This document shows, one piece after another, positions 1 to 64,000 of a DNA stretch of 64,000 nt. The stretch lies in IMG/VR virus record IMGVR_UViG_3300042270_000314; one strand, written 5' to 3'. The stretch is from a virus (lineage: Duplodnaviria > Heunggongvirae > Uroviricota > Caudoviricetes). Position 1 is the stretch's first letter. Each line of letters opens with the position of its first letter. The position numbers were made by a program, and so were the translations under genes. Under the pieces are notes generated by a model that saw nothing but the letters and a program-made list of their open reading frames with translations, did not search any database and was not told the DNA's origin.

Positions 1-416
1 CGGATTTCCCTTTTTTGTTTTTGTGTGATTTTGATATCATCAGGGAAGAAAGAACCTCTAGAATAATAATGAGAAATAGCTAATAGTCTTTGCTCAAAAA
101 GAGAAAATGGAACATTAGGAAAATTCTCATAAAACACCCTAGCATTTTGAATAAGTTTCTTTGAAGTGATAGTTTCAAGAGCAGTTTGAAGATTATCAAA
201 AATCTGAGCAATTTGATAATCATCCATAGACATTAGATCATCAAACATCTGACGAGAGGGAATATAACCATATTCCATCATCATAGATGCAAATGTATGA
301 GCTACTTGAAAATCTGTTGGATTATAAAGATATGTTCGTTTTTGAGTGCGAAGATTTGTGATTGCAGGGCAAACTACCATTTTGTATTTAATAGCAGAAA
401 GAAATAGATCAGACAT
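1..416 (-). CDS. hypothetical protein (5'-partial at window edge; start ATG at 414-416)
   Basis: Open minus-strand frame running off the left edge; hand translation MSDLFLSAIKYKMVVCPAITNL...; no recognisable motif. Confidence 0.35.
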   Translation of the reverse strand, partial: MSDLFLSAIKYKMVVCPAITNLRTQKRTYLYNPTDFQVAHTFASMMMEYGYIPSRQMFDDLMSMDDYQIAQIFDNLQTALETITSKKLIQNARVFYENFPNVPFSLFEQRLLAISHYYSRGSFFPDDIKITQKQKREI

Positions 417-475
417 TTTTACCTCACAAAATTAAGAATGGAAATTGGGTAAAGTATTTTTTATTTCATAATTAA

Positions 476-651
476 TTAGAAGGAACTTTACCCATAGCCA
501 TATAAAATGTAGGAAAGCAGCAAAACTATTTTTATGTAGTGATCCTTAATAAGAAGGAAGTTTTACTATAGCCTACTGACATTAGGAAATTGAATTTACT
601 ATTTACAAATTAACGGTTTGTTCCTTTGGGAGGAAGTAAATTCATAGCCTA
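476..651. repeat. three direct repeats (~35 bp, ~70 bp period) of consensus aGGAAGt-ttaCyaTAGCC upstream of the 1..416 gene
   Basis: Copies at 476-512 (tagaaggaactttacccatagcc...), 548-585 (taagaaggaagttttactatagcc...) and 617-651 (tgggaggaagtaaattcatagcc...), all in the intergenic region. Confidence 0.5.
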
Positions 652-877
652 AAATTTAAAGATAAATTTCAATTTCACCTGGGTCATTAAGAACTACACA
701 TTCAATAGAATCATTTTCTTCCATGTTTTCAAGAGCTTTTTCATATGAATAATAGGGGAAACTCTCTGTTTCAGTTCTAACAATCCACATAGTGATCATT
801 TTTATTTTCCTGGTTTATTGTTTGTTGATAAATTATTTATAAGTTAGGTCAAAGAACATGTAAACAAATTATTTTTG

Positions 878-950
878 AGCGGTTAGTCGGAATTGAACCG
901 ACATCTCCAGTTTGGAAGACTGAGATAATAACCATTATATGATAACCGCT
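878..950 (-). tRNA. tRNA-Gly (anticodon UCC)
   Basis: Hand-folded cloverleaf from the reverse complement: acceptor AGCGGTT/AACCGCT, T-arm GTCGG-TTCAATT-CCGAC, anticodon loop CTTCCAA. Confidence 0.6.
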
Positions 951-952
951 TT

Positions 953-1027
953 TGGTCAGAGTGGGAAGAATCGAACTTCCACTACGTGCGTCCAAGGCAC
1001 GGATGCAACCACTACATTACACTCTGA
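953..1027 (-). tRNA. tRNA-Gln (anticodon UUG), CCA encoded
   Basis: Acceptor TCAGAGT/ACTCTGA, anticodon stem CGTGC/GCACG with loop CTTGGAC, T-arm GGAAG-TTCGATT-CTTCC. Confidence 0.65.
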
Positions 1028-1046
1028 TTGACCATCCATAAAAATT

Positions 1047-1124
1047 TGGTACCCCCGGTAGGATTCGAACCTACACTGTTCAGCTTCTAAGGCTGCTGTC
1101 TCCTTCCAGTTGGACTACAAGGGT
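1047..1124 (-). tRNA. class-I tRNA with anticodon UAG (would read CUA/Leu) but a short variable arm; CCA encoded
   Basis: Acceptor ACCCTTG/CGGGGGT (two G-U pairs), T-arm GTAGG-TTCGAAT-CCTAC, anticodon stem CAGC/GCTG with loop CTTAGAA; identity uncertain. Confidence 0.5.
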
Positions 1125-1128
1125 AAAT

Positions 1129-1204
1129 TGGTGTATCTAGTCAGGGTCGAACTGACATAATCCGGATTGAAAGTCCGGTGCACTAACCATTATGCTATAG
1201 ATAC
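1129..1204 (-). tRNA. tRNA-Glu (anticodon UUC), CCA encoded
   Basis: Acceptor GTATCTA/TAGATAC, anticodon stem CCGGA/TCCGG with loop CTTTCAA, T-arm CAGTTCGACCCTG. Confidence 0.65.
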
Positions 1205-1206
1205 AT

Positions 1207-1281
1207 TGGAGCCTCCACACGGAACTGACCCGTGAACTAGGGGTTACAAATCCCTCGTTTTTCCAGTTAAACTATAGAGGC
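1207..1281 (-). tRNA. tRNA-Thr (anticodon UGU), atypical T-loop
   Basis: Acceptor GCCTCTA/TGGAGGC, anticodon stem AGGG/CCCT (A-C mismatch at 31-39) with loop TTTGTAA, T-arm CACGG-GTCAGTT-CCGTG. Confidence 0.45.
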
Positions 1282-1287
1282 GTAATA

Positions 1288-1345
1288 AGTAGAAAATACT
1301 GGCCTACGTCCAGTAGCGTTTTAGACTTCCACCGCTTATATTTCT
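1288..1345. other. tRNA-like or hairpin element (terminal 7-bp stem GTAGAAA/TTTCTAC around CTGG-CCTACGT-CCAG); too short for a canonical tRNA
   Basis: Perfect terminal inverted repeat plus an internal hairpin, directly abutting the tRNA cluster. Confidence 0.3.
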
Positions 1346-1565
1346 ACTAGATTTGTGTTTTTCTTCTATATACCTCGTATTCTTTTAAATACTTATTCAT
1401 ATACCTTTTGACTTGTGTATGGGAACAATTTCATAATTTGGAAACTTTATCTACCCAACCATATTTCGTCAAATCTATTCCAGATTTATCTAATAGTTCT
1501 CTTCTTTCGATTATTAAATTATTATTAAAGTTCCCTAATTTTAGAACTGTAGCTTTATCATGTAT

Positions 1566-2342
1566 TCATGTTATTGTGTGTTTTAAAATTTTTATTTTTT
1601 CTTTTTTGATATTTCTATTTCTATGAACGTCAGATTCAACACAACTATTTAAATCTATTCCCAATCTTTCTAATTGTTTCTTTTGTAAAATGCGTATTTT
1701 TTTATCTCTATTATATTGTATAACGTACTTCATTTTCTCTTTATCTGAATTCATGAATCATCCTTTAACTTCATGGTATTCATCCAAATCAGGTAAATAA
1801 AAATCTGGAAAGTAGTGTCTTTCTATTTTATTAAAATATTTTAATATGTATTTTCTTGAATGGACCCACTTTATATTTTGTTTATTAAGATATTCTGCAT
1901 ACTTAAACTCCCATGTACCTTGTACATTAACATAATCTTCTATATAGGGACAATATATTTTATAATATTTTGTTTTAACAAATCCAGAATTTGAAGATTC
2001 TTCTAGATTTTTTATTCTACCTTTTGAAATAGATTCTCTATGTTCTTTAGAGAGGTGTTTTCCTTTTAGTGGGTGTTTTATTTCTCCCGCATTATATCTT
2101 TTTATATATGTTTCTGCACCTTTAGCAACTCTTTCATCTGTTTCTTTTGTTAAACCCTTATTTCATTCTCTTTTTCCATCAAGTTGAGAATAACTTCTTT
2201 TGCCTTCTCTGTGTTCTCTTTTTAACGAGATTGATTTCTTTTTTCTATAATTAGGACATTGTGAAAATTTTTTTGAGCAACATCATTTTCCATTTTTAAA
2301 TTTATATTTAGCTTCTTGGCCGCACCCATATTCACATTTCAT
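1566..2342 (-). CDS. homing-endonuclease-like protein: N-terminal Cys zinc finger, NUMOD3-like motif (KGKHLSKEHRESISKG) and C-terminal nuclease-like region; 3 in-frame TGA
   Basis: Track ORF 1566..1754 extends upstream through TGA codons to ATG 2340-2342 (MKCEYGCGQEAKYKFKNGKW*CCSKKFSQCPNYRKK...EYHEVKGW*FMNSDKEK...); no TAA/TAG over 258 codons. Confidence 0.5.
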
Positions 2343-2421
2343 AATAGATATATTCTCCTTTGTTTGAACCTAAATATCTATTTATATTTTTAAAAAAGTA
2401 AATTGCGTTTCAACTAAAATG

Positions 2422-2508
2422 TGGCCCCGGTAGGGTTCGAACCTACACGCAGTTTTTTCCTGCCGAAAATTTTGAGTTTTCGTTGTCTTCCTATTCCAGC
2501 ACGAGGCC
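2422..2508 (-). tRNA. tRNA-Leu (anticodon CAA), class II with long variable arm
   Basis: Acceptor GGCCTCG/CGGGGCC, anticodon stem CGAAAA/TTTTCG with loop CTCAAAA, variable stem GCAG/CTGC, T-arm GTAGG-TTCGAAC-CCTAC. Confidence 0.65.
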
Positions 2509-2551
2509 ATATCTACTTCTTATCAAGGATTAACCATGTTGTAAACAAAAA

Positions 2552-2758
2552 CTATTCTCCAACTTCTTCACAGAATGGAATCTGTTCCCATTCAATTGCT
2601 GAAATATCTTCAGCCCTTACTGAGCAATTCTCAAACTGTAAAATCTTTGCTTTACCAGAATACCAATTATCATAAAGTTCAAAATATGTATCTTCATCAT
2701 ATTCTGCAGTAAGAATGTAACCATTTTTGAGATAAAGATCAACAGTATTCTTAGACAT
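2552..2758 (-). CDS. hypothetical small protein (likely starts at the MSKNTVDLY methionine, preceded by AGGAGA)
   Basis: Track ORF 2552..2788; internal ATG with a good RBS, so the start was adjusted. Confidence 0.4.
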   Translation of the reverse strand: MSKNTVDLYLKNGYILTAEYDEDTYFELYDNWYSGKAKILQFENCSVRAEDISAIEWEQIPFCEEVGE

Positions 2759-2797
2759 TATACTCTCCTTTAAACAGATTGTAAACAAAAAACTTTT

Positions 2798-2873
2798 TGG
2801 TGGAGCCAGGGAGACTTGAACTCCTAACCCCCTGCGTGCAAGGCAGGTGCTCTCCCAGTTGAGCTATGGCCCC
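2798..2873 (-). tRNA. tRNA-Ala (anticodon UGC), G3:U70 present, CCA encoded
   Basis: GGGGCCATAGCTCAACTGGGAGAGCACCTGCCTTGCACGCAGG...: canonical D-arm, anticodon loop CTTGCAC, acceptor GGGGCCA/TGGCTCC. Confidence 0.8.
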
Positions 2874-2880
2874 ATGTTTT

Positions 2881-2954
2881 TGCTCCGGGAGTAGGGGTTG
2901 AACCTACGACCGAGCGGTTAACAGCCGCTTGCTCTGCCACTGAGCTATCCCGGA
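2881..2954 (-). tRNA. tRNA-Asn (anticodon GUU)
   Basis: TCCGGGATAGCTCAGTGGCAGAGCAAGCGGCTGTTAACCGCT...: anticodon stem AGCGG/CCGCT with loop CTGTTAA, T-arm GTAGG-TTCAACC-CCTAC. Confidence 0.8.
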
Positions 2955-2964
2955 ATATTCAATA

Positions 2965-3372
2965 TTAAATTTTTAAAGGGCACCATTCAGGTACTTCTTT
3001 AGGTTCTTCGCTTTCATATTCTACATAACCAGTAATAAGTTTATTATTAACTGTGCATGTATAATCATACGCACACCCAGCATTAACTGTTACAGATTTT
3101 TTAACTTTAGGACACTGAAGACAACTTTCGACTTCCAATTTGATAGTGGTCATACCCTCATTTCTCCATTCGTAAATGTGGCCCATACACTTTAAGTATC
3201 CCCTATATGTTCCAGATAAAAACCACTTTGGAACAGTATGTGCTTTCAATTTTCTATATATACCATTCTCATCTACAACATACTCAAAAAATATTGTTAG
3301 GTTAGTATCATCTGTCTTTTCAATTACGCCGGTATGAAAAATTTTAACACCGTCCACATACAATATCAACAT
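2965..3372 (-). CDS. hypothetical protein (135 aa)
   Basis: Track ORF; no TGA interruption; Cys-containing. Confidence 0.45.
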   Translation of the reverse strand: MLILYVDGVKIFHTGVIEKTDDTNLTIFFEYVVDENGIYRKLKAHTVPKWFLSGTYRGYLKCMGHIYEWRNEGMTTIKLEVESCLQCPKVKKSVTVNAGCAYDYTCTVNNKLITGYVEYESEEPKEVPEWCPLKI

Positions 3373-3383
3373 ATTTTTTCCTC

Positions 3384-3602
3384 TTACTGATCCATTACCA
3401 TTTCAGTTTTTGCAGTAACATAGATCTCACCAGACTTAGATTTAATAGTAATATGGGATTTTGATACCTTAGTAACAATCCCGTGATAGAGAAAGTCAGA
3501 TGCACCTTTGTGCTTGCCTTTGTAAAACTTTACTTCATCACCTTTCTTAATCTTTTTGACTTCTGGGTCGATTTCTTCAAGCAAATATCTTTTTAAGTTC
3601 AT
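3384..3602 (-). CDS. hypothetical small basic protein (72 aa)
   Basis: Track ORF; a GTTTAC-N16-TATAAA sigma70-like promoter lies ~55 nt upstream (3650-3690, minus orientation). Confidence 0.45.
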   Translation of the reverse strand: MNLKRYLLEEIDPEVKKIKKGDEVKFYKGKHKGASDFLYHGIVTKVSKSHITIKSKSGEIYVTAKTEMVMDQ

Positions 3603-4167
3603 TAAGCCTATCCTTTAGTTTGTTTGAATAAAAATATATTTATAATAAACATAATTAATTGTAAACAAAAAATTTCTAATAACCGCAACTTCCATTATAA
3701 TGCTCCCACTCTTCTGCCTCTTCGCGCTTTCTTCTTTCCTCTAAAGATTCAGTGGGTTCATAGTCTTCATCCAAAAATTCATTCTTTTCCTGTTCTGCAC
3801 TTGTTAGCCATTTCTTATACATGATTATTCCTCTTCAAAAAATTTTTGTTTAAATTTGCGGCACTTTCTACGATCCTTTTCACGTTTCTTATCTTCATGT
3901 GCAACTGAGGGATTACGCATACAATGTCTTTGTTTAACCTTTACATCAAGAATACCATTTTCAAAAATTTCTTCGAAGAGTGCAGGATTAATTTTTCCCA
4001 TTTCTAAATCCTATTTAACTTTAGGGGTAGGTTTAAAATCTCTATTTCCAAAAATATATTGAACATAATTCAAAGGAAAAGACACTTTTCTATCTTTAAT
4101 AGAAAGAATAGCTTTATTGGATTTTGCTCTAAAAGAAATCTTCATAAACAAGCCCCTTATTTTTTTA

Positions 4168-4584
4168 TCTATTTTTAATAAATTTATAAAACAAACCAAA
4201 AAACATGTAAATCATAATTAATGGTGAAGGAAAAAATAATTTAATTTTATGACCTGTTCTTTCTAAAAATTCTTCTTTTGAAAGGGCCTCCCTAGTAAAA
4301 TTATCAAATCAATAACCATTAGCATAACCTACGGCGTGGCCTCCGCCAGATCGAGTTTTTGCAAAATATATTCTATATCTATGTAATATAAAAACATTTA
4401 AAATAAATGTAAATATATTTTTGTTACATGCATATCAAATAGATGTAAGAGCAAAATCTTCACAATCTCCGACCATAACATCTGATTTTTTCATAATATA
4501 CCATAAATCTGCAATGTAAATCTTTGGATCTTTCATATACTGAAATCTTTTACCTACAAAAGATACCGCATCCCTAATATTCAT
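4168..4584 (-). CDS. putative transglutaminase-like/permuted-papain cysteine peptidase (Cys..His motifs GDCEDFA and GGHAV), hydrophobic C-terminus; 2 in-frame TGA
   Basis: Hand translation MNIRDAVSFVGKRF...VMVGDCEDFALTSIW*YACNK...SGGGHAVGYANGYW*FDNF...; missed by the track because of TGA. Confidence 0.35.
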
Positions 4585-5905
4585 TTTTAATCTCCTCCAA
4601 ATGATTCTTAAGAAAATTTAAAATATCTTCTTTATCATTTGTAATTTTATTATCATATACCATTTCCAAAGTAAACCTAAGAATATCCCCAATAATCTTT
4701 CCAGGTTTAAGATCAAATGTTTCAATTAAATCATTACCATTAATCTTAAGATCTTTAATAGAGAAAACTGAATCCTCTTTCCCAGTAAAAAGATTTTCAT
4801 ATTTCAAAAGAATATTCTTAATCTCAGAATACTTGAAATTTGGTTTATTGAAATTACCTGCTCTATCTGCACACTTTAACCTGGTATGAGACCTGTAATT
4901 TATACCACTTTCATTAAGCTCTCTAACAAGCTTTCTAATACTCTTCTCTTTACCATAATTGTTTCTCATATGATAACGAATATATGCTTTAATTTTATTT
5001 ATATCATCATTTGAGAATTTAAGGGATTTTAATTCCTTTTCTACACCATATTCCCCAGTTTTTTCATGCCCGTGAAAAGATCTTTCAACAGGGTCATAAG
5101 CTTTAACTTTCCCAATATCATGAAGATATCCAGCAAGTTTAAGAATATAACATCTAGTAGATAGATAATCACCGGCAGTCATCATATGAGTAAACAGATC
5201 TTCAGCATGATGAGGTCCACCATCATGCTCCCAACATTTATCTAAAGTAGGAAAAATATACTGAAGCAACCTCATGTCATGAAGAGCAATAAAAAAATTA
5301 GAAGCATTCTTAATCTTCATCGCTTTGATGATTTCTTGTGAAATCCTCTCTTTTGCAATGTTATTGAACAGCCCATGTGAATTGCGAATTGCTTCTAAAG
5401 TATTATTATGGATGGCCCCCTGAAGCTTTGCAGCAAAACGAGCCGCTCTAATCATTCTATTTGGGTCTTCATTAATACGTTTATAAGGATCACCAACAAA
5501 ACGAATTCGCCGCATTTTAATATCATCAATCCCACCAAAAGGATCAATAATCTTACCGGTTTTGGCACATTGAGCCAAAGCATTTATAGTAAGATCACGA
5601 CGTGAAAGGTCTTCTTCAATAGTTTCGGCATATTCAATTTTACAATTCTTGTCTGAACCACCAAAGTAATGATCCCTACGATAAGTAGCAACCTCAATAC
5701 CATTAACAATAAGAACCTTGAAGGTTTCGCCAACAAAGTCAATTTTATCTCCAGCAAAAATAATTGCTAATTCATGGGGCTTGGCGTTAGTTGCCAAATC
5801 AATGTCTTCAGATTTGATACCCATAATAGAGTCTCTTACAAAACCACCAACATAGTAACACTCAAATCCAGTATTGATTATTTTTTGAACAATATATTTG
5901 TGCAT
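4574..5905 (-). CDS. cca: tRNA nucleotidyltransferase (CCA-adding enzyme) with HD domain
   Basis: Pol-beta nucleotidyltransferase motifs GGFVRDSIMG...DIDLAT and RRDLTINA, plus HD motif LHDIGK; most tRNAs here lack an encoded CCA. Confidence 0.8.
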   Translation of the reverse strand: MHKYIVQKIINTGFECYYVGGFVRDSIMGIKSEDIDLATNAKPHELAIIFAGDKIDFVGETFKVLIVNGIEVATYRRDHYFGGSDKNCKIEYAETIEEDLSRRDLTINALAQCAKTGKIIDPFGGIDDIKMRRIRFVGDPYKRINEDPNRMIRAARFAAKLQGAIHNNTLEAIRNSHGLFNNIAKERISQEIIKAMKIKNASNFFIALHDMRLLQYIFPTLDKCWEHDGGPHHAEDLFTHMMTAGDYLSTRCYILKLAGYLHDIGKVKAYDPVERSFHGHEKTGEYGVEKELKSLKFSNDDINKIKAYIRYHMRNNYGKEKSIRKLVRELNESGINYRSHTRLKCADRAGNFNKPNFKYSEIKNILLKYENLFTGKEDSVFSIKDLKINGNDLIETFDLKPGKIIGDILRFTLEMVYDNKITNDKEDILNFLKNHLEEIKNEY

Positions 5906-5946
5906 GTCTATCTCCTTGACAATTAATACATAAACAATATTAAAAT

Positions 5947-6498
5947 TTATGTCAAGACCTTATTTTTTAAAGCCGTTTGCAAAACATCTTCATATTCATC
6001 AGCATTTGCGAATCCTTCAAATTTTTCCCAATCCAAAAAACTTGGTTTAGTTTCTGGATCATTCAGATCAACACCATATTTAGCGGTATATATATGTACA
6101 TATTTTCTTAAATGTAGCCATCCCCTCAAGGAATAACCACTTGTTAAAACATCCAAACCCATTACCGCAGCATATTTAAAAAGTTCTTCAAGAAGTCTTT
6201 TTCCTATACCAAAACCAAAATAACCTTTTCTAACAGAACAAAAACTTATCCAATTTTTCCAACCGGGATATGCATAACAACCTCTATCACCAACAAACAA
6301 TTTTGCAACACCAACAAGATCATCGCCATCATATGCACAAAAAAATCTTGTTCCTTCGTAATGGGCCTCGCCGTTTAAATTGAAATATTTAATCTCTTCC
6401 GATAACTCTTCTAATTTAACATAGGGGTCATCAAGATTATAATCAACCAAAAGTTCATACAAATCATCAACAGTAAGTGTCTTGTAAGAAATGTTCAT
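5947..6498 (-). CDS. GNAT-family N-acetyltransferase (putative)
   Basis: Motif A-like SVRKGYFGFGIGKRLLEELFKYA. Confidence 0.45.
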   Translation of the reverse strand: MNISYKTLTVDDLYELLVDYNLDDPYVKLEELSEEIKYFNLNGEAHYEGTRFFCAYDGDDLVGVAKLFVGDRGCYAYPGWKNWISFCSVRKGYFGFGIGKRLLEELFKYAAVMGLDVLTSGYSLRGWLHLRKYVHIYTAKYGVDLNDPETKPSFLDWEKFEGFANADEYEDVLQTALKNKVLT

Positions 6499-6499
6499 A

Positions 6500-6565
6500 A
6501 ATTATACATCCTTGGCTAATTGTTTCGTTAAAACAAAATTAACAAATTCAGCCAAGGATGTACAC
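6500..6565. terminator. 13-bp inverted repeat TACATCCTTGGCT...AGCCAAGGATGTA (long loop) between convergently arranged minus-strand genes
   Basis: Seen directly at 6503-6563. Confidence 0.35.
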
Positions 6566-6599
6566 TATTATTTTTAGAATTTTACTTTAGTTCGTTTTG

Positions 6600-6997
6600 G
6601 AGTAGATGTGGTCCTTAATTTTTTGTTTACAATAGTTTAAATTGTAGTCCTCACCGTCTGAAGATCAAATTTTTATTAAATAAAATCCTCTATTTATAGC
6701 ATGAGCAGTCTTTTTCATATCTTTGTGATACACGGTATTAGAATCTTCTTTTGAGAACGGAGATTTCCACATATCCCATTTTTCTTTGTCTTCTTTTAAC
6801 CACTTCGGGTTTGGATGAAAGGCTTCCCCATTATATTCTATAATGATTTTGAATTTTGGAATAGTGAAATCGTAAAAATATATTTCTTGATCCCGTATAA
6901 ACCACTCCGTACTTCCCTTTATTCCCACATAAATTTCATCAAATGTACAAATTTCTTCTTCTAACAACCAATCCATTAATGGAAAGAACACATTCAT
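6600..6997 (-). CDS. Vsr/DUF559-like endonuclease-domain protein (IIEYNGEAFH motif); 1 in-frame TGA; possibly the nuclease module of the upstream Zn-finger/repeat gene
   Basis: Track ORF 6665..6997 continues through TGA at 6665 to TAA (...YLIKIW*SSDGEDYNLNYCKQKIKDHIYSKTN). Confidence 0.45.
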
Positions 6998-7042
6998 TGA
7001 TTCCTTTGATGCATCATTAAAGTTTACTTGTGATTTTTCTAT

Positions 7043-7891
7043 TCATAAAAAGTATTTTTCTTTACCTTCCTTCTCACCATACTTATCTATGAAAAAATTT
7101 AGATCATGTGAACACCCATCACAGTACTTTTTATATTTTTCTTTCCCTACTAACTCACCATATCTTTTAATAAAATTCTCTTGTGTGTTTCCATAACTTT
7201 TACAATTTTTATTGTATAATTCTGTTCCTTTATCTTCACCATATTTGTTAATATAGTACTCAAGATTCCCATTGCCTTTAGTGTTTTTGGATATATTTTC
7301 ACATCTTTTATTATATAAGTTCTCCCCTTCTTCTCCATATCTGGCAATAAAGGACTCCTTAGAGGTTGAAGATTTTTTACAAATTTCTATATATTTTTTA
7401 GTCCCTTCTTCTTCACCAAGTTTTTCAATGTGGTATTCAAGAGTGCCTTTCCCTTTACGAGATTTAGATACTTTTTTAGAGAATGAATTGAACTTTTCAG
7501 TTCCCTCTTCTTCTCCATATTTTTTAATATAATTTTCTAAAGACGCCCCACTTCTTCCTTTAGTAGATTTAGAAATATTTTTCTTCCTTTGAGAATATAA
7601 CCTAGTTCCCTCTTCTTTACCATATCTAATTTCGTAGAACTCTAGTGTGGATACTCTAGTGTTATTACATATTTTACAAATTTTTTTATATTCAAATTTC
7701 TTTGAATCAAATTCTGTAAAATTTTCACAATTACTCATTAAACAAACATTTTCATTATTTTTTAAAATAAAAGTGTCATAATACTCTTTTAATGTAATAT
7801 TATGACACTTTTTAATATGGCGCAAAAGACCAACTTTTGTTAATAGTTGTTTACCACACATAACACATAGTAAATGCTCTTCTTTAAACAT
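7043..7891 (-). CDS. Zn-finger protein with ~7 tandem ~25-aa YG(E/K)EEG...Y repeats (homing-endonuclease-like DNA-binding repeat protein)
   Basis: N-terminal CxxC..HxxxCH finger, then repeats RYGKEEGTRLY, KKYGEEEGTEKF, EKLGEEEGTKKY, ARYGEEGENLY, NKYGEDKGTELY, KRYGELVGKEKY, DKYGEKEGKEKY. Confidence 0.5.
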   Translation of the reverse strand: MFKEEHLLCVMCGKQLLTKVGLLRHIKKCHNITLKEYYDTFILKNNENVCLMSNCENFTEFDSKKFEYKKICKICNNTRVSTLEFYEIRYGKEEGTRLYSQRKKNISKSTKGRSGASLENYIKKYGEEEGTEKFNSFSKKVSKSRKGKGTLEYHIEKLGEEEGTKKYIEICKKSSTSKESFIARYGEEGENLYNKRCENISKNTKGNGNLEYYINKYGEDKGTELYNKNCKSYGNTQENFIKRYGELVGKEKYKKYCDGCSHDLNFFIDKYGEKEGKEKYFL

Positions 7892-7922
7892 AGTAGCAAC
7901 CTCATCTTAAAATTTTATATTA

Positions 7923-7983
7923 GGTTAGATGATTTAGATGAGGTTAAATCATCAACTCTGGCCGGAGCTGTCCCTAATATTAT
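7923..7983. terminator. hairpin (TTAGATGATTTA...TAAATCATCAA) followed by GC-rich motif CTGGCCGGAGCTGTCC downstream of nrdD; the same motif class recurs at 29177-29222
   Basis: Inverted repeat and GC motif seen directly; both copies lie just upstream of endonuclease-like genes. Confidence 0.4.
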
Positions 7984-7991
7984 ATAACTAT

Positions 7992-9989
7992 TTATACTTT
8001 AGCAAAAGTTCTTCGTGGAAACTCCCATTCTCTTCTTACTTTATTCATAGAAGAAACTGGAACAAAAAATCCGACAACTCTGCTAAACTTATCAATAATT
8101 TCTCCATTACAAATGGGACATATTTCTAAATCCCCAAAACTCATATGCCCATTTTCACATTTACTATAGATAGAATTTAATGCAAAATGCTCACATCCAG
8201 ATTTTACTGCGTAGTTAATTATCTCCTTGGCTTGTGTTTTTGTTATTTTTTCGCCCAACTGTGCATGTACTAAAGACCCACCAGTAATCAATTTATTATA
8301 TTTACCATCAATATCAAGTTTTTCCCAAACAGTTGCATCTTCCCACAATGGTAAAAATTGATTAGCATATAGTTTACATGGAACAAGCTCTTCGCCAAAA
8401 AGTAATTTATCTACATTACATAGTCTTACTGCATATGATTCACCAGGGATTTGTTCAATGTTGAATACATAACCCTCACCATTTGTAGAAAATTCTTTAG
8501 ACTTCTTATTTAGATGTATTAAAGATTGTTCTATAATATCATACTCTATATTAAATTTTCTCTCCATTGTTTTTTGACATTCTACTAATCCCATAATTCC
8601 AAATGTAGAAAAGAGCCTTTTTACATTTATCCACCCATTAGATATAAACTTTTGTAGGCCCTTGTTAGCCAACATTACAATAAGAGTTTTATGGGCTTTC
8701 AAAATATCCCTACTATCTTCAATTCTTTGGTTATATATCTTCCAAAAATCTTCAACAGATTTGGCTTCCAATGCAATGCGATTAAAGTTGATTGTTGCAA
8801 CTCTATGAGAACCTAAAGAAGATAGCGCGCCAGATCCAAAAGAGTTTGATTGCGTTCCCATATCAAATAATTCATTATCATTTACAAGGCGGCAACAACT
8901 GGCTATTTTTGTTCCCTCAGATAGAAAAATATTATATCTAAAAATATCCCTAGACGTAACATTTTCAAGAAAATCAACATCTTTAATCTTTTCATCATCT
9001 TTACTAAAATTTAATGTAATAACTGGGAATCTATATGGAGTACCATTGTTTAATGGATCTCCTTTATCAAAGAAATCAAGAAAGATGTTTTGAATCTCAT
9101 ATATATAATCTGTCATATATGAATAAAAATCATCTTTACTCCCTTCCCAAGTATCAGGAATAGGAAACATCCATTCAACTTCTTGTGAGACAAAATATTT
9201 CAATTTAACTTTATCAAAAATTGAAATATTCGTAAATGGACTTTCTGAAGAATTCCTTGAAAGGTGGTTTACAGAATGTACAAATTGTTGAAACTCATTT
9301 TCAAAATGTTTTCTACATTTGGGGTCATATAAGTTTTCAATTTTTAAATCCATATTATAGTATGCAAGTTTAGATACACATAGAAAAAAATCCCCAATAG
9401 CGCACGCGCCAGCCAAATTTGTAGCAAAATTATGTACTGTCTCACATAGTGCAGAAATGTATGAACTAATTCTTTTTGCAGGGCCTGATGGTAATTGTCC
9501 AAATTCTCTACCGATAGTTAATAACTTACTTGAATCCATTGCCCAGCAATAGGGAAGAAGAATGTTTGTAGAATCAGATAGACCAATAGAATAATCATAC
9601 ATATTAGAAGCAAGACGTTTTGCTCGAGCCTTGCCATACATTTCTTTCATTGTTCTATATAGATAATCAAATCCCACAACCTTTTTAATTGGTGCTATTG
9701 CTTCAGCATAAATACCAGCAATTGTTTTTTCATTTTTGTTAGAGTTATCATCAATAGAAACATCATTTAGTTGTTCGGAAATAACCTTTTCAATTACATG
9801 AATGAAATTAAAATGGTTAAAATCAATGCCATTTTTCTCAAGAATTTTCTCAGTAACTTCGTTATATCAATCATTATCTTTATCTGGAAACTTACGTTTG
9901 ATATTTGCCTTAAGTCCTTTAGCAATTTGTTTAATTGTTACTGTAGTATCTGCTTCGTTATAAAATGTTTGAGAAAAATTAAATTCCAT
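7992..9989 (-). CDS. nrdD: anaerobic ribonucleoside-triphosphate reductase NrdD (class III RNR); 1 in-frame TGA
   Basis: Track ORF 7992..9677 extends upstream through TGA to ATG 9987-9989 (MEFNFSQTFYNEADTTV...DKDNDW*YNEV...); C-terminal Zn ribbon CPICNG and glycyl-radical region SRVVGFFVPVSS. Confidence 0.85.
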
Positions 9990-10003
9990 ATAATAAACGC
10001 TCC

Positions 10004-10522
10004 TTAGTTAAAATATAAAATACCGTCTTGGGTAAGACATTTAAAATCACTGTTGTAAATTTTTTGATTTTTACTTGCTAACTGAAAATAATCATCTGTC
10101 TTTAGAGATTGTTGTTTTTGTGTATGATCAAATCTCCCTGTTTTTAAAAATTTAAAATTTTCAATTCTATTATATCTGACATATTCAACATCGTACCCAG
10201 TATAAATACAATAATCATATTTGGTATATGTTCTGTTTAATAATTCTTTAACAAATTCTCTATTTTTATAAAATAATGGATCACCACCTAAAAGAGTAAT
10301 TTTATTTGTTCTATATCGTTTTGTTTCTATGGAAATTATATTTATCAATTCAGATAATGTAAATATCTTTCCATATAAAGGATCTTGAAGTTCTTTATTT
10401 TGACACTGTGGACAAATCCCATCGCATCCAGCAAAATATAATGACAAACAAATATCCTCTTTAGAAGGATAATCTAAAAAACTTCCTTGAATAATTTCAC
10501 TAATATTAACTTTTAAGTCCAA
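10004..10522 (-). CDS. nrdG: anaerobic RNR activating protein NrdG (radical SAM)
   Basis: Cys-cluster motif YFAGCDGICPQC and radical-SAM-like layout, immediately upstream of nrdD. Confidence 0.75.
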   Translation of the reverse strand: MDLKVNISEIIQGSFLDYPSKEDICLSLYFAGCDGICPQCQNKELQDPLYGKIFTLSELINIISIETKRYRTNKITLLGGDPLFYKNREFVKELLNRTYTKYDYCIYTGYDVEYVRYNRIENFKFLKTGRFDHTQKQQSLKTDDYFQLASKNQKIYNSDFKCLTQDGILYFN

Positions 10523-10548
10523 TTTAAATGTTCCTTAAATATAATTTA

Positions 10549-11058
10549 TTAATTTGTTTTTGTATATGAAATCTGATTTATAGACCCTCTATTAATATTT
10601 CTACTATATTTGTATCCTGAATCTATCATAATAAATTTAAATACTTGAGTATTATTTAATAGTCTTTCAATACAATTCATTTTATTAAAGAAAATAAACT
10701 GAATTTCTTTTACCTTTTTTTCTTTTAATAGCATTCTTAATGAAGTTAAAAATCCATAATAATACTCAAATAGCTGCTCTTTAGTAAGATTCTTTATGTT
10801 ATTGTATTCATTTTCATTATGAAAAGAAATTTTCCAAATATTCCCTTCTTCAATATATGCAATAAAATTAAACTGCTTAGAACCTATTGTAAACAAAGTA
10901 CAAAAATCATAGATAGGGGAATCCTCTTTAACTACTTCCAATGTTGGAAATGTTGTAGAAAATTCTTGATCAATATCTGAGAATGAATTAGATAACTGGA
11001 GAAAACGCTCAAACTCTGTTAATGAAAATAGTCCCATTAATACCTCTCTTAATTTCAA
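10549..11058 (-). CDS. hypothetical protein (169 aa)
   Basis: Track ORF in the nrd operon block. Confidence 0.4.
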   Translation of the reverse strand: MKLREVLMGLFSLTEFERFLQLSNSFSDIDQEFSTTFPTLEVVKEDSPIYDFCTLFTIGSKQFNFIAYIEEGNIWKISFHNENEYNNIKNLTKEQLFEYYYGFLTSLRMLLKEKKVKEIQFIFFNKMNCIERLLNNTQVFKFIMIDSGYKYSRNINRGSINQISYTKTN

Positions 11059-11061
11059 TTT

Positions 11062-11580
11062 TTAATTCAAAAATCCTCTTTCGATTTCATTACAAAGGAA
11101 ATCAATAAATGCTGTCTGCTCATCTGTAAAATTATATTTTGGATATGCCTTTTGATCTTTAAATTCGACCAAGGAATTTTTGAATTCAAAGCTCATAGCT
11201 CCCCAATCACAAACCATTTCAATAAGATCAATAAACATCATTTGTTTGATATCTTCAAAATATTCGGGATGGTGTCTATTTACGAATTTATGATGATCCC
11301 ATGCTTTAGTCATAATAGTATCATCTTCAGGTGTAAACTTATACCCAACCTTTCTATTATATTTCTCAGTCATCAAAATATAGCCCATCATTTCTTCAAT
11401 AGAAAATTTGGATTCATCATGTGCTTCGATTCGTTCTTCAAGTTCAGTTTTCGAAATAAACATATCATCTAAATATGACTTTGTTGCTTCATTAGAAAAA
11501 ATAAACTCAAAAACATCTTGAACATTCTTGATATGATTTTCTGTTCTCTCCTTGTAGTTCTTGAACATTTTACCTATCAT
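11062..11580 (-). CDS. hypothetical protein, possible HD-domain phosphohydrolase (HD...HH...HH motifs)
   Basis: EAHDESKF and WDHHKFVNRHHPEY motifs; weak. Confidence 0.3.
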   Translation of the reverse strand: MIGKMFKNYKERTENHIKNVQDVFEFIFSNEATKSYLDDMFISKTELEERIEAHDESKFSIEEMMGYILMTEKYNRKVGYKFTPEDDTIMTKAWDHHKFVNRHHPEYFEDIKQMMFIDLIEMVCDWGAMSFEFKNSLVEFKDQKAYPKYNFTDEQTAFIDFLCNEIERGFLN

Positions 11581-12178
11581 TTTTCAGCTCCCACCAATCT
11601 ACTTTATTGTCTCTAATATCTTCCCATGTGTCGGTCCATTCTTCATATATTGGTTTATTAGGAACATCATAAGGAAACTCTACCGGTAATCTGCTATAAT
11701 AATTTGTGAAATATGATTTATATGTTTCACCTGTTTTTTCATCAGTATACCATTCCCAAAACACTCTACCATCAATATTACAAGCCCTTCCGGTATCATC
11801 TTTAAATATAGTACTACATCTTTTATTCTGGCAAACACCTTCAGATACTTCATTCCACTCTTCATCTTTACCTGTAAGTGGACCTAAAGGTTTGAAATCA
11901 AATAATTTATTTAATGCGGTGATAGCATAACCAGCACTGAATCCAGAATGTCCTTCTTTAGCAAACTCAGTAACCATATGAATCAAGTGCCTTCTCATCA
12001 TACGATTCATATCATCTGGACTATTTTCTGTCATTCCGATATAATCAAGCTCGTCCATAGCATGACGTACTAATCTAGATTTTTCCGGTTTAAATGACCA
12101 ATTATCATTTGATTCCATTGTTTCATTTTCCACTAATTCGCTCGGTTCCATAAAACCTTCTACAGATGGGTCATTCAT
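11570..12178 (-). CDS. hypothetical protein (202 aa)
   Basis: Track ORF. Confidence 0.4.
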   Translation of the reverse strand: MNDPSVEGFMEPSELVENETMESNDNWSFKPEKSRLVRHAMDELDYIGMTENSPDDMNRMMRRHLIHMVTEFAKEGHSGFSAGYAITALNKLFDFKPLGPLTGKDEEWNEVSEGVCQNKRCSTIFKDDTGRACNIDGRVFWEWYTDEKTGETYKSYFTNYYSRLPVEFPYDVPNKPIYEEWTDTWEDIRDNKVDWWELKNDR

Positions 12179-12879
12179 TACTTTACTCCTTTATATATCA
12201 TATTATGTTTAGAACAATATCTTCTAATAGCTTCTATTGGAGCTTCATTAGGCGCAATTTCTTCACTTGTACCAATAATACCACCCTTCCAAGAACCTTT
12301 TTTTGGACCAGTCTCTTTGTTGAATTCTATATCTATATTTCTCCTAACAATAGGTTTAGTAAAATATTTTAACCAAGAACACCATTTCTCGCCTTTAGTC
12401 CACATTCTTTCTTCAATATAGCATGTAGCTTCAATTTCTTCACCATCATAATCTTCAAGAATAAATGTAACTTTTGGTAATCTAGAATATATTTTACAAT
12501 CTCTATCAATGTGTTTACCATATTCTACAGCAAGTTCATTATGATTTAAATCAAATATCTTATGATGTCTGAATGTATATTGGGTCCAAGGAAGAAAGAA
12601 TGATTTATAATTGTTATTCTTAATCTCTCCAAAATAATCTGGTTGATCCCCCCATTTAATCATTACATGACCATCAAAAACATAGAAACCATATTCTCTG
12701 CGTGCATAATAACTATAATTTCCGGCTGGTGAATGCATTTTATATTCTTTTGGTTTAATGATAGCAGGAATACTAAAATAATATGATCCTAACCTTATAA
12801 AGTTTCTATATTGTGATTCTTCTCCACCAGAACAAAATTCTAAACCAAAACTATCCAACTTACCTTCATATTTAATCAT
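12178..12879 (-). CDS. hypothetical protein (233 aa)
   Basis: Track ORF. Confidence 0.4.
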   Translation of the reverse strand: MIKYEGKLDSFGLEFCSGGEESQYRNFIRLGSYYFSIPAIIKPKEYKMHSPAGNYSYYARREYGFYVFDGHVMIKWGDQPDYFGEIKNNNYKSFFLPWTQYTFRHHKIFDLNHNELAVEYGKHIDRDCKIYSRLPKVTFILEDYDGEEIEATCYIEERMWTKGEKWCSWLKYFTKPIVRRNIDIEFNKETGPKKGSWKGGIIGTSEEIAPNEAPIEAIRRYCSKHNMIYKGVK

Positions 12880-12882
12880 TGA

Positions 12883-13626
12883 TTATTCCTCTAACAACTT
12901 CATCTTATTAAACTTTTTCTTTTCCTCTTCAATCTCTTCTAAAGTTTTATCACCTAAGATCAAGTTACCAGAGGGTGGGTCGGTGATCAATAAACTTTCA
13001 TTTACAATTTTTTCCATTTTCGTAAATAACTCCCATTCGTCTTTTACATAAGATCTGTATTTTGATATATTATTTAAGAAATCTGAAATTTTTTCTTTCT
13101 CATCTATAGATAATATTATATATTTTTTAAGTAGTAAATAAAGGAATGTATAAGGGTCAATATGACCCCGAATATAATCATTAACAACATTTAATGAAAA
13201 TTCATTTTTAGATTTACAATATTCTAATATTGAATTCCTTTGATCTTTCTTTAGAATTCCTTTCATGAATTTAAAACTTTTTAAAATTTGTTTTTTACAT
13301 GCTTCACAATGAAATTTTTGAATCTTATCATTTTGAATGTACTGCTTTAAAATTTTATCATTGAGGAAATTCGTATAAGTGAATTTTGGGAATAATTTGA
13401 ACCCCGTTTCAAGATACTTGATTGGATCAATATTTTGCCATTTGGTATTAAAATAATCTGAGAGTGTTTTAATCTTGTCATAGTTAGCTTGATTAGATTG
13501 TCTTAGCTTTTCTAATGAAAGATCAGGGTTCTTTGGTAGTCTATATGGTCTATTATTTATAATTCCTTTCATTTTGAGGTATTCTACATATAGAAATTCC
13601 ATTGTGATCATATGGTCTCCTAACAT
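12883..13626 (-). CDS. hypothetical protein (247 aa)
   Basis: Track ORF; first gene downstream of the 13740-13810 repeat module. Confidence 0.4.
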   Translation of the reverse strand: MLGDHMITMEFLYVEYLKMKGIINNRPYRLPKNPDLSLEKLRQSNQANYDKIKTLSDYFNTKWQNIDPIKYLETGFKLFPKFTYTNFLNDKILKQYIQNDKIQKFHCEACKKQILKSFKFMKGILKKDQRNSILEYCKSKNEFSLNVVNDYIRGHIDPYTFLYLLLKKYIILSIDEKEKISDFLNNISKYRSYVKDEWELFTKMEKIVNESLLITDPPSGNLILGDKTLEEIEEEKKKFNKMKLLEE

Positions 13627-13859
13627 ATTAAAATTATTAGTTAAAATTTAAAAATCTTGAAAACTAGGAAAAACTCTCAAAATACTAATATAATATACAC
13701 AGTTTTTTCATAATTTCTGGATTTTTCATATAAGTTATTGAAATCATTAGATATTCATAAAACTTGGTGGATTCCTAAGTTATTGAAATAGTTAGATAAT
13801 TTATTTTATCCTCTTTTTTAGAGTTTTCCAGATGTTTTTATTATAAATGAGAAATTTAA

Positions 13860-13900
13860 CTTGTAAACCTTAAAAATTCTTTGTTTACAATTGATACCGA
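13860..13900 (+). promoter_or_regulatory. sigma70/T4-early-like promoter GTTTACA-N17-ATAAAT pointing into the GC-rich non-coding island
   Basis: tttGTTTACAattgataccgaagtagaTAAATTat seen directly. Confidence 0.35.
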
Positions 13901-13959
13901 AGTAGATAAATTATTTTATAAATAAGTTTAATTGATATTTGAATAGGTGGAATTAAGAG

Positions 13960-14560
13960 TTTGGACTTGCTAGTTGGTTAAGAGCTAATTAGTGAGCGCT
14001 TGGTAAAATATTTCCGAGTGAGGACGACTTCTTCATAAAATGTTTGTCCCATTGTCAATGACAATGCAAGATCCGCCCCTGAAGCAACCAAAGGGGATGT
14101 ATGAATTTCACGCGAGTGACTTTTGTGTCAATTTGACTCATGCTAGGTCCAATCCCTTCATGAGCCACCGGCATAAATGCCCAGCAGACGTTATCCTAAA
14201 GCCATCTGCTGGAGAGGATAGAATCCGACTGTACTAGTTTCTTGTAACGATTTTGATTTTTGCTAGTGTTCTTAGTGATCAAAATTTATTAACGGGAAAG
14301 GGAAGATCGTTTTGTAGATTGGGAGCATATGAATGCCCAAGAAGTTCAGATCAAACTAGACCATACCTGAACTTGGCTTAATCAACCAAACAGAACGTAG
14401 GAAAACATAAGGAACCTCGCCGCAATGCATACTGTTTCAAAGCTCTTTTGTGGGGTAATGAGAACGGGATGTGTTTGGCAGGAAATTGAATGTTTCTTCT
14501 TAGATTAAATTAGTCTAGGTAAGTCACGTTCAATTTCCTGCCGAATGCATTGATAGAATA
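13960..14560. ncRNA. GC-rich (~45% vs ~28% background), hairpin-dense non-coding island; candidate structured RNA (group-I-intron-like, RNase P or tmRNA not resolvable by eye)
   Basis: No ORF >65 aa in any frame even with TGA as sense; multiple long perfect stems (CCCCT...AGGGG; CCAGCAGA...TCTGCTGG; CCAAGAAGTTCAG...CTGAACTTGG; 14-bp GGCAGGAAATTGAA...TTCAATTTCCTGCC). Confidence 0.4.
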
Positions 14561-14629
14561 TATATAAAAAATTTTCTATATTATTATTTTATAATTTATT
14601 ATGGGTGGATTAGAATCTAAATTTGAAAT

Positions 14630-15064
14630 CTAAAGCTCAATAGCAATATCATCTACGAATACTGAATTTGATGTTTTCATTTGAATAGAATACATTTCAA
14701 ATCCATTTGCAGCAACTATTTCTTCAATATTCTTAATCTTTTTTCTTCCAAATAATATACTTGAAATATTGAGTTTTTTTGCTTTGACTGCTGTATTGTT
14801 GACTAGGATAAGTTTGGTGTCATGGGAAACTTGAAATGCAAAACCATCTTCAAGTGTGATTTTGATTAATGATGGTACTTTTTCTTCTTCGATTAGTAAT
14901 ACAGGGGAAAACCCTTTTAATGTAGTTAATTCAAGAAATTTTTTGTTTAGTTCTTTTTTCTTATAAACAAGATTTTTGAGTAGATCAATTCTGATTTTGA
15001 AAATGTTGTTTTTTCCTGCTTTGACAGTAACCATTGATCCCCTGTGAACAAGACATGTTTTCAT
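14630..15064 (-). CDS. free-standing Hint/intein-like domain protein (MKTC-LVHRGSMVTV block-A-like, VSHDTKLIL block-B-like; lacks terminal HN)
   Basis: Track ORF; ends with a true TAG; located just downstream of terL. Confidence 0.4.
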   Translation of the reverse strand: MKTCLVHRGSMVTVKAGKNNIFKIRIDLLKNLVYKKKELNKKFLELTTLKGFSPVLLIEEEKVPSLIKITLEDGFAFQVSHDTKLILVNNTAVKAKKLNISSILFGRKKIKNIEEIVAANGFEMYSIQMKTSNSVFVDDIAIEL

Positions 15065-15098
15065 ATTATAATTCCTTTCTAATTTGAATTATAATTAT

Positions 15099-18000
15099 TT
15101 ATGTGTTCATTCAAGATCAGTCTGCATTTTCAAGATAGTGATCATCATCAATGTCTGCTAGAATCCCTCATACATCCTCATCTTCTTCTTTGTTTTTAAA
15201 TAGGTCAACATCATCTTCAAAAAGTTGAGTATCAATAAGGAAACATAACCAATAAAGAGCCGAGACAAGGTCATCCCCGGTGTCTGCGCTTGAAGAAAAT
15301 TTTCCGTTTTTTTCAATGAATGTTGAAATTTGTTTAGCTGTTTCCCTATCTTTAACTATTAGTGATCCATCTTCAATGAGTTTCTTCATTGTAATAACAG
15401 CTTTTGTCTTTGATGAAGAAGTTGCTCTAATGCCAATCTCGTTTTCTTTGTTTCCTGAATTATAAAGGTTTGGGTTTTCAAAGACCCACCAAAGATTCTG
15501 TGAAACTGTGGATCCTTCAGCATTATTCTCAATACCGATAATAGCATCATTATAGTAAATTGATAATCTATTAATGATAGAAGAAAGTTCATAGGTGTCA
15601 GTAACATTGGACTGGAATGTTGCTGCATTAACTAATTTTACTGGTTTAAATGAATCTATTCTATAAATTTGTATACAAGCATCATGAGCTCCCGATCCTT
15701 TAGACGGATCAACACCGATGAGATATTTTTCTCCATCTTTTGGTTTAAGATAAACCCTAAGTCTTTCATTAAGATCCATAGCAATGGGGTCTTCTAGAGT
15801 AGTGTTAATATATCCAATGGCTTCAGTGGAAACAACGGTATTTGATGACCCAAGAAACTCGACCTCAAATTCCTGGTTGAACTTCTGTATGTTTCCCATG
15901 TTTTTAATTTGTTTTTCTTTTCATTTTTTATTTCTACCAGGTATCATGTCCCAAGTGACTTTCATATGCTTGTATTCGTTTTTACTTGTTTCAGCTCCAG
16001 AATAAATTTCATGAAAGAGATTGAATACACCATTTGGAGTAGAAATAATAATAATTTTTGCTTCATCAGAAGATGAAATTGCTGGATAGACTGAAGTATA
16101 AAATTCTCTAGCAATGTTATCTGAGACGAAGGCTAGCTCGTCGAGGAGAAGCATTGAACAATTGTGTGATATTACACCATTTGTTCAATATGATTGTGTG
16201 TCTTGTACATTCAATGCGTCGAAAACTTCTATATCATCCCATTGATATTCTTTTTCTAATACTGTTGTTTTTGGAAAAAGAATATCACCAACAATAATAT
16301 CTTTAGCTTCTTTAAAAGTAATACCATCAGACAAAAGAAATTTGTGATTATGTGTGCAATCTATAGTTTCATTGGTTGATAAATCAAATTTTATCAATGT
16401 TGATTTTCCTTGATTTATAAACCCATCAAATGGTTTAAATCCTTTGTGTGTTAATATTTCCATTACTTTCTTCCTATTGATCATCCTTCTGGTAAGTTTT
16501 TATCTTTATCATACATTTTTATTTCTTTTGTTTTTACATTATGAATTCAAATAGTATTTTTTCTGGACTCTTTCTTTTTCCCTGTTCCTTTCAATCAACC
16601 ATCTGGGATTTCATGATTTTTACTGATTTGTATAGTTTCTAATGTTAGGGGATTATATATATGAATTTTACCCTTATTTGGGGCATCCTTTCCTATTCGC
16701 GAATTTGATATACGCTTTCGAGTTACTTCACTTCTTTTCATACCCCTATGTTTTTCTGCTGTTTTTCGAATTTTTTCAGGATTTCTATTTATTTTATCAA
16801 CTCATTCATCTGATTTTTTATGACCCTTTAAAGAGTTACTTAATTTTTTATTTCTTTCTTCTGTAAATGTTTTATTATATCATGTATTATATTCTTCTAA
16901 ATTCATGTTTGTAAATTTTAAAAGTCTACTTGTAGATATATTTTTTCTATGTTCTAAAGAAAGTCTTCTTCCTCTTAATTTATTTGATAATTTTTGTCTT
17001 GTTTCTTTACTTACTGGAGGTCTATTTTTAAGAGCTTTTATTTGTTTTTCCCTATATTCATTGTTTTTTCATCTTTCTTTCGATGATATAGAAATTAACT
17101 TTTTGGCTTTTGGAGTATGTTTATAATTTCTAGATTTTTCAGAAATGAGCTTTTTTGTTTTATCAGAATGTTTTCTGCCATAAAAGCCATTTGCTTCTCC
17201 ACATAAAATACACACATTACCACCCAATGATAAATTATAGTTTGAGTTATCTTTAACAAACTCTTCATTCACAAGTTCCCTTTCCAATAATTCTGCATCT
17301 TCTTTATTATCAAACACCATTATAATTTCTCTTTTAAAATTTTCTGGTCCATATTTTTCAATAGCTCTTCTTATATATTTTCCAGACCCCAAATACCCAT
17401 CATCCAAATCATTTGTAGAATGGAACCCTATATAGTATTTCCCATTAATTAAATTTGTCGTTTTATACACCATATAATATTTTTTAGTATTTTTGAAATT
17501 CATTTCATCTCCCATAAATCTATTTATATTAGATGAAATTGCTTTTGTTTTTTCTATGGTTGTATAAAAAATATCTCCATTATCATCACACACACAAACT
17601 TTTGTATATTTGGGAACACAGGATCTCCCACGGAATGTGTCTTCAGTTGTTCCAGCAGTTTCAATTTTAGATCCATTTTCAAATTCAATGGAATTTTTGT
17701 TATATTCTATAACCCCAGGTTTTAATCAAAAAGGCAGCTCCTCATACATAATCTTAATACGTCTAAGAAGATCTTTTGCTGAACTTGCTTTATTAGATGC
17801 AATTCCGATGAATTTATCAGAATTAAAAATTGCATATCAAAGAGCAAAAGCCCCTACTGTAGTTGAATTGTGACTCTTTATACCATTAGTATAATAACAT
17901 TCCCCATCAACATCTAAACAATCATACATATTAGAAAATGTGTTTAGTTTTTCAATACTAGAAATTTCTATATCACCATTTTCTGTTTCTATAAAATTGC

Positions 18001-18568
18001 CTGCACTTAAATCTTTGACATAAATTTCTTTATTATTTGAAAATAAAATATGATTATCTGCACATATTAATTCTATACCATTTGATAATGATACTTTATA
18101 TTCATCATATTCAATAGTTTTGCCAACCCCAGAAAAATCTTTTCACCCTTCTGGGGTTCATATTTCATAATCTTCACAGAAACGCTTTTCAACAAATTTA
18201 TCATCTATATTAAAAGAAGATATTGTTAATTTATCAAAAAATTCTCCAATAGTTAGTTCTTCCTCTATTCCAGTTTTTTTGTTTCTAATTTTTATTTTTG
18301 TGTCCCAAGAAACGCACTTTCCCGATTGTCTGCAGAACAAGAAAACCAAATAACGATTGTCTTTACACATTTTAATCATTTTTTTCTGAAATGGGTAAAG
18401 AAGATCCCCTAATTTTTTCCTGCCACCATCGATAGTAACAATAGTAACAAAATTAAGAAAATACAAAACATCTTCTGAACACCTAACAAGATCTGATATC
18501 ATCTCAGGTGTATATTCATTTTCCATTCCTGGGGTCTTTACAAATTTATCATCGTATCTAATTGACAT
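15099..18568 (-). CDS. terL: large terminase subunit (T4 gp17-like) interrupted by two inteins; several in-frame TGA; frame break inside intein 2
   Basis: N-terminus LYPFQKKMIKMCKDNRYLVFLFCRQSGK then intein 1; extein STTVGAFALWYAIFNSDKFIGIASNK...LPFW*LKPGVIEYNKNSIEFENGSKIE matches the T4 gp17 region TVVAIFLAHF...[23 protein letters not shown]; after intein 2 the extein CSMLLLDELAFV (Walker B)...IIIISTPNG...nuclease domain IGVDPSKGSGAHDACIQIY...DDLVSALYWLCF. Confidence 0.8.
16161..17620 (-). mobile_element. intein 2 of terL (begins CVPKYTKVCV, ends VISHN|C): N-terminal part fused in frame to a complete GIY-YIG endonuclease with NUMOD3 repeats ending at TAA 16464-16466; blocks B and F/G follow in the -1 frame from ~16484
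   Basis: GIY-YIG YYMVYKTTNLINGKYYIGFHSTN...YLGSGKYIRRAIEKYG; NUMOD3-like GRKHSDKTKKLISEKS, GMKRSEVTRKRISNSRIG; I-TevI-like tail IPDGW*LKGTG; block B IDCTHNHKFLLSDGITFKEAKDIIVGDILF; block F/G VFDALNVQDTQSYW*TNGVISHN. Confidence 0.6.
17867..18316 (-). mobile_element. intein 1 of terL: ~150-aa mini-intein inserted in the Walker A P-loop (GK|C...SHN|S)
   Basis: CVSWDTKIKIRN (block A), GIELICADNHILF (block B), MYDCLDVDGECYYTNGIKSHN (blocks F/G) then +1 Ser; contains 2 TGA codons. Confidence 0.7.
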
Positions 18569-18653
18569 ATTAAAAGCCTTTTCATAGTTTGATTTATTTA
18601 TATAAATATTATAAACATCAAGTGAATCATAAAATTCTGGAGGAATTTAACTC

Positions 18654-19817
18654 ATGTCTGAAATCTTAAAATTATTTACAGAGAAAGAACAAAAATCAAA
18701 ACATTTTAATGAAATCTCTACTTTGTTAGAGAATACAATTAAAACTATAAGAAAATTTAATCCTTCCTTTACACTAGAAGAGGCAATTTCTTATACTACT
18801 GGGGCACTAGGTACAATTGCAGATAATGATACAAATGGAATTTACCAAAAACTCTCTTTGGGGTTATCAAAGAGAACTTGGGACAGATTGATTGCCAGAG
18901 AAATTGTAGGTGTTCAGCCTTTGTCTGGTCCTGTTGGCCTATATTATGCTTTGAGATATTACGCCAGTGGAACTTATGCTGGGGGAACAGATACTGAAGT
19001 TGGATTCAATAAGGCAGATAGCACCTATACTGGTTCCTATTCTACATCTGCCGGGGAATCTTTAGGTTCTAATACAAATATAGGATTAGGAATTGGTGAT
19101 GATACTCTTATTAAGGAGTTGAATGTCAAGCTTGAGAAAAAACAAGCAGAAGCGGTTTCAAGAAAGCTTAGAGCATCGTTCTCTGAAGAGCTTTTTCAGG
19201 ATGTTTTTGCTATGCATAGTCTTAATCTAAGAGAGCAAACATGGGATGCTATTGCTAGAGAAATTGCTACAGAAATTGATCTTGAAGTTATTAACAAACT
19301 TGACACAGTAGCTACATCAAACTCTCTAGATTTTGCTACTGTTGCTGGCGATAATAAGTCTGATAAGTACAATTCATTTGTCTCCTATATTATTACATTG
19401 GCCAATAGAATTGGAACTCTTACTAATCACGGGGTAGGAAACTTTGTAATTGCTAATGCAAATGTTTGTACTTGTTTAGAATCATCTCAACAGTTTGCTG
19501 TTTCTCTGCTTAACGATTTTCAGGATGATTGAGATAAGCGTGTATGTTTTGCTGGAACAATTAATGGAATGAAGATTTATCGAAATATTTTCTGGGATAC
19601 AGATAAATATATTGTAGGATATAAAGGATCAACTGAACTAGATGCTGGAGTTTTTTATCTTCCTTATATTTTTATGATGCTACAGTCTATGCATGAAAAT
19701 TCATATCAGAATTCTGTTTCAGTACTTTCAAGATATGCTATTGGCGAAAATATATTTGGTGCAGAAAATTATTATCAAAAAGTTGATGTATCCAATATGG
19801 ACGTTTTATATTCATAA
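18654..19817 (+). CDS. gp24: major capsid protein paralog (T4 gp24-like vertex protein); 1 in-frame TGA at 19530
   Basis: Track ORFs 18654..19532 and 19569..19817 are in one frame joined by TGA; strong similarity to the 25031..26272 capsid protein (GVQPLSGPVGL..., ...YAIGENIFGAENYY). Confidence 0.75.
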
Positions 19818-19820
19818 AAA

Positions 19821-19845
19821 AGGGAGCATTTAGCTCCCTTTTTCT
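19821..19845 (+). terminator. rho-independent terminator GGGAGCatttaGCTCCC+T5
   Basis: Seen directly after the gp24-like gene. Confidence 0.6.
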
Positions 19846-19938
19846 TATTCAAAAATCTTTGAAATTTTCTTGTCTTTTACCTTATGCTCTGTAATTTTTA
19901 CTTCAATTGGTAGAATAAAGAATCATAGCTTCTCTCAT

Positions 19939-19946
19939 TATAAATA
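19939..19946 (+). promoter_or_regulatory. T4-type late promoter TATAAATA
   Basis: Exact T4 late promoter consensus ~40 nt upstream of ATG 19986; gp55 is encoded in this window. Confidence 0.5.
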
Positions 19947-19985
19947 GTTTATATATAGTTATTTATATTCATAGGAGAAAAAATA

Positions 19986-20354
19986 ATGCCTCTTCCAGAA
20001 CCAAAATCAAATGAAAATAAAAAAGATTTTATAAGTAGATGTATAACATCAATTGCTGATGAAAAAGATGAAAAGGGAAATTTACGTTGAAAGGATAATG
20101 ATCAACGAGTTGCAGTATGTTTCTCACAATGAGAACGAAAAAATGAATCTGAATTAGTTATAAAAATAAATAACTTTATTGGTGAATCTACTGTTACTGG
20201 AGACATTGCTTCTTTTGAAAAGCCAATTGGGATATCAAAAAATTCATATATCCAAAAACGAGATTCCAGATGGACTTATGTAGTTGATGAAACAGAAATG
20301 GATTCTGATGAAGATTTAGAAAAATTAAAGAAACGAATTAAGGTGGTAAAGTAA
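19986..20354 (+). CDS. hypothetical small protein (122 aa, 2 in-frame TGA)
   Basis: Hand translation MPLPEPKSNENKKDFISRCITSIADEKDEKGNLRW*KDNDQRVAVCFSQW*ERKNE...; RBS AGGAGA upstream; absent from the track because of TGA. Confidence 0.45.
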
Positions 20355-20355
20355 T

Positions 20356-21910
20356 ATGGGGTTTTTTACAGGGTTAAAGGATTTTTTCTTTTCCAATGAT
20401 GTTAATGAAGAGCTAAAACAATTCAAAAACATTGGAACGGAAAAAGACAAAAAGGAATCTGAATTTGGTGAAGGTTTTGAGAACCCAATATTTGCTGCAG
20501 CTGGTCTAATAACTAATCAGTTTTACGACAAATATCTATATCAGAAGCTTGATACCAAACTTAAGAAAATTGAAGAATATAGAAGAATAGCTGCTAATGC
20601 TGAAATTTCTGATGTCATTGAGGATGCTGTTATTGAATCAACAATGCCTAATGATAGTGATGAAATTTTTAAATTAGTATTTAGAGATGAGAAACTTGAG
20701 AAGAATAAAAATGCTAATAAGAATATTATGAATGAGTTTAATGAGCTCATCTATAATAGACTAAGACTTAATACTAAAATTCAAAACTATATGGAAGATT
20801 ATTTTATTGATGGAGAATTATATTTAGAAAATGTAATTGATGTCAATAATTCTAAACGTGGTATTCTATATTGGAAAAAACTTCCCACTGAGACTATGGA
20901 CTTCATTTACAACTATGAAAAAAGCATGGTTGAAGGATATATTCAACATCTTAAAATGGGAACTTCTAATTCATTAATTAGATCTATTGAAGATGCTAGA
21001 AATAACAAAGATATTATAGTTTTCAATAAATCCCAGATTTCTTATATGAACTATGGAAAATTTTCCCCAGTAGATAGAACAAAAGTATTTGGCTATCTTG
21101 AAAAAGCTAGAAAGCCATTTAACCAATTGAATATGCTTGAAACATCTGTAATCATTTATAGATTGGTTAGAGCACCAGAAAGATTTGTATTCAATATCGA
21201 TGTAGGTAATATGCCGCGAGATAAGGCAATGCAGTTTGTTGAAAAAATGAAACAAAAGCTTTCAACAAAAGAATCATTTGATCCTGAAACTGGGCTATTG
21301 AAAAAAGCAACAAATGTAATGTCAATTAGTGAGAATTTTTTCTTACCTACATCTAGCTCAGGTAGAGCAAGTTCGGTTTCTACAGTAGGGGGTAACCCTT
21401 CAGGATTTGCTGAATTGGGTGATATTTATTACTTTCAAAAGAAACTATACAAAGCACTAAAATATCCTATCACCCGAGTTCAGAATACTCAGGACAATAG
21501 AAGTGGCGATAATCTATTTGGTGGTGGATCAAATTTTGGGGAAATCCCTAGAGATGAAATCAAATGATCTGTGTTTTTGGAAAATCAACAGGACAAATTT
21601 TGTAGGATGCTTCTAAAAACATTTTTAATTCATCTTGAATTCAAAGGATTATTAAAACAATATGGATTAGATGAATACTCATTTGCTATTACTATGAATT
21701 GCCCAAATTCATATAAAGATCAAATTGAGCAGAAAGGAAGAGAAACAAGATTTAACAACTATAATTCTCTTGTTTCAAATGCAGAATTTTCAAAATCATA
21801 TCTTATGAAAAAATATCTTGATATGGATGATGATGATCTAAAGGCGAATGCCGAAGGATTTAAACTTGATAAAGAATTATTTGGCATTGGAGAAGAGGAG
21901 GATATGTAAT
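20356..21910 (+). CDS. gp20: portal protein (T4 gp20-like), ~517 aa, 1 in-frame TGA at 21565
   Basis: Track ORFs 20356..21567 and 21571..21909 are in one frame joined by TGA; size and position (between gp24-like and protease) match T4 gp20. Confidence 0.65.
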
Positions 21911-22225
21911 GAAATTTGAAATCAAACCGTTTTTTGTTGCTGTATGAACAGTAATACTTGCTATAGGGGCAATCTTCCTTAGATCTTTATTCTCTAAGAG
22001 GCCAGAAGGTAAAGTCAATATTCCTTCTAAACCGATTTTAGACAAGGTCTCTGAAGATGAATATGTGCATCCTAATATTTCAAAAGAAGAGGAGGCAGCA
22101 GACTATCAAACGCAAAATGTTAATACAGTCATTAAGGATGGAGCGGAGAAAGTTAAAGCTGCAAAAAAAGATTCAGACATTAAAACAGTCCAAGACAGAA
22201 TAGATACAGGATGAGACGAACTATA
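21910..22225 (+). CDS. hypothetical small membrane protein (one TM helix), 2 in-frame TGA
   Basis: MKFEIKPFFVAVW*TVILAIGAIFLRSLF... Confidence 0.3.
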
Positions 22226-22615
22226 ATGAAAAAAGTAATTTTGTTTATTTGTTTAATTTTATTTTTTGTTGGGTGTGCTCCAAAGCATTTTGAACCCTTT
22301 CAGCCCCCCGAAATTAAATTTGAAAAGACCACTGAATATAAATTGGATTTATCACCTATTAAGAAGCCAGACAAGATAAATCCAATTTATTTGGATGATA
22401 GATTTAAAGAAGTACCTATTGAGCAAGCAAAATTCATTTTACTTAGTCCTCAGGAATATGCCAAAATAGGGGCCCTTTTAGAAATTGCTATTACATACAA
22501 GAAAGTAGCATTGGAACAGGAAACATTAGTTAATCTTCATATAAATACTATTAATGCACTAAAGGAATTTTTGGAACTAGAAAGACAAAAATCTCTCCAA
22601 TATAGAGAACTTTGA
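22226..22615 (+). CDS. putative lipoprotein (signal peptide MKKVILFICLILFFVGC)
   Basis: Lipobox FVGC after a hydrophobic signal peptide; start shifted to the second ATG because the upstream gene ends at TAA 22223-22225. Confidence 0.5.
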   Translation: MKKVILFICLILFFVGCAPKHFEPFQPPEIKFEKTTEYKLDLSPIKKPDKINPIYLDDRFKEVPIEQAKFILLSPQEYAKIGALLEIAITYKKVALEQETLVNLHINTINALKEFLELERQKSLQYREL

Positions 22616-22763
22616 GTGAATGCAGAAAATAACTATAGATATGAGAAATGAGAACACCAAAAAACCTCTTTCTTTTATCAGAGTGGCCTGTATTTAATTT
22701 CATTTGGATCTCTAATAGCATTATTTGCATTATAAATTGTATAAATAATTATAGGAGCTTGTT

Positions 22764-22931
22764 ATGAATAAGGAAAATTTTATTAAGGCTTTCAATGCAT
22801 TTGCAGAAGATGATTATGAAACATCAAAAGAAGTCCTTTCAAAGGAATTAGATTCCTCAATTAATGATTATTTTAAGAGAGAACTTGAACTTCAAAATGA
22901 TGTATTTACTTTAGAAAAACCGGAGGAATAG
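22764..22931 (+). CDS. hypothetical small acidic protein (55 aa) downstream of a TATAAATA late promoter
   Basis: gtaTAAATAattataggagcttgttATG seen directly. Confidence 0.35.
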   Translation: MNKENFIKAFNAFAEDDYETSKEVLSKELDSSINDYFKRELELQNDVFTLEKPEE

Positions 22932-22936
22932 ACACC

Positions 22937-23524
22937 GTGAAACTTATTACGGAAACAACATATAATATTTCAACAAAGAAGAGCGAAAAGTCTCTTTTTA
23001 TTGAGGGAATTTTTTCAACTGCTGAAGAAAGAAATCGCAACGGCCGAATTTACCCAAAGCGAATTCTTGAAAGAGAAGTAGATAAGCTTAGAGAAAATAT
23101 TTCAAATAAATCTGCTTTAGGTGAACTTGAACACCCCTCTTCAAATACAATTACCCTTGAGCGTGCTGCTATTTTAATTGAGGACCTTGTTTGAGAGGGA
23201 AATCATGTCATGGGAAAAGCAAAAGTTCTTTCAACTCCATGTGGCCAGATTGTAAAAAATCTAATTGAAGATGGTGCTCGAATTGGTATTAGCTCTCGTG
23301 GTCTTGGAACTGTAAACGAAAAAACAAATCATGTTAATGAAGACTTTAATCTAATTTGTTGGGACATTGTTAGCCAACCATCCAACTTGGGGAGCTGGGT
23401 TAATGGCGTGTTAGAGGGTGTAGATTTTGGTACTTCTAATCAAGAAAAGCTTATTGAACAAGCTAAACAAGAATATAGAAAGAGGATTTTTCAAGTAATC
23501 GATCAGATTTCTAAAAACATCTAG
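22937..23524 (+). CDS. gp21: prohead core protease (T4 gp21-like); 1 in-frame TGA at 23192
   Basis: LFIEGIFSTAEERNRNGRIYPKRILEREV...ALGELEHPSS...AAILIEDLVW*EGNHVMGKAKV...ISSRGLG matches T4 gp21 (LYIEGIFMQAE..NRNKRLYPKRILEKAV...ALGELNHP...AAIIIEDMWWKGNDVYGRARV...VSSRGLG, recalled from memory); TGA falls on a conserved Trp. Confidence 0.8.
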
Positions 23525-23532
23525 GGGAAAAA

Positions 23533-23769
23533 ATGAAACTAATTGAAAAAATTGATGAATATTTGAACGAAGGGTCTATAGCTAGGAATCCTAAAACAGA
23601 TTCTGTTGTAGAAAAGGGGAAAGATTGGACCCTTATGAAAACTGAGCCATATGGACCAAAAGGAAAATATCAAGATTTTTATATTGTTTTTAAAGCTGGA
23701 GGTTCAAAACCTACTTTTGAAACTCTTAAAGATGCCAAAAACTATTTAAAAGATCAAGATTACGAATAA
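23533..23769 (+). CDS. hypothetical protein (78 aa)
   Basis: Track ORF. Confidence 0.4.
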   Translation: MKLIEKIDEYLNEGSIARNPKTDSVVEKGKDWTLMKTEPYGPKGKYQDFYIVFKAGGSKPTFETLKDAKNYLKDQDYE

Positions 23770-23784
23770 TTTGAATTTAAAAAT

Positions 23785-23792
23785 TATAAATA
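23785..23792 (+). promoter_or_regulatory. T4-type late promoter TATAAATA with conserved leader (duplicate of 24985-25030)
   Basis: ATTATAAATAAATTTATAAGGAACAATTCTTAGGAGGAATTTA repeated almost exactly upstream of the scaffold and capsid genes. Confidence 0.55.
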
Positions 23793-23830
23793 AATTTATA
23801 AGGAACAATTCTTAGGAGGAATTTATACTA

Positions 23831-24799
23831 ATGAATATTAAGGACATTACCAAACTACTTGGTGTTGAAGCTCTTGATGAGTCTGTAGTTACCGAAGTAG
23901 AAACAAAGATCTCTGATCTTATCAATACTAAAGTAGATGAGAAAGTCGAAGAGCTTTCCAGGGAAAAGGCTGAGGTTCTAGCCAAAGAAATGGTTGAGGC
24001 TGCTCTTGAAGAAGAAAAAACTTCTTTAAAGGAAGAGCTTGTACAGGAATATGAAGAGAAGTTTGAAACTTATAAGGACACTCTTGCTGAAAAGTTTTCT
24101 CTTTTCGTAGATGATATTCTTGCTGAAAAACTTCAGATCCCCGAAAACATCAAGGAATTTGCTCGTAAGGGTGAACTATACTCCGATCTAATTGAGCAGT
24201 TTAAGGTTCGTCTTGGTATTGATGAAGGTCTAGTCAATGAAGAAGCTAAGTCTCTTCTTTCCGAAGCTAAAGATGAAATTCTAAAACTCCGTGATGAAAA
24301 GAATCATTTAACAGAAAAATTCTTAAACGGAAAGCAGCTACTTCATGAAGCTTCAGTCACCCTTTATATTTATGAGAAGTGTGAAGGTCTAACTGAATCC
24401 CAGAAGGAAAAAGTTTTCTCCATCCTTGAAGGTATCACTGATAAAGAAGTTATTGACAAGAAGTTTGATATCATTGTTGATACTCTAACAGAGGAAGAAG
24501 TTATTACTGAAAAGATGGTAACAGTAAAAGTAGTTGATCCTAAAAAGGCAGTTTCCGAATTAAAGAAAGCTGGTGTATCTGCTAAAGCAGTATCTGAGTC
24601 TGAAGTATCTTTTGATGCAAAAGACAAAAAGACTGCTGTAGAATGGCTACTTAAAGATGGTGGTTGGGATAGAAAAGAACTTAAGAAAGAATATCCTGAT
24701 CTAGTTGAAGCTGAAGGCGATGGTGTTGCAACACCCCTAATCACAGAAGAAAAGGAAGAGGATAACTCTTTCGTTTCTAAATATCTTAACTTTATCTAA
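23831..24799 (+). CDS. gp22: prohead scaffold protein (gp22-like; acidic, coiled-coil)
   Basis: E/K-rich low-complexity 322-aa protein between protease and capsid protein, as in T4. Confidence 0.6.
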   Translation: MNIKDITKLLGVEALDESVVTEVETKISDLINTKVDEKVEELSREKAEVLAKEMVEAALEEEKTSLKEELVQEYEEKFETYKDTLAEKFSLFVDDILAEKLQIPENIKEFARKGELYSDLIEQFKVRLGIDEGLVNEEAKSLLSEAKDEILKLRDEKNHLTEKFLNGKQLLHEASVTLYIYEKCEGLTESQKEKVFSILEGITDKEVIDKKFDIIVDTLTEEEVITEKMVTVKVVDPKKAVSELKKAGVSAKAVSESEVSFDAKDKKTAVEWLLKDGGWDRKELKKEYPDLVEAEGDGVATPLITEEKEEDNSFVSKYLNFI

Positions 24800-24984
24800 A
24801 ACTTAAAACGAAAAAATATAAATAGATATATACATAATAAACTTTAAAAGAATGGTATTCTTTTAAAAATATTATTAAAATTATGTATAATCAATACTAG
24901 GCATTATTTGATTTTAAAAAATCTATTTGGCAATTTATAGTTACCAAAGCCAAAAATCTAATTTCTAAATTGAAAATTAGAAAC

Positions 24985-24992
24985 TATAAATA
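24985..24992 (+). promoter_or_regulatory. T4-type late promoter TATAAATA plus conserved leader/RBS upstream of the major capsid gene
   Basis: Same ~45-nt sequence as 23782-23826. Confidence 0.55.
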
Positions 24993-25030
24993 AATTTATA
25001 AGGAACAATTCTTAGGAGGAATTTAATAAA

Positions 25031-26272
25031 ATGTCTAAAATTAACGTTAATCAGCTAGTAGAAAAGTGGAATCCACTTATCAACGAGGAAAAAGTCGTTG
25101 CCAAGGTAGGCAAGATTAAAGATAATAAAATTGAAACCATGACAGCTATTATGCTTGAGAATGAGTTCAATTATCTAAAAGAACAGAATATGGTTAATGA
25201 AGCATCTTATACAGATGGTTCTTTTGGCTCTAACTATGCAACTTCTGGTGAATTCCACAAGATTGCTATTCCCATGGTTCGTAGAACTTTCCCTAATCTA
25301 ATTGCTCACGAAACCGTTGGTGTTCAGCCTATGACCTCCCCTGTTGGTCTAGCTTTCGCTCTTCGTTTCCGCGCTGGTCAGACTTACAACTCTGGTTCTA
25401 ACACTGAACTTGGTTACAACACTGTAGATAAGTCATACACTGGCTCTATGGTTACTTCTGCTGGTGAAATTCTAGGTTCTAGTACTTCTCCTGCTGTTGG
25501 TCTAGGTATTGGTACTGGCGATCAGATCAAGGAAGTTAACCTAACCATCGAAAAAGCTCAGATTGAAGCTAAGACCCGTAAGCTACGCAGCCGCTGGTCC
25601 TTAGAAGTTGCTCAGGATCTTAATGCTATGCATGGTCTTGACATCGAATCTGAAATGCTTGATATCCTTGGTTATGAAATTCAGGCTGAAATTGACCGTG
25701 AAATCATTGATGCTGTAAAAACTGCTGCTAATACCAATGCTTACTCTTATGTAGATGGTCAGCTCGGCACTCTATCTTGGGCTTCTTCTGCTCATTTTGA
25801 TGGCCGCTGGGAACATGAAAAATATCGTAACCTTTACAATCGTACCGTTCGTATGGCTAACCGCATTGCTATCACAACCCGTCGTGGTGCTGGTAACTTC
25901 GTAGTTGCTAATCCTACTGTATGCGCAGCTCTTGAAGGAACTTCCAGTTTCACAATTGCTCCTGTATCTGGTAATGTAAACACTGCTAATACCTCTGTTG
26001 AAATCATTGGTACACTAGACGGTCGTATGAAAGTTATCCGTGATACTTTCGCTACTGTAGACGAACTAACTGTTGGTTACAAGGGTGCTGGCGGCTCAGG
26101 TATGGATGCCGGAATAATTTATTGCCCATTTATTCAACTTCTATTAAGCAGAGCAACTTTTGAGAACTCATTCAACCCCACAATAGGTCTAATGAGCCGA
26201 TATGCCCTTCATAGCAATATCTTTGGCGCCGAAAATTACTATATCCGTAGCGTTATTACGGAAATGCCGTAA
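25031..26272 (+). CDS. gp23: major capsid protein (gp23-like)
   Basis: 413 aa; paralogous to the 18654..19817 protein; follows protease and scaffold; strong terminator downstream. Confidence 0.8.
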   Translation: MSKINVNQLVEKWNPLINEEKVVAKVGKIKDNKIETMTAIMLENEFNYLKEQNMVNEASYTDGSFGSNYATSGEFHKIAIPMVRRTFPNLIAHETVGVQPMTSPVGLAFALRFRAGQTYNSGSNTELGYNTVDKSYTGSMVTSAGEILGSSTSPAVGLGIGTGDQIKEVNLTIEKAQIEAKTRKLRSRWSLEVAQDLNAMHGLDIESEMLDILGYEIQAEIDREIIDAVKTAANTNAYSYVDGQLGTLSWASSAHFDGRWEHEKYRNLYNRTVRMANRIAITTRRGAGNFVVANPTVCAALEGTSSFTIAPVSGNVNTANTSVEIIGTLDGRMKVIRDTFATVDELTVGYKGAGGSGMDAGIIYCPFIQLLLSRATFENSFNPTIGLMSRYALHSNIFGAENYYIRSVITEMP

Positions 26273-26299
26273 AATATTGTTTTTTATTAACAATTAAAA

Positions 26300-26321
26300 G
26301 GGAGCTTCGGCTCCCTTTTTT
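26300..26321 (+). terminator. rho-independent terminator GGGAGCttcgGCTCCC+T6
   Basis: Seen directly; the identical hairpin recurs at 45458-45472. Confidence 0.65.
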
Positions 26322-26353
26322 GTTTACATATTTTGAAATTTTTTCTTAAAACT

Positions 26354-26381
26354 GTTTACAAACTTTCAAAACTTTTATATT
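26354..26381 (+). promoter_or_regulatory. sigma70/T4-early-like promoter GTTTACA-N16-TATATT with conserved leader (near-identical copy on the minus strand at ~58530-58615)
   Basis: aactGTTTACAaactttcaaaacttttaTATTCTaatcttaacacaacaacaaataacccaggagatcaaaATG versus the reverse complement of 58530-58615. Confidence 0.5.
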
Positions 26382-26420
26382 CTAATCTTAACACAACAAC
26401 AAATAACCCAGGAGATCAAA

Positions 26421-26567
26421 ATGTATATCCCAACTGAATGTGAAATTGCTCTCTACAAGGAAAAGTTTATTGCTCAATATGGAAAGGAACCTGAATTTGA
26501 AATGGAGTTTGAATCTGGGGATCAATTTCTTAATTACCTTTTTAATATAGGAAAGGAGGAATAATCA
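26421..26567 (+). CDS. hypothetical small protein (48 aa)
   Basis: ATG 26421 with RBS caggagat; MYIPTECEIALYKEKF... Confidence 0.35.
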
Positions 26568-26947
26568 TGAACCTCAAGATTTTTACCCCTGAAGATTGGC
26601 AGCTCTATTCTGATATGCACAGGGATGCTCATGGTTTTCGCCCCCGATATTTCCCCTTCAACACAATGGAAGAATTTCTGAATGCCATAAAATCCCTGGA
26701 TGATGAGATCTCTCGCCAGATTGAAGAACAGGAAGCTCAAGAAAAAGCAGATTTGGCAAAGTTTGAAGAAAAAATCTCTGAAGTGAGAAAAACATGTAAT
26801 TGTTCTTGGAAGAGAGCGTTTGAGATTTTGATGGAAGCTGAGGAGTCCCCCTATGGAATGTATGATATTGATTATTTTCTTTATGGATGGGGTATCTCTG
26901 GAAAGGATTCATATGACTTAATTAATAGATTTAAAGTGGAGGAATAA
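26567..26947 (+). CDS. hypothetical protein (126 aa)
   Basis: Track ORF. Confidence 0.45.
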   Translation: MNLKIFTPEDWQLYSDMHRDAHGFRPRYFPFNTMEEFLNAIKSLDDEISRQIEEQEAQEKADLAKFEEKISEVRKTCNCSWKRAFEILMEAEESPYGMYDIDYFLYGWGISGKDSYDLINRFKVEE

Positions 26948-27001
26948 ATGAGTGTGAATTAGGTTTATTTTAGAATTAGATAAAAATATTATAAAATAAA
27001 A

Positions 27002-27025
27002 AGGAGCCTTTGGGCTCCTTTTTAT
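27002..27025. terminator. hairpin GGAGCCtttgGGCTCC flanked by A/T runs (bidirectional terminator between plus and minus blocks)
   Basis: Seen directly. Confidence 0.55.
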
Positions 27026-27178
27026 TCTTTTAATTTTTCATTTTCAAATTTTTGTATTTTTTTAATAAGTTTATTAATATATTCTTCTTCATGATTTTCA
27101 TAGCCAACAAGTTCAATCCTAAATAATTCATCTATAGCTTTTTTATAATCATCTATATTCTCTATTTTCATAATATTT

Positions 27179-29130
27179 CTACCTTGCATACCTATAAACT
27201 AAACACCCACAATCCCAAATTCTATCAAATCCATTCATTTGCATATTTTCCCATTCAGTAAGATTAGGATCAAAATCCTTTAATAAACTTGGTAATTTAT
27301 GTTTCATATAAACGGATCTATGTACCAACTTCCCATTAATAATGTACCAATAGGACGGAGCACTCTTATGACTAAATTCAAACCCAAGTTGTTCATATAA
27401 ATTACCATTAGACCATCTACGATCTGCATAGGAAATTATTTCTTCAAATTCATTGTTTCTAACAAAGTGTTTAAATAATTTACTTGCTCCCCCAATGACT
27501 TGTGTATTAAGTTTATTACAAAATCTTAAAAGCTCAAGTTTAGTTTTTCCTGTTATTTTTCTCTTACCAAAAGTCATACATGAAACAAGTTCATCATTAT
27601 AAAAAAGCCCATATCTAATAGACGAATTACAATATCCTTGGAGGTGATTTTGAAGAAGAAAGATATTAGATTCTTCAAAAGTAAGAGATCTTATTTCGCA
27701 TTTTCTAGCATATATTCTATTTTCAAAAATACCCAACTTAGAAAGAAGTGCAGATTTAACTATAGATTGTTTATCTTTCCATTCCGTTTCAAATATATGA
27801 ATAAGTTGAATATTATTTTCATCACAAATATCTGTCTTATTTATATGATATTTTTTATTTTTATTTCCTGAAATTTCAGAATGATAATATATACCATCAT
27901 ATTCAATCCCCAAATTGGAATTTGGAATAAAGATATCTATCTCAAGACCATCTAAAATTTCTTTATTTCCCCTGCGATGATTAATATTCAAAAATTTTGC
28001 TATTTCGTTTTCTGCCTTACTAGTTCCTCCCTTAACTCTACAGGAACAAGAAACTCCTTTATTTATTAATTCTATAGATAATGGTCTGATATTTTTACAT
28101 CTTAAACATTTAACATCGGTCGTTTTTAGAGGACTAAGAGCAAATTCATATCTAGATGCTATCATTTCATAATCATTATCTTTACAATAATTATATATTA
28201 ATGGATATTTTTTAAATCTCGCAATAATATTACTATGTTTATTTCCACAATTAGTACAATAGCTTCTATAACCATTTCTTAATAATGGTGTTTTCTCTTT
28301 TTTACAAATATAACATATTCTTTCTTTTGGATTATTATTTAGAATAAGGTAATATATTTCTCTATGAGTAAAATCCGCATAATAGATGTTTATACTTTTA
28401 TATAATTTTGGGGACTTGTTAAGAATTTTTATGGCAACATTTTGAAAATCATAATTGAATTTAGCTAAAAATAAAAGAAAAATTTTATTGGTTCTTTCTA
28501 ATGAATAAACTTTAATATCTGAAGATTTTAAAATTTTAATTCCTCTATTATTTCTTTCCTTTTTAACATCTTGGTTAGGATCACGTTTTCTTATTAAATC
28601 TGGATTATTTATAGCACATATTCTTGAACAAAATTTTCTATATCCCCATGACTCTAATAATGTGTTAAATGGTAATATATTTCCACAAAGAGGGCATACA
28701 GGAATATTTTTTAAATTAAAAACATAATGGAATATTTTTTGAGATAATATACTGTTAGTAATATTGGATTTAATGTCATTAAAAAACAATTCTATTTGTT
28801 GTATTGTTTTTGGATATTTGTTTTTTAATATTTTAATATATCTTTTGGGGTATTTAACTCTTAATTCTAAAATTTCCTCTTTTGTTAATATAATATCAGT
28901 AGATTCATTAAGAAGTGCTTTTTCATTTCCAATTTTTTCTCTATATATTTGAGACTTAGTCATACATTCATATGAACAATATTGTATATTATGTTTTCCT
29001 TTACTTAAAAAAGGCTCACCACATTCTAGACATAAATCATGATAATAATATGTACCATCATTACCTCTAAAATTTCCTCTATTGCTTAATTTAATATTAT
29101 GTTTTTCTAGATTGTCTCAACAAATAATCA
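27179..29130 (-). CDS. large homing-endonuclease-like protein: multiple Cys zinc fingers plus a Vsr/DUF559-like nuclease motif (LGIEYDGIYYHSE); ~650 aa, 1 in-frame TGA
   Basis: Track ORF 27179..28963 extends upstream through TGA to ATG ~29128-29130 (MIICW*DNLEKHNIKLSNRGNF...CLECGEPF...). Confidence 0.5.
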
Positions 29131-29176
29131 TGATAGTCTACTCCCATAGAATTTGAAATTTAAAGAGAAGTTAGAG

Positions 29177-29222
29177 GGATGTGGGAGCAACCCTCAGCAC
29201 TGGCCGGTGTTGTCCTTCTCCA
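29177..29222. other. GC-rich hairpin GAGGGatgtgggagcaaCCCTC followed by CTGGCCGGTGTTGTCC motif (paralog of the 7923-7983 element)
   Basis: Seen directly between the sheath gene end and the endonuclease-like gene start. Confidence 0.4.
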
Positions 29223-29267
29223 TTAAATTTAAAGATAAGATATTTTATTTATATTGTAAATAAAAAA

Positions 29268-31208
29268 TTAAGAAACCGCACCTGCTCCAATTAGTTCATC
29301 GAAGTTAGCCCCAGTTTTTGTTGCGATAAAGTTAAGCCGGATAAACTCGACTGCTCTGGCGGGCTGGATCCATATATTCCCAACTAGCTCGTTACGATCA
29401 ATTCTTTCTGGGGTATTAGTTGTTTCATCAATCTGGACCTTGAAGGCATAAATGCCACGGCGGCCCTGAATATCACGAAGGAAAGGCTCAATCATATTGG
29501 TCATTAACATCCAAGTAATTTCATCGTTCATCTCGAATAAAAAGTATTTGGCACTTTTTGCGATGGCTTTTTCCAATATGAGGAACAACCTGCGAACATT
29601 AATTCTATTAAATGCACTCTGTTTATCTAATAGGGTCTTCTGTCCTCAAACTACTTTGCCCTGACCACTAAAAGAAACAACAGGGTTAATTCCTGCAACA
29701 TACATTGCATCTCGATTTCCTTCAGTAGGATTAAAAGCAAGTCTACGAACACCAGTTAGAATAGCTCTATTCAATCCAGCAGGTGCTCACCATGCATCAG
29801 CTACATCATCTGTATGAGCATATAGACCAGCCATATGACCGGAGAGAGGAAGCCAACGATATTTTTTGTTCCAAGTATCAAATACTTCGATCCAGTTACC
29901 ATATAGAGCAGCATATGAAGTATTAGGATTAAATGTAGAACCAGCTTGTCCTTTTCTCCATTTTACCATATCTAATGTTTCAGAACCTTTGTTGTTTAGA
30001 ACATGGGATCTTAGAACATCAAGTACAACAAAACAATCTCTACGAATTGATTCACAAAGCTCTACAAGGTAGGTTTTTACAGTTACACCCTTATCTGATT
30101 CGATAAAGAGATTGACATCAATTTCTTCAGGATTAGCATAAAGATTATATGCTTCAATACAAGCAGCATCTTCACCAGCCTGAACAGTTACATCTTCATG
30201 TCTTCCAAATACACCATTCTTTCCACCAGAAAGGGTGGCCATACGAGTCATAATGGCCCCAATCGCGGGCGAATCAATTTCTGTAGTTGTTTTAAAGACA
30301 GGATTCAAAGCTACATTAATATACTTTGACTGTTCATTTACAACAGTCTCAACAAAATTAGAAACGCCGGAATCATCAATTGAATTTTCATCAGAAGAAA
30401 CAATGAAGACCTCTTTGTCTTCCCATATTGTTGAACCCTGATCTTTAGCTTGGACTACGATTGTGAATTGTTTTTCATCAGTCATAGGAGTATCGAGATC
30501 ACGAATTACAACAAATGGAAGATCATCCTGGTAACCAGGAGTTCCAAAATCGGGATTAGCTTCATAATCTACCCACATTCCAGATACTGCTGCCGTAGCT
30601 GAAGCAGTTAAAGATACGCCAGAAGGAATATCAAATGTTTCAGTCTGTGTATCAAAATACTTAACAGCATCATATGTGGCCTTGTCATAAACAAGTAAAC
30701 GAGTATTGTTTCCAAATTCACCACGATATTTAGCAAGTACCCAAAGTGGGTCATCTTCACCCATTAAAGTGTCTACCATTTCAGGGAACATCTTCATATC
30801 AGTTGTTCCTAATGAGGTATAGGTATAAGGACCATCATCTTCAGTTCCTTCAACAGTTCCAGTAGCTTCAAAAGTGAAGTTAGCAGTGGCTTCCTGGGTA
30901 GAATTTGTTCCAGTTAAAATTTTTGTACCAGCAAAAGTAGCATCAGTAGGCATAACCCTTGTACAATAGAGCATGCTTCCATATTTAAGATATCCTGCAG
31001 AAGACAGAATATCAATAAAAGAACTATCAGCAGGTTTACCAAATGCATCAATAAGTTCATCTGTATTTGTTACTAAATACTGTTCGTATTCAGGGCCTTT
31101 GTATGTTTTTCTTAGGACGTTTACAGCAATAGAAGTTGCTACTGCAGGAATTGTGGTGCTTAGATCCACTTCCCTCGTCGCCACGCCCGGCGAAATTCCG
31201 AAACTCAT
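29268..31208 (-). CDS. gp18: tail sheath protein (T4 gp18-like), ~646 aa, 2 in-frame TGA
   Basis: Track ORFs 29787..31208 and 29268..29588 are joined through two TGA codons; C-terminus VVW*GQKTLLDKQSAFNRINVRRLFLILEKAIAKSAKY...IDETTNTPERIDRNELVGNIWIQPARAVEFIRLNFIATKT matches the conserved gp18 C-terminal domain. Confidence 0.85.
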
Positions 31209-31271
31209 GTATTGTTTCCTCCATAAATTAGAATCTAAGAATCATTAGATTATAATTATATTTATATATTT

Positions 31272-31787
31272 TTATCCTCTTTCCATTCTATCATAAGAAA
31301 TTGTTGCATTACATTCAATGTAAGTTTCACCCTCTCTATAAGATAATGTTACTGTTCCCAAATCCATAGGGAAACAATTTATCAATTTTAATTTTAAAAT
31401 ACTTTTTCCAAAATTATCCATAATCATAATATAAGAATCTGTAGTATAAGTTCTGGGGTGCTTACTTAATACATCTTTATTGTTGTTGATGTTTGTCATT
31501 CAATCAAAAAGAACTTGTCAGTTTTTGAATTCTTCATCAATCATGAAATCAAAAGTGAAGTCTGCAAAAAGTAAAGTTCCATCTGCTCTTTTTGTGTCTC
31601 ATCCCTGCCAACTTATTGGTGTACTGTCAAATGACATACTAGGAATAACAACATTGAACAGATTTAGTGTTAGTTCCTTACTGTCTTGTAATTCAGTAGA
31701 AAAAGGTAAAACAGGGAAATATAATTGAAAGTTATTTCCAGAAGCTATATTTAAAGTAGTGCAGCCCATTATGCGTCTCCAGGAATA
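31272..31787 (-). CDS. gp19: tail tube protein (T4 gp19-like), 171 aa, 2 in-frame TGA
   Basis: MGCTTLNIASGNNFQLYFPV...EEFKNW*QVLFDW*MTNINN...KLKLINCFPMDLGTVTLSYREGETYIECNATISYDRME resembles T4 gp19 (NLFQVEISYLG..., FVDWQS..., IKGLWPTNVGELQLDWDS...TFEVTLALDYWE). Confidence 0.6.
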
Positions 31788-31789
31788 AG

Positions 31790-32476
31790 TTCATATGAGC
31801 TTATTACTTGATTATCATCATTCATATATCCAGATAAATGCATAGTTTCATACACTAAATCATTATTTCTCATTTCAAGAAAAATTTCCTCAATGTATTT
31901 TCCAGCACTTATTGGCTGTAATGCAAATGTATGAACAGTAAAATTTAATTTTCAATTTATCATTCTATAATCATCTTCTGGGATATCTGTTTCCATATCA
32001 GGGGAAATAGATTCTAAAATGACTTTACAATCAAAATGATTATCTATTTCAGGAATTGATACCCTTGTAATTACATATGGAGTAAAATAAGGAATAATTT
32101 GTTCAAAAATTTGATCTATTTCATTATGAAACAATGTAGAAATTGCAAGCTCATATTCAATAGTATATGGAACTAATGTCTTATGATATAACTGTCTATC
32201 ACAAGACAAGACTTTCATATGTTTATTTGTTCCTCGTTCATTTATCGCAGGAGAAATACTTGTAATATAAGCACTCATCATTGGTAGTTTTATTTCATGT
32301 TTCCTTTCATATAATCAATAATAAAACTTTTCTTTTGGTGCATACTTTAAAGGAACAGTTACAAATTCCCTTACTGATCCATCTGAATTATATTTAGCAA
32401 TCTTAATATTGTTAAAAATATTAAGAAATTGAATAGTTGTTTTTCGTAATGTATGATAATGAAAAAATGTATCCAT
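31790..32476 (-). CDS. tail-associated protein (possible gp15/gp3-like tail completion protein), 228 aa, 2 in-frame TGA
   Basis: Track ORF 31952..32281 joined through TGA upstream (ATG 32474-32476) and downstream (TAA ~31790). Confidence 0.4.
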
Positions 32477-32496
32477 AGTTTATCCTAATCTAAAGT

Positions 32497-33153
32497 ATCA
32501 TATCCATAATAAGAAGAATCTACACTATTATTGTCAATAGCATCAGATTCTTCTTCTACTGTATCGTTGTCGCCGAATGCTGATAGAGGTTTTGATATAT
32601 ATTCAAAGTTGATTCCAGGGAAATCAATATCATTCGGTGTATTGAAAACAATCTCATCTGCTGAAGCACTTTGTGAACTGTGTCTGAATGGTTTACAAAT
32701 AAAATCTCAAACCATTTTTTTGCCCTGAAAAATTTTAGATTCGGCACCAACATCAGTAATTTCATACATTTTGTTATTTCATAAAGTTTTAATAACATCA
32801 CCAACTTTAGGAATAAAATCATATGAAATATCTCTTGAAAAAACTGATTTTGTCATCATCATTGATGTAATAACATCATCAGATGAGAACCCAAAAGAAT
32901 TTAATACTTCTGTTTCATTTGTAGGTTCATATATAATTTTTGTTCTATATGGACCATTCCAATTCATATTAGGAATTTCTCCATATAGAAGATCTATGTT
33001 TCCATTTTGAGCATCTAATACATAATACTCAATTGCAAAACCAGAAACATCATTAAATTCCGAGGCAATTGAATCAAACAATTCATATTCTTGTTCTACC
33101 TGTTGAAAGTCTAAAAGCTCTCATTCAGGTTTAAAATTTACATCTAAAGTCAT
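32497..33153 (-). CDS. neck/tail-associated protein (possible gp14-like), ~218 aa, 3 in-frame TGA
   Basis: Track ORF 32779..33081 joined upstream (MTLDVNFKPEW*ELLDFQQ...) and downstream through TGA to TAG ~32497. Confidence 0.35.
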
Positions 33154-33175
33154 TTTGTATTCCTCATATAACTAT

Positions 33176-33586
33176 TTATCGAGAAATCTTAGCATAACCC
33201 GAAACACTTTCTGAGAAGGTTAAAACAACCTGATTGACAGAGGTAAAAGAAACAGAATCCGGGAAAATTTGGAGATAAGAAGAATCAGCAGCAATTATTT
33301 GTACTAATCTTGAATTTAAATTATGATTAATTGTTCATGTTGTGGAAGCAGAACTTTGAGTGTGTTCATATGAGTGGGTATGTGTAAATATTGTACCGGT
33401 TAAAACAGCTTCAACATTAGATTTTGTTATTTCTTTAATTGGAATAATAGATTCTGTTCCATTATTCTTTTTTAAATAAAGTACACCATCAAAAGTATTG
33501 ATTGCTATTTCACCAAGAGACAAATCTCCAATAAGAGGAGATTTTGATGCCACAGAAGACTTTTTGTGAATAATAGTATTTGCCAT
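33176..33586 (-). CDS. hypothetical protein just downstream of the fiber gene (possible fiber chaperone or assembly protein), 1 in-frame TGA
   Basis: Track ORF 33335..33586 joined downstream through TGA. Confidence 0.3.
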
Positions 33587-33676
33587 AAAGATGGACTCCT
33601 TGTACGCTTAAAGAAGCAGGAATAAAAAAAGGGGATATAGAAATATCCCCATAAAATATTTCTTATTTTTATTTAT

Positions 33677-35122
33677 TTAGAATGTTCCACCGTCAATAGT
33701 GATCCCATCAAAAGTTGTTAAGTTTGTAATTGAGCCGCCAGTAATTGCAACGCTTGATGCTGCTTGAGTAGCAATTGTTCCTAATCCTAAAGTAGTTCTT
33801 GCAGTTGAAGCATTATCATCATCAATTAATGATCTACCAAAAGATGTTAATGCTGTTAAGGAGGCAGTAGAAGCACTTGTATAATAAGCAATTCTATCAG
33901 CTGCTGGGGTTAAGGTACCAACAGTAGACAATGCAGTAGACAATGAAATAGTTGGGTTAGCTGATACGCCATTTCCATCTGCGACGGATATGCCAGTTCC
34001 TGAAGTAGAAATAGTTCTTGAAGTAACAGTTCCAGATCCAGTTCTTGTTATTAACCCATTTGTAGATAAATTATGTAATGCTAAAGACTGTCCTGTTAAA
34101 GCAACATCATCAGCACCAACTGTGATACCCGTTCCTGCACCAACATTAAGTGTATTGCCATCTTTTGATAAACCCGTCCCAGCAGTTATTGATCCTGCGC
34201 TTGAAAACTGAACCCATGTAATCGCCGTTGTATCTAATGTACCACCACTATTTGCGGAACATAACCAACCAGTATCGGCGTTTGTAGTACCTTCCTCAAC
34301 AAATACGAATGCTGAAACAACTTCATCCCATGAATTCATATCCGCAGCGCGAGTCCATGCACTACCAGAAACAATATAAATACCATTCTGTGAACTTGTT
34401 GTTTGGTTTTTTACTAATACTCTATCCCCATCTATAACAGAAATATCATCAATTGTTTGTGTTGCAGATAATGTGATATTACCTGTTGTCGCTGCCTTTA
34501 CAGAGTTCTTTGGTTTAATGCCCTGAATTGCAGTATCAACATATAATTTATTTGCAGCATCATTATCATTAACAGGTGTTGCAAGATTTGTAATTCTAAC
34601 ATCATTAAATGATACATTTGATTCTGGTTCGGCCATTTGGTCTAAACCGGATAATCTTACTTGGGTATCAAAATCAGATATTTTGGAAGCTGTTAATGAA
34701 GGGATATCAGAAGCACTAAGTGTTGAACCTAGCGTAACATATCCGTTTGAATTTATAGTAACCTTTGTAAATGTTCCCGTAACTACACCAGTAGGGGCAG
34801 GAACATATCCTATTGATTTTACAAAAGCTGTTGTAGCTACCTTTGTTGAATCATCAGTAGAATCCTGAGTTGGAGCAATAACTGTACCTACAAAAGTTTT
34901 TTCTCCGTCTATAGTTTGATCAATATTATTTTTTGAAACAAAGGCTCCTATACCACCAATAGGTTCTATAGTTGTAGCAGAACCCCCTACACCACCTGTT
35001 CCTTTACCATAATACAAAGTATCATCTGCCTCATTAAATGCTAATTCTGCATTTTCAAGAGAAGAAGGGGCACCTATGGCACCACCTATAGCGCGTCTTT
35101 TAATTCTAATAGTATTTGACAT
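33677..35122 (-). CDS. tail fiber/fibritin-like protein (Gly/Thr/Ser-rich)
   Basis: N-terminus MSNTIRIKRRAIGGAIGAPSSLENAELAFNEADDTLYYGKG is typical of phage fiber N-termini; long low-complexity G/T/S repeats; sits inside the neck/tail module. Confidence 0.6.
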   Translation of the reverse strand: MSNTIRIKRRAIGGAIGAPSSLENAELAFNEADDTLYYGKGTGGVGGSATTIEPIGGIGAFVSKNNIDQTIDGEKTFVGTVIAPTQDSTDDSTKVATTAFVKSIGYVPAPTGVVTGTFTKVTINSNGYVTLGSTLSASDIPSLTASKISDFDTQVRLSGLDQMAEPESNVSFNDVRITNLATPVNDNDAANKLYVDTAIQGIKPKNSVKAATTGNITLSATQTIDDISVIDGDRVLVKNQTTSSQNGIYIVSGSAWTRAADMNSWDEVVSAFVFVEEGTTNADTGWLCSANSGGTLDTTAITWVQFSSAGSITAGTGLSKDGNTLNVGAGTGITVGADDVALTGQSLALHNLSTNGLITRTGSGTVTSRTISTSGTGISVADGNGVSANPTISLSTALSTVGTLTPAADRIAYYTSASTASLTALTSFGRSLIDDDNASTARTTLGLGTIATQAASSVAITGGSITNLTTFDGITIDGGTF

Positions 35123-35331
35123 TTATGTTTCCTTTAAAAATTACCACCATCTAAGATAGTTTCCTTTTTAATATTTTTTCATTTTCCTAGAGAACTTGAA
35201 TATTGTAATAAATCACTATCACTAACATTTTCTATTTGAAAAATATTTATAGCTTCACTTAATTGTTTAATATCTGTGCCAACTGCATTTGCAAAGTTCG
35301 CTAATGTTTCTTCACTTGTCATTTTAATCCC

Positions 35332-35592
35332 CTATACTTTAGCTTCCTCATAAATGGAAGTTAAATCAAAATCTATCTCTGGAACAAATAACCCACCTTC
35401 AACAGTTCTTGATAATCTATTTCCATCATTGGGGCTTACCAAAGATGAAAAATTTGCTGTTTCAATGGATATATCATATGATCTTTCTTCCTTTATAACC
35501 TCTACTGAAATATCATTAGAAAGAAGATCTACCTCAATACTATATTTATTATCTTTTATACCTTCGATATTTACATCAAATACATTTCCCAT
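35332..35592 (-). CDS. hypothetical protein (86 aa)
   Basis: Track ORF. Confidence 0.35.
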   Translation of the reverse strand: MGNVFDVNIEGIKDNKYSIEVDLLSNDISVEVIKEERSYDISIETANFSSLVSPNDGNRLSRTVEGGLFVPEIDFDLTSIYEEAKV

Positions 35593-35623
35593 AATATTAC
35601 CTTGTTATATCATTTATAACATT

Positions 35624-35947
35624 TCAAACTATTTCTGGAATAATGGTGAAGTATCTTTCATCTTGTGTCTTAACTTGCACATCAGAAAATAAATTTCCTC
35701 CGGGAAGAGTAAGAACACGACCAGAAATATTAAAAACACCATTAGAACCATCTATGATTTGAATAGTTCCATCTGTTGTTGACCATTCTGCTAATACGGC
35801 ATCAGAAGGTTTCCTTCCTCTTCTTATTTGCATTTTAATTTCTGTGGATGTTAAATCCAATGGATCGCCATTTACCCTAACAGTAATAGGCCCCATACCA
35901 TTTCACCAATCCCCAGAAATATGTGTAGGTAGTTCTATTTTTTCCAT
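35624..35947 (-). CDS. hypothetical structural-module protein (107 aa, 1 in-frame TGA)
   Basis: Track ORF 35624..35896 extended upstream through TGA (MEKIELPTHISGDWW*NGMGPITV...). Confidence 0.35.
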
Positions 35948-35956
35948 TTTAAATCC

Positions 35957-36250
35957 TTAATAAGTTACTTTTGATCCACCAATAGTGCAATGACAAAAAG
36001 GCTTTCCTTTACTTAGACAACCTTCACAAGGATTGTCGCTTGATCCAGCTGTATAAAATTTAAACTTTGGTTGATCCTCATAAGGCGTAGGCCAATCTTT
36101 TACCCATTTAAAAGTTTTTAAAGGATTCTCAATCTCCATTGGTACATGAGGATTGTTATTTATTACTACTTTATAACATTCACATTCGTTTACATAAGGA
36201 CTTAAACACTTTCCACATTTAGGACAAATCCACCCAAGTTTCTTTTCCAT
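35957..36250 (-). CDS. Cys-rich small protein (putative Zn-binding)
   Basis: CPKCGKC...CEC...CEGC...CHC motifs. Confidence 0.4.
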   Translation of the reverse strand: MEKKLGWICPKCGKCLSPYVNECECYKVVINNNPHVPMEIENPLKTFKWVKDWPTPYEDQPKFKFYTAGSSDNPCEGCLSKGKPFCHCTIGGSKVTY

Positions 36251-37050
36251 TATATTGCTCCCATTGTAATACCATACCCTTCATAGGCATAGTTAGTATC
36301 AATTTCTTCTATTAGTCTATCCATTTCTTCTTTGCCTTCAGAAATTAATTCAGCACCATCCAAAGTTATTCCAGTATTTCCTATTGAATTATAACTTGAA
36401 AACTTTCTTCTAATTTGACCTAATGTTGTTTTTAGTTTTGCTAATGCATATTTTTTAACTCAACCTTCACTAAGTGCTTGATCTTCAAAATCTAAATAGG
36501 TTCAGCCATCAACAAAGGATCCATCATATGCCATACATCTAACTAAAAGATATCCAGCAAAATCCCATTCAGTTCCATTAATAGTTCTGACATCTTTTAA
36601 AACAGGAGTAGGACTCAAGTTAAGAATCTTTTTGTGTCTAGCATACTTAAATGTATATTGCTCAGGCATATATCTTTCTAATGTTTCAATATAATCCATA
36701 GCAAGCTGATACCCAATTAGTCCACCAGATCCCATAAACTGTTGGGGGTCAATATATCCTTGTGTGTATAAAAAATTCTCAATGGTAAAGAGAGTATTAA
36801 TACCTGTACTCCATGTGTCAGATTTGAAGCCCAGTACGTCTGTAACATATGCTGGTAGGACATATTCATATTGACCAGCAGACAGTGGCATAGTAAAATA
36901 ATATTCTTTTGTAGAATTACCTACTGCTCATTCTTCTCATTTTTCCAAAGCATCATCGATGGCATCATTTAGATGATCATCTGTGACTTCAACTTTGTTA
37001 TATGGATACCCCAAATCTCTTTTTAATCTTGCTCTTAAATCAGCTCTAGT
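36250..37050 (-). CDS. gp13: neck protein (T4 gp13-like), ~266 aa, 4 in-frame TGA
   Basis: MTRADLRARLKRDLGYPYNKVEVTDDHLNDAIDDALEKW*EEW*AVG... and C-terminus GITLDGAELISEGKEEMDRLIEEI match T4 gp13 ([38 protein letters not shown]...; [24 protein letters not shown]). Confidence 0.65.
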
Positions 37051-37129
37051 CATATTATTCCTCTAAAAAACTTTATTGTGTTTTAATTATTTATAGAAAT
37101 TTCTAATGGAGAAAAAGAGGATTTTAAGA

Positions 37130-37480
37130 AATCCTAAATTATTAAAATTATTAACTATTCGAAATCCTAAGAAAATGATGTATAAAACATTACGTTTTTC
37201 TATAGATTTTGGTGGATTTCTCGTAAGTTATTGATATTATTAGGAAAACTAAGATTTTGGTGGATTTCTAAGTTATTGAAATAATTAAGCTTCCTGGAAA
37301 CATGAAAAATCTCAAAATTTCCAGACTTTCTGATAAAAAAATATTCGAGATGTGGTATAAACTTGAATTTTCTCTATTTACAACTCCGGAGAAATATGAT
37401 AGTTAATATATTAACTTGGTACGGAGGGTATAGTATATAGAATTATATTGATTGGTGAAACAATATTTTGGTAATATGTA
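37130..37480. repeat. ~340-bp repeated intergenic module (second copy at 59395-59730, partial copy at 13740-13810): tandem ~28-bp direct repeats (TTTCAATAACTTAGAAATCCACCAAAA in minus orientation), palindrome GTTAATATATTAAC, TATA-rich core
   Basis: ~75-bp and ~65-bp blocks are identical between the copies; each copy lies 140-210 bp upstream of the first gene of a minus-strand operon (starts 37050, 59310, 13626). Confidence 0.7.
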
Positions 37481-37540
37481 CTTATGAATTTTTGATAAAT
37501 AATTTATAAACTATATTAATTTGGATGAGGTAAAAGCTAG

Positions 37541-38515
37541 ATGTGTGTAGCAATTGGCTTAAAATTAAAAAATAGAAATAACAAGGAACAATGATTCCTC
37601 TATAAAATTAGGGATAGAGCGTATAAACCAAAATACTCCTTGAAATATTATTCTCATGATGGGATTTCATCAGCATTTCTAATTGATGAATATAATGATT
37701 GGACTGAAGGTATTAATTCAAAAGGCATAATGTTAGTTTCTGTTGCTTTGCAAAATCATGAAGATAAGAAAGACGGTAAAGTTAGACTATCTATTAAAAA
37801 TAGAAAAACTAATAGAAATGGGATTATCTTAAGACAAGTTCTTAAAATGGATAATATCAAAGATGTTGTTGATACTTTGGTTGAAGAAAGATTCGAAGGT
37901 AATACAATAGTCTCAGATGGGGAAAAACTTTTCTATTTAGAAATATTTCTTCATAATAAAACCAAAGAAGCCATTTTAAGGAATTTAGAAATTGATCCAA
38001 TTGAAGATGATGAAGATGTAAAGAAAATCTTACTTAAACATATTGTCCCTGAAGATTATAATGTAAAAGTTAAAGAAATTAAAGACTATAATTTGGTTGT
38101 TAGAACTAATCATGGAATTTTTTTAAAAGATGCTGGTTATACTAAAGAAGATGGAGAAGGTTATAAGTCTTCTATAATGAGAAGAGATACTGTCATTGAT
38201 GCTATAGAAAAAGAAGAACCAAATCATCCATTAGAAGTTTTAACAACATTAAAAAATCTAACTTCTAAAAATTTAGATAGAAATACAAAATTTTGCCCTA
38301 TTAGAGAAGAACCCTCAGATTATATTTCGACATCTATAGTTCTATTAACTCCAACTTCTTCAATGTATGTTGTTCCTTTACAATGTTCTTTTAGTGATTC
38401 TTCTTTTGAAAGAGTTGTTAAGGATAGGGATGTTTCAATAGTTGTTCTACCTAAAAAATTAAAATTATTTGAGAATTCTATTGAAGGTAGAATTCAACAT
38501 TATTTACTATCATAG
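37541..38515 (+). CDS. hypothetical protein with N-terminal Met-Cys (possible Ntn-hydrolase-type enzyme), 324 aa, 1 in-frame TGA
   Basis: Track ORF 37640..38515 extended upstream through TGA to ATG 37541 (MCVAIGLKLKNRNNKEQW*FLYKIRDRAYKPKYSLKYYSHDG...). Confidence 0.35.
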
Positions 38516-38529
38516 GAGTTTTTATTAAA

Positions 38530-39069
38530 ATGGAAATAAGAAATAAATTAAAACAATTAATGCTTGATGAAAATGTAAATACAAAATTCTATTCAGATAT
38601 GACAAAGCAGGAATTTAAAGCTTTTCATAAAAAGAATTTTGAATTGAGAAATAAATGAGCTAAAGATTATATTTTTCTTTTCATTAAAAATTTTAAACAC
38701 ATTTTCCCTGAAGGAATTATCAACCTAAAGAAAGGTGATAAAGGATTTGCACTAAAAGATTTAAAAGAAGAACAAATTTTAAATGCTTGGTCCTTCAATC
38801 AAAAAAAGGCCAAAGAATATGAATATGCCACATCAAATTTAGGAAAAGAAATTGATGCTGATACATTTTTCATGAATGTTCTTGATTGGACAGAAGGATT
38901 TGCTCCTAGATCAATTGATGTTAAAACTGAACAAATAAGAGATATAATTATTAAAAGAATGGATAATGAAGTTACAAATAATAAGACCCCATATGACGTA
39001 GATATTATCGGAGATTGAGATGATCTCAAGGCTGAGGGTTTCTTTGACAAATATCCCCATCTAAAATAG
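38530..39069 (+). CDS. hypothetical protein (~179 aa, 2 in-frame TGA)
   Basis: Hand translation MEIRNKLKQLMLDENVNTKFY...; not in the track because of TGA. Confidence 0.35.
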
Positions 39070-39085
39070 TTTTAGGAGAAAATTT

Positions 39086-39493
39086 GTGGCAATTGATAAA
39101 GATAAAATTGTTGATGATCTACTTAAAGAATATCCAATATATGAACTTGTAGCTTTTGATGAATTGAATATTTCTCAAAAGCTACAAGATAATCCTTATC
39201 AAGTAATTAGATTTCAAGATCAATTACTTAAAGAAAAAATCAGATATGAAGAACTTGAAGAGCTTCAAGAAAAACTTGTTGGTGAACTTTATCACAAGTA
39301 TCGATTTCAATCTGAAGAAGAACTCTCAAACAAGGAAATAGAAAAATACTATTTGCCTAAAGATCCAAAATATCTTAAAATGAAAGAGATTTTGAGAAAA
39401 CAAAAAATTCGTATAGCATTCTTTGAGCTCTGTGTAAAAGGTCTTGATAGACAGTATTGGAGTATGAAAGAATTTGCTAATAAGAGAATCTAA
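39086..39493 (+). CDS. hypothetical protein (135 aa)
   Basis: Track ORF; its stop overlaps the helicase start (TAATG). Confidence 0.4.
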   Translation: MAIDKDKIVDDLLKEYPIYELVAFDELNISQKLQDNPYQVIRFQDQLLKEKIRYEELEELQEKLVGELYHKYRFQSEEELSNKEIEKYYLPKDPKYLKMKEILRKQKIRIAFFELCVKGLDRQYWSMKEFANKRI

Positions 39494-40926
39494 TGATTAC
39501 TTTAAAAATGTATGACAGATTACATATATTTGTAGATTGTGATGATAGAGAAATTTTATTAAAATTAAAAGATCATTTTTCTGAATATGCTCCTGGGTAT
39601 GCTTTTAGTCCAAAGTTTAAAGTTGGACATTGAGATGGAAAAATTTATTTGTTTAGTATCTATGATAAGATTCTTCCTTATGGATTATTGACTGAATTTC
39701 TTTCATTTTACAAAAAGAATTATCCCAAAACCCAACTGATTATAGATGATGAAGTAAAAGAGTTTCTCAAACAGGATTCAAGTTTTGATAATATTGAATT
39801 AGAAAAATGTGAGCCCTGGGATTATCGCCCATACCAAGAAGAATGTATTCGTAAAGCATTAAAATATAAAAAATGTATTATTAGGGCCGCAACTTCTGCA
39901 GGAAAAAGCTATATTATTGCTGGTATAATCAAAAATCTTCTTCATAGCAAGAAAATTTCAAATGCTATGATAATTGTCCCTACTACTTCACTGGTAGAGC
40001 AATTTTATAAAGATATCTTAGACTATGGATTTTATAAAGAAGATCTTGGCCGTGTATATTCAAAATTTAAAGAATGGGATAAGAAGATTGTTATTTCAAC
40101 CTGACAATCTTTATCACATAATGTTTCTCAAGTAGAGAATTTTGATTGTGTAATTATTGATGAAGTACATGGCGCTAGAGCCACAGTTATTAGGGATATT
40201 TTAAAAGCTTCAAATGCAGACTATCGAATTGGCTGTACTGGTACAATGCCTGAAGCAAGACTTGAAACTATGAATGTAAAAAGTTACTTGGGTCCTATAG
40301 TTGTTGAAGTACCAGCATCAGAACTTGCAGACTTAGGATACATCTCAGATAGTAAAATTGTAATGTATCATATTAAATATAATACAAAATTTTCTACTGA
40401 CTATAATGAAGCAAAAGATGAGATATTTAGAAATTCTTTTAGATTAAACAATATATGTAATATTCTTAATAGTATTAATAAAACTGTTTTACTTTTAGTT
40501 GGTAAAGTTGAAACAGAAGGTGAATTCCTTAAACGATTTTTATTGGATCGCGGGTTATGTGAGGAAGACAATATAGTATTCATTTCTGGATCTATGGATA
40601 CATCAGATAGAGAGATCTGAAGACAAAAAGTGATACAAAACCCCGATAAAAAATATATAATTTGCGCAACATACGGGACGTTTAGTACAGGGATCAATAT
40701 ACCTAATTTAGGGCATCTTATTTTTGCTGCCCCCTATAAGTCGAAAATCAGGATACTCCAATCTATAGGCCGGGTTTTACGTAAACATGCATCAAAAAAT
40801 GGTGCTATTATATACGATTTGGTAGATCATAATAACAAATGGTTCCCAAAATACGGCGATATTAGATTAAGATTTTATGATAAAGAAAAGTTTGAAGTAA
40901 TAGAGAAGGAGTTAAAAGAACCTTAA
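39493..40926 (+). CDS. uvsW: SF2 DExH-box DNA helicase (T4 UvsW-like), ~477 aa, 3 in-frame TGA
   Basis: Track ORFs 39649.., 40246.. and 40630..40926 share one frame joined by TGA; motifs RPYQEE, AATSAGKS (Walker A), IIDEVH (DExH), GCTGT (motif III), QSIGRVLR (motif VI). Confidence 0.65.
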
Positions 40927-41210
40927 TGAAATTTAAAGAATTTATGCTTAATGAGATGTTATCTAATGAGATGAATCTCAATGATAAAACTGATGATGAA
41001 ATTTTAAGAATGGCTATTGTTGCTGAACAGGATGCTATTGTTCTTTATCAATTGATGGCTAGAAAAGTAAAAAACAAAAAAGTAAAGGAAGTTCTTCTTG
41101 ATGTTGCTCGAGAAGAAAAAGTTCATATTGGTGAATTTAAAGGCCTTTTAGAAATGTTAGATAAAGAAGAAATTCCTTCAGAGAAAGAAGGAAAAGATGA
41201 AATTGAATAA
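40926..41210 (+). CDS. small hypothetical protein with ferritin-like ExxH motif (94 aa)
   Basis: AIVAEQDAIVLYQ...VAREEKVHIGEF. Confidence 0.3.
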   Translation: MKFKEFMLNEMLSNEMNLNDKTDDEILRMAIVAEQDAIVLYQLMARKVKNKKVKEVLLDVAREEKVHIGEFKGLLEMLDKEEIPSEKEGKDEIE

Positions 41211-41245
41211 ATAATTAAAATATGCTTTAGTAGGAGTCAGTTTAA

Positions 41246-44200
41246 ATGAGAGATTATTTAATAGAAAATCATATATGAAAAGATCAAGAAGGGAAAGATA
41301 AATTCCTTGCAAAAGAAAAGAAAATTACAAATGAATTTTGGATTAATTTTCTTGGCTTTCTTGGTCTGTATGCAAAATATAAAGATGAGAACAAACTCAT
41401 TCAATATTTTAAACAGTCTACAGTAAGACTAGACAAAGTTACTGATACAGATTCTGATCTAATGGTTATTTTGAAAGTCATTGATGACAAAAAAGTTATA
41501 CCTGACATGACTATGACCAAGATTACCAAAATGCTCGCCAAAATTAAAATGGGAACATTGGGTGGGCTGGACGAAAATATGTTTAGAGACGAAATTATCA
41601 AAAGAATAAAAGTTTCATCTTTATACCCATATCCACAAATTTCCGCTCTTCTTAAAGATTTTAAGAAAGGAAATAAAACTTTATCTGATATGCTTCCAGA
41701 ACTCTACAGTTTAGCGATGCAGCATAAGAGAGCACATGAATTTAGGGTATTATATAAAAGGCTTTCAAGTCCTTCAGATAGTACCCAGGATGCTACAGAC
41801 GCACCTGTAACTGTTGATACTGTTGTCCCAAAAGTTTCGTCAGTCAAATCTGCATTAACAGGCGAACCTAAGACTACAAATATTCCTGTTAAAACTCAAG
41901 TTATCCCTACTGATGAGCCAAAAGAAATTCCTGCTCCAACTTGGCAGGATATTACTTTATATACTAATGCAAATCAACTAGATCTTGAATTAAGCACATA
42001 TTATCTTCTAATGTATCTGGTTTCTAATAGTAAATCTTCTAGTGATATTCAAACTATTGTTAGAAGTCTTTATATGAGATATACTCCTTCAAGAACAGTA
42101 ATGAAGCAGTTTTTGTTTGACGAAATTCCAGATGAAATCAAAAAGCAATTCCCTACAATCGAAAAATTATATACCCCAATTAAAGGAGATTTTTCTAGAT
42201 TGTCTCCATATTTTATTGAATATGCATTTAAAGATTCACTTCTTTTTGATTTTAGATATATGGTTAGAACTCTTCAGATGAAAGATAATATAAAAGATCT
42301 ATATACAACTTTTTCTTCTTTTTTTATTGAAGATTTAAAAAAATATTTTTCAGAATGAAGAGGCTCTTTAAAAATTGCTTCTAAAGTTCCTGACAAATAT
42401 ATTGATGAATTAGATTCTATTCTTAAATCTACATTCCCAGATTGTTTGAATGAAAAAAATATAATTAGAGCAATTATTATGCTGCGGGGAAACGATTTTG
42501 AGACTCTTATTCATGGCATTTATGGGGATCAAAAAATTGAAATTGTAGATTATTTAGGGCATTTTGCTGAATATATGACTTTGGATACTATAAATGTTGT
42601 GATTTCTATTGAGAGTAGATCATCAAAAGAAATAGCAAAAAAATGGATTTTATTAGATGATAAAAAAAGTGCAGCATATAGATGAGCTGATTCAATGTTG
42701 ACACTTAAAGACAAAATTGGTGATAAATTATCATATGAAATTCTTAATTCTGAGTTAGTGAAGAGAACAAATCCAACCTCCTTTCATGAATTTTATTTAA
42801 AACATTTGAAAGATAATAATTGAACTTTAAAAGAATATATTGAACACTATAATTTACCATATTCTGAATTTATTGAACGAGTAAAATCAAGTAATGATGA
42901 TCTTAGAAAGTATCTTACTTTGGCATTTTTTTTACATAAAGAATATCAAACAGATCATTCATATTTGATTGAGGATCTTGCACTTGAGACTGGCCCAGGA
43001 TTTAAATGGATAGATGTTTATATTAGTGAACGAGAAGAATTTAGTTTGGTTGGACTTTATTGTTTGAATTATTTTGCATATAAAGGAAACTGGACCAAAT
43101 TTGCGTATTTGGTCAAAACTATAGAAAGAGACTCAAAAAACAATTATCACCCCAAATATATTATTGGCGAAGTTAAAGTTATTAAAAATATTTTTAGGAA
43201 GCTTAATACATCTATGCCTGAGTTTCTACTTTTTTATACACTATTAACAAAATTAATAGATGATAAGTTCGATATGAGTACGGTGCAAAATTGGGGAATT
43301 GAAGCAGATTTTATATTTAAGAACCCCGATTTGTTTATAGATTTAAATAAAATAGTAGCATACAGATTACAGAATTTTATTAAATATTTTGAAAATAGTG
43401 ATTATGATTTATCAAAAAGCATAAAGATAGACGCAGCCATTAAAACTATAATTAAAGAGAATGATGATAGTACATATGGTTTCTTTTCAGTTAAAGACTA
43501 TAGGTTTAATTTAAAAACTTTTAATTCATATAAAGATATATGGTTAGAACATGTAAAATATAAAATTAAGATTTCAGGTCTTCATATTCTAAGAGATTTT
43601 AATTATTTAATTTCGAAAGGATTTTTAGATAAAGCTTTTGTTCAACAATTTTTAGCAGACAATATGGACGATGAAAGATATAAAAAAAATGTATATGATT
43701 ATGTATATAACTTTCCGGTATATGAACAAGATGAATTAAAAAAATCTTTTGCCTTAGAATATTTCGATTCAAAAGACAAAATAAATGATTTCTTATTAAA
43801 TCATGAAGATAATGATTGAAGATTAAAATATCTTAATAGAGCAGGATACTATACATCTAAGGAAGCTACTGAAAATATTGCGGAATATTTAGATCGAAAT
43901 TCTTTCATGATTGGAAAGTTATATGACGATTATGGAGTAGATGCCCTAATAGAATATTTTAAGAATGATAATGTTCAAGGGGTTTGGGATAAAATTAGTT
44001 CTGGTAAAAGACTTTTAAATAAGACCAATAGTCTTGAATATATCATGTTAGATATGTTATCTGATAAAGATAAACTTCAAAAACTTGATGATCTATTAGA
44101 TGCATTTCCTAATAAAATTGCTAATTCATTAGTTAATACATTGAAAGATCAACTTTTGATTTATCCACTATTAAAAGATATTTTCAATGATGATAACCCT

Positions 44201-45451
44201 TTAAAACCCTCAATTAAATTAACCCCTTCTAGAATCAAAACATTATTGAAATATAATAACTTTGAATTTAAGGGAGCAATGCTTAGAAAGAAGCCAAGAG
44301 AAAAATGGGCAGATTACTTTGTGCGTGTTGAACAAGTATTAAAGGGAGATGCTCTCATTCCAGATATCAATTTGGAAAAAATTGAGGAAACTCAAGATCA
44401 GCTTAATGAAAAGTCTGTTGAATATTCTAAATATTATAATGGAAAACATGGAAATTCTGCTGTTGAATTTATTGAATCCTTTAATGTTAATATGAAATAT
44501 CCTGAATTTGATCAATTTAGAACAAGATTTGGAGCTAGTGAACTTATTCCAGCTTTCCATGCTTCAGGATTAACAGCATCAAACTTTATTTTAAGATTTG
44601 GGTTTACTGTTATTCCTGCAAACGATTCTTCTACTGTTGGCAGAATGCTTGATATTCATAATATGCTTTTAGTTAAACCTAAAAGTGATGGAGATGCTAT
44701 TGAAGAGTCTAATGATTATATTGAATATTTAGAAAATGGATATTTTCCTGTATCATCACGAGAATCTGGTAAACGAGTTACATATAGTGATTATCCAACA
44801 GATTTATATCATTGGAGAACAATAGATACTGTTGGTGGAATTTATGTAACTAATGTTATTGAAAAGGCTGCTCAATATCTTGGAGATGATGGTTACTCAA
44901 GAAGAGAAGGAACAGTTGGGACAATCTATGAATGTGAAGTAAATCTAGGGGATTATGGACTTCATCATCATGTTGCAGGTACCGGAAACGACTCAATTCG
45001 TTCTCCCGAATGAGCAATTTGTTGACCTCAAGCTCAAATTAACATTGTAAAAGCTCATAAAGTAATGTTCACAAATAAGAAAAGAATTAAAGAACTTAAA
45101 GCTAAATATCCTAATGCTTTAAAAGAAAACAAGTATTTTAAACGATTTGCAGATTATCTTCAGGAGCAAGAAATGATTAAAAGTAAAAATGTTATTACAT
45201 TTGTGTTTCATCAGTGTACAGTACCAACTGCTAAAGAAATTATGCCTTGGGAAGATTTTGAAAAGAAAGTTATTAAGAAATCTAACAAGATGTATGTTGA
45301 TTCAAATCAGTTTGGTATCGGTATAACCTTCCATACGGATAAAGATCTTAATGGTGTAGTTCGAGTTCCATTTACTGATGAGTTTATGGTAGATGACCCC
45401 GAAGGTTTATATTCTCAGTTTCTGATGTTAGTTGATGAATGTAAAGGTTAA
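41246..45451 (+). CDS. giant 1401-codon protein (7 in-frame TGA; no TAA/TAG for 4.2 kb) with a putative C-terminal ADP-ribosyltransferase-like domain (R...SST...YECEV); candidate virion-injected protein analogous to T4 Alt
   Basis: Track ORFs 41462.., 42446.., 42920.., 43907.. and 45065..45451 plus an upstream extension to ATG 41246 are all in the same frame separated only by TGA; C-terminal motifs FHASGLTASNF, ANDSSTVGR, GTIYECEVNLG. Confidence 0.55.
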
Positions 45452-45456
45452 GGAGA

Positions 45457-45476
45457 CGGGAGCTTCGGCTCCCTTT
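45457..45476 (+). terminator. terminator hairpin GGGAGCttcgGCTCCC+TTT (identical stem-loop to 26300-26321)
   Basis: Seen directly. Confidence 0.55.
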
Positions 45477-45480
45477 CATT

Positions 45481-45972
45481 ATGACACAATTTATTAAATT
45501 TTTGAGAATGGATCTAAAGAGTGGTGATTCTAAAAGGTCCTATTTTGGAAAGGCGGCTGCTGGTGCCATTGTATATGCTAAAAAGGAAAAAGCCTTCCTA
45601 GTTCTTCAAAGACAAAAAGATACTATAGACGGATGGAAAAAAGTCAAAGAGGCAGGAACTTGAAGCATTGTTGTTTCGGGAAAAGTTGATGATTCTGATA
45701 AATGACCAAAAATAACAGCCAAAAGAGAATTTAAAGAAGAACTGCGATATAATGGCACCTTTAAAATTTCAGAAAAACCATTTGATATTTTTGAGGATGG
45801 AGATTTTACTTTTACAACCTTTATAATAACTGTGGATGAGATATTTGAACCAAAGTTAAATTGGGAACATTCAGCTTATAAATGAATTACATCTTTTAAA
45901 GATATTCCTGCGCCTATTCATTTTGGAACAAAAAGAATTTTAAAGAAGTTGCAAATCAAATACAAAATGTAA
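45481..45972 (+). CDS. NUDIX hydrolase (163 aa, 3 in-frame TGA)
   Basis: Nudix box GKVDDSDKW*PKITAKREFKEELRY fits GX5EX7REUXEEXGU; track ORF 45481..45663 extended through TGA to TAA 45970-45972. Confidence 0.6.
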
Positions 45973-45974
45973 TT

Positions 45975-46032
45975 TGACTAATAAGTTATACATTAAGCTC
46001 TTTAATGAGTTATATGTATAACTTATTAGTCA
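45975..46032. terminator. perfect 19-bp inverted repeat TGACTAATAAGTTATACAT...ATGTATAACTTATTAGTCA between convergent gene blocks (bidirectional terminator)
   Basis: Seen directly. Confidence 0.6.
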
Positions 46033-46042
46033 TTTTTCCTAA

Positions 46043-47536
46043 TTAGAGAATTACTTCTCCAGTTTCTTCATCAATCATTTCTTCCAATATAAATTTTTTA
46101 CATAACTTTAAATTTTCTTCAAATTTATCTTCTGCTCATACAGTAAGAATTTTATAACCAGCATTAATAGCGATATTATTTTTAAAGGCGTCCCTTTCAA
46201 GTGCTTTAATATAGTCACATTCTTTGTCTCAAACATGCCTTCATTGTTCTTTTTTATCTATAGATCATGTATCTCTTACATGAGATCCATTGCCATTATA
46301 TTCTATTATAAGTTTATCAAATAATGTAAAATCAAACATAAATCTATTTTTTCTATTATTGTATGTTATACACAATTCAGAACTTTCTGGTATACCACAT
46401 TTAATATCTTTAAAATCTGCAATATTCTCTTCAAATAATCAATCTATCAATTCATAAAATAACTTTAAGGATTCTTTGGAAACCGACCTAGTATTTCCTG
46501 ATGATCTTTCACAAAACAAATTATATCTTTTTATGCCCTCATCTTCTCCATATCTATCTATAAAATTGTGTAAATTTTGTTTTGATTTTTCTCTAAATAT
46601 GGTATGTCTTCTAGTTCCTTCTTCCTTTCCATATATTCTAATCATATTATCTAATGTAGGCACACTAGACTTACTTCATCTATTATAAAAAGAAGCTCCT
46701 TCTTCCTTTCCGTATCTATTAATACAATATTTTAAAGAGCCAATGCCTTTTTTGTTACTGCAAACTTCTTTATATCTTCTAGTTCCTTCTTCCTCTCCAT
46801 ATATTCTAATCAAATTGTTTAAACCACAGCCAACTTTATTACAATATTCATTATATTTCTTTAATCCTTCTTCCTCTCCATATCTAATAATAAAGTTTTC
46901 TTTGGAATTTTTAGCAGAATTTACTCATTCATTGTATCTTCTAGTTCCTTCTTCCTCTCCATGCTTTGATATATATTCTTCTAATGTAAGATGTGATTTT
47001 GATCATTCATTGTATCTTCTAGTTCCTTCTTCCTCTCCATGCTTATAAATAAATTTTTCTTTAGATAAAGATTTTGATAAACAATATTCGTCATATTTCT
47101 TTAATCCTTCTTCTTCCCCGTGTCGTTTTATAAAATTTTGTTTATTATTTTTTGTTTTATTAACTCATTCATTGTATCTTCTAGTTCCTTCTTCCTCTCC
47201 ATATTTGTTGGTGAAGAATGCTAAGTCTCTACTACAACCAGCACAGATTTCATTGTATCTTCTAGTTCCTTCTTCCTCTCCATATAAAATTTTTAGTGCA
47301 TGAATACTCCTGGATTTGCCGCATTTTTCGCACAATGGTTTATATTTGCCAGAAGAACTTATAAAATATGTTTCATTTGTTTTACATAACTTACATATAC
47401 CGTCCATATTATCTACTTTAAGATTATTATCATAATAAAATTTAAAAGATATATTATGTTTTTTTGTTAAATGTGTTTTAAGTGCTTTCATAGATTTACA
47501 TTCTATATTGCATATAAGACATATTATTGACATCAA
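46043..47536 (-). CDS. homing-endonuclease-like protein: N-terminal Cys zinc fingers, ~10 tandem YGEEEGTRRYNE-type 25-28-aa repeats, C-terminal Vsr/DUF559-like nuclease motif (IIEYNGNGSHV); ~498 aa with ~9 in-frame TGA
   Basis: Track ORFs 47165..47536 and 46439..46663 share a frame; the intervening sequence is open with TGA as Trp (…YGEEEGTRRYNEW*VNKTKNN…); plus-strand ORFs 46476..46688 and 46743..47048 (SSSPY repeats) are its antisense. Confidence 0.55.
46590..47290. repeat. tandem DNA repeats (~78-85 bp period, core ctcattcattgtatcttctagttccttcttcctctccat) encoding the YGEEEGTRRYNEW protein repeats
   Basis: Near-identical 39-mers at ~46925, 47007, 47163, 47248 and degenerate copies at ~46600 and 46774. 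Confidence 0.65.
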
Positions 47537-47591
47537 AAAACTCCCTTTTATTTTATTTATAAAAAGGAGTTTTTAAAATTGGCGCCAGATA

Positions 47592-48650
47592 TTATTCTTC
47601 TAAAGAAACATCTTTTAGTGATTCCTTAAGTTCTTCATCGATCGTACTATATCCAGTAGCTTTAAGTTCATTATTTATTTTTTCTAACATTTCCCTGTTA
47701 AATCATGGAATAGTTTTTTCGATTCCCTGAACTTTTTCACCTGTTATAACATTTGTACATCAACCAGCCCCTGCCTTAGTAATAAATCCAAATTTTTCAG
47801 CTAAATCAAACATACCATGAACTTTGTTAATACCATGTACATAATCAATATCAACCTCACATCTATTAAATGCAGGGTAAAATCTATTTTTTAACGTGTA
47901 TGCTTTAACTACATTTCCAATTACTGTTTTATCTTTATCATATTTCTTTGACTTTTTGAGCATAATAATACAATCGGCTAAATATTTACAAGCTTTACCA
48001 CCACCTATTTCTTCTTCAGTAGCATAAAGACCAGCATTTGGACTTCCGTATGTATGCCCGGTATAAATACCAATGGAACTTTTCTTTTTAATGATTGTGG
48101 TGAATAACTTCATCATTTGCTTAATTTTTCTTGCGAGGCCACCTTGATCTGATTTAACATTTCCATCTGAAGCATCTGATAGAAGTTTATTTGATTCAAG
48201 ACCGCCAATAGAATCTAAAATAATTAAAAATTTTTCATCTTCTTCTTCAAGTAATTGTCCAAAAATAGAGCTTACATTATCTACAATTGGTTCATAAATA
48301 TATAATATCTCATCAGGGTCTAGACCCCATCTTTTTACAAATTCCCCTGATAGTCCCCCTTCAGTATCTATGATAATTACTTTATATCCTTCTTTTTGTG
48401 AATTAGCTGCACAGATACATGCAAATGAAGATTTAAAAGATGCTTCCATGCCAGCTAAAAAATTCATAGATCTAACAGGCAGCCCCTTAAAAAGATCCCC
48501 AGAAATAATTCTATTTAAATCATAACTTGGGGTACTGATTCAAGAATCACAATTCATGATTTCACTATCACTTAAAATTTCACAATGTACACCCTTAACT
48601 TTTTTATTAATTTTAGCTTTCAATTCTTTTAATGTTGTCATATTTTTTTC
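47592..48650 (-). CDS. uvsX: RecA-like recombinase UvsX, ~352 aa, 3 in-frame TGA
   Basis: Track ORF 47760..48467 extended in both directions through TGA; RIISGDLFKGLPVRSMNFLAGMEASFKSSFA matches T4 UvsX IALSGEITGGMQSGLLILAGPSKSFKSNF; RecA L2-like SDQGGLARKIKQMMKLF. Confidence 0.7.
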
Positions 48651-48653
48651 TCC

Positions 48654-49100
48654 TTAACATTTATACATATCTTCAATATTAAGATCTTCTAAATAATCTT
48701 TCATATTTTTATTTTCTAATAAATTTTTAAAAACATTAAAACATTTATCTTGTAAAAATTTCATTCTTGCTTCATGGCCATATAACATTTCTGGCATATC
48801 ATTTTCATCAAATGAAATGTAATATTCATCAACAATTTTTAAATCTTTAATATGTATAAGACCACTTAGATAAGTATATATAGCAATAATTCTTTTAGCA
48901 GAATCTAATTCACAAGAGAATCCAATAATAATATCATTTTCAAAGACAGTTAAAGTTAAATTTCCATCTAAAAGGGATATTACTTCATTTTCCTCATTAT
49001 AATAAGCAAGCTCTTTACCTAGATACTTATCATCTTTAACGATATCCCAAATTCTTTTTGTAATTTCTACATCTGATAACCCCCGCTTCCATTCATCCAT
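48654..49100 (-). CDS. hypothetical protein (148 aa)
   Basis: Track ORF. Confidence 0.4.
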   Translation of the reverse strand: MDEWKRGLSDVEITKRIWDIVKDDKYLGKELAYYNEENEVISLLDGNLTLTVFENDIIIGFSCELDSAKRIIAIYTYLSGLIHIKDLKIVDEYYISFDENDMPEMLYGHEARMKFLQDKCFNVFKNLLENKNMKDYLEDLNIEDMYKC

Positions 49101-51127
49101 TATACTTCCTCCTTAATAGAGCTATATCCATTAGATTTAATAATATTAAACCTACGATCAAATGTAAACGAACTAATTTCTTTTCTATGAGAAACAATGA
49201 ATGTAGCAAGATTGTCTTCACGTTGTTTGATAGTTACAATATTCATAAGATTTTCAATACCTTTAACATCTACAGAAGAATCCAAAATTTCATCAAGAAT
49301 AAGAATGTTTGGGAGATTTTTGCATTTTAATTTTGAAATGTCATAAAGAGCAAATTGAAGAGCCAATTCTAAAGATTTCTTTTCTCCCCCGGAAAGACTA
49401 CTGGCTGTTGCATTAGAAATTCCAGCTCCCTTGATTTCACAATCCAGCCATCCATCAAGCTTGATATAAAACCCTACGGCTGCCTCTGAGAGGTAATGGT
49501 TAGCTCTCTGGTTAATGATAGGTACTAGACTACTAATGGCATATTGCTTAATCTGGTCATCACCACAGAGCTTCTTCAGGAAGGAATAATAATCCTTCAA
49601 AAGACTAAGATTAGTATTCTTCTTTTTGAGTTCAACATTTTCACTCTTCAGAAGACTCAGTTCAGAAATAGCATTTGCTTTGTATTCTTCAAGCTTCTCA
49701 ATCTGAGCTTTTCTTTCTTCAATTCTATTTTTTTCATTTTCAATCTGAGAAAGAAGAAGATCTCTATTGTACAATGAGGCCCTTTCCTTCATTTCTTTCA
49801 ATTTTGAATTGCAATTAAATACAGTATTAGAGAATTTTTCTTTTGTTTCCTTTAGAGTCTTAATAGATTCCATAATCTCTAAATACTTACTATTTTCTTC
49901 AATTACTTTTGTTAATCTTTCAATTTCAGATTCATAATACTTATAATCCATATTAGATTTTTTAATATCATTATGCTTAGAAATAAGGAGGTTTTCCTTT
50001 TCTTCTACTTCAGTAAGCTCCTTGTTTAATCTATCTTTTTCTTTTGCTTTGTGTTCTCTAATAGATTCATTATTCATTTTAGATCCACAAATAGGACAAT
50101 TATCAAGATCTTCATATTGCCCTTTTTGTGAGACCTTTTTCAGATCTGAAAGGATGGATTCTTTCTTTACCTTATAATCGAAACACTCATCATAAAGAAG
50201 CTTTTCAAGTTCCTCATCGTAGTTTACACTAGTAAAATTCTTCTTACATTCTTCTAACTTGTCAGCAGCATTAGGGTCATAACTAATTCCCTTTAGAAGA
50301 GCATTCTTTTCTGAAAAAGCTATTTCAGCTTTATTTTTAACTACTTCAATATCTTTAATCTTTTGTTCATATTTCTCAATATCTTCTTTTGAAGGAAGAT
50401 CATCCGGGATATCGTTGAGTTGTTCCTGAAGTAACTGTAAGTGAGTATCTGAAATGTCAATACTTCGAATATCAGAAGTGTATTTTGAAACATTTATTTC
50501 TAATGAAGAAATTCTCTCTTCATTTTTCGAAACAGAAGTTTTGTTCTCTAATATTGCACTATCAATATTAGAAACTTTTTTATTAATCTTATTCTTTATA
50601 TCTGAGTATGCTTCAAGATTGAAAATGTTCTCTAGAAATTTTCTTTTCTGAGCTTTAGGAATATCAAAGATTGAAACGAAGTTATTTGGATTATAATAGA
50701 ACAAGGAAATAAAGGTTTTGTAATCAATTTTCAAAATTTCTTCTTCGAGATATTTTTGAAAATCTGTGACAGAAGCTAAAGAATCAAGTTCTTTATCGCC
50801 CTTGTAAATTTTTAGAACATTAGGTTTGATTCCTCGTTCAATCCTATATTTAATCCCATCAATAGAGAATGAAATTTCTACCAAGCATTTTTTCTTATTC
50901 TTCCAATTTACTATTTGATCTTTAGTAATATCTTTAATTGTTTTGCCAAACAATGCCCAAACAATACTTTCATTTAAACCAGATTTCCCTGCTCCATTTG
51001 ATCGTGAAGTATCCTTGTTTTGCCCTGAGATCAAAGTCAGCCCGTGGTCAATTTTAAATGTTGAAACATTAGATCCATATGATAGAAAATTCTTTATCTT
51101 GACTTCTTCTAAATGAATTATAGACAT
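49100..51127 (-). CDS. gp46: recombination endonuclease subunit gp46 (Rad50/SbcC-like ATPase)
   Basis: N-terminus KIKNFLSYGSNVSTFKIDHGLTLISGQNKDTSRSNGAGKSGL...YRIERGIKPNVLKI matches T4 gp46 (…TGRNGGGKST…YYIKRGQKPNVFEI); long coiled-coil; C-terminal LSGGEKK signature and LILDEILDS D-loop. Confidence 0.8.
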   Translation of the reverse strand: MSIIHLEEVKIKNFLSYGSNVSTFKIDHGLTLISGQNKDTSRSNGAGKSGLNESIVWALFGKTIKDITKDQIVNWKNKKKCLVEISFSIDGIKYRIERGIKPNVLKIYKGDKELDSLASVTDFQKYLEEEILKIDYKTFISLFYYNPNNFVSIFDIPKAQKRKFLENIFNLEAYSDIKNKINKKVSNIDSAILENKTSVSKNEERISSLEINVSKYTSDIRSIDISDTHLQLLQEQLNDIPDDLPSKEDIEKYEQKIKDIEVVKNKAEIAFSEKNALLKGISYDPNAADKLEECKKNFTSVNYDEELEKLLYDECFDYKVKKESILSDLKKVSQKGQYEDLDNCPICGSKMNNESIREHKAKEKDRLNKELTEVEEKENLLISKHNDIKKSNMDYKYYESEIERLTKVIEENSKYLEIMESIKTLKETKEKFSNTVFNCNSKLKEMKERASLYNRDLLLSQIENEKNRIEERKAQIEKLEEYKANAISELSLLKSENVELKKKNTNLSLLKDYYSFLKKLCGDDQIKQYAISSLVPIINQRANHYLSEAAVGFYIKLDGWLDCEIKGAGISNATASSLSGGEKKSLELALQFALYDISKLKCKNLPNILILDEILDSSVDVKGIENLMNIVTIKQREDNLATFIVSHRKEISSFTFDRRFNIIKSNGYSSIKEEV

Positions 51128-51130
51128 TTA

Positions 51131-51625
51131 TTATTCCTTAAAAAACAAATTTTCATTTACATAACGGTTTCTTAATTCCATTAAAATAAAGCCTAGATGA
51201 TTATGTTTTACTTTTACTTTTTTACATTTTTCACATTTACATACACCCCAAAAATTATCATGCCATAAGTTTCCTTCGATTAATATATAGGGGTGTGTTG
51301 CTATAAGTTTTTCTTTAATACTCTTATTATATTCAAATTTTTCATATATAATGTCTCTCATTATTTGAACTTTTACATTATTCCAATCTTCTCTTAATGT
51401 CAATTTCTTCCCTATTTCTTTGACAAGATGGGGAGTAGGGCAATCTATAATCCATTTTTTCTCTTTTGGATCAAGGGTTTTGGATGCTTGATAAGCATGT
51501 TCAGCAGTTTTCCATACAATATCATTATATAGAACAAAGGAAAAATAAAAATTACTTAGAAAGACATGTTCTCCCCTAAAAGTTTCAATACTGTTTTCAT
51601 CAAATATATTATAGATAGTAGACAT
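51131..51625 (-). CDS. NADAR (YbiA-like) domain protein
   Basis: FRGEHVFLSNFYFSF...AEHAYQASK...GNLWHDNFWG...HLGFILMELR match the NADAR/YbiA family signature. Confidence 0.65.
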   Translation of the reverse strand: MSTIYNIFDENSIETFRGEHVFLSNFYFSFVLYNDIVWKTAEHAYQASKTLDPKEKKWIIDCPTPHLVKEIGKKLTLREDWNNVKVQIMRDIIYEKFEYNKSIKEKLIATHPYILIEGNLWHDNFWGVCKCEKCKKVKVKHNHLGFILMELRNRYVNENLFFKE

Positions 51626-52025
51626 TAAAAGTTACCTCACTGTCTCCAAATACATATTTAAGTTGTTCCTTAACTGCGGGCCAAGATAACCTATCAAGCC
51701 CACAACCAATTTTAGGCATATAGACTTCTGTAATGATGTTATTTCTCATTACCTCTGCCATATTTTGGAGTGCAAAGCACATAGACTCATAAGAGGGTTT
51801 ACCGGAACTTCGTCTTTTTGTTACAATATTTAATACTGGGGAAACATAATAAGTTTTCCCTACTTCAAGAACTTCATTTCGAAGTCTTTTAATTTGTGGA
51901 TAATTTTTCACAAAATCAACCGCAATACCAGCACCCATTTCAGCATCTGCTGCAATACAATGAGCAACCACAGTATCTTTTTTAACAAAATTGAACAGGT
52001 TTCCCTGAGTTTCATTGATTATCAT
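51609..52025 (-). CDS. Macro-domain protein (ADP-ribose binding or hydrolase)
   Basis: VVAHCIAADAEMGAGIAVDF...YMPKIGCGLDRLSW match the macrodomain glycine-rich and GCG(L/I)DxL motifs. Confidence 0.6.
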   Translation of the reverse strand: MIINETQGNLFNFVKKDTVVAHCIAADAEMGAGIAVDFVKNYPQIKRLRNEVLEVGKTYYVSPVLNIVTKRRSSGKPSYESMCFALQNMAEVMRNNIITEVYMPKIGCGLDRLSWPAVKEQLKYVFGDSEVTFNVYYL

Positions 52026-52318
52026 TATTTGAATTCCTCATAGTTATACTTATATCCATTTGGAATATAATATTCTTCATGCTCATAAATGTTAACCATA
52101 CCATTATAATATGCGTTTAAGGATTTTGATGCTGAAATACAAAAAGGCGTGTCACCAAAATCCCATACAGCCTTTACAAATTTAACTTTAAAAGAATATT
52201 CATCATCCGTGGAATTGTCTTCTAATATTTCAATTTCACCAATAAGACCGGATTCTTTATATTGGTATCTTTTTCCAACCTCAACAAAATCCCAGCCACC
52301 ATTATGCCATGTTGCCAT
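52025..52318 (-). CDS. hypothetical protein (97 aa)
   Basis: Track ORF. Confidence 0.4.
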   Translation of the reverse strand: MATWHNGGWDFVEVGKRYQYKESGLIGEIEILEDNSTDDEYSFKVKFVKAVWDFGDTPFCISASKSLNAYYNGMVNIYEHEEYYIPNGYKYNYEEFK

Positions 52319-52331
52319 AATTTACACCCCC

Positions 52332-52769
52332 TTAATTTACATCACCAAATGACATATCTTTATCTTCTGAATCAATTACAATTTTTGCACCATATAAATG
52401 TTCATAGTAACCACACCAAAATGGATAAAGTTGATATTCTCTTTCTCCATCATCATGAAGTAATTTGATAGCATAATCATATCTTGAAGTTGCTTTATAA
52501 AAAGTTGCTTTAACGCAAAACTTAGGAACATTTTTTAACCATTTCTCTTCATTTACATGAGGAGGTTGGGTTGCATATGTAAACCATTCGTAATGTGCTT
52601 TGATTCTTTTTAGATTCTTTTTAGCAATATCAAGATTCTTCCATTCATACTCAAGAATAGAAGTCTCATCAGATGTTGAGAAAGAATCTCCGGCGCGATA
52701 ATAAATTTTAATTTGATAAGACATATGAACTCCAATATTAAAAGTGACTTGATAAAAATAATCTATCAA
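52332..52769 (-). CDS. hypothetical protein (145 aa)
   Basis: Track ORF. Confidence 0.4.
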   Translation of the reverse strand: MIDYFYQVTFNIGVHMSYQIKIYYRAGDSFSTSDETSILEYEWKNLDIAKKNLKRIKAHYEWFTYATQPPHVNEEKWLKNVPKFCVKATFYKATSRYDYAIKLLHDDGEREYQLYPFWCGYYEHLYGAKIVIDSEDKDMSFGDVN

Positions 52770-52797
52770 GCCACTTATCTATTGTAAATAAAATTCT

Positions 52798-53655
52798 TTA
52801 TTCTTTAATCGATAGCATCGGGGACGGCATTGTTCCTGCCATATATGTTGGCATAATTCCGTTCCACTTTTCAATTCGTTTATATTCAACAAGAGTAGCA
52901 GTAATTGAGTTAGATAGGATTTTATTTGCTTCGGCCTGTGCAAGAGCTACAAGCTTAATAGATTCTGCCTCGCCTTGTGCGGCAGCAATTTTCTTACGGG
53001 CCTCGGCTTCAGCTTCGCGGACTTGATTTTCAACCCTTTGTGCAGTCTGCGTGGCCTCAATTTTAGCGTTAAGTGCTGTAATTACGGATCCAGGAAGACG
53101 AAGATCACCAACAAAGGAAATCTGTTCAATAATAATACCAATAGGTTCAACCTTACTCTTTACAATTGATTCAACTTCATCACGAAGAGCAGCCTTACCT
53201 TCACCATAAACAAATTCAACAGGCTTATTTGAAGATGCTACGACAAAAGCATCTCGCACAATATTCCTTAGATAAATGTCAGTAATTTCTTCTACACCCT
53301 TACGATACTTCTGGAAAATATCATTAACCTTATTTGGATCAATGTGATACGCAATACCAATATCAGCATTTACAGAAAGACCTTCCTTTGTCTGAAACGT
53401 AATTGATTCATCATCAGGAGAACCTTCACGAGAATCTGCAGACCAAACATAATTCTGAGTATATGTTGGAAAAATATATAGTTCTTCATTCCAACCAATC
53501 CAATATCGTCCAACACCAAGCTCTTCAGTGTCAACCCCTTTATTTCCACCAAGAAGATAAACCTTCACACCAACATTGCCAGAAGGTACTTTGGTACAAG
53601 CTACACTTCCAAAAGTCAACACCATAAACAGAATTAGATAAACAAGATTTTTCAT
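52798..53655 (-). CDS. SPFH/band-7 (stomatin/prohibitin/HflK/C-like) lipoprotein
   Basis: Signal peptide with lipobox (…FGSVAC); central SPFH fold; C-terminal Ala/Glu-rich coiled coil (AEAEARKKIAAAQGEAESIKLVALAQAEANK). Confidence 0.6.
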   Translation of the reverse strand: MKNLVYLILFMVLTFGSVACTKVPSGNVGVKVYLLGGNKGVDTEELGVGRYWIGWNEELYIFPTYTQNYVWSADSREGSPDDESITFQTKEGLSVNADIGIAYHIDPNKVNDIFQKYRKGVEEITDIYLRNIVRDAFVVASSNKPVEFVYGEGKAALRDEVESIVKSKVEPIGIIIEQISFVGDLRLPGSVITALNAKIEATQTAQRVENQVREAEAEARKKIAAAQGEAESIKLVALAQAEANKILSNSITATLVEYKRIEKWNGIMPTYMAGTMPSPMLSIKE

Positions 53656-53658
53656 AAA

Positions 53659-53892
53659 CTACTCCTTTGATTTAAGTTTTCTAACAATAGGTAAAATCTT
53701 CTTCATAATGATAAAAGCAATCATAATTGGGGATACAGCAATTGTAAACACCCCAAGGAAAAAAAGTTCAGTGTTTGCAGCCGAAATTAGATAGGGCGCA
53801 GCATACCCAAACGAAAAAGCAAACACACACAAAAGAATAGCCCCCCATACATACAACTTAACATAGTCATTCATAATTATCCTCATTACCAA
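53659..53892 (-). CDS. small 2-TM membrane protein (possible NfeD-like partner of the SPFH protein)
   Basis: Two hydrophobic helices; immediately upstream of the SPFH gene. Confidence 0.4.
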   Translation of the reverse strand: MVMRIIMNDYVKLYVWGAILLCVFAFSFGYAAPYLISAANTELFFLGVFTIAVSPIMIAFIIMKKILPIVRKLKSKE

Positions 53893-54281
53893 TCAAAATT
53901 AAAGTTGGAATATCCATGTTCTAATACCTCTTCCTTCAATTTGTCAATATCAATATCAAGATCGTAATCTTCTACACGTTCAACCAAATTTACTAAATTA
54001 ACTGTTTCATGTCTCTCGTAGTTGAAATCGTCATAGTAGTTTATATTATTACTTTCTAATTCTTTGTAATGAATAATCCACTCAGATTTAGGAAACATAT
54101 CTTCATTGTTACGAAACATATCCCATCTCTCATTAATAGGAATGCTTTTGTTTTTAATATATACGGAAATATAATCAAAAATTTCTTTCTGCTTTAATTT
54201 TAACTTTTTAATTTCCTCGTAGAGTTCATCAATGTTATCAATGGTCATTCTAGATTTCCCTCCATCGCCATTTATTAGCAA
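53886..54281 (-). CDS. hypothetical protein (131 aa)
   Basis: Track ORF. Confidence 0.4.
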   Translation of the reverse strand: MLINGDGGKSRMTIDNIDELYEEIKKLKLKQKEIFDYISVYIKNKSIPINERWDMFRNNEDMFPKSEWIIHYKELESNNINYYDDFNYERHETVNLVNLVERVEDYDLDIDIDKLKEEVLEHGYSNFNFDW

Positions 54282-54440
54282 TTTCTAAAAAGTTATCATC
54301 ATATTCATACTGGAAAGACCATTCAGGGCCATACATTTCAAACATTCTTTTTCGGGATTCATCAAAAGACCCTTCAATCACAACATAACAATTTGCGTGT
54401 TTTTGACCACAACCAAAAGTAAATGCATACTTACTCATTT

Positions 54441-54893
54441 TTACATCTCCATTACAATAGATTTCACAAGATTTCCATCTACATTGCCATTAAAGTGTTT
54501 TGTAACAACACCAATAGCTTGCATCTTATTCTTAAACTGAGAAAAGTCAACTGTTTTTAGAAAATTTCTAATTTCTTCTTCTGTTGCCATTTGAGGTAGA
54601 ATTGATTCACAAAGTTCAATAAAATCATATGCTTCTGTGAGTTTTGGATTTGGTGTGTCTAGCCCAATTCCCTGTATAGGGTTCTGAATAAGATTTGGGA
54701 TAGTTACTTCCTTAACAGATTTAACAATATTCTTGATAATCTTAATAGCTTCTTCGTCAGTAACAGTTTTTTCTTTGTTCTTGGATGCTGTCTGAAACTG
54801 GCCAATTAGGAATTTAATATTATCCTTACGAATTGAATTACCAGCCTTTAGAGCCTCAATCATAGCTTTCTGTAGTTGTTCCTGAATTGTCAT
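54441..54893 (-). CDS. GatB/YqeY-domain protein
   Basis: MTIQEQLQKAMIEALKAGNSIRKDNIKFLIGQ...EEEIRNFLKT...AIGVVTKHFNGNVDGNLVKSIVMEM matches the YqeY family pattern. Confidence 0.5.
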   Translation of the reverse strand: MTIQEQLQKAMIEALKAGNSIRKDNIKFLIGQFQTASKNKEKTVTDEEAIKIIKNIVKSVKEVTIPNLIQNPIQGIGLDTPNPKLTEAYDFIELCESILPQMATEEEIRNFLKTVDFSQFKNKMQAIGVVTKHFNGNVDGNLVKSIVMEM

Positions 54894-55156
54894 TTTACTT
54901 TTCCACCTTTTTATAAATGTTTAAAAACTCTTTAATTTCCATTGTTTCATTTTGAAACATTCTATGTTTTCCTAAAGGATGCATAGCATATAAAACCCAT
55001 CCATCTTTCACATCTTTAATTGTTACAAATCTATATTCGTCTACAAAGAAAGGATTTCCATCACCATATGACAAATAAAATAAATCATCTTTCTTAATAA
55101 ACGGATCAGAAGTTTGTTTTGTTTTAAAAATCTTCTTTAAAAAATGTAAACATCTA

Positions 55157-55408
55157 TCAACTCCAATTAAAAATACAATTTAGAAGTGATTGTTTTTCTT
55201 CAAAATAAGGACATTTGTTTAATAGATTGTCGGAATATGGATTACAATATCTTGGTGTTGTTATAACTTCGAGAGGAGTATCTCTCTGTTTATATTCTTT
55301 TATCCTTTTACATCTAGCTTCAGCCATTCGAGGTCCATCTACCGGAATCCAATCAATATATCGGCAATCTTTACAGAAGACTTTCATTACCACCACCAAC
55401 TTTGCCAA
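55157..55408 (-). CDS. Cys-rich small protein (83 aa)
   Basis: Track ORF with several CxxC pairs. Confidence 0.35.
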   Translation of the reverse strand: MAKLVVVMKVFCKDCRYIDWIPVDGPRMAEARCKRIKEYKQRDTPLEVITTPRYCNPYSDNLLNKCPYFEEKQSLLNCIFNWS

Positions 55409-55920
55409 TACTTGTTAATGTAATTTAAAAGCATATTCATATCTTCTTTCTTATGTTGTTCAACAAGTTTATGTATATTCAAAAATTGTTGGGTTTCAAT
55501 TTTTTCATCTTCAGGAGTCTTTACATTTTCTCGATGTGTTTTAAAAAATCCGTTTTCTACAGAACAATCGAGGGTTCCCCATTTCTTATCATGAAACATA
55601 AATCCATTTTCATGATACCACCAATCATCTTTCTGTCTTCTACAAATTTCTTTACAAATTTTTAATCTTTTAATGTGTTTTTCACAACCACAAACATACT
55701 TGCTTCCTCTCTTGAATGATTCAATCATCAAATCAAATTTCTTTTCCCAAATAGGAAACATATACGAATAATCCCAGCTTCTATCTTTCCAGATAATAGG
55801 GAACCAAATGATAAGATTTTTAATACCATATTTGATATCATAATAGAAGTTCTGGATTTTCTTCCAAATCCACACAATATCATCAATCTTATCTTCTAAA
55901 AATTCTTTCATGCTATTCAC
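55387..55920 (-). CDS. hypothetical protein (177 aa, Trp-rich)
   Basis: Track ORF. Confidence 0.4.
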   Translation of the reverse strand: MNSMKEFLEDKIDDIVWIWKKIQNFYYDIKYGIKNLIIWFPIIWKDRSWDYSYMFPIWEKKFDLMIESFKRGSKYVCGCEKHIKRLKICKEICRRQKDDWWYHENGFMFHDKKWGTLDCSVENGFFKTHRENVKTPEDEKIETQQFLNIHKLVEQHKKEDMNMLLNYINKYWQSWWW

Positions 55921-55922
55921 CT

Positions 55923-56330
55923 TTATAGAAGGATATTATCAAAAATATCTTCAAGATCAGCAAAACGATATTTAATTATTTGATCGTTTTTAATAACCAC
56001 ATCAGCTAGGGACAGTAGTCTATAATAAGAAGTCGATGATACAACATCACTACGTTTATGATTAAGCCATATTTCTTCATCAATATAAAATGTAATTCTA
56101 TTCCATAACTGCTCACTAGGTTTATAAAATTTTTTACTAATTTTAATATACTTGTTTTTATTTTTGTTGGGATTCAATTTCATACTTTTGTTTTCTTTAA
56201 TAAGCTCATTATTATGTTCTCTTAAATGATTAATAAGATCAACTATTTGAGTTGTTTTCAGTGAGGTGATAGACTTTGATAGAAACAAATCTGTGTATTC
56301 TTTAATTAAATCAAGGTCTGGATAAGACAT
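55923..56330 (-). CDS. hypothetical protein (135 aa)
   Basis: Track ORF. Confidence 0.4.
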   Translation of the reverse strand: MSYPDLDLIKEYTDLFLSKSITSLKTTQIVDLINHLREHNNELIKENKSMKLNPNKNKNKYIKISKKFYKPSEQLWNRITFYIDEEIWLNHKRSDVVSSTSYYRLLSLADVVIKNDQIIKYRFADLEDIFDNILL

Positions 56331-56346
56331 AATAATCCCCCTGTTT

Positions 56347-56568
56347 TTATCGTTCCAGAATTACAAAATGACCAAAATGACTATCAAACACAGTAACTAG
56401 ATGTTCATAATCACCATTCATCATATCACTAATCAGTTCTTCGATTTCTTCTTTTGAATATGAAAGATGTTTAGCAAAACTTTTTGCATAACCTAATAGG
56501 CAAAAGGCATTACCTTCAGGACCAGTCAAATCAATAATCATTTCTTTGTTCTGTTTTTCTCTGATCAT
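56347..56568 (-). CDS. hypothetical protein (start moved to the internal Met because the track start overlaps tRNA-Met)
   Basis: Track ORF 56347..56619 overlaps the tRNA at 56590-56663. Confidence 0.35.
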   Translation of the reverse strand: MIREKQNKEMIIDLTGPEGNAFCLLGYAKSFAKHLSYSKEEIEELISDMMNGDYEHLVTVFDSHFGHFVILER

Positions 56569-56589
56569 AATGTTTTCCTTTGAAGATTG

Positions 56590-56663
56590 TACCCCTACCA
56601 AGATTTGAACTTGGGACATTCCGGTTATGAGCCGGGGGTTCTAACCAACTGAACTATAGGGGT
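56590..56663 (-). tRNA. tRNA-Met (anticodon CAU; elongator or Ile2-type)
   Basis: ACCCCTATAGTTCAGTTGGTTAGAAC...CCGGCTCATAACCGG...GTTCAAATCTTGGTAGGGGTA; A1-U72 paired, so not an initiator. Confidence 0.65.
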
Positions 56664-56666
56664 AAA

Positions 56667-56744
56667 TGGTGACCCTGACAAGAATCGAACTTGTGACATC
56701 GAACTTAGAAGGATCGTACTCTATTCCAACTGAGTTACAGGGCC
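56667..56744 (-). tRNA. tRNA-Arg (anticodon UCU), CCA encoded
   Basis: GGCCCTGTAACTCAGTTGGAATAGAGT...CGATCCTTCTAAGTTCG...ACAAGTTCGATTCTTGTCAGGGTCACCA; one U-U mismatch in the anticodon stem. Confidence 0.55.
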
Positions 56745-56750
56745 ATGTTG

Positions 56751-57107
56751 TTAATAAGTTAATTTTAATTTAGGTTTAACCTTTTGTAAATAAAAATCTT
56801 TTATAGATTGATTCTTAATTGTTTCAGGCCAAAACCAAATATCAAATCCATATTTTTCAATTTGTGTAATGACTCTTGAAACGTGTTTGGCACTTAATGA
56901 ATCATTACCTTTTTTCCAAGGAATTTCAAAGTCAGTAATTAAACTATAGTCAACTCTACCAAAGTCATTAATATACCAAACATCAAATGTTTTAGATGTA
57001 TCAGACAAATCTCTAAAAGTTAAAAAATATAATAGCTTTTTATCTCTAAAAACAAGGAAGACGGAATTTAGAGTAAAAAGACCGTCTTCCTTGTCAACTT
57101 TAAACAT
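56751..57107 (-). CDS. hypothetical protein (start moved to MFKVDKED..., avoiding the overlap)
   Basis: The track ORF 56751..57296 N-terminus overlaps the better-looking ORF 57100..57483 in another frame. Confidence 0.35.
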   Translation of the reverse strand: MFKVDKEDGLFTLNSVFLVFRDKKLLYFLTFRDLSDTSKTFDVWYINDFGRVDYSLITDFEIPWKKGNDSLSAKHVSRVITQIEKYGFDIWFWPETIKNQSIKDFYLQKVKPKLKLTY

Positions 57108-57483
57108 CGAGAGGTACTTCCTTATAGATAACATACTTATGGGTAAAATTATTGAGCTTATAAAACTTCTTTGCGCGTTTACAAAACTTAACAAATTGTT
57201 TTTCAAGAGAAGATGGAATAGGCATCTTCGAACCAAATTCATAATCAAAAGGCCTTTCAGCGGCAATAGACACTGCATCATCCTTTGTAAATACATCTTT
57301 CTTATTACAAAGACTCCAACCTACTATAATCTTGCATTCTCCATTAAGATCGCAAAATGTTTTTGCATAGAGACACCCATAAGGAGTTCCCTTTTCTCTA
57401 TAAGGAGTAGCAATTCCCTCTTCATCATAATCAAATCCAACAATTCTACCCTTTTTACGAACATATTCAATAAGATGTGACAT
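57100..57483 (-). CDS. hypothetical protein (127 aa)
   Basis: Track ORF. Confidence 0.4.
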   Translation of the reverse strand: MSHLIEYVRKKGRIVGFDYDEEGIATPYREKGTPYGCLYAKTFCDLNGECKIIVGWSLCNKKDVFTKDDAVSIAAERPFDYEFGSKMPIPSSLEKQFVKFCKRAKKFYKLNNFTHKYVIYKEVPLDV

Positions 57484-57484
57484 T

Positions 57485-57676
57485 TTAAACTCCTTCTGTA
57501 TATTGTTTGAATAATTCTTTTTCTAATTTGTGAATTTCATATTGTAAACACCTAAATTTAGTTAATTCTTGTTCATGTTCAATCTCCCTGATAAGGTTAA
57601 TGTATTTTATTTTAAGAGAAAGATTGGGAGAGCTGGATTCTTCCAGGGCAGATTCAAGGTCTGCTATGACGTCCAT
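57485..57676 (-). CDS. hypothetical small coiled-coil protein (63 aa)
   Basis: Track ORF. Confidence 0.35.
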   Translation of the reverse strand: MDVIADLESALEESSSPNLSLKIKYINLIREIEHEQELTKFRCLQYEIHKLEKELFKQYTEGV

Positions 57677-57701
57677 ACGTTCATCTCTCCCAAAATTTTA
57701 T

Positions 57702-58526
57702 TTACATAGGAAGGGCATACATATCCATAGCAAGTCTTTCATACTTGCGATATGCATTTCCAAAAATGTTAGAAGTATCTTCGCGGCGAGTAGAAGTCTG
57801 GTGAGTCATGATTTCAGTGATAGCATTGAATGCACCAAATCGGGTTTCATCATGTTTTTCACGATTCATCACTTCTTCATAAGTTACAAGGATTCTTTCC
57901 TTCATCTTGTCATTATTGACATAATCACGAGAATCAAGGAAAACTTCCATATCATTCATGGTATGAGGGATCTTCGTCCACTTCTGCCAAATCGGGATAA
58001 TTTCTTCGCCAATGGACTTAGCACCAATTTCAAATGTGGATCGAATTGTTTCGAGCTGATCTGAGTTGTGAGTGAAATTTAATCCAAAGAGATTCTTTTT
58101 ACCAAAAACCATTCCATTGGAACAGATGCTCCTGAAAAGGCTGAGATTATATCCATATCGGATGGTTGTATTAAATCCGTTATAAATTTCAAGCATAACA
58201 TGGGAAATATCGCCATTAGCAACTTCGAAAGTCAGTTCATCATCTTCGAAGACGATTCGACGAACCCAAGTTTCCCCACCCTTCTTAATGAAATCCATGG
58301 TCTGCTTAACCTTGTACTTCGAGAAGGCTTCTCCAAAAAGCTCGTTGACTTCATTATTAGTAATAACCTTATAATCCTTACCAACCATACCCACAGGGCG
58401 TCCGGTTTCAGTATTGATAAGAACATCCTTTGCCAACTGAATTTCCTTGTTCCCATACTTTGCAAAAACAGGGGTACGTTCTACTTCAAAGAAGGGATTG
58501 AAAGTGGTAGTAGCGGGAGTAGCCAT
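57702..58526 (-). CDS. hypothetical protein (274 aa) expressed from the duplicated promoter/leader
   Basis: Track ORF; upstream 58530-58615 is the reverse-complement copy of the 26341-26423 promoter/leader/RBS. Confidence 0.45.
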   Translation of the reverse strand: MATPATTTFNPFFEVERTPVFAKYGNKEIQLAKDVLINTETGRPVGMVGKDYKVITNNEVNELFGEAFSKYKVKQTMDFIKKGGETWVRRIVFEDDELTFEVANGDISHVMLEIYNGFNTTIRYGYNLSLFRSICSNGMVFGKKNLFGLNFTHNSDQLETIRSTFEIGAKSIGEEIIPIWQKWTKIPHTMNDMEVFLDSRDYVNNDKMKERILVTYEEVMNREKHDETRFGAFNAITEIMTHQTSTRREDTSNIFGNAYRKYERLAMDMYALPM

Positions 58527-58587
58527 TTTTAATCTCCTGTGTTATTTGTTGTTGTGTTGAGATTAGAATATAAAATTTTTGAAAGTT

Positions 58588-58615
58588 TGTAAACAGTTTT
58601 TTTAAACTTTCATAA
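58588..58615 (-). promoter_or_regulatory. sigma70/T4-early-like promoter (GTTTACA-N16-TATATT) with conserved leader; copy of 26354-26381
   Basis: ctGTTTACAaactttcaaaaattttaTATTCTaatctcaacacaacaacaaataacacaggagattaaaaATG on the minus strand. Confidence 0.5.
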
Positions 58616-58877
58616 AATTTTCTACTTCTTCGCGAACATCAGGAGGGAAGGCATTGAAGAAAATTCGAATTTCATCGGTATCTTCAATTCCAAAAAATTC
58701 CCGGATGGCATTTACAATTTCAAAGGGGGTCATGTCAGGATTTTTCTTCTTGAGGGACTTGTAGATTTTGCGAAGGGCAGATTTTAATGTATTACAAACA
58801 TACTGACGGGTAGTTCCGAGTTCCTGGGCAATTTGTTCACCGTCCATGGGTTCGACTTTTTCAAAATAAGAATTCAT
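58602..58877 (-). CDS. small DNA-binding protein with sigma-70 region-4-like HTH
   Basis: GEQIAQELGTTRQYVCNTLKSALRKI. Confidence 0.4.
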   Translation of the reverse strand: MNSYFEKVEPMDGEQIAQELGTTRQYVCNTLKSALRKIYKSLKKKNPDMTPFEIVNAIREFFGIEDTDEIRIFFNAFPPDVREEVENFMKV

Positions 58878-58941
58878 TTGATTTCTCCATTGTTATTGTG
58901 TTGATAAAAAGAACTTAACAAAAACTTTCGACAATGTAAAC

Positions 58942-59310
58942 TTATTTTTTAATTTTTCTAAAACTAGGGCAACGAATGATTTTTGCCAGGGCAGACTGCT
59001 TACAGTCACCCTCACAGCGAAGACACTTTTCATTATATCCAGATTCGAAGAAAGAAGTCTCATCGAATTCAATGTTTTCTTCCTGAACTTTCGTTTCTTC
59101 TTTGGACTTCCTTCTTCTCTTTCCAGGTACAGGAATTTCAGAAACTTCAATAACCCTGAGGGTTCCAAGATTTTCATTTTTCAACTTTTCAATAAGCCTT
59201 AAAGCAGGAGCTTCATTCTTCCAAAGACAACATCTTTTAGAATCATCCACAAATTTGAATGTGTAAGCATTTGCAAGTCGTTCATTGTTATCATTAATAA
59301 TAGCAAACAT
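58942..59310 (-). CDS. hypothetical protein (122 aa); first gene downstream of the 59395-59730 repeat module
   Basis: Track ORF. Confidence 0.4.
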   Translation of the reverse strand: MFAIINDNNERLANAYTFKFVDDSKRCCLWKNEAPALRLIEKLKNENLGTLRVIEVSEIPVPGKRRRKSKEETKVQEENIEFDETSFFESGYNEKCLRCEGDCKQSALAKIIRCPSFRKIKK

Positions 59311-59394
59311 CTTAATCTCCGATTTGGTTTGTGTGGTTAAGATGAATTTAGAATAACCAATCTCTTAGAAGAAGTACACTAAAAAGTGGAATCC

Positions 59395-59730
59395 TAAATT
59401 ATTGAAATTATTAGCTTTTTCAAAACTCATCGGAATCGTAATGTTTTATACACCTTTTTTCATAGTTTTCCCCAGTTTTCTCGTAAGTTATTGATATTAT
59501 TAGGAAAACTAAGATTTTGGTGGATTTCTAAGTTATTGAAATAATTAGGCTTCCGGAAAAGTGTGAAAATCTCGAGATTTCCGGACTTATTTTCCTCATT
59601 GAGCATATTTTATCATCTGATCTCATTTTCCCTGTTTACAATTGAATCCCGGCAGGGTAGTTAATATATTAACTTGGTACGGAGGGTATAGTATATAGAA
59701 TTATATTGATTGGTGAAACAATACAGGAAA
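59395..59730. repeat. second copy of the ~340-bp intergenic regulatory module (see 37130-37480)
   Basis: ttctcgtaagttattgatattattaggaaaactaagattttggtggatttctaagttattgaaataatta and gttaatatattaacttggtacggagggtatagtatatagaattatattgattggtgaaacaata are identical to the 37.2-37.5 kb copy. Confidence 0.7.
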
Positions 59731-59794
59731 TAATTATGAAAAAAGGTAACTAGAAAAATCTAATTACCTTTTGAATGGATTGGATTTAGAAAGA

Positions 59795-60781
59795 CTATTC
59801 AGTTGGCTTGAATAAATCTTCAAGTATCTTTTTACACATTGTCAATTTTAAATGATCTGGGATAGAAATTTTATCAAGGTAAGTCAAGAATAATTGTTTC
59901 TCATCTAATGTTGAAAATTCCTCAGTAGGAATATCCATTTTGACATCTTCAATTTCAATTCTTGAATAATCAACATCAACTTGTAAAGGTTCTAGGGATT
60001 TGATTTTTGTCAAGAAATCTAAAATATCCATTTCTGAATATTCTTTTGTGAAATAAATTTTAACAATGTTCCCTTTAATTAGGGTTTCATCAAGATTCAT
60101 GTCAAAAACATGAATAAATTTTGGTGCATCAATAAATTCAACAAATTCCAATTCTAATGTTTCATCATCAAAAATATGGAACCCTCTTTTTGCATTAATA
60201 TCATTAAAATTATGCCCATACATATTGCCAATATAAATGATGTTATCTTTTTGGGATTGAGTATGATAATGACCTGATAGAACAATTTCATAATCCTTAA
60301 AAGAAGAAATTTCTTCTCCATGAAATGATGTTGTGTTATCATTCATCTTAAAATCTTTAATATCAAAATGCCCCATTAGAATTTTGGTATTTAAAGATTT
60401 GTACTCATTTGATCATGGGCAAAGCCCAATCTTATCATAAATAACAGTTGGTTCATTTACAATCTTAATATTATCATACTTATCAATAGTTTGAAGTGAA
60501 TTAAGTTCATTTGTATGCTTAAAATAAGCATCATGATTTCCACAAATAATATAGGTGGAAAAATCATTCAACATTTCACAAATTATCCTAGCAGAATCAA
60601 TAGCCTTAACAGATAATTCTTTCTTGTCATGATAAAAATCACCAAGAAAAATTATTGATTTAATGTTTCTTCTTCTTGATTCTGTGGTTAAAAAATCCAC
60701 AGCTTTAATTGGAAGTTTTTCTCATACTTCATTATTAATGTTTAGACCCACATGAAGGTCTGTAAAAAGAGCATGTTTCAT
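59795..60781 (-). CDS. gp47: recombination endonuclease subunit gp47 (Mre11/SbcD-like metallophosphoesterase), 328 aa, 2 in-frame TGA
   Basis: Track ORFs 59795..60376 and 60413..60700 plus an upstream extension share a frame (MKHALFTDLHVGLNINNEVW*EKL...IIFLGDFYHDKK...IICGNHDAYF...LMGHFDIKDF...VLSGHYH). Confidence 0.75.
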
Positions 60782-60783
60782 TA

Positions 60784-61269
60784 TTCTTTATCCTCACATA
60801 TTTCTAAATTACAATTGTTCAAATTAGGTGTCTCTTCATCTATTTCAAAAACTTCAATTTCACAATAATATGAATAGTTGATAGCACTCATAGAATCGTC
60901 TTCTTGAATGATTTCTTTAAGATCAAATAATCTTTTCTTTGTTTTGGATTTTTTCTTTTCATTGCCTATAAATGCGATAAATGCATTTCAAGCAATCTGA
61001 GTGATGTAAGCGAATGGATTATTAGATTTTTCTAAATCAAAATTTCTGAGACCTTTGATGATTGCTACATGAGCATCTGACTTCATATCTTCCAAATATG
61101 TGTAACCATTAAAGTTTGGTCTATGAGAAAGACCATTTACAATCTGAATAATATATTTCCCTAAAGTATCAGAAAAGACATTGGTGCTCTTAAGCTTTTC
61201 AATCTCAATAATAAGATCTTTATTCTTTACATAATAATTACATTTAGTTTCCTTTGTTTTAGGTTCCAT
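60784..61269 (-). CDS. gp55: late-transcription sigma factor gp55, ~162 aa, 1 in-frame TGA
   Basis: MEPKTKETKCNYYVKNKDLI...HVAIIKGLRNFDLEKSNNPFAYITQIAW*NAFIAFIGNEKKK matches T4 gp55 (MSETKPKYNYVNNKELL...[34 protein letters not shown]); its stop overlaps the gp47 start. Confidence 0.75.
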
Positions 61270-61338
61270 AATAAAAAATACCCCCATTTCAAATTTATAT
61301 AAATTTAAAACAGGGGAATTAAATTGTAAACAATACAA

Positions 61339-61748
61339 TTAATCTTTTTTGTGTAATTCATATTCATCACATATCATCTCTAACAACTTCTTCAGATTTA
61401 ATGATTCACTATTATCTTCTTTTATATTTTCTTTTAATTTACAGACATCATGTGCATTAAAATTATCTACTATTTTATTTAGAAGAGCTATTTGTTCTTT
61501 CTGTTTTGAGCTAATATCATCTGTAGTTGTAACAACACCTATAAATTTATCTACAATTTTTAAAAATTCTTCGTGTTGTTCTTGTATTTTTTCCATATGT
61601 AAATTTAGTTTTTTAGAAGTTTCTTTTAATTCTTTAATATCTTGTTCAACCAAATCTTCTAATTTAAAATATCTATTGTAAATTCTAACTAGAAAAAATA
61701 TGGCTGCTAATAATAAAATGGATATTGTTTTTCAAACCTCTATACTAA
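61339..61748 (-). CDS. membrane-anchored coiled-coil protein (136 aa, 1 in-frame TGA)
   Basis: Track ORF 61339..61653 extended upstream through TGA to ATG 61748 (MVELFLSLPFSIEVW*KTISILLLAAIFFLV...). Confidence 0.4.
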
Positions 61749-61807
61749 ATGGCAAACTTAAAAATAATTCTACCATATCGTTCTCCTTATTATTTACACA
61801 TCACCTC

Positions 61808-62113
61808 CTATTTTAAAACATCAACCCGTATTAAGAAGGAATTGTTTTCATTAAGTTCTTTCTTATGAACTATGATCCTTGATCTATGTGGAACTTTTAA
61901 AATTATTGACTTCCCGAATTCATTATTAATGTATATTTCATCAACATTTTCAAAAGTTTTATCTAATAATACATCCTCCAGGTTGACTTCCTCTGACTTA
62001 TAAAACAGCATATTAGTTATAAACAAAATACCTATGATGATTGCTGAAATATAATGAAGATTAGATAATATTTTATGTAAAAATAATCCTATCTTCCCTT
62101 TAATATACTGCAT
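61808..62113 (-). CDS. small membrane protein (101 aa)
   Basis: Track ORF with a hydrophobic helix. Confidence 0.4.
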   Translation of the reverse strand: MQYIKGKIGLFLHKILSNLHYISAIIIGILFITNMLFYKSEEVNLEDVLLDKTFENVDEIYINNEFGKSIILKVPHRSRIIVHKKELNENNSFLIRVDVLK

Positions 62114-63155
62114 AAGACCCGTCTACCTCTTCAATTATTTTACTATATATTCAACCGAAGTTAAGTTCCTCAAGTCTTTTAATATTTATTGAAAATTTAG
62201 TTTGAGAGCTCAAAATTTTAGATTCTCAATTATTATTTAATAATGCTTCTTGAAATAATATTGCTGTATCTGACCCCATTTTATAAAAATCTGGTGAAAT
62301 TGTCATAGCTATCCCCTTTTGTGAATAATAAAAATTTTCACATAGTTCTAAATGTTTTCTATTATATTTAAACATATCATCTAAAACTGATTTTTTGGAT
62401 TTTACAACATTATAATCAGTATCTGTTAATGTTTGAAAAGCATATATTATTACACCAAGTTTTTCTCTTTGCAATTTATTTAATGTTTCTCTTAATCCTG
62501 AAATTGTATTTATAACTATTACATTAACATCAAATGAGGTATTCTTTTTAATCTGTTCTTTATATTGATCAGCTAGAAAAAAAGAAGTTGTGCTGGAATC
62601 TGATAATATTCAAAACTTCGATGGATAAACTTCTATTTTCGAAAGCATTTTAAAAAATTTATCTAAAGTAATATATTCTTCTATACCACTATATTTTGAT
62701 ATTTCTATATTATCTGAATTAACATAATCTAAAATAGGTTTATTAATCCCGGTAAAAAATATTTTATGAGTTTTAGAAAAAGGTATTCCTATGTTCTTAA
62801 ATGCAGTATCATCAACAGTAAAGATATAATCTGGGGCGAATGCTTTAATATCCCATATAACTTTTTTTGATATGTATTCTATTTCTTCTGGTGTTGTAAA
62901 AGTCAAACCAGTTTTCATGTATCATACTTGAATATCAAATTGATAATCATTCTTTCATTTTGTCAACTGTGAAATTATGCCTTGTGTTTGTGGGCTTCCA
63001 CAAACATGGTCAATATCATATGAATTAACTATAGCAATTTTTAATACTGGTAATAAAAGACTCTTATTCAAATTCGATGTTGATACTGGTTTAGTAATCA
63101 ACAAAAGATCTAACGTAAAAATTAAAGTTATAAATAACAATTTCCACAGCCGCAT
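62100..63155 (-). CDS. putative secreted protein (~351 aa) with N-terminal signal peptide; 4 in-frame TGA
   Basis: Track ORFs 62955..63155, 62610..62918 and 62226..62474 share one frame joined by TGA; MRLWKLLFITLIFTLDLLLITKPVSTS signal-like N-terminus. Confidence 0.4.
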
Positions 63156-63165
63156 AGCAAATCCT

Positions 63166-63635
63166 CTTTATCTTCTTTTGAAAATTTGAGCAATTTTCAT
63201 TCTAAGTTTTTTACTGAAATCTTTGGCCCAATTGCCCACAATAACCTTTTCTATTTTTTCAATAGTATCTAAATGTTCCATTTTTGACATATAATAAGGG
63301 GGCTTCCAAAAATATCTTCTAATTCCAAATGCAATATAAGGGTATTTTCTTTTTATTAATTGTCATGTGAAATTTAAATTTTTTGATTTTGAATAATTCT
63401 TAATCCAATCATCTACAAATTTTCTTCTGTCCTGTCTAGGGATATATGTCAGGTTAATGCCCTGTATATAGTGATGCTCATGATTTGACTTGGGATGTAT
63501 TCCTGAAATTTTGTTAATAAAAAGAATATGAGGTCTAGGATCATGAGCGAATCCAGTGTAATTGAATGTATAGAATTCACCAGATCTCATTGTAATATTG
63601 CCATGTTTATGGGTAAGCGATATTTTAATTGCCAT
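63166..63635 (-). CDS. hypothetical protein (~156 aa, 1 in-frame TGA)
   Basis: Track ORF 63363..63635 extended downstream through TGA to TAA ~63166. Confidence 0.35.
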
Positions 63636-63650
63636 AGTTTTGTTCCTTTA

Positions 63651-64000
63651 TCATTGTTCTTTACAAGTACTTAGAAATCCATAATTACAATTATTACTAT
63701 GTATCATATTATGACAGGTTCTACATACACTAATACAATTATCTACATCCGCGCTTTCAACTGGATTATTCTTTATTGGATCTATATGGTGGCAGCATAA
63801 ATGAACATTTCCCAATTCTTCTTTTGTTTTTCCACATATTTGACATGTATAATTGTCTCTTTCAAAAACAATCTGTTTTATTTCATTCTGTATATTTAAT
63901 TGGGCATATGGTTCATGTCCCAATGTATATTTTCTTTTTCCAAATGTTGGGCATACTTCTTTACAATTATCGCTACAATAAAAATATCCTTTGCCAACAT
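63651..64000 (-). CDS. HNH endonuclease (5'-partial; frame continues past the window end)
   Basis: CQICGKT...LCCHHIDPIKNNP...CISVCRTCHNMIH HNH motif; upstream frame stays open to position 64000. Confidence 0.6.
   Translation of the reverse strand, partial: VGKGYFYCSDNCKEVCPTFGKRKYTLGHEPYAQLNIQNEIKQIVFERDNYTCQICGKTKEELGNVHLCCHHIDPIKNNPVESADVDNCISVCRTCHNMIHSNNCNYGFLSTCKEQ

Follow-up and report, generated by a model that had tools for sequence, protein, structure and literature searches.

Block-wise use of TGA, in all probability as a tryptophan codon, in an uncultured T4-like myovirus

The genes of the 64,000-nucleotide stretch of viral DNA analysed here (the window) contain 103 in-frame TGA codons and no in-frame TAA or TAG. 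This raises the questions of what TGA means in this phage, how evenly it is used, and whether its decoding is provided by the phage or by the host.

A T4-like phage with in-frame TGA

The window covers part of the ~164-kb genome of a T4-like myovirus that is uncultured and deep-branching. It carries terL, portal, gp21, gp22, gp23, sheath, tube, gp15, gp13, uvsW, uvsX, gp46, gp47 and gp55 (Pfam and tblastn), and with a ~66-kb extension the sequence reaches ~130 kb, or ~80% of the estimated 163.5 kb. The T4 core set is present (gp23, gp20, gp17, gp18, gp19, gp21, gp22, gp13, gp15, uvsW, uvsX, gp46, gp47, gp55, gp32 and gp43; Pfam, and tblastn to T4 and HTVC008M). The nearest cultured capsid protein, from a pelagiphage, is only 37.6% identical, and recoded and standard-code lineages are interleaved within the capsid clade. 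Window GC content is 30.6%, not ~28% as first estimated from the letters. Shine-Dalgarno motifs are common in the phage, which also encodes anti-CBASS Acb3, anti-Thoeris Tad3 and anti-Gabija Gad2 families.

From alignments and gene structure, UGA is almost certainly read as tryptophan in this phage, and it never acts as a terminator: gene ends are TAA or TAG in 171 of 171 cases, and none needs TGA as a stop. The 38 residues opposite TGA in T4 and HTVC008M include 11 W, 7 F, 4 Y and 1 G, a profile matched by that of TGG. In standard-code relatives from the same capsid clade, TGG stands opposite TGA in 151 of 208 alignment cells, while recoded relatives have TGA in 63 cells and TGG in 17. Counting TGA as sense raises coding density in the window from 74.9% (code 11, 113 genes) to 90.3% (code 4, 90 genes; greedy gene calls), and in a 111.7-kb composite from 80.7% to 91.5%. 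Frames of 650-1401 codons contain TGA and neither TAA nor TAG, and a run of 1401 such codons has a chance of ~1e-36 given the composition, which bears out the sequence-only reading that these frames do not arise by chance. Its report of in-frame TGA in terL, portal, nrdD, uvsX, uvsW, gp13, gp47 and gp55 was likewise confirmed, as were the motifs GQGKVV[TGA]GQKTLLDKQSAFNRINVRRLF in the sheath and LIEDLV[TGA]EGNHV in gp21.

Two other meanings of TGA were rejected, each with a negligible probability. Reading as glycine (code 25), as in Absconditabacteria/Gracilibacteria phages, yields ORFs identical to those of code 4, which makes coding density uninformative, but it is refuted by the alignments: Gly lies opposite TGA in 1 of 38 residues, and a Gly codon in ~8 of 208 cells, whereas GGA/GGT codons lie opposite Gly in ~55% of cells. 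Genes do appear as fragments in the JGI standard-code calls, as they might without recoding (if TGA marked genuine stops in decayed or broken genes, errors of assembly, selenocysteine or occasional programmed readthrough), but the alignments refute this too: homology continues in frame past every TGA tested, TGA lies opposite Trp rather than opposite gaps or ends, TGA positions are common to independent assemblies and relatives, two TnpB copies of 95.7% identity keep the same TGA, and searches for a SECIS-like element and tRNA-Sec gave no match.

Block-wise distribution of TGA

TGA use is clearly non-uniform and follows blocks of genes (Table 1). While the tryptophan meaning proposed by the sequence-only reading stood, its extension to the whole window did not: TGA occurs in 39 of 88 genes, or 32 of 59 among those of at least 100 aa, and TGG remains the majority Trp codon (183 TGG vs 103 TGA). 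Nor does nearly every conserved gene contain TGA, as gp23, gp22, gp46, nrdG and the blocks at ~10004-15064 and 48654-59310 are free of it. The order of Trp codons is strongly clustered, with 119 runs observed vs 192.6 +/- 9.0 after shuffling (z ~-8), and the longest TGG-only run, 48 codons at 49049-59223, was equalled in 0 of 20,000 shuffles.

Table 1. Features of the window and their Trp codons
Feature	Position	Strand	Content
tRNA cluster	877..2954	-	Gly-UCC, Pro-UGG, UAG, Glu-UUC, Thr-UGU, Leu-CAA, Ala-UGC, Asn-GUU (ARAGORN, Rfam, sequence reading)
Endonuclease gene splitting the tRNA cluster	1347-2342		TGA-rich
Paralogue of the YGEEEGTRRYNEW-repeat homing-endonuclease-like gene	6587-7891		
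nrdD (anaerobic ribonucleotide reductase)	7992..9989	-	1 TGA (9867-9869); Pfam NRDD and Fer4_12 on the same DNA
TGA-free block	10004..15064	-	0 TGA, ~19 TGG; also holds unknown genes
nrdG (TGA-free block)	10004-10522	-	0 TGA
DUF5662 (TGA-free block)	11062-11580	-	
Tad3 (TGA-free block)	11570-12178	-	
Acb3 (TGA-free block)	12178-12879	-	
Large terminase, two ORFs	15099..18568	-	15 in-frame TGA, some at Trp positions kept as TGG in standard-code relatives; broken up by inserts that resemble inteins and by a GIY-YIG/NUMOD3 endonuclease
gp24-like vertex protein (Gp23 fold)	18654..19817	+	1 TGA (19530-19532)
Portal gp20	20356..21909	+	TGA 21565-21567, opposite TGG in 25 relatives and TGA in 11
Prohead protease gp21	22877..23524	+	TGA 23192-23194, opposite W in T4, TGG in 26 relatives and TGA in 11
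TGA-free late genes, including small ORFs	23533..26947	+	0 TGA, 10 TGG
Scaffold gp22	23831-24799	+	
Major capsid protein gp23	25031-26272	+	
Tail sheath gp18	29268..31208	-	TGA 29787-29789 and 29646-29648 (the latter in the motif given in the text); 10 TGG
Tube gp19, gp15, neck and fibre genes, gp13 (36250-37053)	31272..37053	-	mostly 1-4 TGA each, mainly opposite TGG in relatives
UvsW helicase	39493..40926	+	3 TGA, two opposite W in both T4 and HTVC008M
1401-codon ORF, phrog_18612, function unknown	41246..45451	+	7 in-frame TGA, no TAA/TAG
Homing-endonuclease-like gene, YGEEEGTRRYNEW repeats	46043..47533	-	9 TGA, 0 TGG
UvsX recombinase	47592..48641	-	3 TGA
Largest TGA-free block, probably early genes	48654..59310	-	48 consecutive TGG; DUF7020, YqeY-like, DUF932, many small ORFs
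gp46	49100-51127	-	
NADAR	51131-51625	-	
Band_7 lipoprotein	52798-53655	-	
tRNA-Met(CAU) and tRNA-Arg(UCU), in TGA-free accessory block	56589..56744	-	
gp47 and late sigma factor gp55	59795..61287	-	gp47: 2 TGA, one opposite W in T4 and HTVC008M; gp55: 1 TGA (60988-60990)

With genes labelled early or late by analogy with T4 and by the promoter motif TATAAATA, TGA serves as Trp in putatively middle and late genes, lysis genes and homing endonucleases, and is kept out of those that would be early. The TGA share of Trp codons is 0.073 in early-type blocks vs 0.51 elsewhere, at similar A-ending fractions of NNR codon pairs (0.73 vs 0.77) and GC3 (0.237 vs 0.204). Genes directly behind a T4-type late promoter TATAAATA have 49 TGA and 45 TGG, compared with 108 and 299 in the remaining genes (p = 3.6e-6); TATAAATA sites overall are not enriched (44 vs 41 expected). 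Homing endonucleases and lysis genes are enriched in TGA, the endolysin having 3 TGA and 2 TGG and the adjoining membrane protein 2 and 0. The polymerase gp43 has 0 TGA and 11 TGG, and DenV has 0 and 8 here and 0 and 7 in a relative with 23% GC whose neighbouring genes use TGA only. Since TGA is also found in genes needed early or midway (gp32, uvsX, uvsW, gp47, nrdD and gp55), a switch in decoding cannot be purely late, and because gp55 is the late sigma factor, UGA decoding must be in place before late transcription begins.

Host and decoder

The sequence-only reading had offered either a natively code-4, Mollicutes-like host or a suppressor tRNA encoded elsewhere in the genome. As it had noted, none of the ten tRNAs of the window has a UCA anticodon (ARAGORN, Rfam), although the second (953-1026) is Pro-UGG rather than Gln-UUG; the UAG tRNA of the cluster is class-I with a short variable arm. 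These ten are all that was found by ARAGORN and Rfam in ~130 kb, and no UCA-anticodon tRNA, tRNA-Trp(UCA) included, was detected in this ~130 kb of ~164 kb by ARAGORN (default, intron-aware or relaxed) or Rfam, in a scan that took in both tRNA clusters and ~50 kb of early region. Neither a full-length release factor nor a TrpRS was found in the ~130 kb. Among published code-4 phages, a Sup-TCA tRNA is detectable in only 15-35% (Borges et al., bioRxiv 10.1101/2021.08.26.457843; Cook et al. 2024, PMC11210395).

A wall-less Mollicutes-like host is disfavoured by the GH108 muramidase, by the ~40% of genes with TGA, and by the exclusion of TGA from early-type blocks despite equal codon bias. The endolysin is a GH108 + PG_binding_3 muramidase (above Pfam cut-offs), whose relatives in cultured phages have overwhelmingly Gram-negative listed hosts, and it argues for a host that is walled and probably Gram-negative. 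Indirect hints to a standard-code host come from this endolysin family, the Shine-Dalgarno motifs and the anti-defence genes. A Mollicutes phage would be expected to lack a peptidoglycan hydrolase and to carry TGA in most genes without structure; here GH108 is present, 37-43% of genes carry TGA, and the clustering has a z of ~-8. Of the two arms of the earlier alternative, one is disfavoured and the other has yielded no UCA tRNA in ~130 kb.

We consider a code switch imposed by the phage within a standard-code host somewhat more probable than all other readings together, with the code of the host and the timing deduced indirectly. The observed distribution agrees with the published model in which phages impose recoding on standard-code hosts: TGA-bearing genes reportedly make up 26-71% in phages of such hosts and ~90% in phages adapted to recoded hosts, and the 37-43% seen here lies inside the former range and far under the latter value. 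Under this model the phage would infect a standard-code, peptidoglycan-walled and probably Gram-negative bacterium. Code-neutral early genes would be expressed first; immediate-early and accessory genes and some core genes (gp43, gp46, gp23), which use TGG only, would be readable under both codes. The phage would then alter the cell to make UGA a Trp codon, and this switch would gate all downstream genes; those bearing TGA comprise genes for recombination and replication, gp55, the genes of the virion and of the lysis cassette and, most of all, homing endonucleases. Some relatives run counter to such a switch in that nearly all their Trp codons are TGA (48 TGA and 2 TGG in one, L059), also in the gp43 polymerase of another, L078; near-total TGA use of this kind resembles complete adaptation to a code-4 setting.

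These relatives are among the observations that would be expected if the host natively used code 4 and the phage merely followed, the TGA-poor genes being recent imports or recombinants from standard-code relatives. This possibility, to which we give about half the weight of the preferred one, would require no suppressor, consistent with the absence of a UCA tRNA from ~80% of the genome. It also agrees with the base 3' of TGA, where strong RF2 contexts are not avoided and no difference from TGG is seen (p = 0.10), and with the several related lineages that are nearly fully recoded. Code 4 is reported in walled, free-living Minisyncoccia and Eggerthellaceae, so that a Mollicute is not required, and clade contigs are binned in a Ca. 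Shapirobacteria MAG and a Ca. Izimaplasma MAG. However, those contigs belong to standard-code subclades and the association looks like mis-binning, while the family of the endolysin suggests a Gram-negative host and the free-living lineages known to use code 4 either lack a wall or are monoderm. Recent import is also a poor explanation for a ten-fold depletion of TGA over ~50 kb of early-type genes at equal A/G third-position bias and GC3. Vertically inherited core genes (gp43, DenV) avoid TGA as well, and only 37-43% of genes carry it.

If the switch is imposed by the phage, one candidate decoder is a suppressor tRNA in the remaining ~34 kb; another is loss of RF2 function with near-cognate reading by tRNA-Trp(CCA). 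That disabled RF2 and near-cognate tRNA-Trp(CCA) would suffice to turn UGA into Trp in a standard-code walled host, with no UCA-anticodon tRNA, seems to us rather improbable. A strongly recoded relative encodes its own tRNA-Trp(CCA) with a D-stem pair U11-A24, as in the Hirsh UGA suppressor, and the phage's Pth2 and its stand-alone GGQ protein (RF-1 domain) could free stalled ribosomes. Were RF2 disabled in this way, the switch would control gp55 and hence all late transcription.

Comparison with known recoded and T4-like phages

This is phage recoding of a known type, here in a T4-like lineage and with no detectable UGA-reading tRNA; the literature searched held no report of a TGA-recoded T4-like lineage. 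The code-4 Agate, Jade and crAss-like phages, published clades from gut samples (Borges et al., bioRxiv 10.1101/2021.08.26.457843; Cook et al. 2024, PMC11210395), are alike in low GC, in TGA being Trp and lost as a terminator, in the recoding of just part of the genes, with a preference for structural genes, lysis genes and a homing endonuclease (homing endonucleases being preferentially recoded in Agate phages), in mixing recoded and standard-code members within one clade, and in a suppressor tRNA that often escapes detection. Unlike them, the phage described here has a T4-type core (gp23, gp20, gp17, gp18, gp55, gp32, gp43), and its TGA codons extend to middle genes, gp32, uvsX and gp55 (the late sigma factor) among them. 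Phages of Mycoplasma and Spiroplasma, whose hosts natively use code 4, also read TGA as Trp without a phage suppressor tRNA; however, none is T4-like, their hosts have no peptidoglycan whereas a GH108 muramidase is encoded here, and TGA is here clustered in only ~40% of genes. The phage resembles T4 and HTVC008M in its core genes and their local order, in having gp55 as late sigma factor and TATAAATA motifs upstream of late genes, and in tRNA clusters that lie within accessory regions; like them, it has numerous homing endonucleases, both RNA ligases (1 and 2) and a beta-glucosyltransferase. In those two phages, however, TGA is a stop and TGG is the sole Trp codon.

Phage identity and the decoding of TGA

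The window, with a GC content of 30.6%, encodes a T4-type core identified from Pfam matches stored for the same DNA and from tblastn comparisons to T4 and the pelagiphage HTVC008M. This core includes the large terminase (terL), a gp24-like vertex protein, the portal (gp20), protease (gp21), scaffold (gp22), capsid (gp23), sheath (gp18) and tube (gp19), along with gp15, gp13, uvsW, uvsX, gp46, gp47, the late sigma factor gp55, and nrdD/nrdG. A megablast search with 20 kb of the window returned no match to cultured phages, the closest cultured capsid protein was that of HTVC008M (37.6% identity), and the phage has no close cultured relative. JGI metagenomes 3300042258-3300042281 contain identical DNA, with these genes on contigs of 137.5 kb, 110 kb, and 89 kb, as do the Logan assemblies of SRR351749xx and SRR351836xx. 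Next to other glycosyltransferase-like genes lies a homologue of T4-type beta-glucosyltransferases (Pfam T4-Gluco-transf, E = 2e-21), which suggests that the phage DNA contains glucosylated hydroxymethyl-pyrimidine. Separately, terL carries an intein-like insert after the Walker A motif (...RQSGK/CVSWDT...SHN/STTVG...). A second Hint-like element is divided between two ORFs: the first joins its start (CVPKYTKVC...) in frame to a GIY-YIG/NUMOD3 endonuclease, and the second begins with its end (...TNGVISHN/CSMLLLDELAFV). The HTVC008M terL alignment is contiguous over this junction, and the arrangement looks like a “fractured gene” carrying a split intein.

The sequence-only reading had held that standard-code calling shatters these genes, which agrees with greedy gene calling: coding density rose from 74.9% (113 genes) under the standard code to 90.3% (90 genes) with TGA as sense, while TAG as sense reached merely 78.4%, not a comparable gain. 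Standard-code JGI calls on the same DNA are fragments, with terminase, portal, sheath, and recombination genes broken up, and the Logan calls are full-length proteins (e.g., a 646-aa sheath). The sheath and gp21 TGA motifs quoted in that reading (TGA at 29646-29648 and 23192-23194) were found exactly as quoted, and its long TGA-bearing frames free of TAA and TAG were verified at 650-1401 codons, the chance of 1401 such codons being ~1e-36 given the composition. All 171 genes of a 111,686-bp composite, built by joining overlapping contigs of the same phage and spanning window positions -42,376 to +69,310, end in TAA or TAG. TGA directly precedes the stop in two genes, a count no higher than expected by chance, and termination of these would be near-identical under either code.

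Against T4 and HTVC008M, the residues opposite window TGA codons (n=38) were W 11, F 7, Y 4, and G 1, an aromatic profile shared by the TGG codons of the window, whereas GGA and GGT codons lay opposite Gly in ~55% of cells. A stronger test came from those IMG/VR members of the phage's capsid clade that use the standard code: of 208 cells opposite TGA, 151 had TGG and ~8 a Gly codon. In recoded relatives, 63 cells had TGA and 17 had TGG. From these alignments, the earlier proposal that TGA is decoded as Trp can be considered correct and robust, and code 25 (TGA as Gly), pseudogenes, assembly error, and selenocysteine are rejected. Leucine tRNAs of bacteria are normally class II, and the window encodes a class-I UAG tRNA (78 nt, short variable loop, encoded CCA end). 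CTN codons nonetheless align opposite Leu as usual, hence this tRNA is no sign of a second (CUN) reassignment.

Uneven use of TGA within the genome and across relatives

The description of TGA as used “throughout” did not hold. TGA occurs in 39 of 88 genes in the window and 63 of 171 in the composite, and window Trp codons are more often TGG (183) than TGA (103). Trp codons are also clustered in genome order, forming 119 runs vs 192.6 +/- 9.0 when shuffled, including a TGG-only run of 48 codons whose length was matched in 0 of 20000 shuffles. The TGA share of Trp codons was 0.073 (15/205) in early-type blocks vs 0.51 (124/242) elsewhere, with block boundaries set after the data were seen and the runs test providing the unbiased statistic. 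These blocks comprise the gp47-gp46 accessory region, the Acb3/Tad3 region, and ~40 kb left of the window with the gp43 DNA polymerase (0 TGA : 11 TGG), beta-glucosyltransferase, DenV, RNA-repair genes, and Gad2. The A-ending fraction of NNR pairs (0.73 in these blocks vs 0.77 elsewhere) and GC3 (0.237 vs 0.204) were nearly equal, and the depletion is therefore TGA-specific rather than compositional.

Conversely, TGA : TGG was 49 : 45 in the genes lying immediately downstream of the T4 late-promoter motif TATAAATA, among them those for terL, vertex, scaffold, capsid, sheath, gp13, endolysin, and several endonucleases, vs 108 : 299 in the others (p = 3.6e-6), although no overall enrichment of the motif was found. 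The most TGA-rich genes are homing endonucleases (TGA : TGG of 9:0 and 10:1). A very TGA-rich endonuclease-like family of at least three copies, one with 9 TGA : 0 TGG, combines 8-12 tandem ~25-aa repeats (YGEEEGTRRYNEW...) with a nuclease-like C-terminal domain; an IMG/VR scan with one of its proteins gave no usable matches. The anti-defence genes Tad3, Acb3, and Gad2 lie in TGA-free early-type regions, and a NADAR gene lies in a TGA-free block next to a putative macro-domain-like gene recognized by eye.

A single IMG/VR scan with the capsid protein yielded 46 loci. By coding density, recoding was seen in the group of the window itself (capsid identities of 89-91% and 71%) and in at least three further groups, one with 48 TGA : 2 TGG. 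A neighbour-joining capsid tree placed standard-code lineages between the recoded ones, so TGA recoding either recurred within this T4-like clade or has long been part of it. In a GC-23% relative, the TGA-bearing gp43 is split into two adjacent ORFs of 573 and 288 aa (...KIEEVI, stop, MVDFIKY...); that of the window's own phage is a single 851-aa ORF with no TGA. The lytic T4-like genome also carries two inverted copies of TnpB (IS605 OrfB / Cas12f-like), which match each other at 95.7% (protein) and 88.8% (DNA) and have kept the same in-frame TGA. Three copies occur in a 164,754-bp relative (IMGVR_UViG_3300028601_000019), and a search from the TnpB cluster representative led merely to an already known region of a relative.

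Search for a UGA decoder

The previously listed set of ten window tRNAs, none reading UGA, was confirmed except that “Gln-UUG” is Pro-UGG. Same-phage contigs were followed leftward to ~-52.4 kb (L008, L076, L081, L089, L095, L101, L103) and rightward to ~+77.5 kb (L068, L108). Since the 164,754-bp relative gives an estimated genome size of ~163.5 kb, the ~130 kb covered represents 80% of the genome. Across these ~130 kb, intron-aware and relaxed ARAGORN and Rfam detected no tRNA beyond the ten and no UCA anticodon, relaxed hits being merely low-score false positives in coding genes, and neither a full-length release factor nor a TrpRS turned up. The tRNA clusters of the 164,754-bp relative likewise lack UCA. 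The same was true of the strongly recoded GC-23% relative with the split gp43 (IMGVR_UViG_3300035046_000064; 46 TGA : 21 TGG), which encodes a tRNA-Trp(CCA) whose D-stem contains a U11-A24 pair and a 93-nt class-II-like tRNA with anticodon loop CTGCAG(A).

The phage does encode several translation-rescue and RNA-repair genes, with no or nearly no TGA, which could have a role in the code switch or against anticodon nucleases: a stand-alone RF-1 domain (GGQ) protein, Pth2, RNA ligases 2 and 1, RlaP, a Cys-phosphatase, and a CCA-adding enzyme. The RF-1 domain protein was rejected as a factor specific to recoding, since it is a member of the general phage family phrog_3122 and scores below all equivalog cut-offs, which leaves it as a candidate only. 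Scans of IMG/VR with the CCA-adding enzyme and of JGI metagenome contigs with an early protein gave no usable matches. Adjoining the tRNA cluster is a TGA-free 722-aa protein that matches phrog_33734 and, with an E-value of 3e-67 but below the equivalog cut-off, the MXAN_6230/SCO0854 RING-domain family.

Positions of features in the window, the composite, and contigs of the same phage or its relatives
Feature	Window	Other sequence	Strand
Class-I UAG tRNA	1047-1124		-
terL	15099-18568		-
Repeat endonuclease-like family	6587-7891; 46043-47533	L008 16247-17641	
Tad3	11570-12178		
Acb3	12178-12879		
Gad2	outside	L104 1429-2376	
TGG-only run	49049-59223		
NADAR	51131-51625		
Macro-domain-like, putative	51609-52025		
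Genes ending in TGA plus TAA/TAG	55154-55387		-
		composite 63648-64757	
722-aa protein	~-1752 to 416	L008 12957-15125	
Beta-glucosyltransferase homologue		L089 5737-6849	
RNA ligase 2, then RNA ligase 1		L089 11928-12875; L095 3471-4601	
RF-1 domain protein, 116 aa		L089 15781-16131	
Pth2		L101 14044-14478	
RlaP, Cys-phosphatase, CCA-adding enzyme	4574-5905	L089 16287-17306	
Lysis cassette	~-25.7 to -24.8 kb	L095 7021-8000	
TnpB copy 1	~+68.1 to +69.2 kb	L068 147-1184	
TnpB copy 2	~-22.9 to -21.7 kb	L089 19301-20338	
Split gp43, GC-23% relative		L078 8335-10923	
tRNA-Trp(CCA), recoded relative		L079 4840-4914	
Class-II-like tRNA, recoded relative		L079 6461-6553	

Host, mechanism, and comparison with known recoded phages

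Alternatively coded phages of standard-code hosts have 26-71% of their genes recoded, with early genes kept compatible, lysis and structural genes and intron endonucleases preferentially recoded, and TGA stops lost beforehand; suppressor tRNAs are detectable in merely 15-35% of code-4 phages (Borges et al. 10.1101/2021.08.26.457843; Cook et al. 2024, PMC11210395). The pattern of this phage matches that published model, and we therefore lean, with modest confidence, toward a standard-code host in which the phage itself would impose a UGA-to-Trp switch. Several observations count against such an imposed switch: the decoder was not found in the ~130 kb covered, some relatives are nearly fully recoded, and the base after TGA showed no avoidance of strong RF2 termination contexts (p = 0.10). 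TGA also occurs in gp32, uvsX, uvsW, gp47, nrdD, and gp55, such that UGA decoding must precede late transcription.

A host natively using code 4, possibly from an unrecognised lineage, would need no such switch, and we consider it rather unlikely. Code-4 lineages on record are Mycoplasmatales, tiny endosymbionts, two Eggerthellaceae genera, and some Minisyncoccia, with no obvious match to the phage host. The lysis cassette encodes a muramidase with GH108 and PG_binding_3 domains, both above Pfam cut-offs, and a membrane protein, with TGA in both genes. This endolysin, the hosts of cultured phages sharing its architecture (Acinetobacter, Vibrio, Bacteroidales, Pseudomonas, Escherichia, and similar Gram-negatives), and the Shine-Dalgarno motifs ahead of most genes argue against a wall-less Mollicute. 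Host assignment from MAG binning (Ca. Izimaplasma HR2, Ca. Shapirobacteria, an archaeon) was treated as mis-binning: the clade contigs inside the Izimaplasma and Shapirobacteria MAGs (JRFF01000075.1 and JBAZML010000002.1) are probably contaminants. The Shapirobacteria MAG includes phage-like contigs of 95 kb, 49 kb, and 31 kb with TnpB homologues.

As standard-code calling breaks up the genes of this phage, viral databases and surveys based on T4-like markers will mis-annotate the clade as a whole. No UGA-reading tRNA lies in about 80% of the genome, all tRNA clusters included, yet gp32, uvsX, and gp55 need UGA decoding, which makes this phage a sharp test case for how, and when, most code-4 phages that lack a suppressor tRNA switch codes. 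Recoding of this type is already known, and what is added here is a T4-like phage with no UGA-reading tRNA in most of its genome. TGA-to-Trp recoding now extends to the lineage with the best understood phage developmental programme, in which several recoded and unrecoded sister lineages allow comparison.

Follow-up and report, generated by a model that had tools for sequence, protein, structure and literature searches.

A candidate ~600-nt structured non-coding RNA in a narrow clade of TGA-recoded T4-like phages

The locus and its genome

The window analysed here is a stretch of 64,000 nucleotides (64 kb) of phage DNA, in which two minus-strand genes, at 12883-13626 and 14630-15064, enclose a non-coding gap of 1,003 nt. 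The phage is a deep-branching T4-like myophage with ~29% GC that uses genetic code 4, in which TGA stands for Trp. In-frame TGA codons in its terminase and its intein show that TGA is read as sense, and two TGA codons of the sheath gene lie in contexts (…VV-X-GQKT…) where Trp is the residue typical of sheath proteins. The fragments into which table 11 divides its genes are merged in the public gene calls, which place Gp23, Portal_T4, NrdD and NrdG nearby. Its terminase and a recombination nuclease are ~27-33% identical to their counterparts in T4-like phages that infect Campylobacter and cyanobacteria. The same phage is also present as a 137.5-kb JGI contig.

Most of the gap is occupied by an island, 13955-14554, with ~41% GC against ~29% for the phage genome. 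Measured over 200 nt at a time, GC lies between 0.355 and 0.44 throughout 13900-14499, compared with 0.22-0.25 in the upstream flank and 0.24-0.29 downstream, so that the clearly higher GC proposed by the sequence-only reading for about 600 nt (13960-14560) is borne out. Among the 128 bins of 500 nt into which the window can be divided, that at 14001-14500 ranks second (GC 0.416). The same reading had seen no open reading frame there, even with TGA as a sense codon, and this also holds: with TGA, TAG and TAA each taken as sense, the longest stop-free run in any frame of the island is 82 codons, reached with TGA as sense. In the six homologues described below, the longest such runs are 53-97 codons and are unrelated to one another, the variable columns of the six-sequence alignment fall on the three codon phases as 88/79/80, without codon periodicity, and the indel lengths are not divisible by three. 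An ORF of 65 codons that starts with ATG is present at 14040-14237, but it is disrupted in the homologues by non-triplet indels, including a 25-nt deletion in one of them (L012).

Even as a single sequence the island folds strongly. The plus strand reaches a minimum free energy of -189.9 kcal/mol, with z = -5.8 relative to dinucleotide shuffles, and the minus strand one of -152.2 kcal/mol, with z = -2.3 relative to the same type of control. Two of the long perfect stems quoted in the sequence-only reading can be placed in the consensus structure. The 14-bp stem GGCAGGAAATTGAA/TTCAATTTCCTGCC is the core of a conserved 22-bp helix, 14468-14489/14530-14551, and the 8-bp stem CCAGCAGA/TCTGCTGG belongs to the helix 14181-14192/14200-14212, which covaries between phages, from CAGCAGA/TCTGCTG to CAATGGA/TCCATTG and CAATAGA/TCTATTG. 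Elsewhere in the window, non-coding sequence extends over more than 250 nt only in the two tRNA regions and in a single AT-rich gap, and an nhmmer profile search found no second copy of the RNA within the 64 kb. The features of the locus are collected in Table 1.

Table 1. Positions of the predicted signals, helices and invariant elements at the locus
Feature	Position	Strand	Remarks
Direct repeats, consensus CTAAGTNNTTGAAATAATTA	13731-13753, 13776-13798	+	45 nt apart; both conserved in 6/6
Divergent sigma-70-like promoter, TTTACA-16-TATAAT	13840-13867	-	11/12 matches; directed toward the gp59-like gene
Early-type promoter, GTTTACA-N17-TAAATT (or N16-ATAAAT)	13883-13912	+	Reads into the RNA
TATAAATA, putative late promoter	13917-13924	+	Invariant in 6/6 though its flanks vary; predicted start ~13930
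Conserved core of the structured ncRNA	13955-14554	+	~600 nt, ~20 helices; alignment A4
H1	13959-13964/14386-14391	+	Closes a 430-nt 5′ domain
H2, H3		+	Hairpins next after the 5′ strand of H1
H4	14021-14032/14301-14313	+	Closes the inner multi-branch junction containing H5-H14
GGGGAUGUAUGAA	14093-14105	+	Invariant; mostly unpaired junction
CCGACUGUACUAG	14225-14237	+	Invariant single-stranded junction with palindromes GUAC and CUAG
H15, H17		+	5′ of the 3′ strand of H1
H17 hairpin	14342-14374	+	Stem pairs covary; 17-nt loop, 14350-14366
UCAAACUAGACC	14351-14362	+	Invariant 12-mer in the H17 loop, with palindromic CUAG
3′ core	14380-14433	+	Highly conserved: AAUCAAC.AAACAGAACGUAGG, H18 hairpin, ACCUCGCC, AUGCAU
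AUGCAU	14425-14430	+	Invariant palindrome
3′ domain		+	H18, H19 of variable length, 22-bp H20
H20, terminal long hairpin	14468-14551	+	22-bp stem plus inner hairpin; conserved 3′ end of the RNA
AT/U-rich tail, putative termination zone	14555-14600	+	Weak; T-runs within ~10 nt of H20 in L012 and L026

Several of the neighbouring genes deserve mention. Downstream of the gp59-like gene, in the divergent operon of the window phage and 0.75-2 kb from the RNA, are genes for Acb3, a CBASS inhibitor (E 3.6e-51), and Tad3, a Thoeris inhibitor (E 1.7e-37); the other RNA-bearing phages have small unknown ORFs or an R2K ATP-grasp gene where Acb3/Tad3 would be, and PADLOC detected no defence system in the neighbours. 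A 144-aa neighbour gives a weak intein-splicing signal (Hint-like ORF) and is missing from L012. It was considered as a protein partner of the RNA and rejected: its AF2 model is poor (pLDDT 52) and evidence of RNA binding was not found.

Homologues, fold and invariant elements

The route to the homologues led through a divergent 242-aa neighbour, whose relatives, at 48-84% identity, sit on contigs that carry a non-coding gap of 920-1,020 nt. In this way and by a scan of JGI metagenomes with conserved blocks, which gave two contigs and added L026, five further versions of the RNA were found in related metagenomic T4-like phages, making six distinct sequences with pairwise identities of 74-83%. 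Homology spans the whole ~600 nt in both blastn and nhmmer, and the nhmmer profile match covers 13951-14553 of the window. All of them are found at one position, with the large-terminase module on one side and the gene for the gp59-type helicase loader on the other, within a conserved context that runs TerL module / RNA / gp59-like, DUF5662, NrdG, NrdD. The details of the gap differ slightly from phage to phage: it lies immediately 3′ of TerL in L012, is flanked by the gp59-like gene and a 143-aa gene on a 164.7-kb landfill contig (L013/14/15) or a 144-aa gene in L019, and is truncated by the end of the contig in L016. One related contig set came from a municipal landfill biofilm metagenome (IMG 3300028601).

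The consensus structure was derived with RNAalifold from the six-sequence alignment A4 (626 columns). It comprises 158 pairs in ~20 helices, and at least one double-sided compensatory change is seen in 43 of these pairs, compared with 20.1 ± 2.8 after column shuffling and 3-11 when the registers are slid by ±1-3. Canonical pairs fill 96.8% of the pair cells, as against 90.1% in the shuffles and 38-49% in the slid registers, and the covariation score is 0.308, with 0.172 ± 0.010 and 0.052-0.068 for the respective controls. The observed value was attained by 0 of 500 shuffles for any of the three measures, a set of counts that rests on n = 6 from one narrow clade and is not convertible to significance of the R-scape type. 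In each of the six homologues, the fold of the sense strand is favoured over that of the antisense strand by 20-36 kcal/mol. Similarly, the structure contains many invariant G-U pairs (for example in H4 and H10), and since these would be A-C mismatches on the opposite strand, selection on the fold appears to be specific to the plus strand.

Not all parts of the structure are tested to the same degree. In the long-range helices H1 and H4 hardly any position varies, so that covariation bears little on them, and a search for extra pseudoknots among the unpaired columns yielded only three candidates of 5-6 bp, all of them invariant and thus without covariation. On the other hand, H9 appears to be a dispensable peripheral element, because the 25-nt deletion in L012 removes it completely. 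Half of the alignment (311 of 626 columns) is invariant, and 138 of these invariant columns are unpaired. The invariant stretches are 7-14 nt long and lie partly in loops and junctions; in addition to those listed in Table 1, AUGCAUACU forms another long invariant block of the six-sequence alignment. Several of these blocks include the self-complementary motifs CUAG, GUAC or AUGCAU. The palindromic loop motifs being invariant, any intermolecular pairing between them goes without support from covariation. As judged from the alignment, the region is a conserved structured RNA whose elaborate fold appears to be under selection.

The distribution of this RNA is narrow. When IMG/VR was scanned with four invariant blocks, two landfill contigs and one chance match (L041) were all that came back, and scans of the same collection with each of the two flanking proteins singly returned nothing. 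A pattern scan of 185,579 GTDB species genomes gave four chance 17-mers, in genomes of 42-58% GC, where the similarity did not extend further, and blastn against GenBank phages, at E 1e-5 and at E 10, gave only chance matches of 23-30 nt within unrelated protein genes. Distant gp59-like homologues (28-36% identity; L021-L023 and L034-L040) have neither the upstream gap nor an nhmmer match, and TerL relatives at ~45% identity lack the island and have a different gene order, with TerL followed by gp13-gp15. The contig of a TerL relative with 72% identity stops directly after TerL. An exact look-up of the 144-aa neighbour retrieved only identical copies of the phage, which are of no use for covariation. 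In the data reached, the RNA family, with its six distinct sequences, thus appears to be limited to one narrow clade.

Signals for transcription

Two types of promoter are predicted to read into the RNA. The sequence-only reading had proposed a GTTTACA promoter at 13860-13900; its existence stands, with a GTTTACA -35 element that is invariant in all six sequences, as is TTTGTTTACA, but its position does not, and the promoter is actually found at 13883-13912. Together with the strong covariation, this invariant -35 element supports the earlier proposal of a structured RNA with its own early-type promoter. The 64-kb window holds eleven sites of the form GTTTACA-N16/17-TAnnnT, of which nine, this one included, have a spacer of exactly 17, and the class looks like the early promoter class of the phage.

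Directly downstream of this promoter lies the octamer TATAAATA, which matches the T4 late-promoter consensus. The same octamer precedes the start codons of the gp23-like capsid gene, of genes in the portal region, of TerL and of other genes by 21-51 nt, and no ORF follows the copy at 13917. Its presence before the RNA as well as before late genes is what a T4-type late transcription unit, in which the element lies about 6-8 nt ahead of the transcript start, would be expected to display. In three of the six homologues, the octamer lies 14-16 nt past TTTACA, so that the early-type and late promoters overlap; the remaining three have ~12 nt inserted between them. Across the homologues, TATAAATA precedes H1 by 7-38 nt, a distance that fits a transcript beginning just ahead of the structure. 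Intergenic conservation begins abruptly at AAGAGUUUGG (13955) and stops after H20. Ahead of that point, GTAAAC, TTTGTTTACA and TATAAATA are identical in all six genomes within AT-rich sequence that varies. A scan of the window copy for a consensus terminator found none, and without a clean intrinsic terminator in that copy the 3′ end is the least certain of the boundaries.

Upstream, the RNA gene shares its control region with the gp59-like gene, which runs divergently. The minus-strand promoter predicted at 13840-13867, in which the GTAAAC core of the -35 element is invariant in 6/6 homologues, marks the boundary of the putative RNA transcription unit. The direct repeats are placed in this shared region as well, and their variable NN positions co-vary in parallel inside each genome; they probably act as an operator or as the binding site of a regulator. 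The RNA is oriented opposite to both of its flanking genes, which excludes a role as a leader, a 3′ UTR or an antisense RNA of a gene.

Relation to known RNAs and possible role

The sequence-only reading could not place the island among tmRNA, RNase P or group I introns, and the searches made here agree with it. At gathering thresholds, the Rfam 15 matches in the window are all tRNAs, and at E <= 10 no known large family matches either a 1.1-kb or a 651-nt slice of it, the latter searched with the laxest filters; nor did anything relevant appear in the five homologous loci at E <= 1. The covariance models of ROOL, GOLLD, OLE, RNase P, tmRNA and group I/II introns gave no match, and ARAGORN reported tRNAs only and no tmRNA. 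Some miRNA and snoRNA models matched the terminal hairpin far below their gathering scores and were rejected as spurious. Group I/II introns were also rejected on the grounds of the context: the genes on either side are complete and lie on the opposite strand, and there is neither a split gene nor flanking exons. The earlier reading had named the lack of an Rfam match combined with a lack of conservation as grounds for abandoning the RNA; no family matches, but conservation is strong. Its other suggestion, that the island might be foreign DNA or a fragment of a host gene, found no support, given the missing coding signal, the chance 17-mers that were all that GTDB offered and the slot that is conserved in relatives.

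Among the known large RNAs, ROOL and GOLLD come closest in general character. ROOL is encoded by phages and prophages, ~580 nt long (mean 581), rich in multistem junctions, stand-alone and not cis-regulatory, and kissing loops together with A-minor contacts join it into RNA-only multimers (PMC5737381, PMC12286853). Yet ROOL has only ~10 highly conserved nucleotides, whereas the present RNA has invariant blocks of 7-14 nt, albeit within a narrow clade, and it belongs to T4-like TGA-recoded phages from landfill and other metagenomes in which it does not stand beside tRNA genes. The nearest of these genes, at 877-2954, are ~11 kb away, in contrast to the tRNA proximity that is typical of ROOL. 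GOLLD is likewise large, ornate and phage-encoded and has a variable internal linker region; its expression rises in lytic growth, and it self-assembles into a nanocage with palindromic kissing loops (PMC12286853). Unlike the RNA described here, at ~600 nt, it is usually >800 nt long and often located beside or around tRNAs, and the two are unrelated in sequence and structure. ROOL and GOLLD thus share a phage origin, a size of 580-800+ nt, a function that is unknown and RNA-only multimers formed by kissing loops, palindromic ones included (PMC12286853; PMC5737381). OLE, a dimer through symmetric loop contacts, resembles our RNA in its length of ~600 nt and in the long near-invariant stretches between covarying helices, but it is a chromosomal RNA of extremophilic or anaerobic Bacillota that acts at the membrane with OapA/B/C, and no oap-like genes are found in the neighbourhood here.

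The most fitting description of the RNA is a new class of the known large ornate phage ncRNAs, and no Rfam family corresponds to it. Our main reading, to which we give a probability of roughly 60%, is that ~13930-14580 on the plus strand is a stand-alone gene for an undescribed, highly structured ncRNA of ~600-630 nt, found in a clade of T4-like myophages with TGA = Trp and likely to work as a folded or oligomeric particle. Judging from sequence, this would be a large, structured and previously undescribed RNA that acts in trans, and its expression is predicted. It would be transcribed early from a host sigma-70-type promoter and late from a T4-type late promoter, and would accumulate as a compact and stable trans-acting particle. 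By analogy with ROOL and GOLLD, we propose with modest confidence that the folded architecture itself is what acts, possibly as a homo-oligomer, and the notion of an oligomer or scaffold is offered at that same modest level. The invariant loops and junctions, with their CUAG, GUAC and AUGCAU motifs, may make tertiary or intermolecular contacts or may bind a host or phage factor; action through base-pairing to mRNA is unlikely.

The position next to the gene for a gp59-like helicase loader, together with the direct repeats upstream, provides circumstantial evidence for a different view, in which the locus is a replication-origin element whose GTTTACA-promoter transcript would act as an R-loop or primer in the manner of T4 oriF/oriG or ColE1 RNA II, with a gp59-type loader acting there and the repeats being iteron-like. 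These systems resemble the present one in having a promoter-driven non-coding transcript of several hundred nt near replication functions, but they are cis R-loop primers without ornate architecture, whereas the RNA described here carries its own conserved long hairpin at the 3′ end and a late promoter. Its ~20 helices and invariant loops exceed what is needed for the positioning of a primer, its strong self-folding disfavours a persistent R-loop, and no clear switch limited to the RNA site is seen in the cumulative GC skew. Origin firing in T4 is early or middle, so that the late TATAAATA promoter would be unexpected, and gene 59 of T4 is not adjacent to an origin. We therefore regard an origin as distinctly improbable. 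The closeness of Acb3 and Tad3 in the window phage raises another idea, that of a counter-defence RNA at the edge of an anti-defence cluster, which would serve as a decoy or sponge for a host immune sensor, nuclease or signal and for whose immediate-early role the early-type promoter would be well suited. However, with Acb3/Tad3 missing from that position in the other RNA-bearing phages, the association is not conserved; the RNA also has no similarity in Rfam to a known defence-system RNA, and PADLOC was blank for the neighbours. Such a role seems unlikely, if somewhat less so than an origin.

It may also be asked whether the RNA is an unrecognised, divergent member of ROOL, GOLLD, OLE, RNase P, tmRNA or group I/II introns. 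Its ~600 nt, phage origin and ornate multi-junction form resemble ROOL, a host with TGA = Trp would suit lineages that have ROOL, and the RNA contains an ACAGAAC motif, which to us is reminiscent of CR-V of RNase P. Against this stand the silence of the models, even at E <= 10 for the 651-nt slice and at E <= 1 for the five homologues, the failure of ARAGORN to report a tmRNA, the lack of flanking exons or a split gene and the distance from tRNAs, which together make membership of a known family very improbable. Hardly any credence is left for the view that there is no RNA gene here at all and that the island is a decayed coding gene, foreign DNA, a cis-regulatory region or a long UTR. A GC content unlike that of the genome and the 65-codon ORF at 14040-14237 might suggest as much. 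But that ORF is broken by non-triplet indels and codon periodicity is missing; the compensatory changes and strand-specific G-U pairs point to selection for RNA folding, both neighbours are on the opposite strand, and none of the GTDB or GenBank phage genomes searched shares the sequence.

Returning to the stand-alone structured RNA, structured ncRNAs of at least 500 nt are very rare among bacteria and their phages; once rRNA, RNase P, tmRNA and introns are set aside, we know of essentially only OLE, GOLLD, ROOL and HEARO. Each of these four is biochemically unusual, and recent cryo-EM work has revealed RNA-only nanocages and dimers. A new class of ~600 nt would provide a fresh test case for the roles of large phage RNAs, and this one brings strong covariation, invariant single-stranded stretches of unusual length, a well-delimited putative transcription unit with early and late promoters, and a constant place in T4-like genomes. 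Its size suits in-vitro transcription, chemical probing and cryo-EM, and its restriction to one clade of recoded phages supplies a clear comparative framework, even as so narrow a distribution tempers its significance. A large screen for structured RNAs in IMG/VR accepted only motifs present in three or more IMG/VR regions and yielded motifs of ~67 nt on average; present in only two IMG/VR contigs, the RNA is unlikely to be in its set. More speculatively, and with considerably less conviction than for the main reading, the RNA might constitute a third independent ornate class beside GOLLD and ROOL, a higher-order RNA-only assembly or a ribozyme that would rely on the invariant junctions and palindromic loops, be made both early and late, and perform a lytic job for which there is no known protein equivalent. 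If true, this third class would be specific to the TGA-recoded T4-like lineage.

One further comparison is invited by the genomic slot. The pRNA of phi29 is also a structured phage RNA that forms a multimer through loop-loop pairing, and the RNA gene described here adjoins the TerL packaging module. The pRNA, however, has 120-174 nt, comes from phi29-like podophages with protein-primed genomes and shows no similarity to our RNA in sequence or structure, and to our knowledge T4-type terminase motors need no RNA. The adjacency of the RNA gene to TerL is a module boundary.

Predicted promoters across the window, and repeats near the RNA gene

Two recognizable classes of promoter are predicted across the window from sequence motifs. 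The first, TATAAATA, lies 21-51 nt upstream of the starts of structural genes and is presumably of the T4 late type, and the second, GTTTACA-N16/17-TAnnnT, which occurs at 11 sites, appears by its motif to be of the T4 early type. Upstream of the gp59-like helicase-loader-type gene, which diverges from the RNA gene, there are also two direct repeats, spaced by 45 nt. Both copies are kept in all six phages that carry the RNA, and their NN positions vary in parallel within one genome (for example, TCC/TCC at L016, the locus of one relative). This conservation, together with the parallel changes, suggests that the repeats are sites of a common DNA- or RNA-binding regulator, or iteron-like elements.

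The operon divergent from the RNA gene in the window phage also encodes two anti-defence proteins, inhibitors of CBASS (Acb3, Pfam E-value 3.6e-51) and of type I Thoeris (Tad3, 1.7e-37). In related phages, this position is taken instead by other small ORFs or by an R2K ATP-grasp gene, which makes it a variable accessory slot.

Features of the window and of one related phage
Feature	Position	Strand	Remarks
Example promoter-motif sites (either class)	18601, 19939, 23785, 24985	+	
Example promoter-motif sites (either class)	18595, 2379, 37088	-	
GTTTACA-N16/17-TAnnnT site	2786-2757	-	Upstream of tRNA cluster
Two direct repeats, consensus CTAAGTNNTTGAAATAATTA	13731-13753 and 13776-13798		5' region of gp59-like gene
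Acb3 and Tad3, neighbouring genes	11570-12879	-	Pfam matches
144-aa ORF	14630-15064	-	Between RNA and TerL; N-terminus M-x-x-C
701-codon ORF	within 15099-18568	-	N-terminal TerL, Hint-like segments, GIY-YIG/NUMOD3 homing endonuclease
461-codon ORF	within 15099-18568	-	Intein splicing domain, Terminase_6C nuclease domain
TGA-containing stretches	15099-18568, 27179-31208, 7992-9989	-	In-frame TGA
tRNA cluster, eight genes (Gly, Pro, Leu, Glu, Thr, Leu, Ala, Asn)	877-2954	-	
tRNA cluster, two genes (Met, Arg)	56589-56744	-	
TnpB / Cas12f1-like_TNB gene, 393 aa	L013/L014/L015 3298-4479	-	164.7-kb landfill phage

The interrupted terminase gene and its surroundings

The large terminase gene is split into two ORFs that overlap by ~20 nt. 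At L007 and L009, loci of TerL relatives with ~45% identity, TerL-N, the NUMOD3 endonuclease and TerL-C are three separate genes. Group I intron models gave no match to the interrupted terminase region. The adjoining 144-aa ORF, which is missing from the RNA-bearing locus L012, may encode a free-standing Hint-like protein: a weak intein-splicing (Hint) signal was found in two of the five members of its family, and the AF2 model is all-beta, with low confidence (pLDDT 52).

In the landfill phage, a TnpB gene is situated between TerL and a 143-aa gene, ~0.6 kb from the RNA. The other phages lack it, which marks it as a recent insertion of the IS200/IS605 type, unrelated to the RNA.

TGA recoding and tRNA genes

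In-frame TGAs in several genes (TerL/intein, NrdD, capsid, portal and sheath) indicate that TGA is read as a sense codon in the window phage. Its usage is low, at one or two per gene, except for the ten in the stretch of the intein and homing endonuclease. In the sheath gene, TGA stands at X in contexts such as …VV-X-GQKT…, where sheath proteins typically have Trp, and this points to genetic code 4. None of the 10 window tRNAs has a UCA anticodon. Their two clusters are the only GC-rich non-coding DNA in the window besides the RNA gene.

Follow-up and report, generated by a model that had tools for sequence, protein, structure and literature searches.

Split inteins of the AceL, GOS and Cat-TerL kind reside in the large terminase (TerL) of tailed phages. 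They consist of a short IntN fragment (25–37 aa) that carries block A only and a long IntC fragment (about 104–115 aa) with blocks B, F and G, and the two fragments are encoded on separate ORFs. AceL (IntN/IntC 25/104) and GOS (37/115) trans-splice in vitro (PMC11766414), and when atypically split TerL inteins assemble, ExtN is reported to thread through IntC. A second group comprises the phage-derived 'fractured genes' of Dassa et al. 2009, e.g. gp41-1, NrdJ-1, AceL NrdHF and a gp17 terminase locus (PMC2677866). In these, a host-N part with IntN, an endonuclease of the GIY-YIG or Vsr-like type and IntC with the host-C part lie on one strand: the IntN stop codon is followed by a non-coding spacer of 27–51 nt and a free-standing endonuclease ORF, with overlaps of 6–69 bp (PMC2677866). 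The 3′ end of the endonuclease gene extends into the start of IntC, and a hairpin together with a T4 late-promoter element is found 5′ of the endonuclease. In canonical LAGLIDADG or HNH inteins the nuclease, inserted in frame on both sides between blocks B and F, is translated within the host-intein precursor and released as part of the excised intein. For the T4-type endonucleases I-TevI, segB and Aeh1 mobE, a design with a hairpin-sequestered ribosome-binding site has been described (PMC2988022). How homing endonucleases enter inteins has so far mostly been a matter of models: step IIIa of Dassa 2009 (PMC2677866) and a 2025 proposal of the Gogarten lab, according to which indels bring free-standing nucleases into frame.

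Here we describe a terL gene that shares features with these systems. The analysed window is a 64,000-nt stretch of DNA from a TGA-recoded, T4-like phage, in which terL occupies positions 18568–15099 of the minus strand and is interrupted by two inteins. The first-pass annotation had already noted that TGA needs to be read as tryptophan (code 4). This assignment is supported, because the TGA codons of the window align with conserved TGG-Trp codons of two standard-code relatives, L004 and L005, in the contexts FALW, LPxW, SYW, xxW and GW. Fifteen in-frame TGA codons are distributed over two ORFs on the minus strand. ORF A (16463–18568; 701 codons plus TAA, 10 in-frame TGA) encodes TerL extein 1, intein 1, extein 2, IntN with a linker and a GIY-YIG endonuclease in a single frame. 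ORF B encodes IntC and the C-terminal part of TerL and runs from 16463 (preferred start; alternative 16484) to 15099. Extein 1 (18317–18568, minus strand, 84 aa) ends with the Walker A residues ..CRQSGK, extein 2 (17621–17866, minus strand, 82 aa) reads STTVGAF...TFRGRS, and extein 3 (15099–16160, minus strand, 353 aa from Cys+1) starts with the Walker B segment CSMLLLDELAFV.., continues into the nuclease domain and ends with the terL stop codon at 15101–15099. The spliced exteins add up to 519 aa; they align in one piece and over 98% of their length with an uninterrupted T4-type TerL (E=2e-90), and a profile search detects Terminase_6N (1.5e-18) as well as Terminase_6C.

Intein 1 is a contiguous mini-intein of 150 aa (17867–18316, minus strand) between GK and S of Walker A. 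Its position and approximate length had been given correctly before, and the GK/S boundary is confirmed by a relative with an 84% identical TerL (L001), in which the site is empty and the exact junction reads ..CRQSGKSTTVGAF... A further relative, L091, contains intein 1. The ends of the intein, Cys1 (CVSWD..) and ..KSHN followed by S as +1 nucleophile, are those of a class 1 intein and agree with the blocks A and G recognised earlier; block B, however, reads ..ICADNH.., so that the histidine is kept and the threonine of T-x-x-H is replaced by alanine. The best matches in the PDB are CatC (6DSL_B, 1.4e-8) and gp41-1 (3e-3), and Pfam Intein_splicing is found at 1.3e-3, under the gathering cut-off. 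Intein 1 would leave the TerL-N chain by ordinary cis-splicing.

Intein 2 begins with Cys1 at 17620, just ahead of Walker B. This placement, which had been proposed from the sequence, is supported by the one-piece alignment of the spliced exteins and by empty sites in L001 (..RGRAAAMLLLDE..) and L091 (..RGRSVALLLLDE..). IntN (CVPKYTKVCVCDDNGDIFYTTIEK..) and the linker comprise 39 aa (17504–17620, minus strand) with no stop before the endonuclease. IntC (16161–16463, minus strand, 101 aa, MEILTHKGFKPFDGF..) has the N-terminus MEILTHKGF, a block B reading DCTHNH and blocks F/G reading ..VFDALNV..NGVISHN. A lack of Hint similarity, for which the first-pass annotation had allowed, was not observed: IntC matches Pfam Intein_splicing at 6.7e-9, and the best PDB match for IntN plus IntC is CatC (6DSL_B, E=1.9e-9), which covers the whole IntC and aligns from its start methionine onwards. 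The second match, VidaL (6VGV, E=0.011), aligns with the same IntC start. The two inteins have strikingly similar A blocks, as had been pointed out before, because both belong to one family as judged by their CatC matches.

By homology, intein 2 is a naturally, atypically split intein related to AceL, GOS and Cat-TerL, with which it shares the TerL host, the fragment lengths and block distribution, the separate ORFs and the IntC start; Cys1 and Cys+1 are as in AceL, and the break lies within 39 aa or less (IntN plus linker), leaving block B on IntC. In contrast to these inteins, the IntN of the window is followed not by a stop codon but, in the same frame, by an endonuclease of 346 aa. Identity to the Cat consensus is only about 35–40%, and the insertion site of AceL probably differs, as L004 and L005 have an AceL-like IntN (CVSGDTMVTV..) at a third site, further downstream in TerL. 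The first-pass annotation had overlooked both the natural split of the AceL/GOS/Cat-TerL kind and the fractured-gene layout.

The sequences show how the ORFs are arranged and to what they are homologous, where the boundaries lie exactly, that the fused frame is conserved and that the distribution is sporadic. From this we propose that terL is a 'fractured' gene that is rebuilt at the protein level by trans-splicing and whose endonuclease is read in the IntN frame; we assign a probability of roughly 80% to this explanation as a whole. ORF A would yield one chain composed of TerL(1–84), intein 1, TerL(85–166), IntN and the GIY-YIG endonuclease, and ORF B (IntC and TerL 167–519) would be translated separately from the ATG of a TAATG motif behind a Shine-Dalgarno-like sequence. 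As the C-side consists of a stop and a restart, splicing of intein 2 would have to occur in trans: the IntN of ~30 aa and the IntC of 101 aa would rebuild a HINT domain as in AceL, GOS and Cat-TerL, join ..FRGRS to CSMLLLDE.. to give the 519-aa terminase, and set free the IntN-endonuclease and IntC. With regard to the threading mentioned above, the 346-aa domain on the far end of IntN could hinder assembly. The 5′ flank of the endonuclease appears to have turned coding, in frame with IntN, and the endonuclease could therefore arise in two ways, as a fusion made by ribosomes arriving from terL-N and probably also alone from a late transcript. The enzyme, whose activity is predicted from homology, presumably cuts intein-free terL alleles of co-infecting phages and would thereby drive homing of the whole element. 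As a reason for the frame constraint we suggest that read-through brings every TerL-N ribosome to the TAATG, which would couple the synthesis of both TerL halves.

The endonuclease module (16466–17503, minus strand) comprises 346 aa from an internal ATG at 17503 and includes 6 in-frame TGA codons. From Cys1 of intein 2 onwards the frame indeed runs without a stop into this GIY-YIG/NUMOD3 protein, as had been described. NUMOD3 is detected at 9.2e-13 in two stretches, which represent the C-terminal modular DNA-binding region, and PHROG 314 ('homing endonuclease') at 9.5e-48, whereas Pfam GIY-YIG (0.016) and SegE (6e-4) remain under their cut-offs. The motif VY-KTTNLINGKY-YIG shows the correct N10 spacing when read from the sequence, and candidates for the conserved residues Arg (YIRRAIEKYG), Glu (ERELV) and Asn (NYNLSLGG) were picked by eye only. 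Most homologues are free-standing proteins of 120–330 aa, and close homologues carry precomputed PF01541 and PF19835 matches. An I-TevI-like C-terminal tail had been suggested; NUMOD3 is its only support, as a PDB sequence search gave no significant I-TevI match (best 0.06, linker region only).

Upstream of the endonuclease ATG an RNA hairpin is predicted (17502–17539, minus strand; -14.2 kcal/mol, z=-3.5), as stable as which none of 200 shuffled sequences folds. Its 3′ arm pairs with the Shine-Dalgarno sequence GGGAG (17513–17509) and with the beginning of the endonuclease start codon, and the T4-type late-promoter motif TATAAATA lies within it at 17528–17521. In the proposed explanation the module is a one-time free-standing T4-type cassette that still has a late promoter, a hairpin sequestering its ribosome-binding site and an ATG of its own. 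As in T4 I-TevI, segB and Aeh1 mobE, both the Shine-Dalgarno sequence and the start codon are sequestered and TATAAATA is placed such that late transcripts lose the 5′ arm; the difference is that the cassette of the window lies inside an ORF that is itself translated. The same motif occurs 34 nt 5′ of the terL ATG (18595–18602, minus strand) and 28–58 nt upstream of at least nine ORF starts in the window. Its overall frequency in the AT-rich window is not enriched (31 sites vs ~29 expected from an estimate based on base composition), and the position relative to ORF starts is the sole informative feature. Scans for sigma-70 promoters and terminators between 14.5 and 18.8 kb yielded background level only.

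The in-frame fusion of IntN and endonuclease is found in other phage contigs with 22 distinct linker sequences. These contain no stop codon in the frame that is read, compared to 30 in the +1 and 73 in the +2 frame, and the distance from Cys1 to the GIY strand takes at least nine values between 36 and 54 aa with indels in multiples of three. The asymmetry in stops and the size of the indels indicate that the linker is under coding constraint. In IMG/VR, GIY-YIG homologues occupy the same site in 25 loci, each in the IntN frame without TAA, TAG or TGA; since the loci share ancestry, these counts overstate their independence. The in-frame rule is shown for this GIY-YIG lineage; in L046, L047, L055, L065 and others, 1.0–1.3 kb separate extein 2 from IntC and an early stop is present, and such loci probably contain other endonuclease families in the classical arrangement.

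Given that promoter, hairpin and ATG are retained, the functional nuclease may be the free form, with the fusion as a tolerated by-product. According to this explanation the endonuclease acts solely in free-standing form, translated from a late transcript of its own (ATG 17503), TerL is still trans-spliced, and read-through from IntN is tolerated or kept for an unrelated reason, e.g. coupling of the TerL halves. A significant hairpin is kept in 9 of 17 fused loci and a perfect TATAAATA in 6 of them, and in most loci a methionine precedes the GIY strand by 2–11 residues. Moreover, in a gut lineage (L094, L095, L103) the endonuclease, though closely related, follows a stop codon and is not in frame; the lineage works with this classical, free-standing state, and fusion is therefore not obligatory. 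However, the internal methionine is missing in four fused lineages (L011, L022, L029, L033), the linker is constrained as a coding sequence, and the fusion is unavoidable whenever terL is translated, because ribosomes coming from terL-N meet no stop. We consider an exclusively free-standing function unlikely, although it deserves to be taken seriously.

It is quite improbable that intein 2 no longer splices and TerL acts as two polypeptides held together non-covalently by the intein halves. T4-like phages do have split genes that work without splicing, for example Aeh1 NrdA, which is split by mobE. Yet Cys1, CTHNH (T-x-x-H), the terminal SHN and Cys+1 are kept in the window, and the corresponding residues across divergent loci, which also speaks against a degenerate intein as considered in the first-pass annotation. 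The closest characterised relatives trans-splice, and the break lies within the ATPase core beside Walker B, where an unspliced HINT domain with a nuclease would be expected to interfere.

The proposed trans-splicing relies on a restart of translation at the coupling junction (16461–16475, minus strand), which consists of a Shine-Dalgarno-like AGGAAG (16475–16470), the TAA of ORF A (16465–16463, not 16464–16466 as originally given) and an ATG at 16463–16461. In this TAATG the ORFs overlap by 1 nt, compared to 22 nt with the ATG at 16484. Blocks B and F/G of intein 2 are encoded in another frame, as had been seen, but a start near 16484 is not required because the in-frame ATG 16463–16461 overlaps the TAA of ORF A. 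The region is predicted to be unstructured by RNA folding, and on 12 public contigs a gene caller started the corresponding protein P0001 at the ATG of the TAATG. L004 has an identical TAATG after GGAGG, L005 a 5-nt gap, and in about 20 further loci a stop lies beside a Met-initiated IntC ORF of another frame with overlaps of 4–82 nt or small gaps, in keeping with the 6–69 bp of overlap in the fractured genes.

Alternatively, a programmed -1 frameshift or a bypass where the endonuclease ORF ends could yield a contiguous precursor for cis-splicing, and a hand calculation with the ORF coordinates does place ORF B in the -1 frame with respect to ORF A, both in the window and in L004 and L005. Against this stand the variable geometry of the junction, which ranges from an 82-nt overlap to +5, +105 and +263 nt, the ATG behind purine-rich stretches at which IntC ORFs of related loci begin, and the alignment of the start methionine with the point at which the crystallised CatC fragment begins. 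Furthermore, inspection of the junction sequence confirmed that a slippery heptamer is absent. We regard frameshifting as very improbable; no unusual expression mechanism, one of the options raised initially, is needed where a split intein with a TAATG restart suffices. The break in frame is a natural split point; its readings as an indel, a frameshift or a sign of a dead intein are rejected.

An assembly or sequencing indel, with a true genome in which intein and endonuclease form one uninterrupted ORF or in which IntN is followed by a stop, is just as improbable: homopolymers do lie close to both junctions and a second assembly of the same phage (L003), 100% identical over 8.3 kb, provides no independent check of the A6 run, but dozens of contigs of 35–55% identity, assembled independently, show both junction states again, the stop/restart itself recurs in more than 20 divergent loci, P0001 begins at the TAATG methionine on 12 contigs, a 94% identical variant (P0007) passes from IntN into the endonuclease in the frame seen here, and the finished genome of an isolate, Escherichia phage kaaroe, has a like design with another nuclease. 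The site at which a 1-nt error would matter is this IntN-to-endonuclease junction, with A6 at 17553–17548 and T6 at 17571–17566, rather than 16440–16520, and the conservation of the frame among related sequences argues against such an error at the A6 run. Exact-sequence look-ups with the 174-aa code-11 ORF spanning the junction (V or M start) returned no match.

Comparison with related phage terL inteins, which had been recommended at the outset, revealed the same split layout and fused frame along with other states of the site. The endonuclease is sporadic among close relatives, being absent from L001 and L091. L033, L039 and L093 have fully contiguous inteins in frame on both sides with a truncated GIY-YIG domain, and naturally contiguous inteins that carry an insert at the equivalent point (L033, L039, L040, L093) suggest that the fold tolerates one in cis. 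In comparison to the fractured genes, the locus has the same order of parts on one strand, the same overlap of endonuclease and IntC, the hairpin and late-promoter element and the phage origin, but it lacks both the IntN stop and the spacer, the endonuclease is in the IntN frame, and the split is at the atypical A/B position and not at the canonical position of endonuclease insertion. With canonical endonuclease inteins it shares translation of the nuclease within the precursor; here, however, the nuclease is of the GIY-YIG type, lies between blocks A and B and is fused on the N-side only, with a stop and a new ORF on the C-side.

An in-frame GIY-YIG endonuclease in an intein is not described in the literature searched, in line with the first-pass remark that no description of such an arrangement was known. 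We tentatively suggest, at somewhat less than even odds, that the locus represents a distinct, selectively maintained 'hemi-integrated' architecture, in which a GIY-YIG enzyme is a C-terminal extension of an atypical IntN with a stop/restart at the 3′ side. If so, this would be the first case of a GIY-YIG enzyme produced within an intein, and the locus would be a living intermediate of the step predicted by Dassa et al. (2009) from free-standing endonuclease to intein domain. A single TerL site displays empty, mini-intein, free-standing split, N-fused split and contiguous states, the last with a decaying nuclease. The window and its relatives line up all proposed stages as a natural series at one site of an essential gene, a strongly conserved half-integrated state among them; the frame may persist since read-through would bring ribosomes to the IntC start and so equalise the synthesis of the two TerL halves. 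The relatives also supply many new split inteins with short IntN, a type prized for protein semisynthesis.

A cultured analogue exists in Escherichia phage kaaroe (Krischvirus; MN850574), an E. coli phage that would open the model to genetics. Its CDS kaaroe_25 fuses Terminase_6N and IntN in frame to a nuclease, and the overlapping CDS kaaroe_24 encodes IntC first and then TerL-C. Two differences are that the nuclease is a TnsA-like/Endo I PD-(D/E)xK enzyme and not GIY-YIG, and that the insertion site lies after the Walker B DE, whereas intein 2 of the window precedes Walker B. The nuclease families in frame with inteins are widened by GIY-YIG and, in kaaroe, PD-(D/E)xK. Such terL genes are prone to be mislabelled by gene callers and annotators as 'hypothetical protein' plus 'terminase', and more fragmented still in TGA-recoded phages; in the kaaroe record the first CDS is labelled 'hypothetical protein'.

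Under translation table 11 the minus strand of the terL region breaks into ~10 short ORFs, which become two long ORFs once TGA is read as Trp; this reading is supported by conserved positions (FALW, LPxW, SYW, xxW and GW), where TGA lies opposite TGG-encoded Trp in the standard-code related phage loci L004 and L005. ORF A (18568-16463, minus strand; 701 codons with 10 TGA and 1 TGG, stop TAA) comprises a first extein of 84 aa ending in ..CRQSGK, intein 1 (18316-17867, 150 aa), a second extein of 82 aa ending in ..TFRGRS, 39 aa of IntN plus linker (Cys at 17620) and an endonuclease module of 346 aa with an internal ATG at 17503. Its stop TAA (16465-16463) overlaps the start of IntC (101 aa, ATG at 16463), which lies in the -1 frame and opens ORF B (minus strand, start 16484 or 16463, end 15099, TGA again Trp); the third extein of 353 aa, starting CSMLLLDELAFV.., follows. 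On re-reading of the sequence the coordinates of the first-pass annotation were off by at most one base, and its placing of the endonuclease in frame with the start of intein 2 holds, no stop codon being present between IntN and endonuclease.

The joined exteins (519 aa) matched Terminase_6N (1.5e-18) and Terminase_6C in a profile search and aligned in one piece to uninterrupted T4-type large terminases (98% of the length, 36% identity, 2e-90). L001, an 84% identical and likewise TGA-recoded relative, has both sites empty (..CRQSGKSTTVGAF.. and ..TFRGRAAAMLLLDE..), and the 165-kb contig L091 carries intein 1 and an empty site 2 just before Walker B (..RGRSVALLLLDE..). Since the exteins align in one piece and close relatives have empty sites, both inteins are precise insertions with the sporadic occurrence of mobile DNA. 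The best PDB match of both is 6DSL_B, ‘Consensus engineered intein CatC’ (intein 2 1.9e-9, intein 1 1.4e-8), which accounts for the block A resemblance between them remarked on earlier. The HMM searches proposed in the first-pass annotation were positive for Intein_splicing in IntC (6.7e-9, at or above the Pfam gathering score) and for NUMOD3 in the endonuclease module (9e-13), while the GIY-YIG and SegE Pfam matches of this module stayed below the cut-offs; it also matched the PHROG ‘homing endonuclease’ (9.5e-48) and hundreds of its homologues occur as free-standing proteins, 120-330 aa long. Intein 1 holds ~20 extra residues (..ISSFNIDDKFVEKRFCEDY..) at the point where intein 2 holds the endonuclease, perhaps left behind by an insert that has since been lost. 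A far larger intein, with ~290 aa visible, occupies the same Walker A site in L004.

CatC is the C-fragment consensus for AceL-TerL and GOS-TerL, natural ‘atypically split’ phage terminase inteins with an IntN of 25-37 aa and an IntC of 104-115 aa that trans-splice in vitro (review PMC11766414). In the window the CatC alignment starts with MEILTHKGF, directly after a TAATG whose ATG was taken as the start in the gene prediction of 12 public contigs; AGGAAG lies upstream and the junction region is unstructured. In the fractured genes of Dassa 2009 (PMC2677866), a set that includes GIY-YIG genes and a gp17 terminase locus, host-N plus IntN, an endonuclease gene and IntC plus host-C follow one another, and the end of the endonuclease overlaps the start of IntC. 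The gene order and the endonuclease/IntC overlap of the terL locus are like this layout. By homology, the frame break between ORF A and ORF B is thus identified as the natural split site of an atypically split intein, and given the CatC homology at TAATG and the fractured gene layout there is no need for the indel, degenerate intein or unusual expression mechanism that had been offered for it. The first-pass annotation had also called for a comparison with related phage terL inteins, in which the same split recurs: L004 (46% identical) has an identical TAATG behind GGAGG, L005 has a 5-nt gap between the stop and the IntC ORF, and in ~20 further loci the ORFs overlap by 4-82 nt or leave a small gap at this junction, with the IntC ORF always Met-initiated and all splicing residues retained. 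An assembly indel is contradicted by the conserved junction, a dead intein by the retained splicing residues, and a frameshift by the conserved Met-initiated IntC ORFs with their overlaps or gaps, so that conservation across >20 loci speaks against all three options.

The loci of Dassa 2009 have a stop after IntN followed by a 27-51 nt spacer, whereas in the window there is no stop of any kind between IntN and endonuclease. Loci with an IntC-TerL alignment, 80 from IMG/VR and 59 from metagenomes, were retrieved and classified by tblastn (code 4). In all 25 IMG/VR loci with a GIY-YIG homologue at site 2 (25/25) it lies in the IntN frame and is stop-free, as in a few additional metagenome loci. 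Across 22 distinct linkers (1,068 nt) the read frame contains 0 stops, the two alternative frames 30 and 73. The distance from Cys1 to GIY varies between 36 and 54 aa, with no fewer than nine different lengths; indels have thus happened, solely in multiples of three. No internal Met is present in four lineages (L011, L022, L029 and L033), where the nuclease can consequently be made solely as a fusion. The fused state is not obligatory: in a human-gut lineage (L094, L095 and L103) a stop precedes the endonuclease, which is very similar but lies outside the IntN frame.

The family of split inteins, the fractured-gene arrangement and the way the endonuclease is controlled all have precedents. In the literature searched we found neither a nuclease of any family, GIY-YIG included, fused in frame to a split intein N-fragment, nor a contiguous intein that holds a GIY-YIG domain in frame; among the 8 million papers covered, none used phrasing of the type ‘GIY-YIG intein’. 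The non-canonical intein-endonuclease architectures collected in a 2025 survey are LAGLIDADG and HNH in frame, LAGLIDADG and Vsr-like in antisense orientation, EndoVII-like out of frame, and Vsr-like endonucleases that accompany split inteins. GIY-YIG is named there solely as a family associated with inteins, with reference to Dassa 2009, and no in-frame case is given, in line with the earlier remark that GIY-YIG modules inside inteins were not a familiar arrangement. Step IIIa of the Dassa 2009 model predicts in-frame capture via loss of the endonuclease gene flanks, and judged by its sequence the window locus represents half of this step.

T4-type late promoters are in use in the window: TATAAATA is found 28-58 nt upstream of at least nine ORF starts, terL included. 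A further TATAAATA (17528-17521) lies 25 nt upstream of the endonuclease ATG within a hairpin (17539-17502, minus strand; -14.2 kcal/mol, z=-3.5) whose base-pairing involves the Shine-Dalgarno motif GGGAG and the start codon of the endonuclease. This is the design of I-TevI, segB and Aeh1 mobE control, where the ribosome-binding site is hidden in long transcripts and exposed by late transcripts starting inside the hairpin (PMC2988022). The hairpin is kept in 9/17 fused loci and a perfect TATAAATA in 6/17; in several, the in-frame translation of the promoter is ..I-I-N-N-S... Hairpin, TATAAATA and the in-frame reading of the promoter indicate that the endonuclease is a free-standing cassette with a 5′ flank that has turned coding.

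Judged from the aligned loci, a full series of states is present at a single TerL site, site 2. It runs from empty (L001, L091) through contiguous mini-inteins, which often retain a ‘fossil’ Met where IntC begins (L012, L013, L017, L025, L049), free-standing splits (L094 and Campylobacter phage IBB_35, with a T5orf172 gene at the endonuclease position), N-fused splits (the window and ~20 lineages) and decaying endonucleases (L023, L029) to fully contiguous inteins that hold a GIY-YIG domain in frame, truncated and lacking the NUMOD tail (L033, L039, L093). In L048 the GIY-YIG fusion occupies the adjacent site, after Walker B DE. The contiguous inteins L012, L013, L025 and L039 retain Met exactly at the split-form IntC start (..KEKIMEILTQNGF.., ..YGMKVKTKEGF.., ..PSMQVLTQKGF..), which suggests that the contiguous inteins at site 2 descend from split ancestors through endonuclease deletion.

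Beyond the two ORFs, their homology, exact boundaries and the frame constraint, which we demonstrate here, intein 1 would splice in cis, and IntN and IntC would associate and trans-splice to yield the 519-aa TerL, releasing the IntN-endonuclease. The latter, alone or with a free form from the late transcript, could then cut empty terL alleles in co-infections. As for the frame constraint, we suggest that read-through might bring each terL-N ribosome to TAATG, so that TerL-C would be made in step with TerL-N. During assembly of atypically split TerL inteins, ExtN is reportedly threaded through IntC, a step that a bulky domain on the far side of IntN might hinder; natural contiguous forms carry an insert at the same point, which would argue that the fold tolerates an insert at the IntN end.

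The cultured Escherichia phage kaaroe, which infects E. coli, shows the same design at the site after Walker B DE (MN850574, 1245-4356), with a TnsA-like PD-(D/E)xK nuclease in contrast to the GIY-YIG of the window. Its CDS kaaroe_25 (GenBank ‘hypothetical protein’) is TerL-N plus IntN fused to the nuclease and kaaroe_24 (‘terminase large subunit’) begins with IntC, the intein having been missed by public annotation. A further split intein occupies a third TerL site in L004 (2043-3834, ..AEVE|CVSGDTMVTV..ATNK*) and L005 (2176-4011, ..NQEY|CVSGDSLITI..ENS*). Here IntN, which we take to be similar to that of AceL-TerL, ends in an ordinary stop; L004 has no endonuclease gene at this site and L005 a free-standing 240-aa GIY-YIG gene.

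A free-standing 144-aa ORF (14630-15064, minus strand), which follows the terL stop after 34 nt and is kept there in L001 and L091, looks like a degenerate, Hint-like intein. It aligns collinearly with IntN plus IntC of intein 2 (BLASTP E=6e-6) from MKTC|LVHRGSMVTV to LTTLKGFSPV and QVSHDTKLIL, the latter two resembling ILTHKGFKPF and DCTHNHKFLL of intein 2; it lacks the terminal His-Asn and gave zero Pfam, PHROG or PDB matches. Recoding is patchy in the window: TGA serves as a Trp codon in structural and late genes such as terL, gp23, portal and sheath, with 94 in-frame TGA in the ORF set, and two TGA-free blocks (10549-15064 and 48654-58877) use TGG alone. This pattern fits recoding of late genes by the phage during infection of a standard-code host; anticodon UCA occurs in 0/10 tRNA genes of the window. 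The first block contains adjacent anti-defence genes on the minus strand, Tad3 (11570-12178, Thoeris inhibitor, Pfam 1.7e-37) and Acb3 (12178-12879, CBASS inhibitor, 3.6e-51). Between capsid and tail-sheath genes, a 650-aa Cys-rich ORF (27179-29131, minus strand) with zero Pfam matches may be another free-standing homing endonuclease, as its motif ‘..LEIDIFIP..GIEYDG..YH..’ resembles Vsr/DUF559-type nucleases. Two similar capsid-type genes on the plus strand, 18654-19817 (Pfam Gp23 2.9e-69) and 25031-26272 (alike by eye alone), are probably gp24-like and gp23-like; together with a T4-type portal gene (20356-21909) and a tail sheath gene (29268-31208) they point to a T4-like myovirus as the source of the window.

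Follow-up and report, generated by a model that had tools for sequence, protein, structure and literature searches.

Results

A repeated intergenic cassette in a divergent T4-like phage

The window, by which we mean the whole 64,000-nucleotide stretch of DNA that was analysed, comes from a very divergent T4-like myovirus with a GC content of 30%. Its gp23-type capsid protein is at most 38% identical to that of any deposited phage, and a megablast comparison of the region with deposited phages returned no match. The gene set is nevertheless recognizably T4-like and includes a gp24-like paralogue, portal, sheath, the gp46/gp47 nuclease, the gp55 late sigma factor and NrdD/NrdG, along with 10 tRNAs. 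The contigs that carry relatives of the capsid protein are short, and their bins are Izimaplasma and Bacteroidia MAGs.

The gene map was patchy at first and became dense once TGA was taken as a sense codon. When orthologous genes were compared, TGA was aligned to TGG 13 times and to TGA 12 times, and we therefore read it as tryptophan. The early gene blocks are the exception to this usage: in-frame TGA is absent from 10004-13611 and 48654-59310 while the structural genes contain many.

A non-coding cassette of ~340 bp (ranging up to 420 bp) is repeated at least five times in this phage. Two full copies lie at 37130-37465 and 59390-59723, and they share two exact runs, one of 71 bp (37217-37287 = 59477-59547) and one of 66 bp (37400-37465 = 59658-59723); an earlier sequence-only reading had put these identical blocks at ~75 and ~65 bp. 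The third copy, which that reading placed at 13.74-13.81 kb and called partial, is indeed partial but larger, extending over ~13620-13912 and carrying three boxes and a GTTTACA promoter. The 24-mer GGTGGATTTCTAAGTTATTGAAAT occurs three times in the window at one mismatch or fewer, and none is expected (100 shuffles).

With TGA read as sense, the copies occupy the intergenic gaps 37054-37540, 59311-59794 and 13612-14629, and none of the three falls inside a coding region. The left edge of the cassette is ~10-80 bp from the first minus-strand gene and the tandem boxes are ~120-240 bp from it. Each copy stands before the first gene of a leftward block, as had been proposed, but the 37-kb copy sits between two late operons and heads no early operon. 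Below the 59-kb copy the gene order is gene of unknown function-HTH-DUF932…NADAR…gp46, and an insertion of 8.7 kb, with this copy at its head, separates gp47 from gp46. The block below the 13-kb copy reads Acb3/Tad3/NrdG/NrdD. PDB sequence searches with the 91-aa HTH neighbor (58602-58877) and the 122-aa protein (58942-59310) gave nothing useful.

The features of the 37-kb copy are as follows.

37400-37465, no strand: 66-bp block, identical to 59658-59723; holds the P_R -10, the 16-bp palindrome, a CCCTCC/GGAGGG element and P_L; kept in related lineages
37376-37405, plus: P_R (predicted), ATTTACA (-35), 17-nt spacer of variable sequence, TAGTTA (-10)
37401-37416, no strand: AT palindrome AGTTAATATATTAACT, 16 bp; weak hairpin, z = -2.45; symmetry kept but sequence different in L134, L159 and L161
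37432-37459, minus: P_L (predicted), TTCACC-N16-TATACT; converges on P_R
37294-37324, minus: stem-loop CTGGAAA…TTTCCAG, -11.9 kcal/mol, z = -2.1; the sister phage retains only part of it
37268-37287, minus: box B TAATTATTTCAATAACTTAG, followed by the conserved tail AAATCCACCAAAATCTTAGTTTTCC
37223-37242, minus: box A TAATAATATCAATAACTTAC, 45 bp from box B
37134-37153, minus: box 0 TAATAATTTTAATAATTTAG, 89 bp from box A
37088-37095, minus: T4-type late promoter TATAAATA (predicted); separates the cassette from the head-tail adaptor gene 36250-37053

Those of the 59-kb copy and of the 13-kb copy are listed below.

59741-59772, minus: intrinsic terminator with a U-run after the stem-loop (-16 kcal/mol, z = -8.3); belongs to the gp47 (SbcD-like) gene upstream; conserved in four lineages
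59658-59723, no strand: 66-bp block with P_L at 59717-59690 (minus), the palindrome at 59659-59674 and the P_R -10 at 59658-59663
59634-59640, plus: P_R -35 GTTTACA (predicted)
59553-59584, minus: stem-loop CCGGAAA…TTTCCGG, -10 kcal/mol, z = -1.9
59528-59547, minus: box B
59483-59502, minus: box A
59394-59413, minus: box 0
59350-59379, minus: P_0 (predicted early promoter), GTGTACT-N17-TATTCT; directly 5' of gene 58942-59310
13883-13924, plus: P_R of the 13-kb copy, GTTTACA-N17-TAAATT, with late promoter TATAAATA (predicted)
13840-13868, minus: leftward early promoter (13-kb P_L, predicted), GTTTACA-N16-TATAAT; 5' of boxes B, A and 0; conserved in L005
13775-13794, minus: box B
13730-13749, minus: box A, 45 bp from box B
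13620-13639, minus: box 0; its 3' end enters the Shine-Dalgarno AGGAG of gene 12883-13611, as it does in L005 and L150

Common layout and predicted promoters

Relatives of the cassette were retrieved by pattern, protein and exact-protein look-ups, and the common layout was read from multi-lineage alignments, one of them an unbiased alignment of six lineages. Followed in the direction of the downstream genes, a copy (or module) begins with the terminator of the upstream gene, then P_L, a CCCTCC pyrimidine run and the AT palindrome. The antisense promoter P_R comes next, with its -10 inside the palindrome and a GTTTACA -35, and is succeeded by ~86 bp of variable sequence. Box B follows, box A lies 45 bp further on and box 0 another ~89-110 bp away; the module ends with P_0, a Shine-Dalgarno sequence and the first early gene. 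P_0 is present in the 59-kb, L001 and L006 types. In the 37-kb type a weak hairpin comes after box 0, ahead of the predicted late promoter of the adaptor gene, and the gene to the right of this copy is preceded by a near-consensus ATAAATA. In the 13-kb type a back-to-back pair of GTTTACA promoters replaces the usual arrangement, and its P_R faces a conserved non-coding RNA of ~600 nt at 13953-14557.

Two classes of candidate promoter were distinguished in this phage. Early-class sequences (GTTTACA-N17-TAnnnT, usually after a T-run) are intergenic and co-oriented, 5' of tRNA clusters and of TGA-free or early genes, and they match the T4/PST early consensus TTTACW-N17-TAYWAT (PMC4122927). The late class is distinct: it consists of TATAAATA, the T4 late motif, in the correct orientation 5' of head, neck, tail and other late genes. 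The predicted P_0, P_L and P_R all fit the phage's own early consensus, which is of the kind that host polymerase recognizes in its unmodified state, as it does in T4.

The -35 of P_R (GTTTACA; GTAAACA in the alignment columns) was invariant in all six lineages, its -10 varied (TAGTTA, TATTTA, TAGTTC), and its spacer was always 17 nt long with a variable sequence. Several lineages have a TGn extended -10. For P_0, the T.TAC columns of the -35 were invariant in six lineages, with a 17-nt spacer of variable sequence and a TATTCT-like -10; this -10 and the leader resemble those of the early promoters at 58594 and 26354. In the sister phage P_L reads GTTTACC-N17-TAATCT.

The GTTTACA/ATTTACA -35 noted earlier upstream of the leftward operons is present, 17 bp 5' of TAGTTA. 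However, it is on the plus strand, and the predicted promoter formed with the palindrome would fire away from those operons. The leftward genes would be served instead by P_0 (59379-59350), P_L (37459-37432 and 59717-59690) and the promoter at 13868-13840, all predicted. Two features count against an early-promoter region. The TAGTTA -10 of P_R is without the usual final T, and the predicted starts of P_R and P_L are oddly placed, face to face and only ~10 bp apart. The terminator at 59741-59772 could also end P_R transcripts. A TATAAT-like sequence between boxes A and 0, GTGTATAA(A/T), was rejected as a core promoter: three copies have it in the opposite orientation, and L159 and L161 lack it.

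Three boxes with an invariant skeleton

The tandem units reported from the sequence-only reading, …ATCAATAACTTACGAGAAATCCACCAAAA and …TTTCAATAACTTAGAAATCCACCAAAA on the minus strand, were found as described in the 37-kb copy, but the tail of the first unit differs in the 59-kb copy. What all three 20-bp boxes have in common, in every lineage of the unbiased six-lineage alignment, is the skeleton AAT.A....A.....TTA. A profile built from 32 distinct boxes reads tAATnA-WWty-A-r-nn-a-s-TTA-k-r-a, in which positions 5, 13 and 14 are unconstrained.

The spacing of the boxes is conserved to different degrees. Box A follows box B by 45 bp in every one of the 14 modules compared, which represent at least five lineages, although the tail between them has diverged. 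The distance from P_R to box B is 85-88 bp in 8 of 11 modules, that from A to 0 varies between 89 and 110 bp, and box 0 is 9 to 39 bp from P_0. Box orientation is that of the downstream gene, with the exception of the inverted box 0 of L006. The variable distance between box 0 and P_0, together with this inversion, makes for a poor fit to a strict activator geometry. The invariant skeleton and the fixed 45-bp spacing support the suggestion that the boxes are an iterated motif of the kind expected of binding sites.

Among 241 million metagenome records, box B with its tail was confined to this clade, and the remaining matches were coding. A looser scan with AAGTTATTGAWATNNTTA gave more than 120 loci. 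Their flanks show 3-nt periodicity and the free positions follow background composition, so we regard most of them as chance matches in coding DNA and reject the idea of a widespread phage motif. Similar AT-rich boxes were seen in non-coding DNA of a few unrelated phages (L083/L112, L063 and L058). A literature search with the box sequence returned only unrelated primers and barcodes.

By-eye comparison showed that none of the DnaA box, the NrdR box, CodY, Fur, sigma-54, NtcA/TyrR or Ter sites fits the boxes; the DnaA box in particular is contradicted by variation at the 'CCnCC' position. The boxes do resemble IHF sites. The box reads TAATnAT-W-TCAA-NNNN-TTA, to be compared with the IHF consensus WATCARNNNNTTR and its AT-rich 5' flank; variation between lineages falls mostly on its N4 and R positions, and several A boxes are perfect. 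On the other hand, only 10 of 43 boxes match WATCARNNNNTTR perfectly (24 of 43 with one position relaxed), and the consensus C is present in only about half of the distinct boxes. Perfect matches number only 10 in the whole window on both strands. The host may have no IHF, and a search of ~187 kb of clade DNA for HU/IHF homologues turned up no such gene. We take the similarity of the box sequences to IHF sites as a lead, not as membership.

Palindrome, hairpins and tests for coding or RNA function

The perfect 14-bp palindrome GTTAATATATTAAC of the earlier reading is exact and widens to the 16-bp AGTTAATATATTAACT in both full copies (37401-37416 and 59659-59674). Its counterparts are AGTTATATTATAACT in L134, TATTTAAATA in L159 and CTTAATATGTATTAAG in L161; the symmetry is kept and the sequence is not, which argues against a sequence-specific operator.

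The stem-loop 3' of the variable segment is weak and occurs in some lineages only. Between the 37-kb form (CTGGAAA…TTTCCAG) and the 59-kb form (CCGGAAA…TTTCCGG) there is one compensatory pair. A strong terminator-type stem-loop lies 5' of P_L in the 59-kb copy while the 37-kb and 13-kb copies have no convincing one; in L003 and L007, hairpins precede the promoters.

We considered whether the cassette might encode a peptide. A small open reading frame over boxes B and A (peptides such as NYFNNLEI…) is open in most copies, yet it is not coding. Differences are spread evenly over its codon positions (19, 20 and 21), 5 are synonymous and 29 non-synonymous, L159 and L158 have an in-frame TAG, and the copies share no consistent start codon or Shine-Dalgarno sequence. 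A short frame after GGAGGG on the P_R transcript was likewise rejected, as it is not conserved among the window, L134, L135 and L157.

At the RNA level, only tRNAs reached gathering scores when the window was scanned with Rfam 15, and RNAalifold gave no covariation-supported helix on the module. The long-range helix that it did propose is contradicted by L006. A hairpin formed by the box RNA was also rejected because the variable positions break its predicted pairs without compensation.

Relatives and concerted evolution of the cassette

Cassettes related to those of the window were found in several contexts. Among contigs of the same project, the L001/L002 module is flanked by the gp41 helicase gene on one side and by a DnaJ-like/dCMP-deaminase operon on the other. 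L006/L008, from the same project, has the left half of the module only; it heads a run of small, early, TGA-free genes. L003/L004 and L007 are single-box loci, and in L003 and L007 the order is essentially box, stem-loop, TTTACA promoter, Shine-Dalgarno sequence and start codon. In a 165-kb sister contig each of the three window copies has a counterpart at the orthologous site, and there is also a copy of the L006 type (labelled L134/L146, L135/L151, L150 and L148). This contig gives four matches to box B with its tail; the 64-kb window has three copies of the module. L005 is a third variant of the 13-kb locus, and the 59-kb locus recurs in three to four more distant lineages (L152/L157, L159/L160/L158, L161, L153 and L154). 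Four of the five module types head early, mostly TGA-free blocks.

In the conserved blocks, a copy resembles the other copies of its own genome more closely than it does its orthologues: copies from one genome are identical at 66 of 67 and 49 of 50 positions, orthologues at 52-53 of 67 and 46-47 of 50. This points to gene conversion between dispersed copies. The variable segments of the cassette, in contrast, follow orthology. Old syntenic copies homogenized in this way fit the data better than the earlier suggestion that a cassette has been copied around the genome.

L158 and L159 are collinear, with 92% identity, in the stretch that starts at the module's outer edge. Beyond the module their arms differ, with gp47 in one and the DnaJ-like/dCMP-deaminase arm of the L001 type in the other. 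This junction falls exactly at the module edge; genome arms have thus been swapped at a module. The relative orientation of large segments also differs between the window and the sister contig. The recombinant junction lends support to a role as a boundary element, which had been offered as an alternative to an operator/promoter cassette; that latter idea was largely right. All copies are intergenic, and the cassette is non-coding, multi-copy and, by prediction, promoter-bearing.

Discussion

Best reading and its rivals

The cassette is probably, if by no means certainly, a multi-copy divergent early-promoter region of a T4-like phage, with predicted promoters and phased binding sites for a DNA-binding factor. 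In the best-supported reading it also acts as a recombination handle. Right after infection, host RNA polymerase would fire divergently from P_R and P_0, and also from P_L. A sequence-specific and probably DNA-bending protein would assemble on the three boxes in a fixed geometry between the divergent promoters; this protein, of host or phage origin, might tune how strongly early genes are transcribed, or silence them. Recombination between the dispersed copies would homogenize them and, as has been proposed for PeSL cassettes, could allow whole early or anti-defence blocks to be exchanged. Against the early-control part of this reading, neither the 37-kb copy nor its orthologue L135 has an early gene under it.

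It could be speculated that the modules are instead origins of the T4 oriE type, and this is the main rival, albeit an unlikely one. DNA synthesis would be primed by early transcripts, an initiator or accessory protein would use the boxes as iterons, and the homologous copies would answer to the multiple origins that a T4-like genome has. In T4, oriE relies on an early promoter and contains direct repeats at even intervals, and origins tend to sit where transcription switches strand (PMC3016281). The modules have direct repeats at fixed spacing and AT-rich variable segments, and there are four to five modules per ~165-kb genome. The 37-kb and L001 copies lie at divergent transcription, the L001 copy abuts the replicative helicase gene, and an origin would account for the retention of a full copy at 37 kb, in late-gene surroundings with no early gene to serve. 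However, no initiator gene is associated with the modules, the 59-kb, 13-kb and L006 copies are not at divergent transcription, and the T4 iterons are 12 nt long, closely packed and of unproven role even in T4 (PMC3016281). GC skew in the window merely tracks the direction of transcription, and nothing in the sequence would tell an origin apart from a cluster of promoters.

Wherever the cassette lies, its boxes would also be transcribed in the sense orientation, which leaves room for a role at the RNA level. They might act within a long leader made from P_L or the upstream genes, through processing, antitermination (nut/put-like) or translational repression, and would couple or uncouple expression of the downstream early block. 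We find this quite doubtful. With few exceptions the boxes do point the way transcription runs, the box of L003 and L007 has a stop codon on one side and a terminator hairpin on the other, box 0 touches or overlaps the Shine-Dalgarno sequence at the 13-kb locus of the window and in two orthologues, and the 5' CCCTCC is complementary to Shine-Dalgarno sequences. The searches for conserved secondary structure described above speak against it, as does the inverted box 0 of L006, and P_0 lies 3' of all boxes, so its transcripts would be without them. A further alternative dispenses with a regulator altogether: the cassette would be a large PeSL-like promoter/terminator repeat kept mainly by recombination, and the boxes only AT-rich upstream DNA. 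Concerted evolution, the recombinant junction at a module edge, the opposite orientation of segments in the window and the sister contig, and the precedent of the PeSL cassettes (see below) are all in keeping with such a repeat. We nevertheless consider it very improbable, because gene conversion cannot give an invariant skeleton and an exact 45-bp spacing at ~60% regional identity, and because copies remain at orthologous sites. Finally, the cassettes might be homologous nucleoprotein hubs, each with three phased sites for a phage or host protein placed between divergent early promoters, that combine an origin with an early-transcription switch, with recombination between them moving TGA-free early and anti-defence blocks; we hold this combination to be rather improbable.

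Comparison with known systems

Closest in kind to the cassette are the T4-type PeSL promoter/stem-loop cassettes, of which we consider it an enlarged variant or relative. The PeSL cassettes of T4-type phages were reportedly treated by Arbiol and colleagues in 2010. A PeSL (promoter-early stem-loop) is a dispersed intergenic unit of T4-type phages that joins a terminator-type stem-loop to a sigma70-type early promoter (Comeau et al. 2014, PMC4122927). Both kinds of cassette head variable early gene blocks, and for both there are signs that copies recombine and so shuffle gene modules; here this takes the form of indels and exchanges at the module (the L158/L159 junction, the 8.7-kb insert between gp47 and gp46, and concerted evolution). 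P_0, the 13-kb P_L (N16) and the P_R -35 conform to the sigma70-like early promoter with 17-nt spacing, and the single-box loci L003 and L007 come near the PeSL make-up. In contrast, a PeSL is a small stem-loop with one promoter, next to a Shine-Dalgarno sequence and start codon, and is found between many genes of the hyperplastic region. The present cassette is ~340-420 bp long and has two to three predicted promoters in both orientations, its three 20-bp boxes with their fixed 45-bp spacing are not described for PeSLs, and one copy lies among late genes.

The likeness to T4 oriE consists in an early-mode promoter beside direct repeats, a position, for some copies, in or near late-gene regions of diverging transcription and the presence of several per genome. 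The differences are that T4 origins share no common sequence while the present copies are homologous, and that the 12-nt T4 iterons are evenly packed; no RepE-like gene was seen here. Face-to-face promoter switches of the P2/186 type likewise have overlapping convergent promoters and a palindrome at the start sites. In the present case, however, the palindrome sequence is unconserved, no repressor gene is evident and the phage is lytic and T4-like.

Significance for T4-like phages

The cassette provides a first, predicted map of early transcription starts in an uncultured and very divergent T4-like virus. Two of the three window copies head TGA-free early blocks (10004-13611 and 48654-59310), and one of these carries the counter-defence genes Acb3 and Tad3. 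The exactly conserved 45-bp spacing predicts a specific protein-DNA complex. If the origin reading were true, these would be the first sequence-related origins within one T4-like genome. As a larger and more structured version of the PeSL, the cassette extends the idea that regulatory cassettes may serve as recombination handles.

A segment in two orientations, and shared promoters and terminators

Within the ~340-bp intergenic cassette, the stretch between boxes A and 0 (two of its three 20-bp binding-like sites) includes a 17-nt segment, GATGTATAAAACATTACG (window 37177-37194 versus 59437-59453). The 59-kb copy of the cassette holds this segment as the exact reverse complement of the 37-kb copy. 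The orientation of the 37-kb copy was found in the cassettes of the related contigs L001 and L006, and that of the 59-kb copy in the sister phage.

A nearly identical early promoter and leader occurs at two sites outside the cassettes, and one terminator is present twice:

26354-26401, plus strand: early promoter and leader
58594-58548, minus strand: early promoter and leader
26300-26334: terminator GGGAGCTTCGGCTCCC, after the capsid gene
45458-45492: terminator GGGAGCTTCGGCTCCC, after the 41246-45451 gene

The two promoter sites have the sequence GTTTACAAACTTTCAAAA.TTTTATATTCTAATCT.AACACAACA in common, and their TATTCTAA…CTTAAC leader is also present in P_0, the predicted leftward early promoter, of the 59-kb copy. 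A GTTTACA promoter directly follows the first terminator copy.

Gene blocks beside the cassettes

The operon below the 13-kb copy (10004-12879, minus strand) carries genes for Acb3, which inhibits CBASS, and Tad3, which inhibits Thoeris; DUF5662, NrdG and NrdD come after them. In T4, gp46 and gp47 are neighbors; in the window, however, the 59-kb module and about 8.7 kb of TGA-free genes lie between them:

49100-51127: gp46 (SbcC-like)
59795-60781: gp47 (SbcD-like)

Band 7, NADAR, macro-like domain, YqeY and DUF932 genes are among those dividing the pair, and the intervening block also contains two tRNAs and encodes a small HTH protein resembling sigma region 4.

A candidate structured RNA

Near the 13-kb copy lies a non-coding region that is conserved in two other variants of this locus, L005 and L150 (the latter from the sister phage):

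13953-14557, plus strand: ~600-nt non-coding region (L005 1180-1782; L150 about 4010-4600)

It is more conserved than the flanking genes and is preceded by both an early (GTTTACA) and a late (TATAAATA) promoter. Compensatory double changes were observed in 25 of 176 predicted base pairs, in an alignment of only three sequences, and Rfam gave no match at E <= 1. The region is a candidate for a new large structured RNA.

Box-like sites in other phages and hints of the host

AT-rich boxes resembling TAATGATTTCAATAACTTA, two to five per contig, occur in non-coding DNA of unrelated phage contigs, some of higher GC:

L083 11973-12263: boxes
L112 1333-1623: boxes
L063 7270-8282: boxes
L058 230-305: boxes

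Either a host factor common to these phages or ascertainment bias may account for them. Among species-representative genomes, capsid relatives were found only on two short contigs, L155 (JRFF01000075.1) and L156 (RZYM01000133.1), one in the bin of Candidatus Izimaplasma HR2 (55% identity), the other in that of a Bacteroidia MAG (82% identity); these bins hint weakly at the host.

Large terminase and repeat-bearing ORFs

The large terminase gene (15099-18568, minus strand) appears to be interrupted. It contains a segment resembling GIY-YIG as well as intein-like junctions (…SGKC/VSW…SHN/S and …SHNC/S…), and compared with L005 it has window 16156-17624 inserted. The minus-strand ORFs 46043-47536 and 6587-7891 each enclose a run of repeats with an 81-nt period (46511-47293 and 7121-7531), and the repeats of one gene are related to those of the other.

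TGA recoding

Orthologue comparison aligned TGA with TGG 13 times, and in the window TGA serves as a sense codon for tryptophan. Structural and many other genes use it (for example 15099-47536), and two long early gene blocks (48654-59310 and 10004-13611) are without it. None of the window's 10 tRNAs is a suppressor tRNA(UCA). This usage looks like the stage-specific stop-codon recoding known from other phages; in this case the virus is T4-like.
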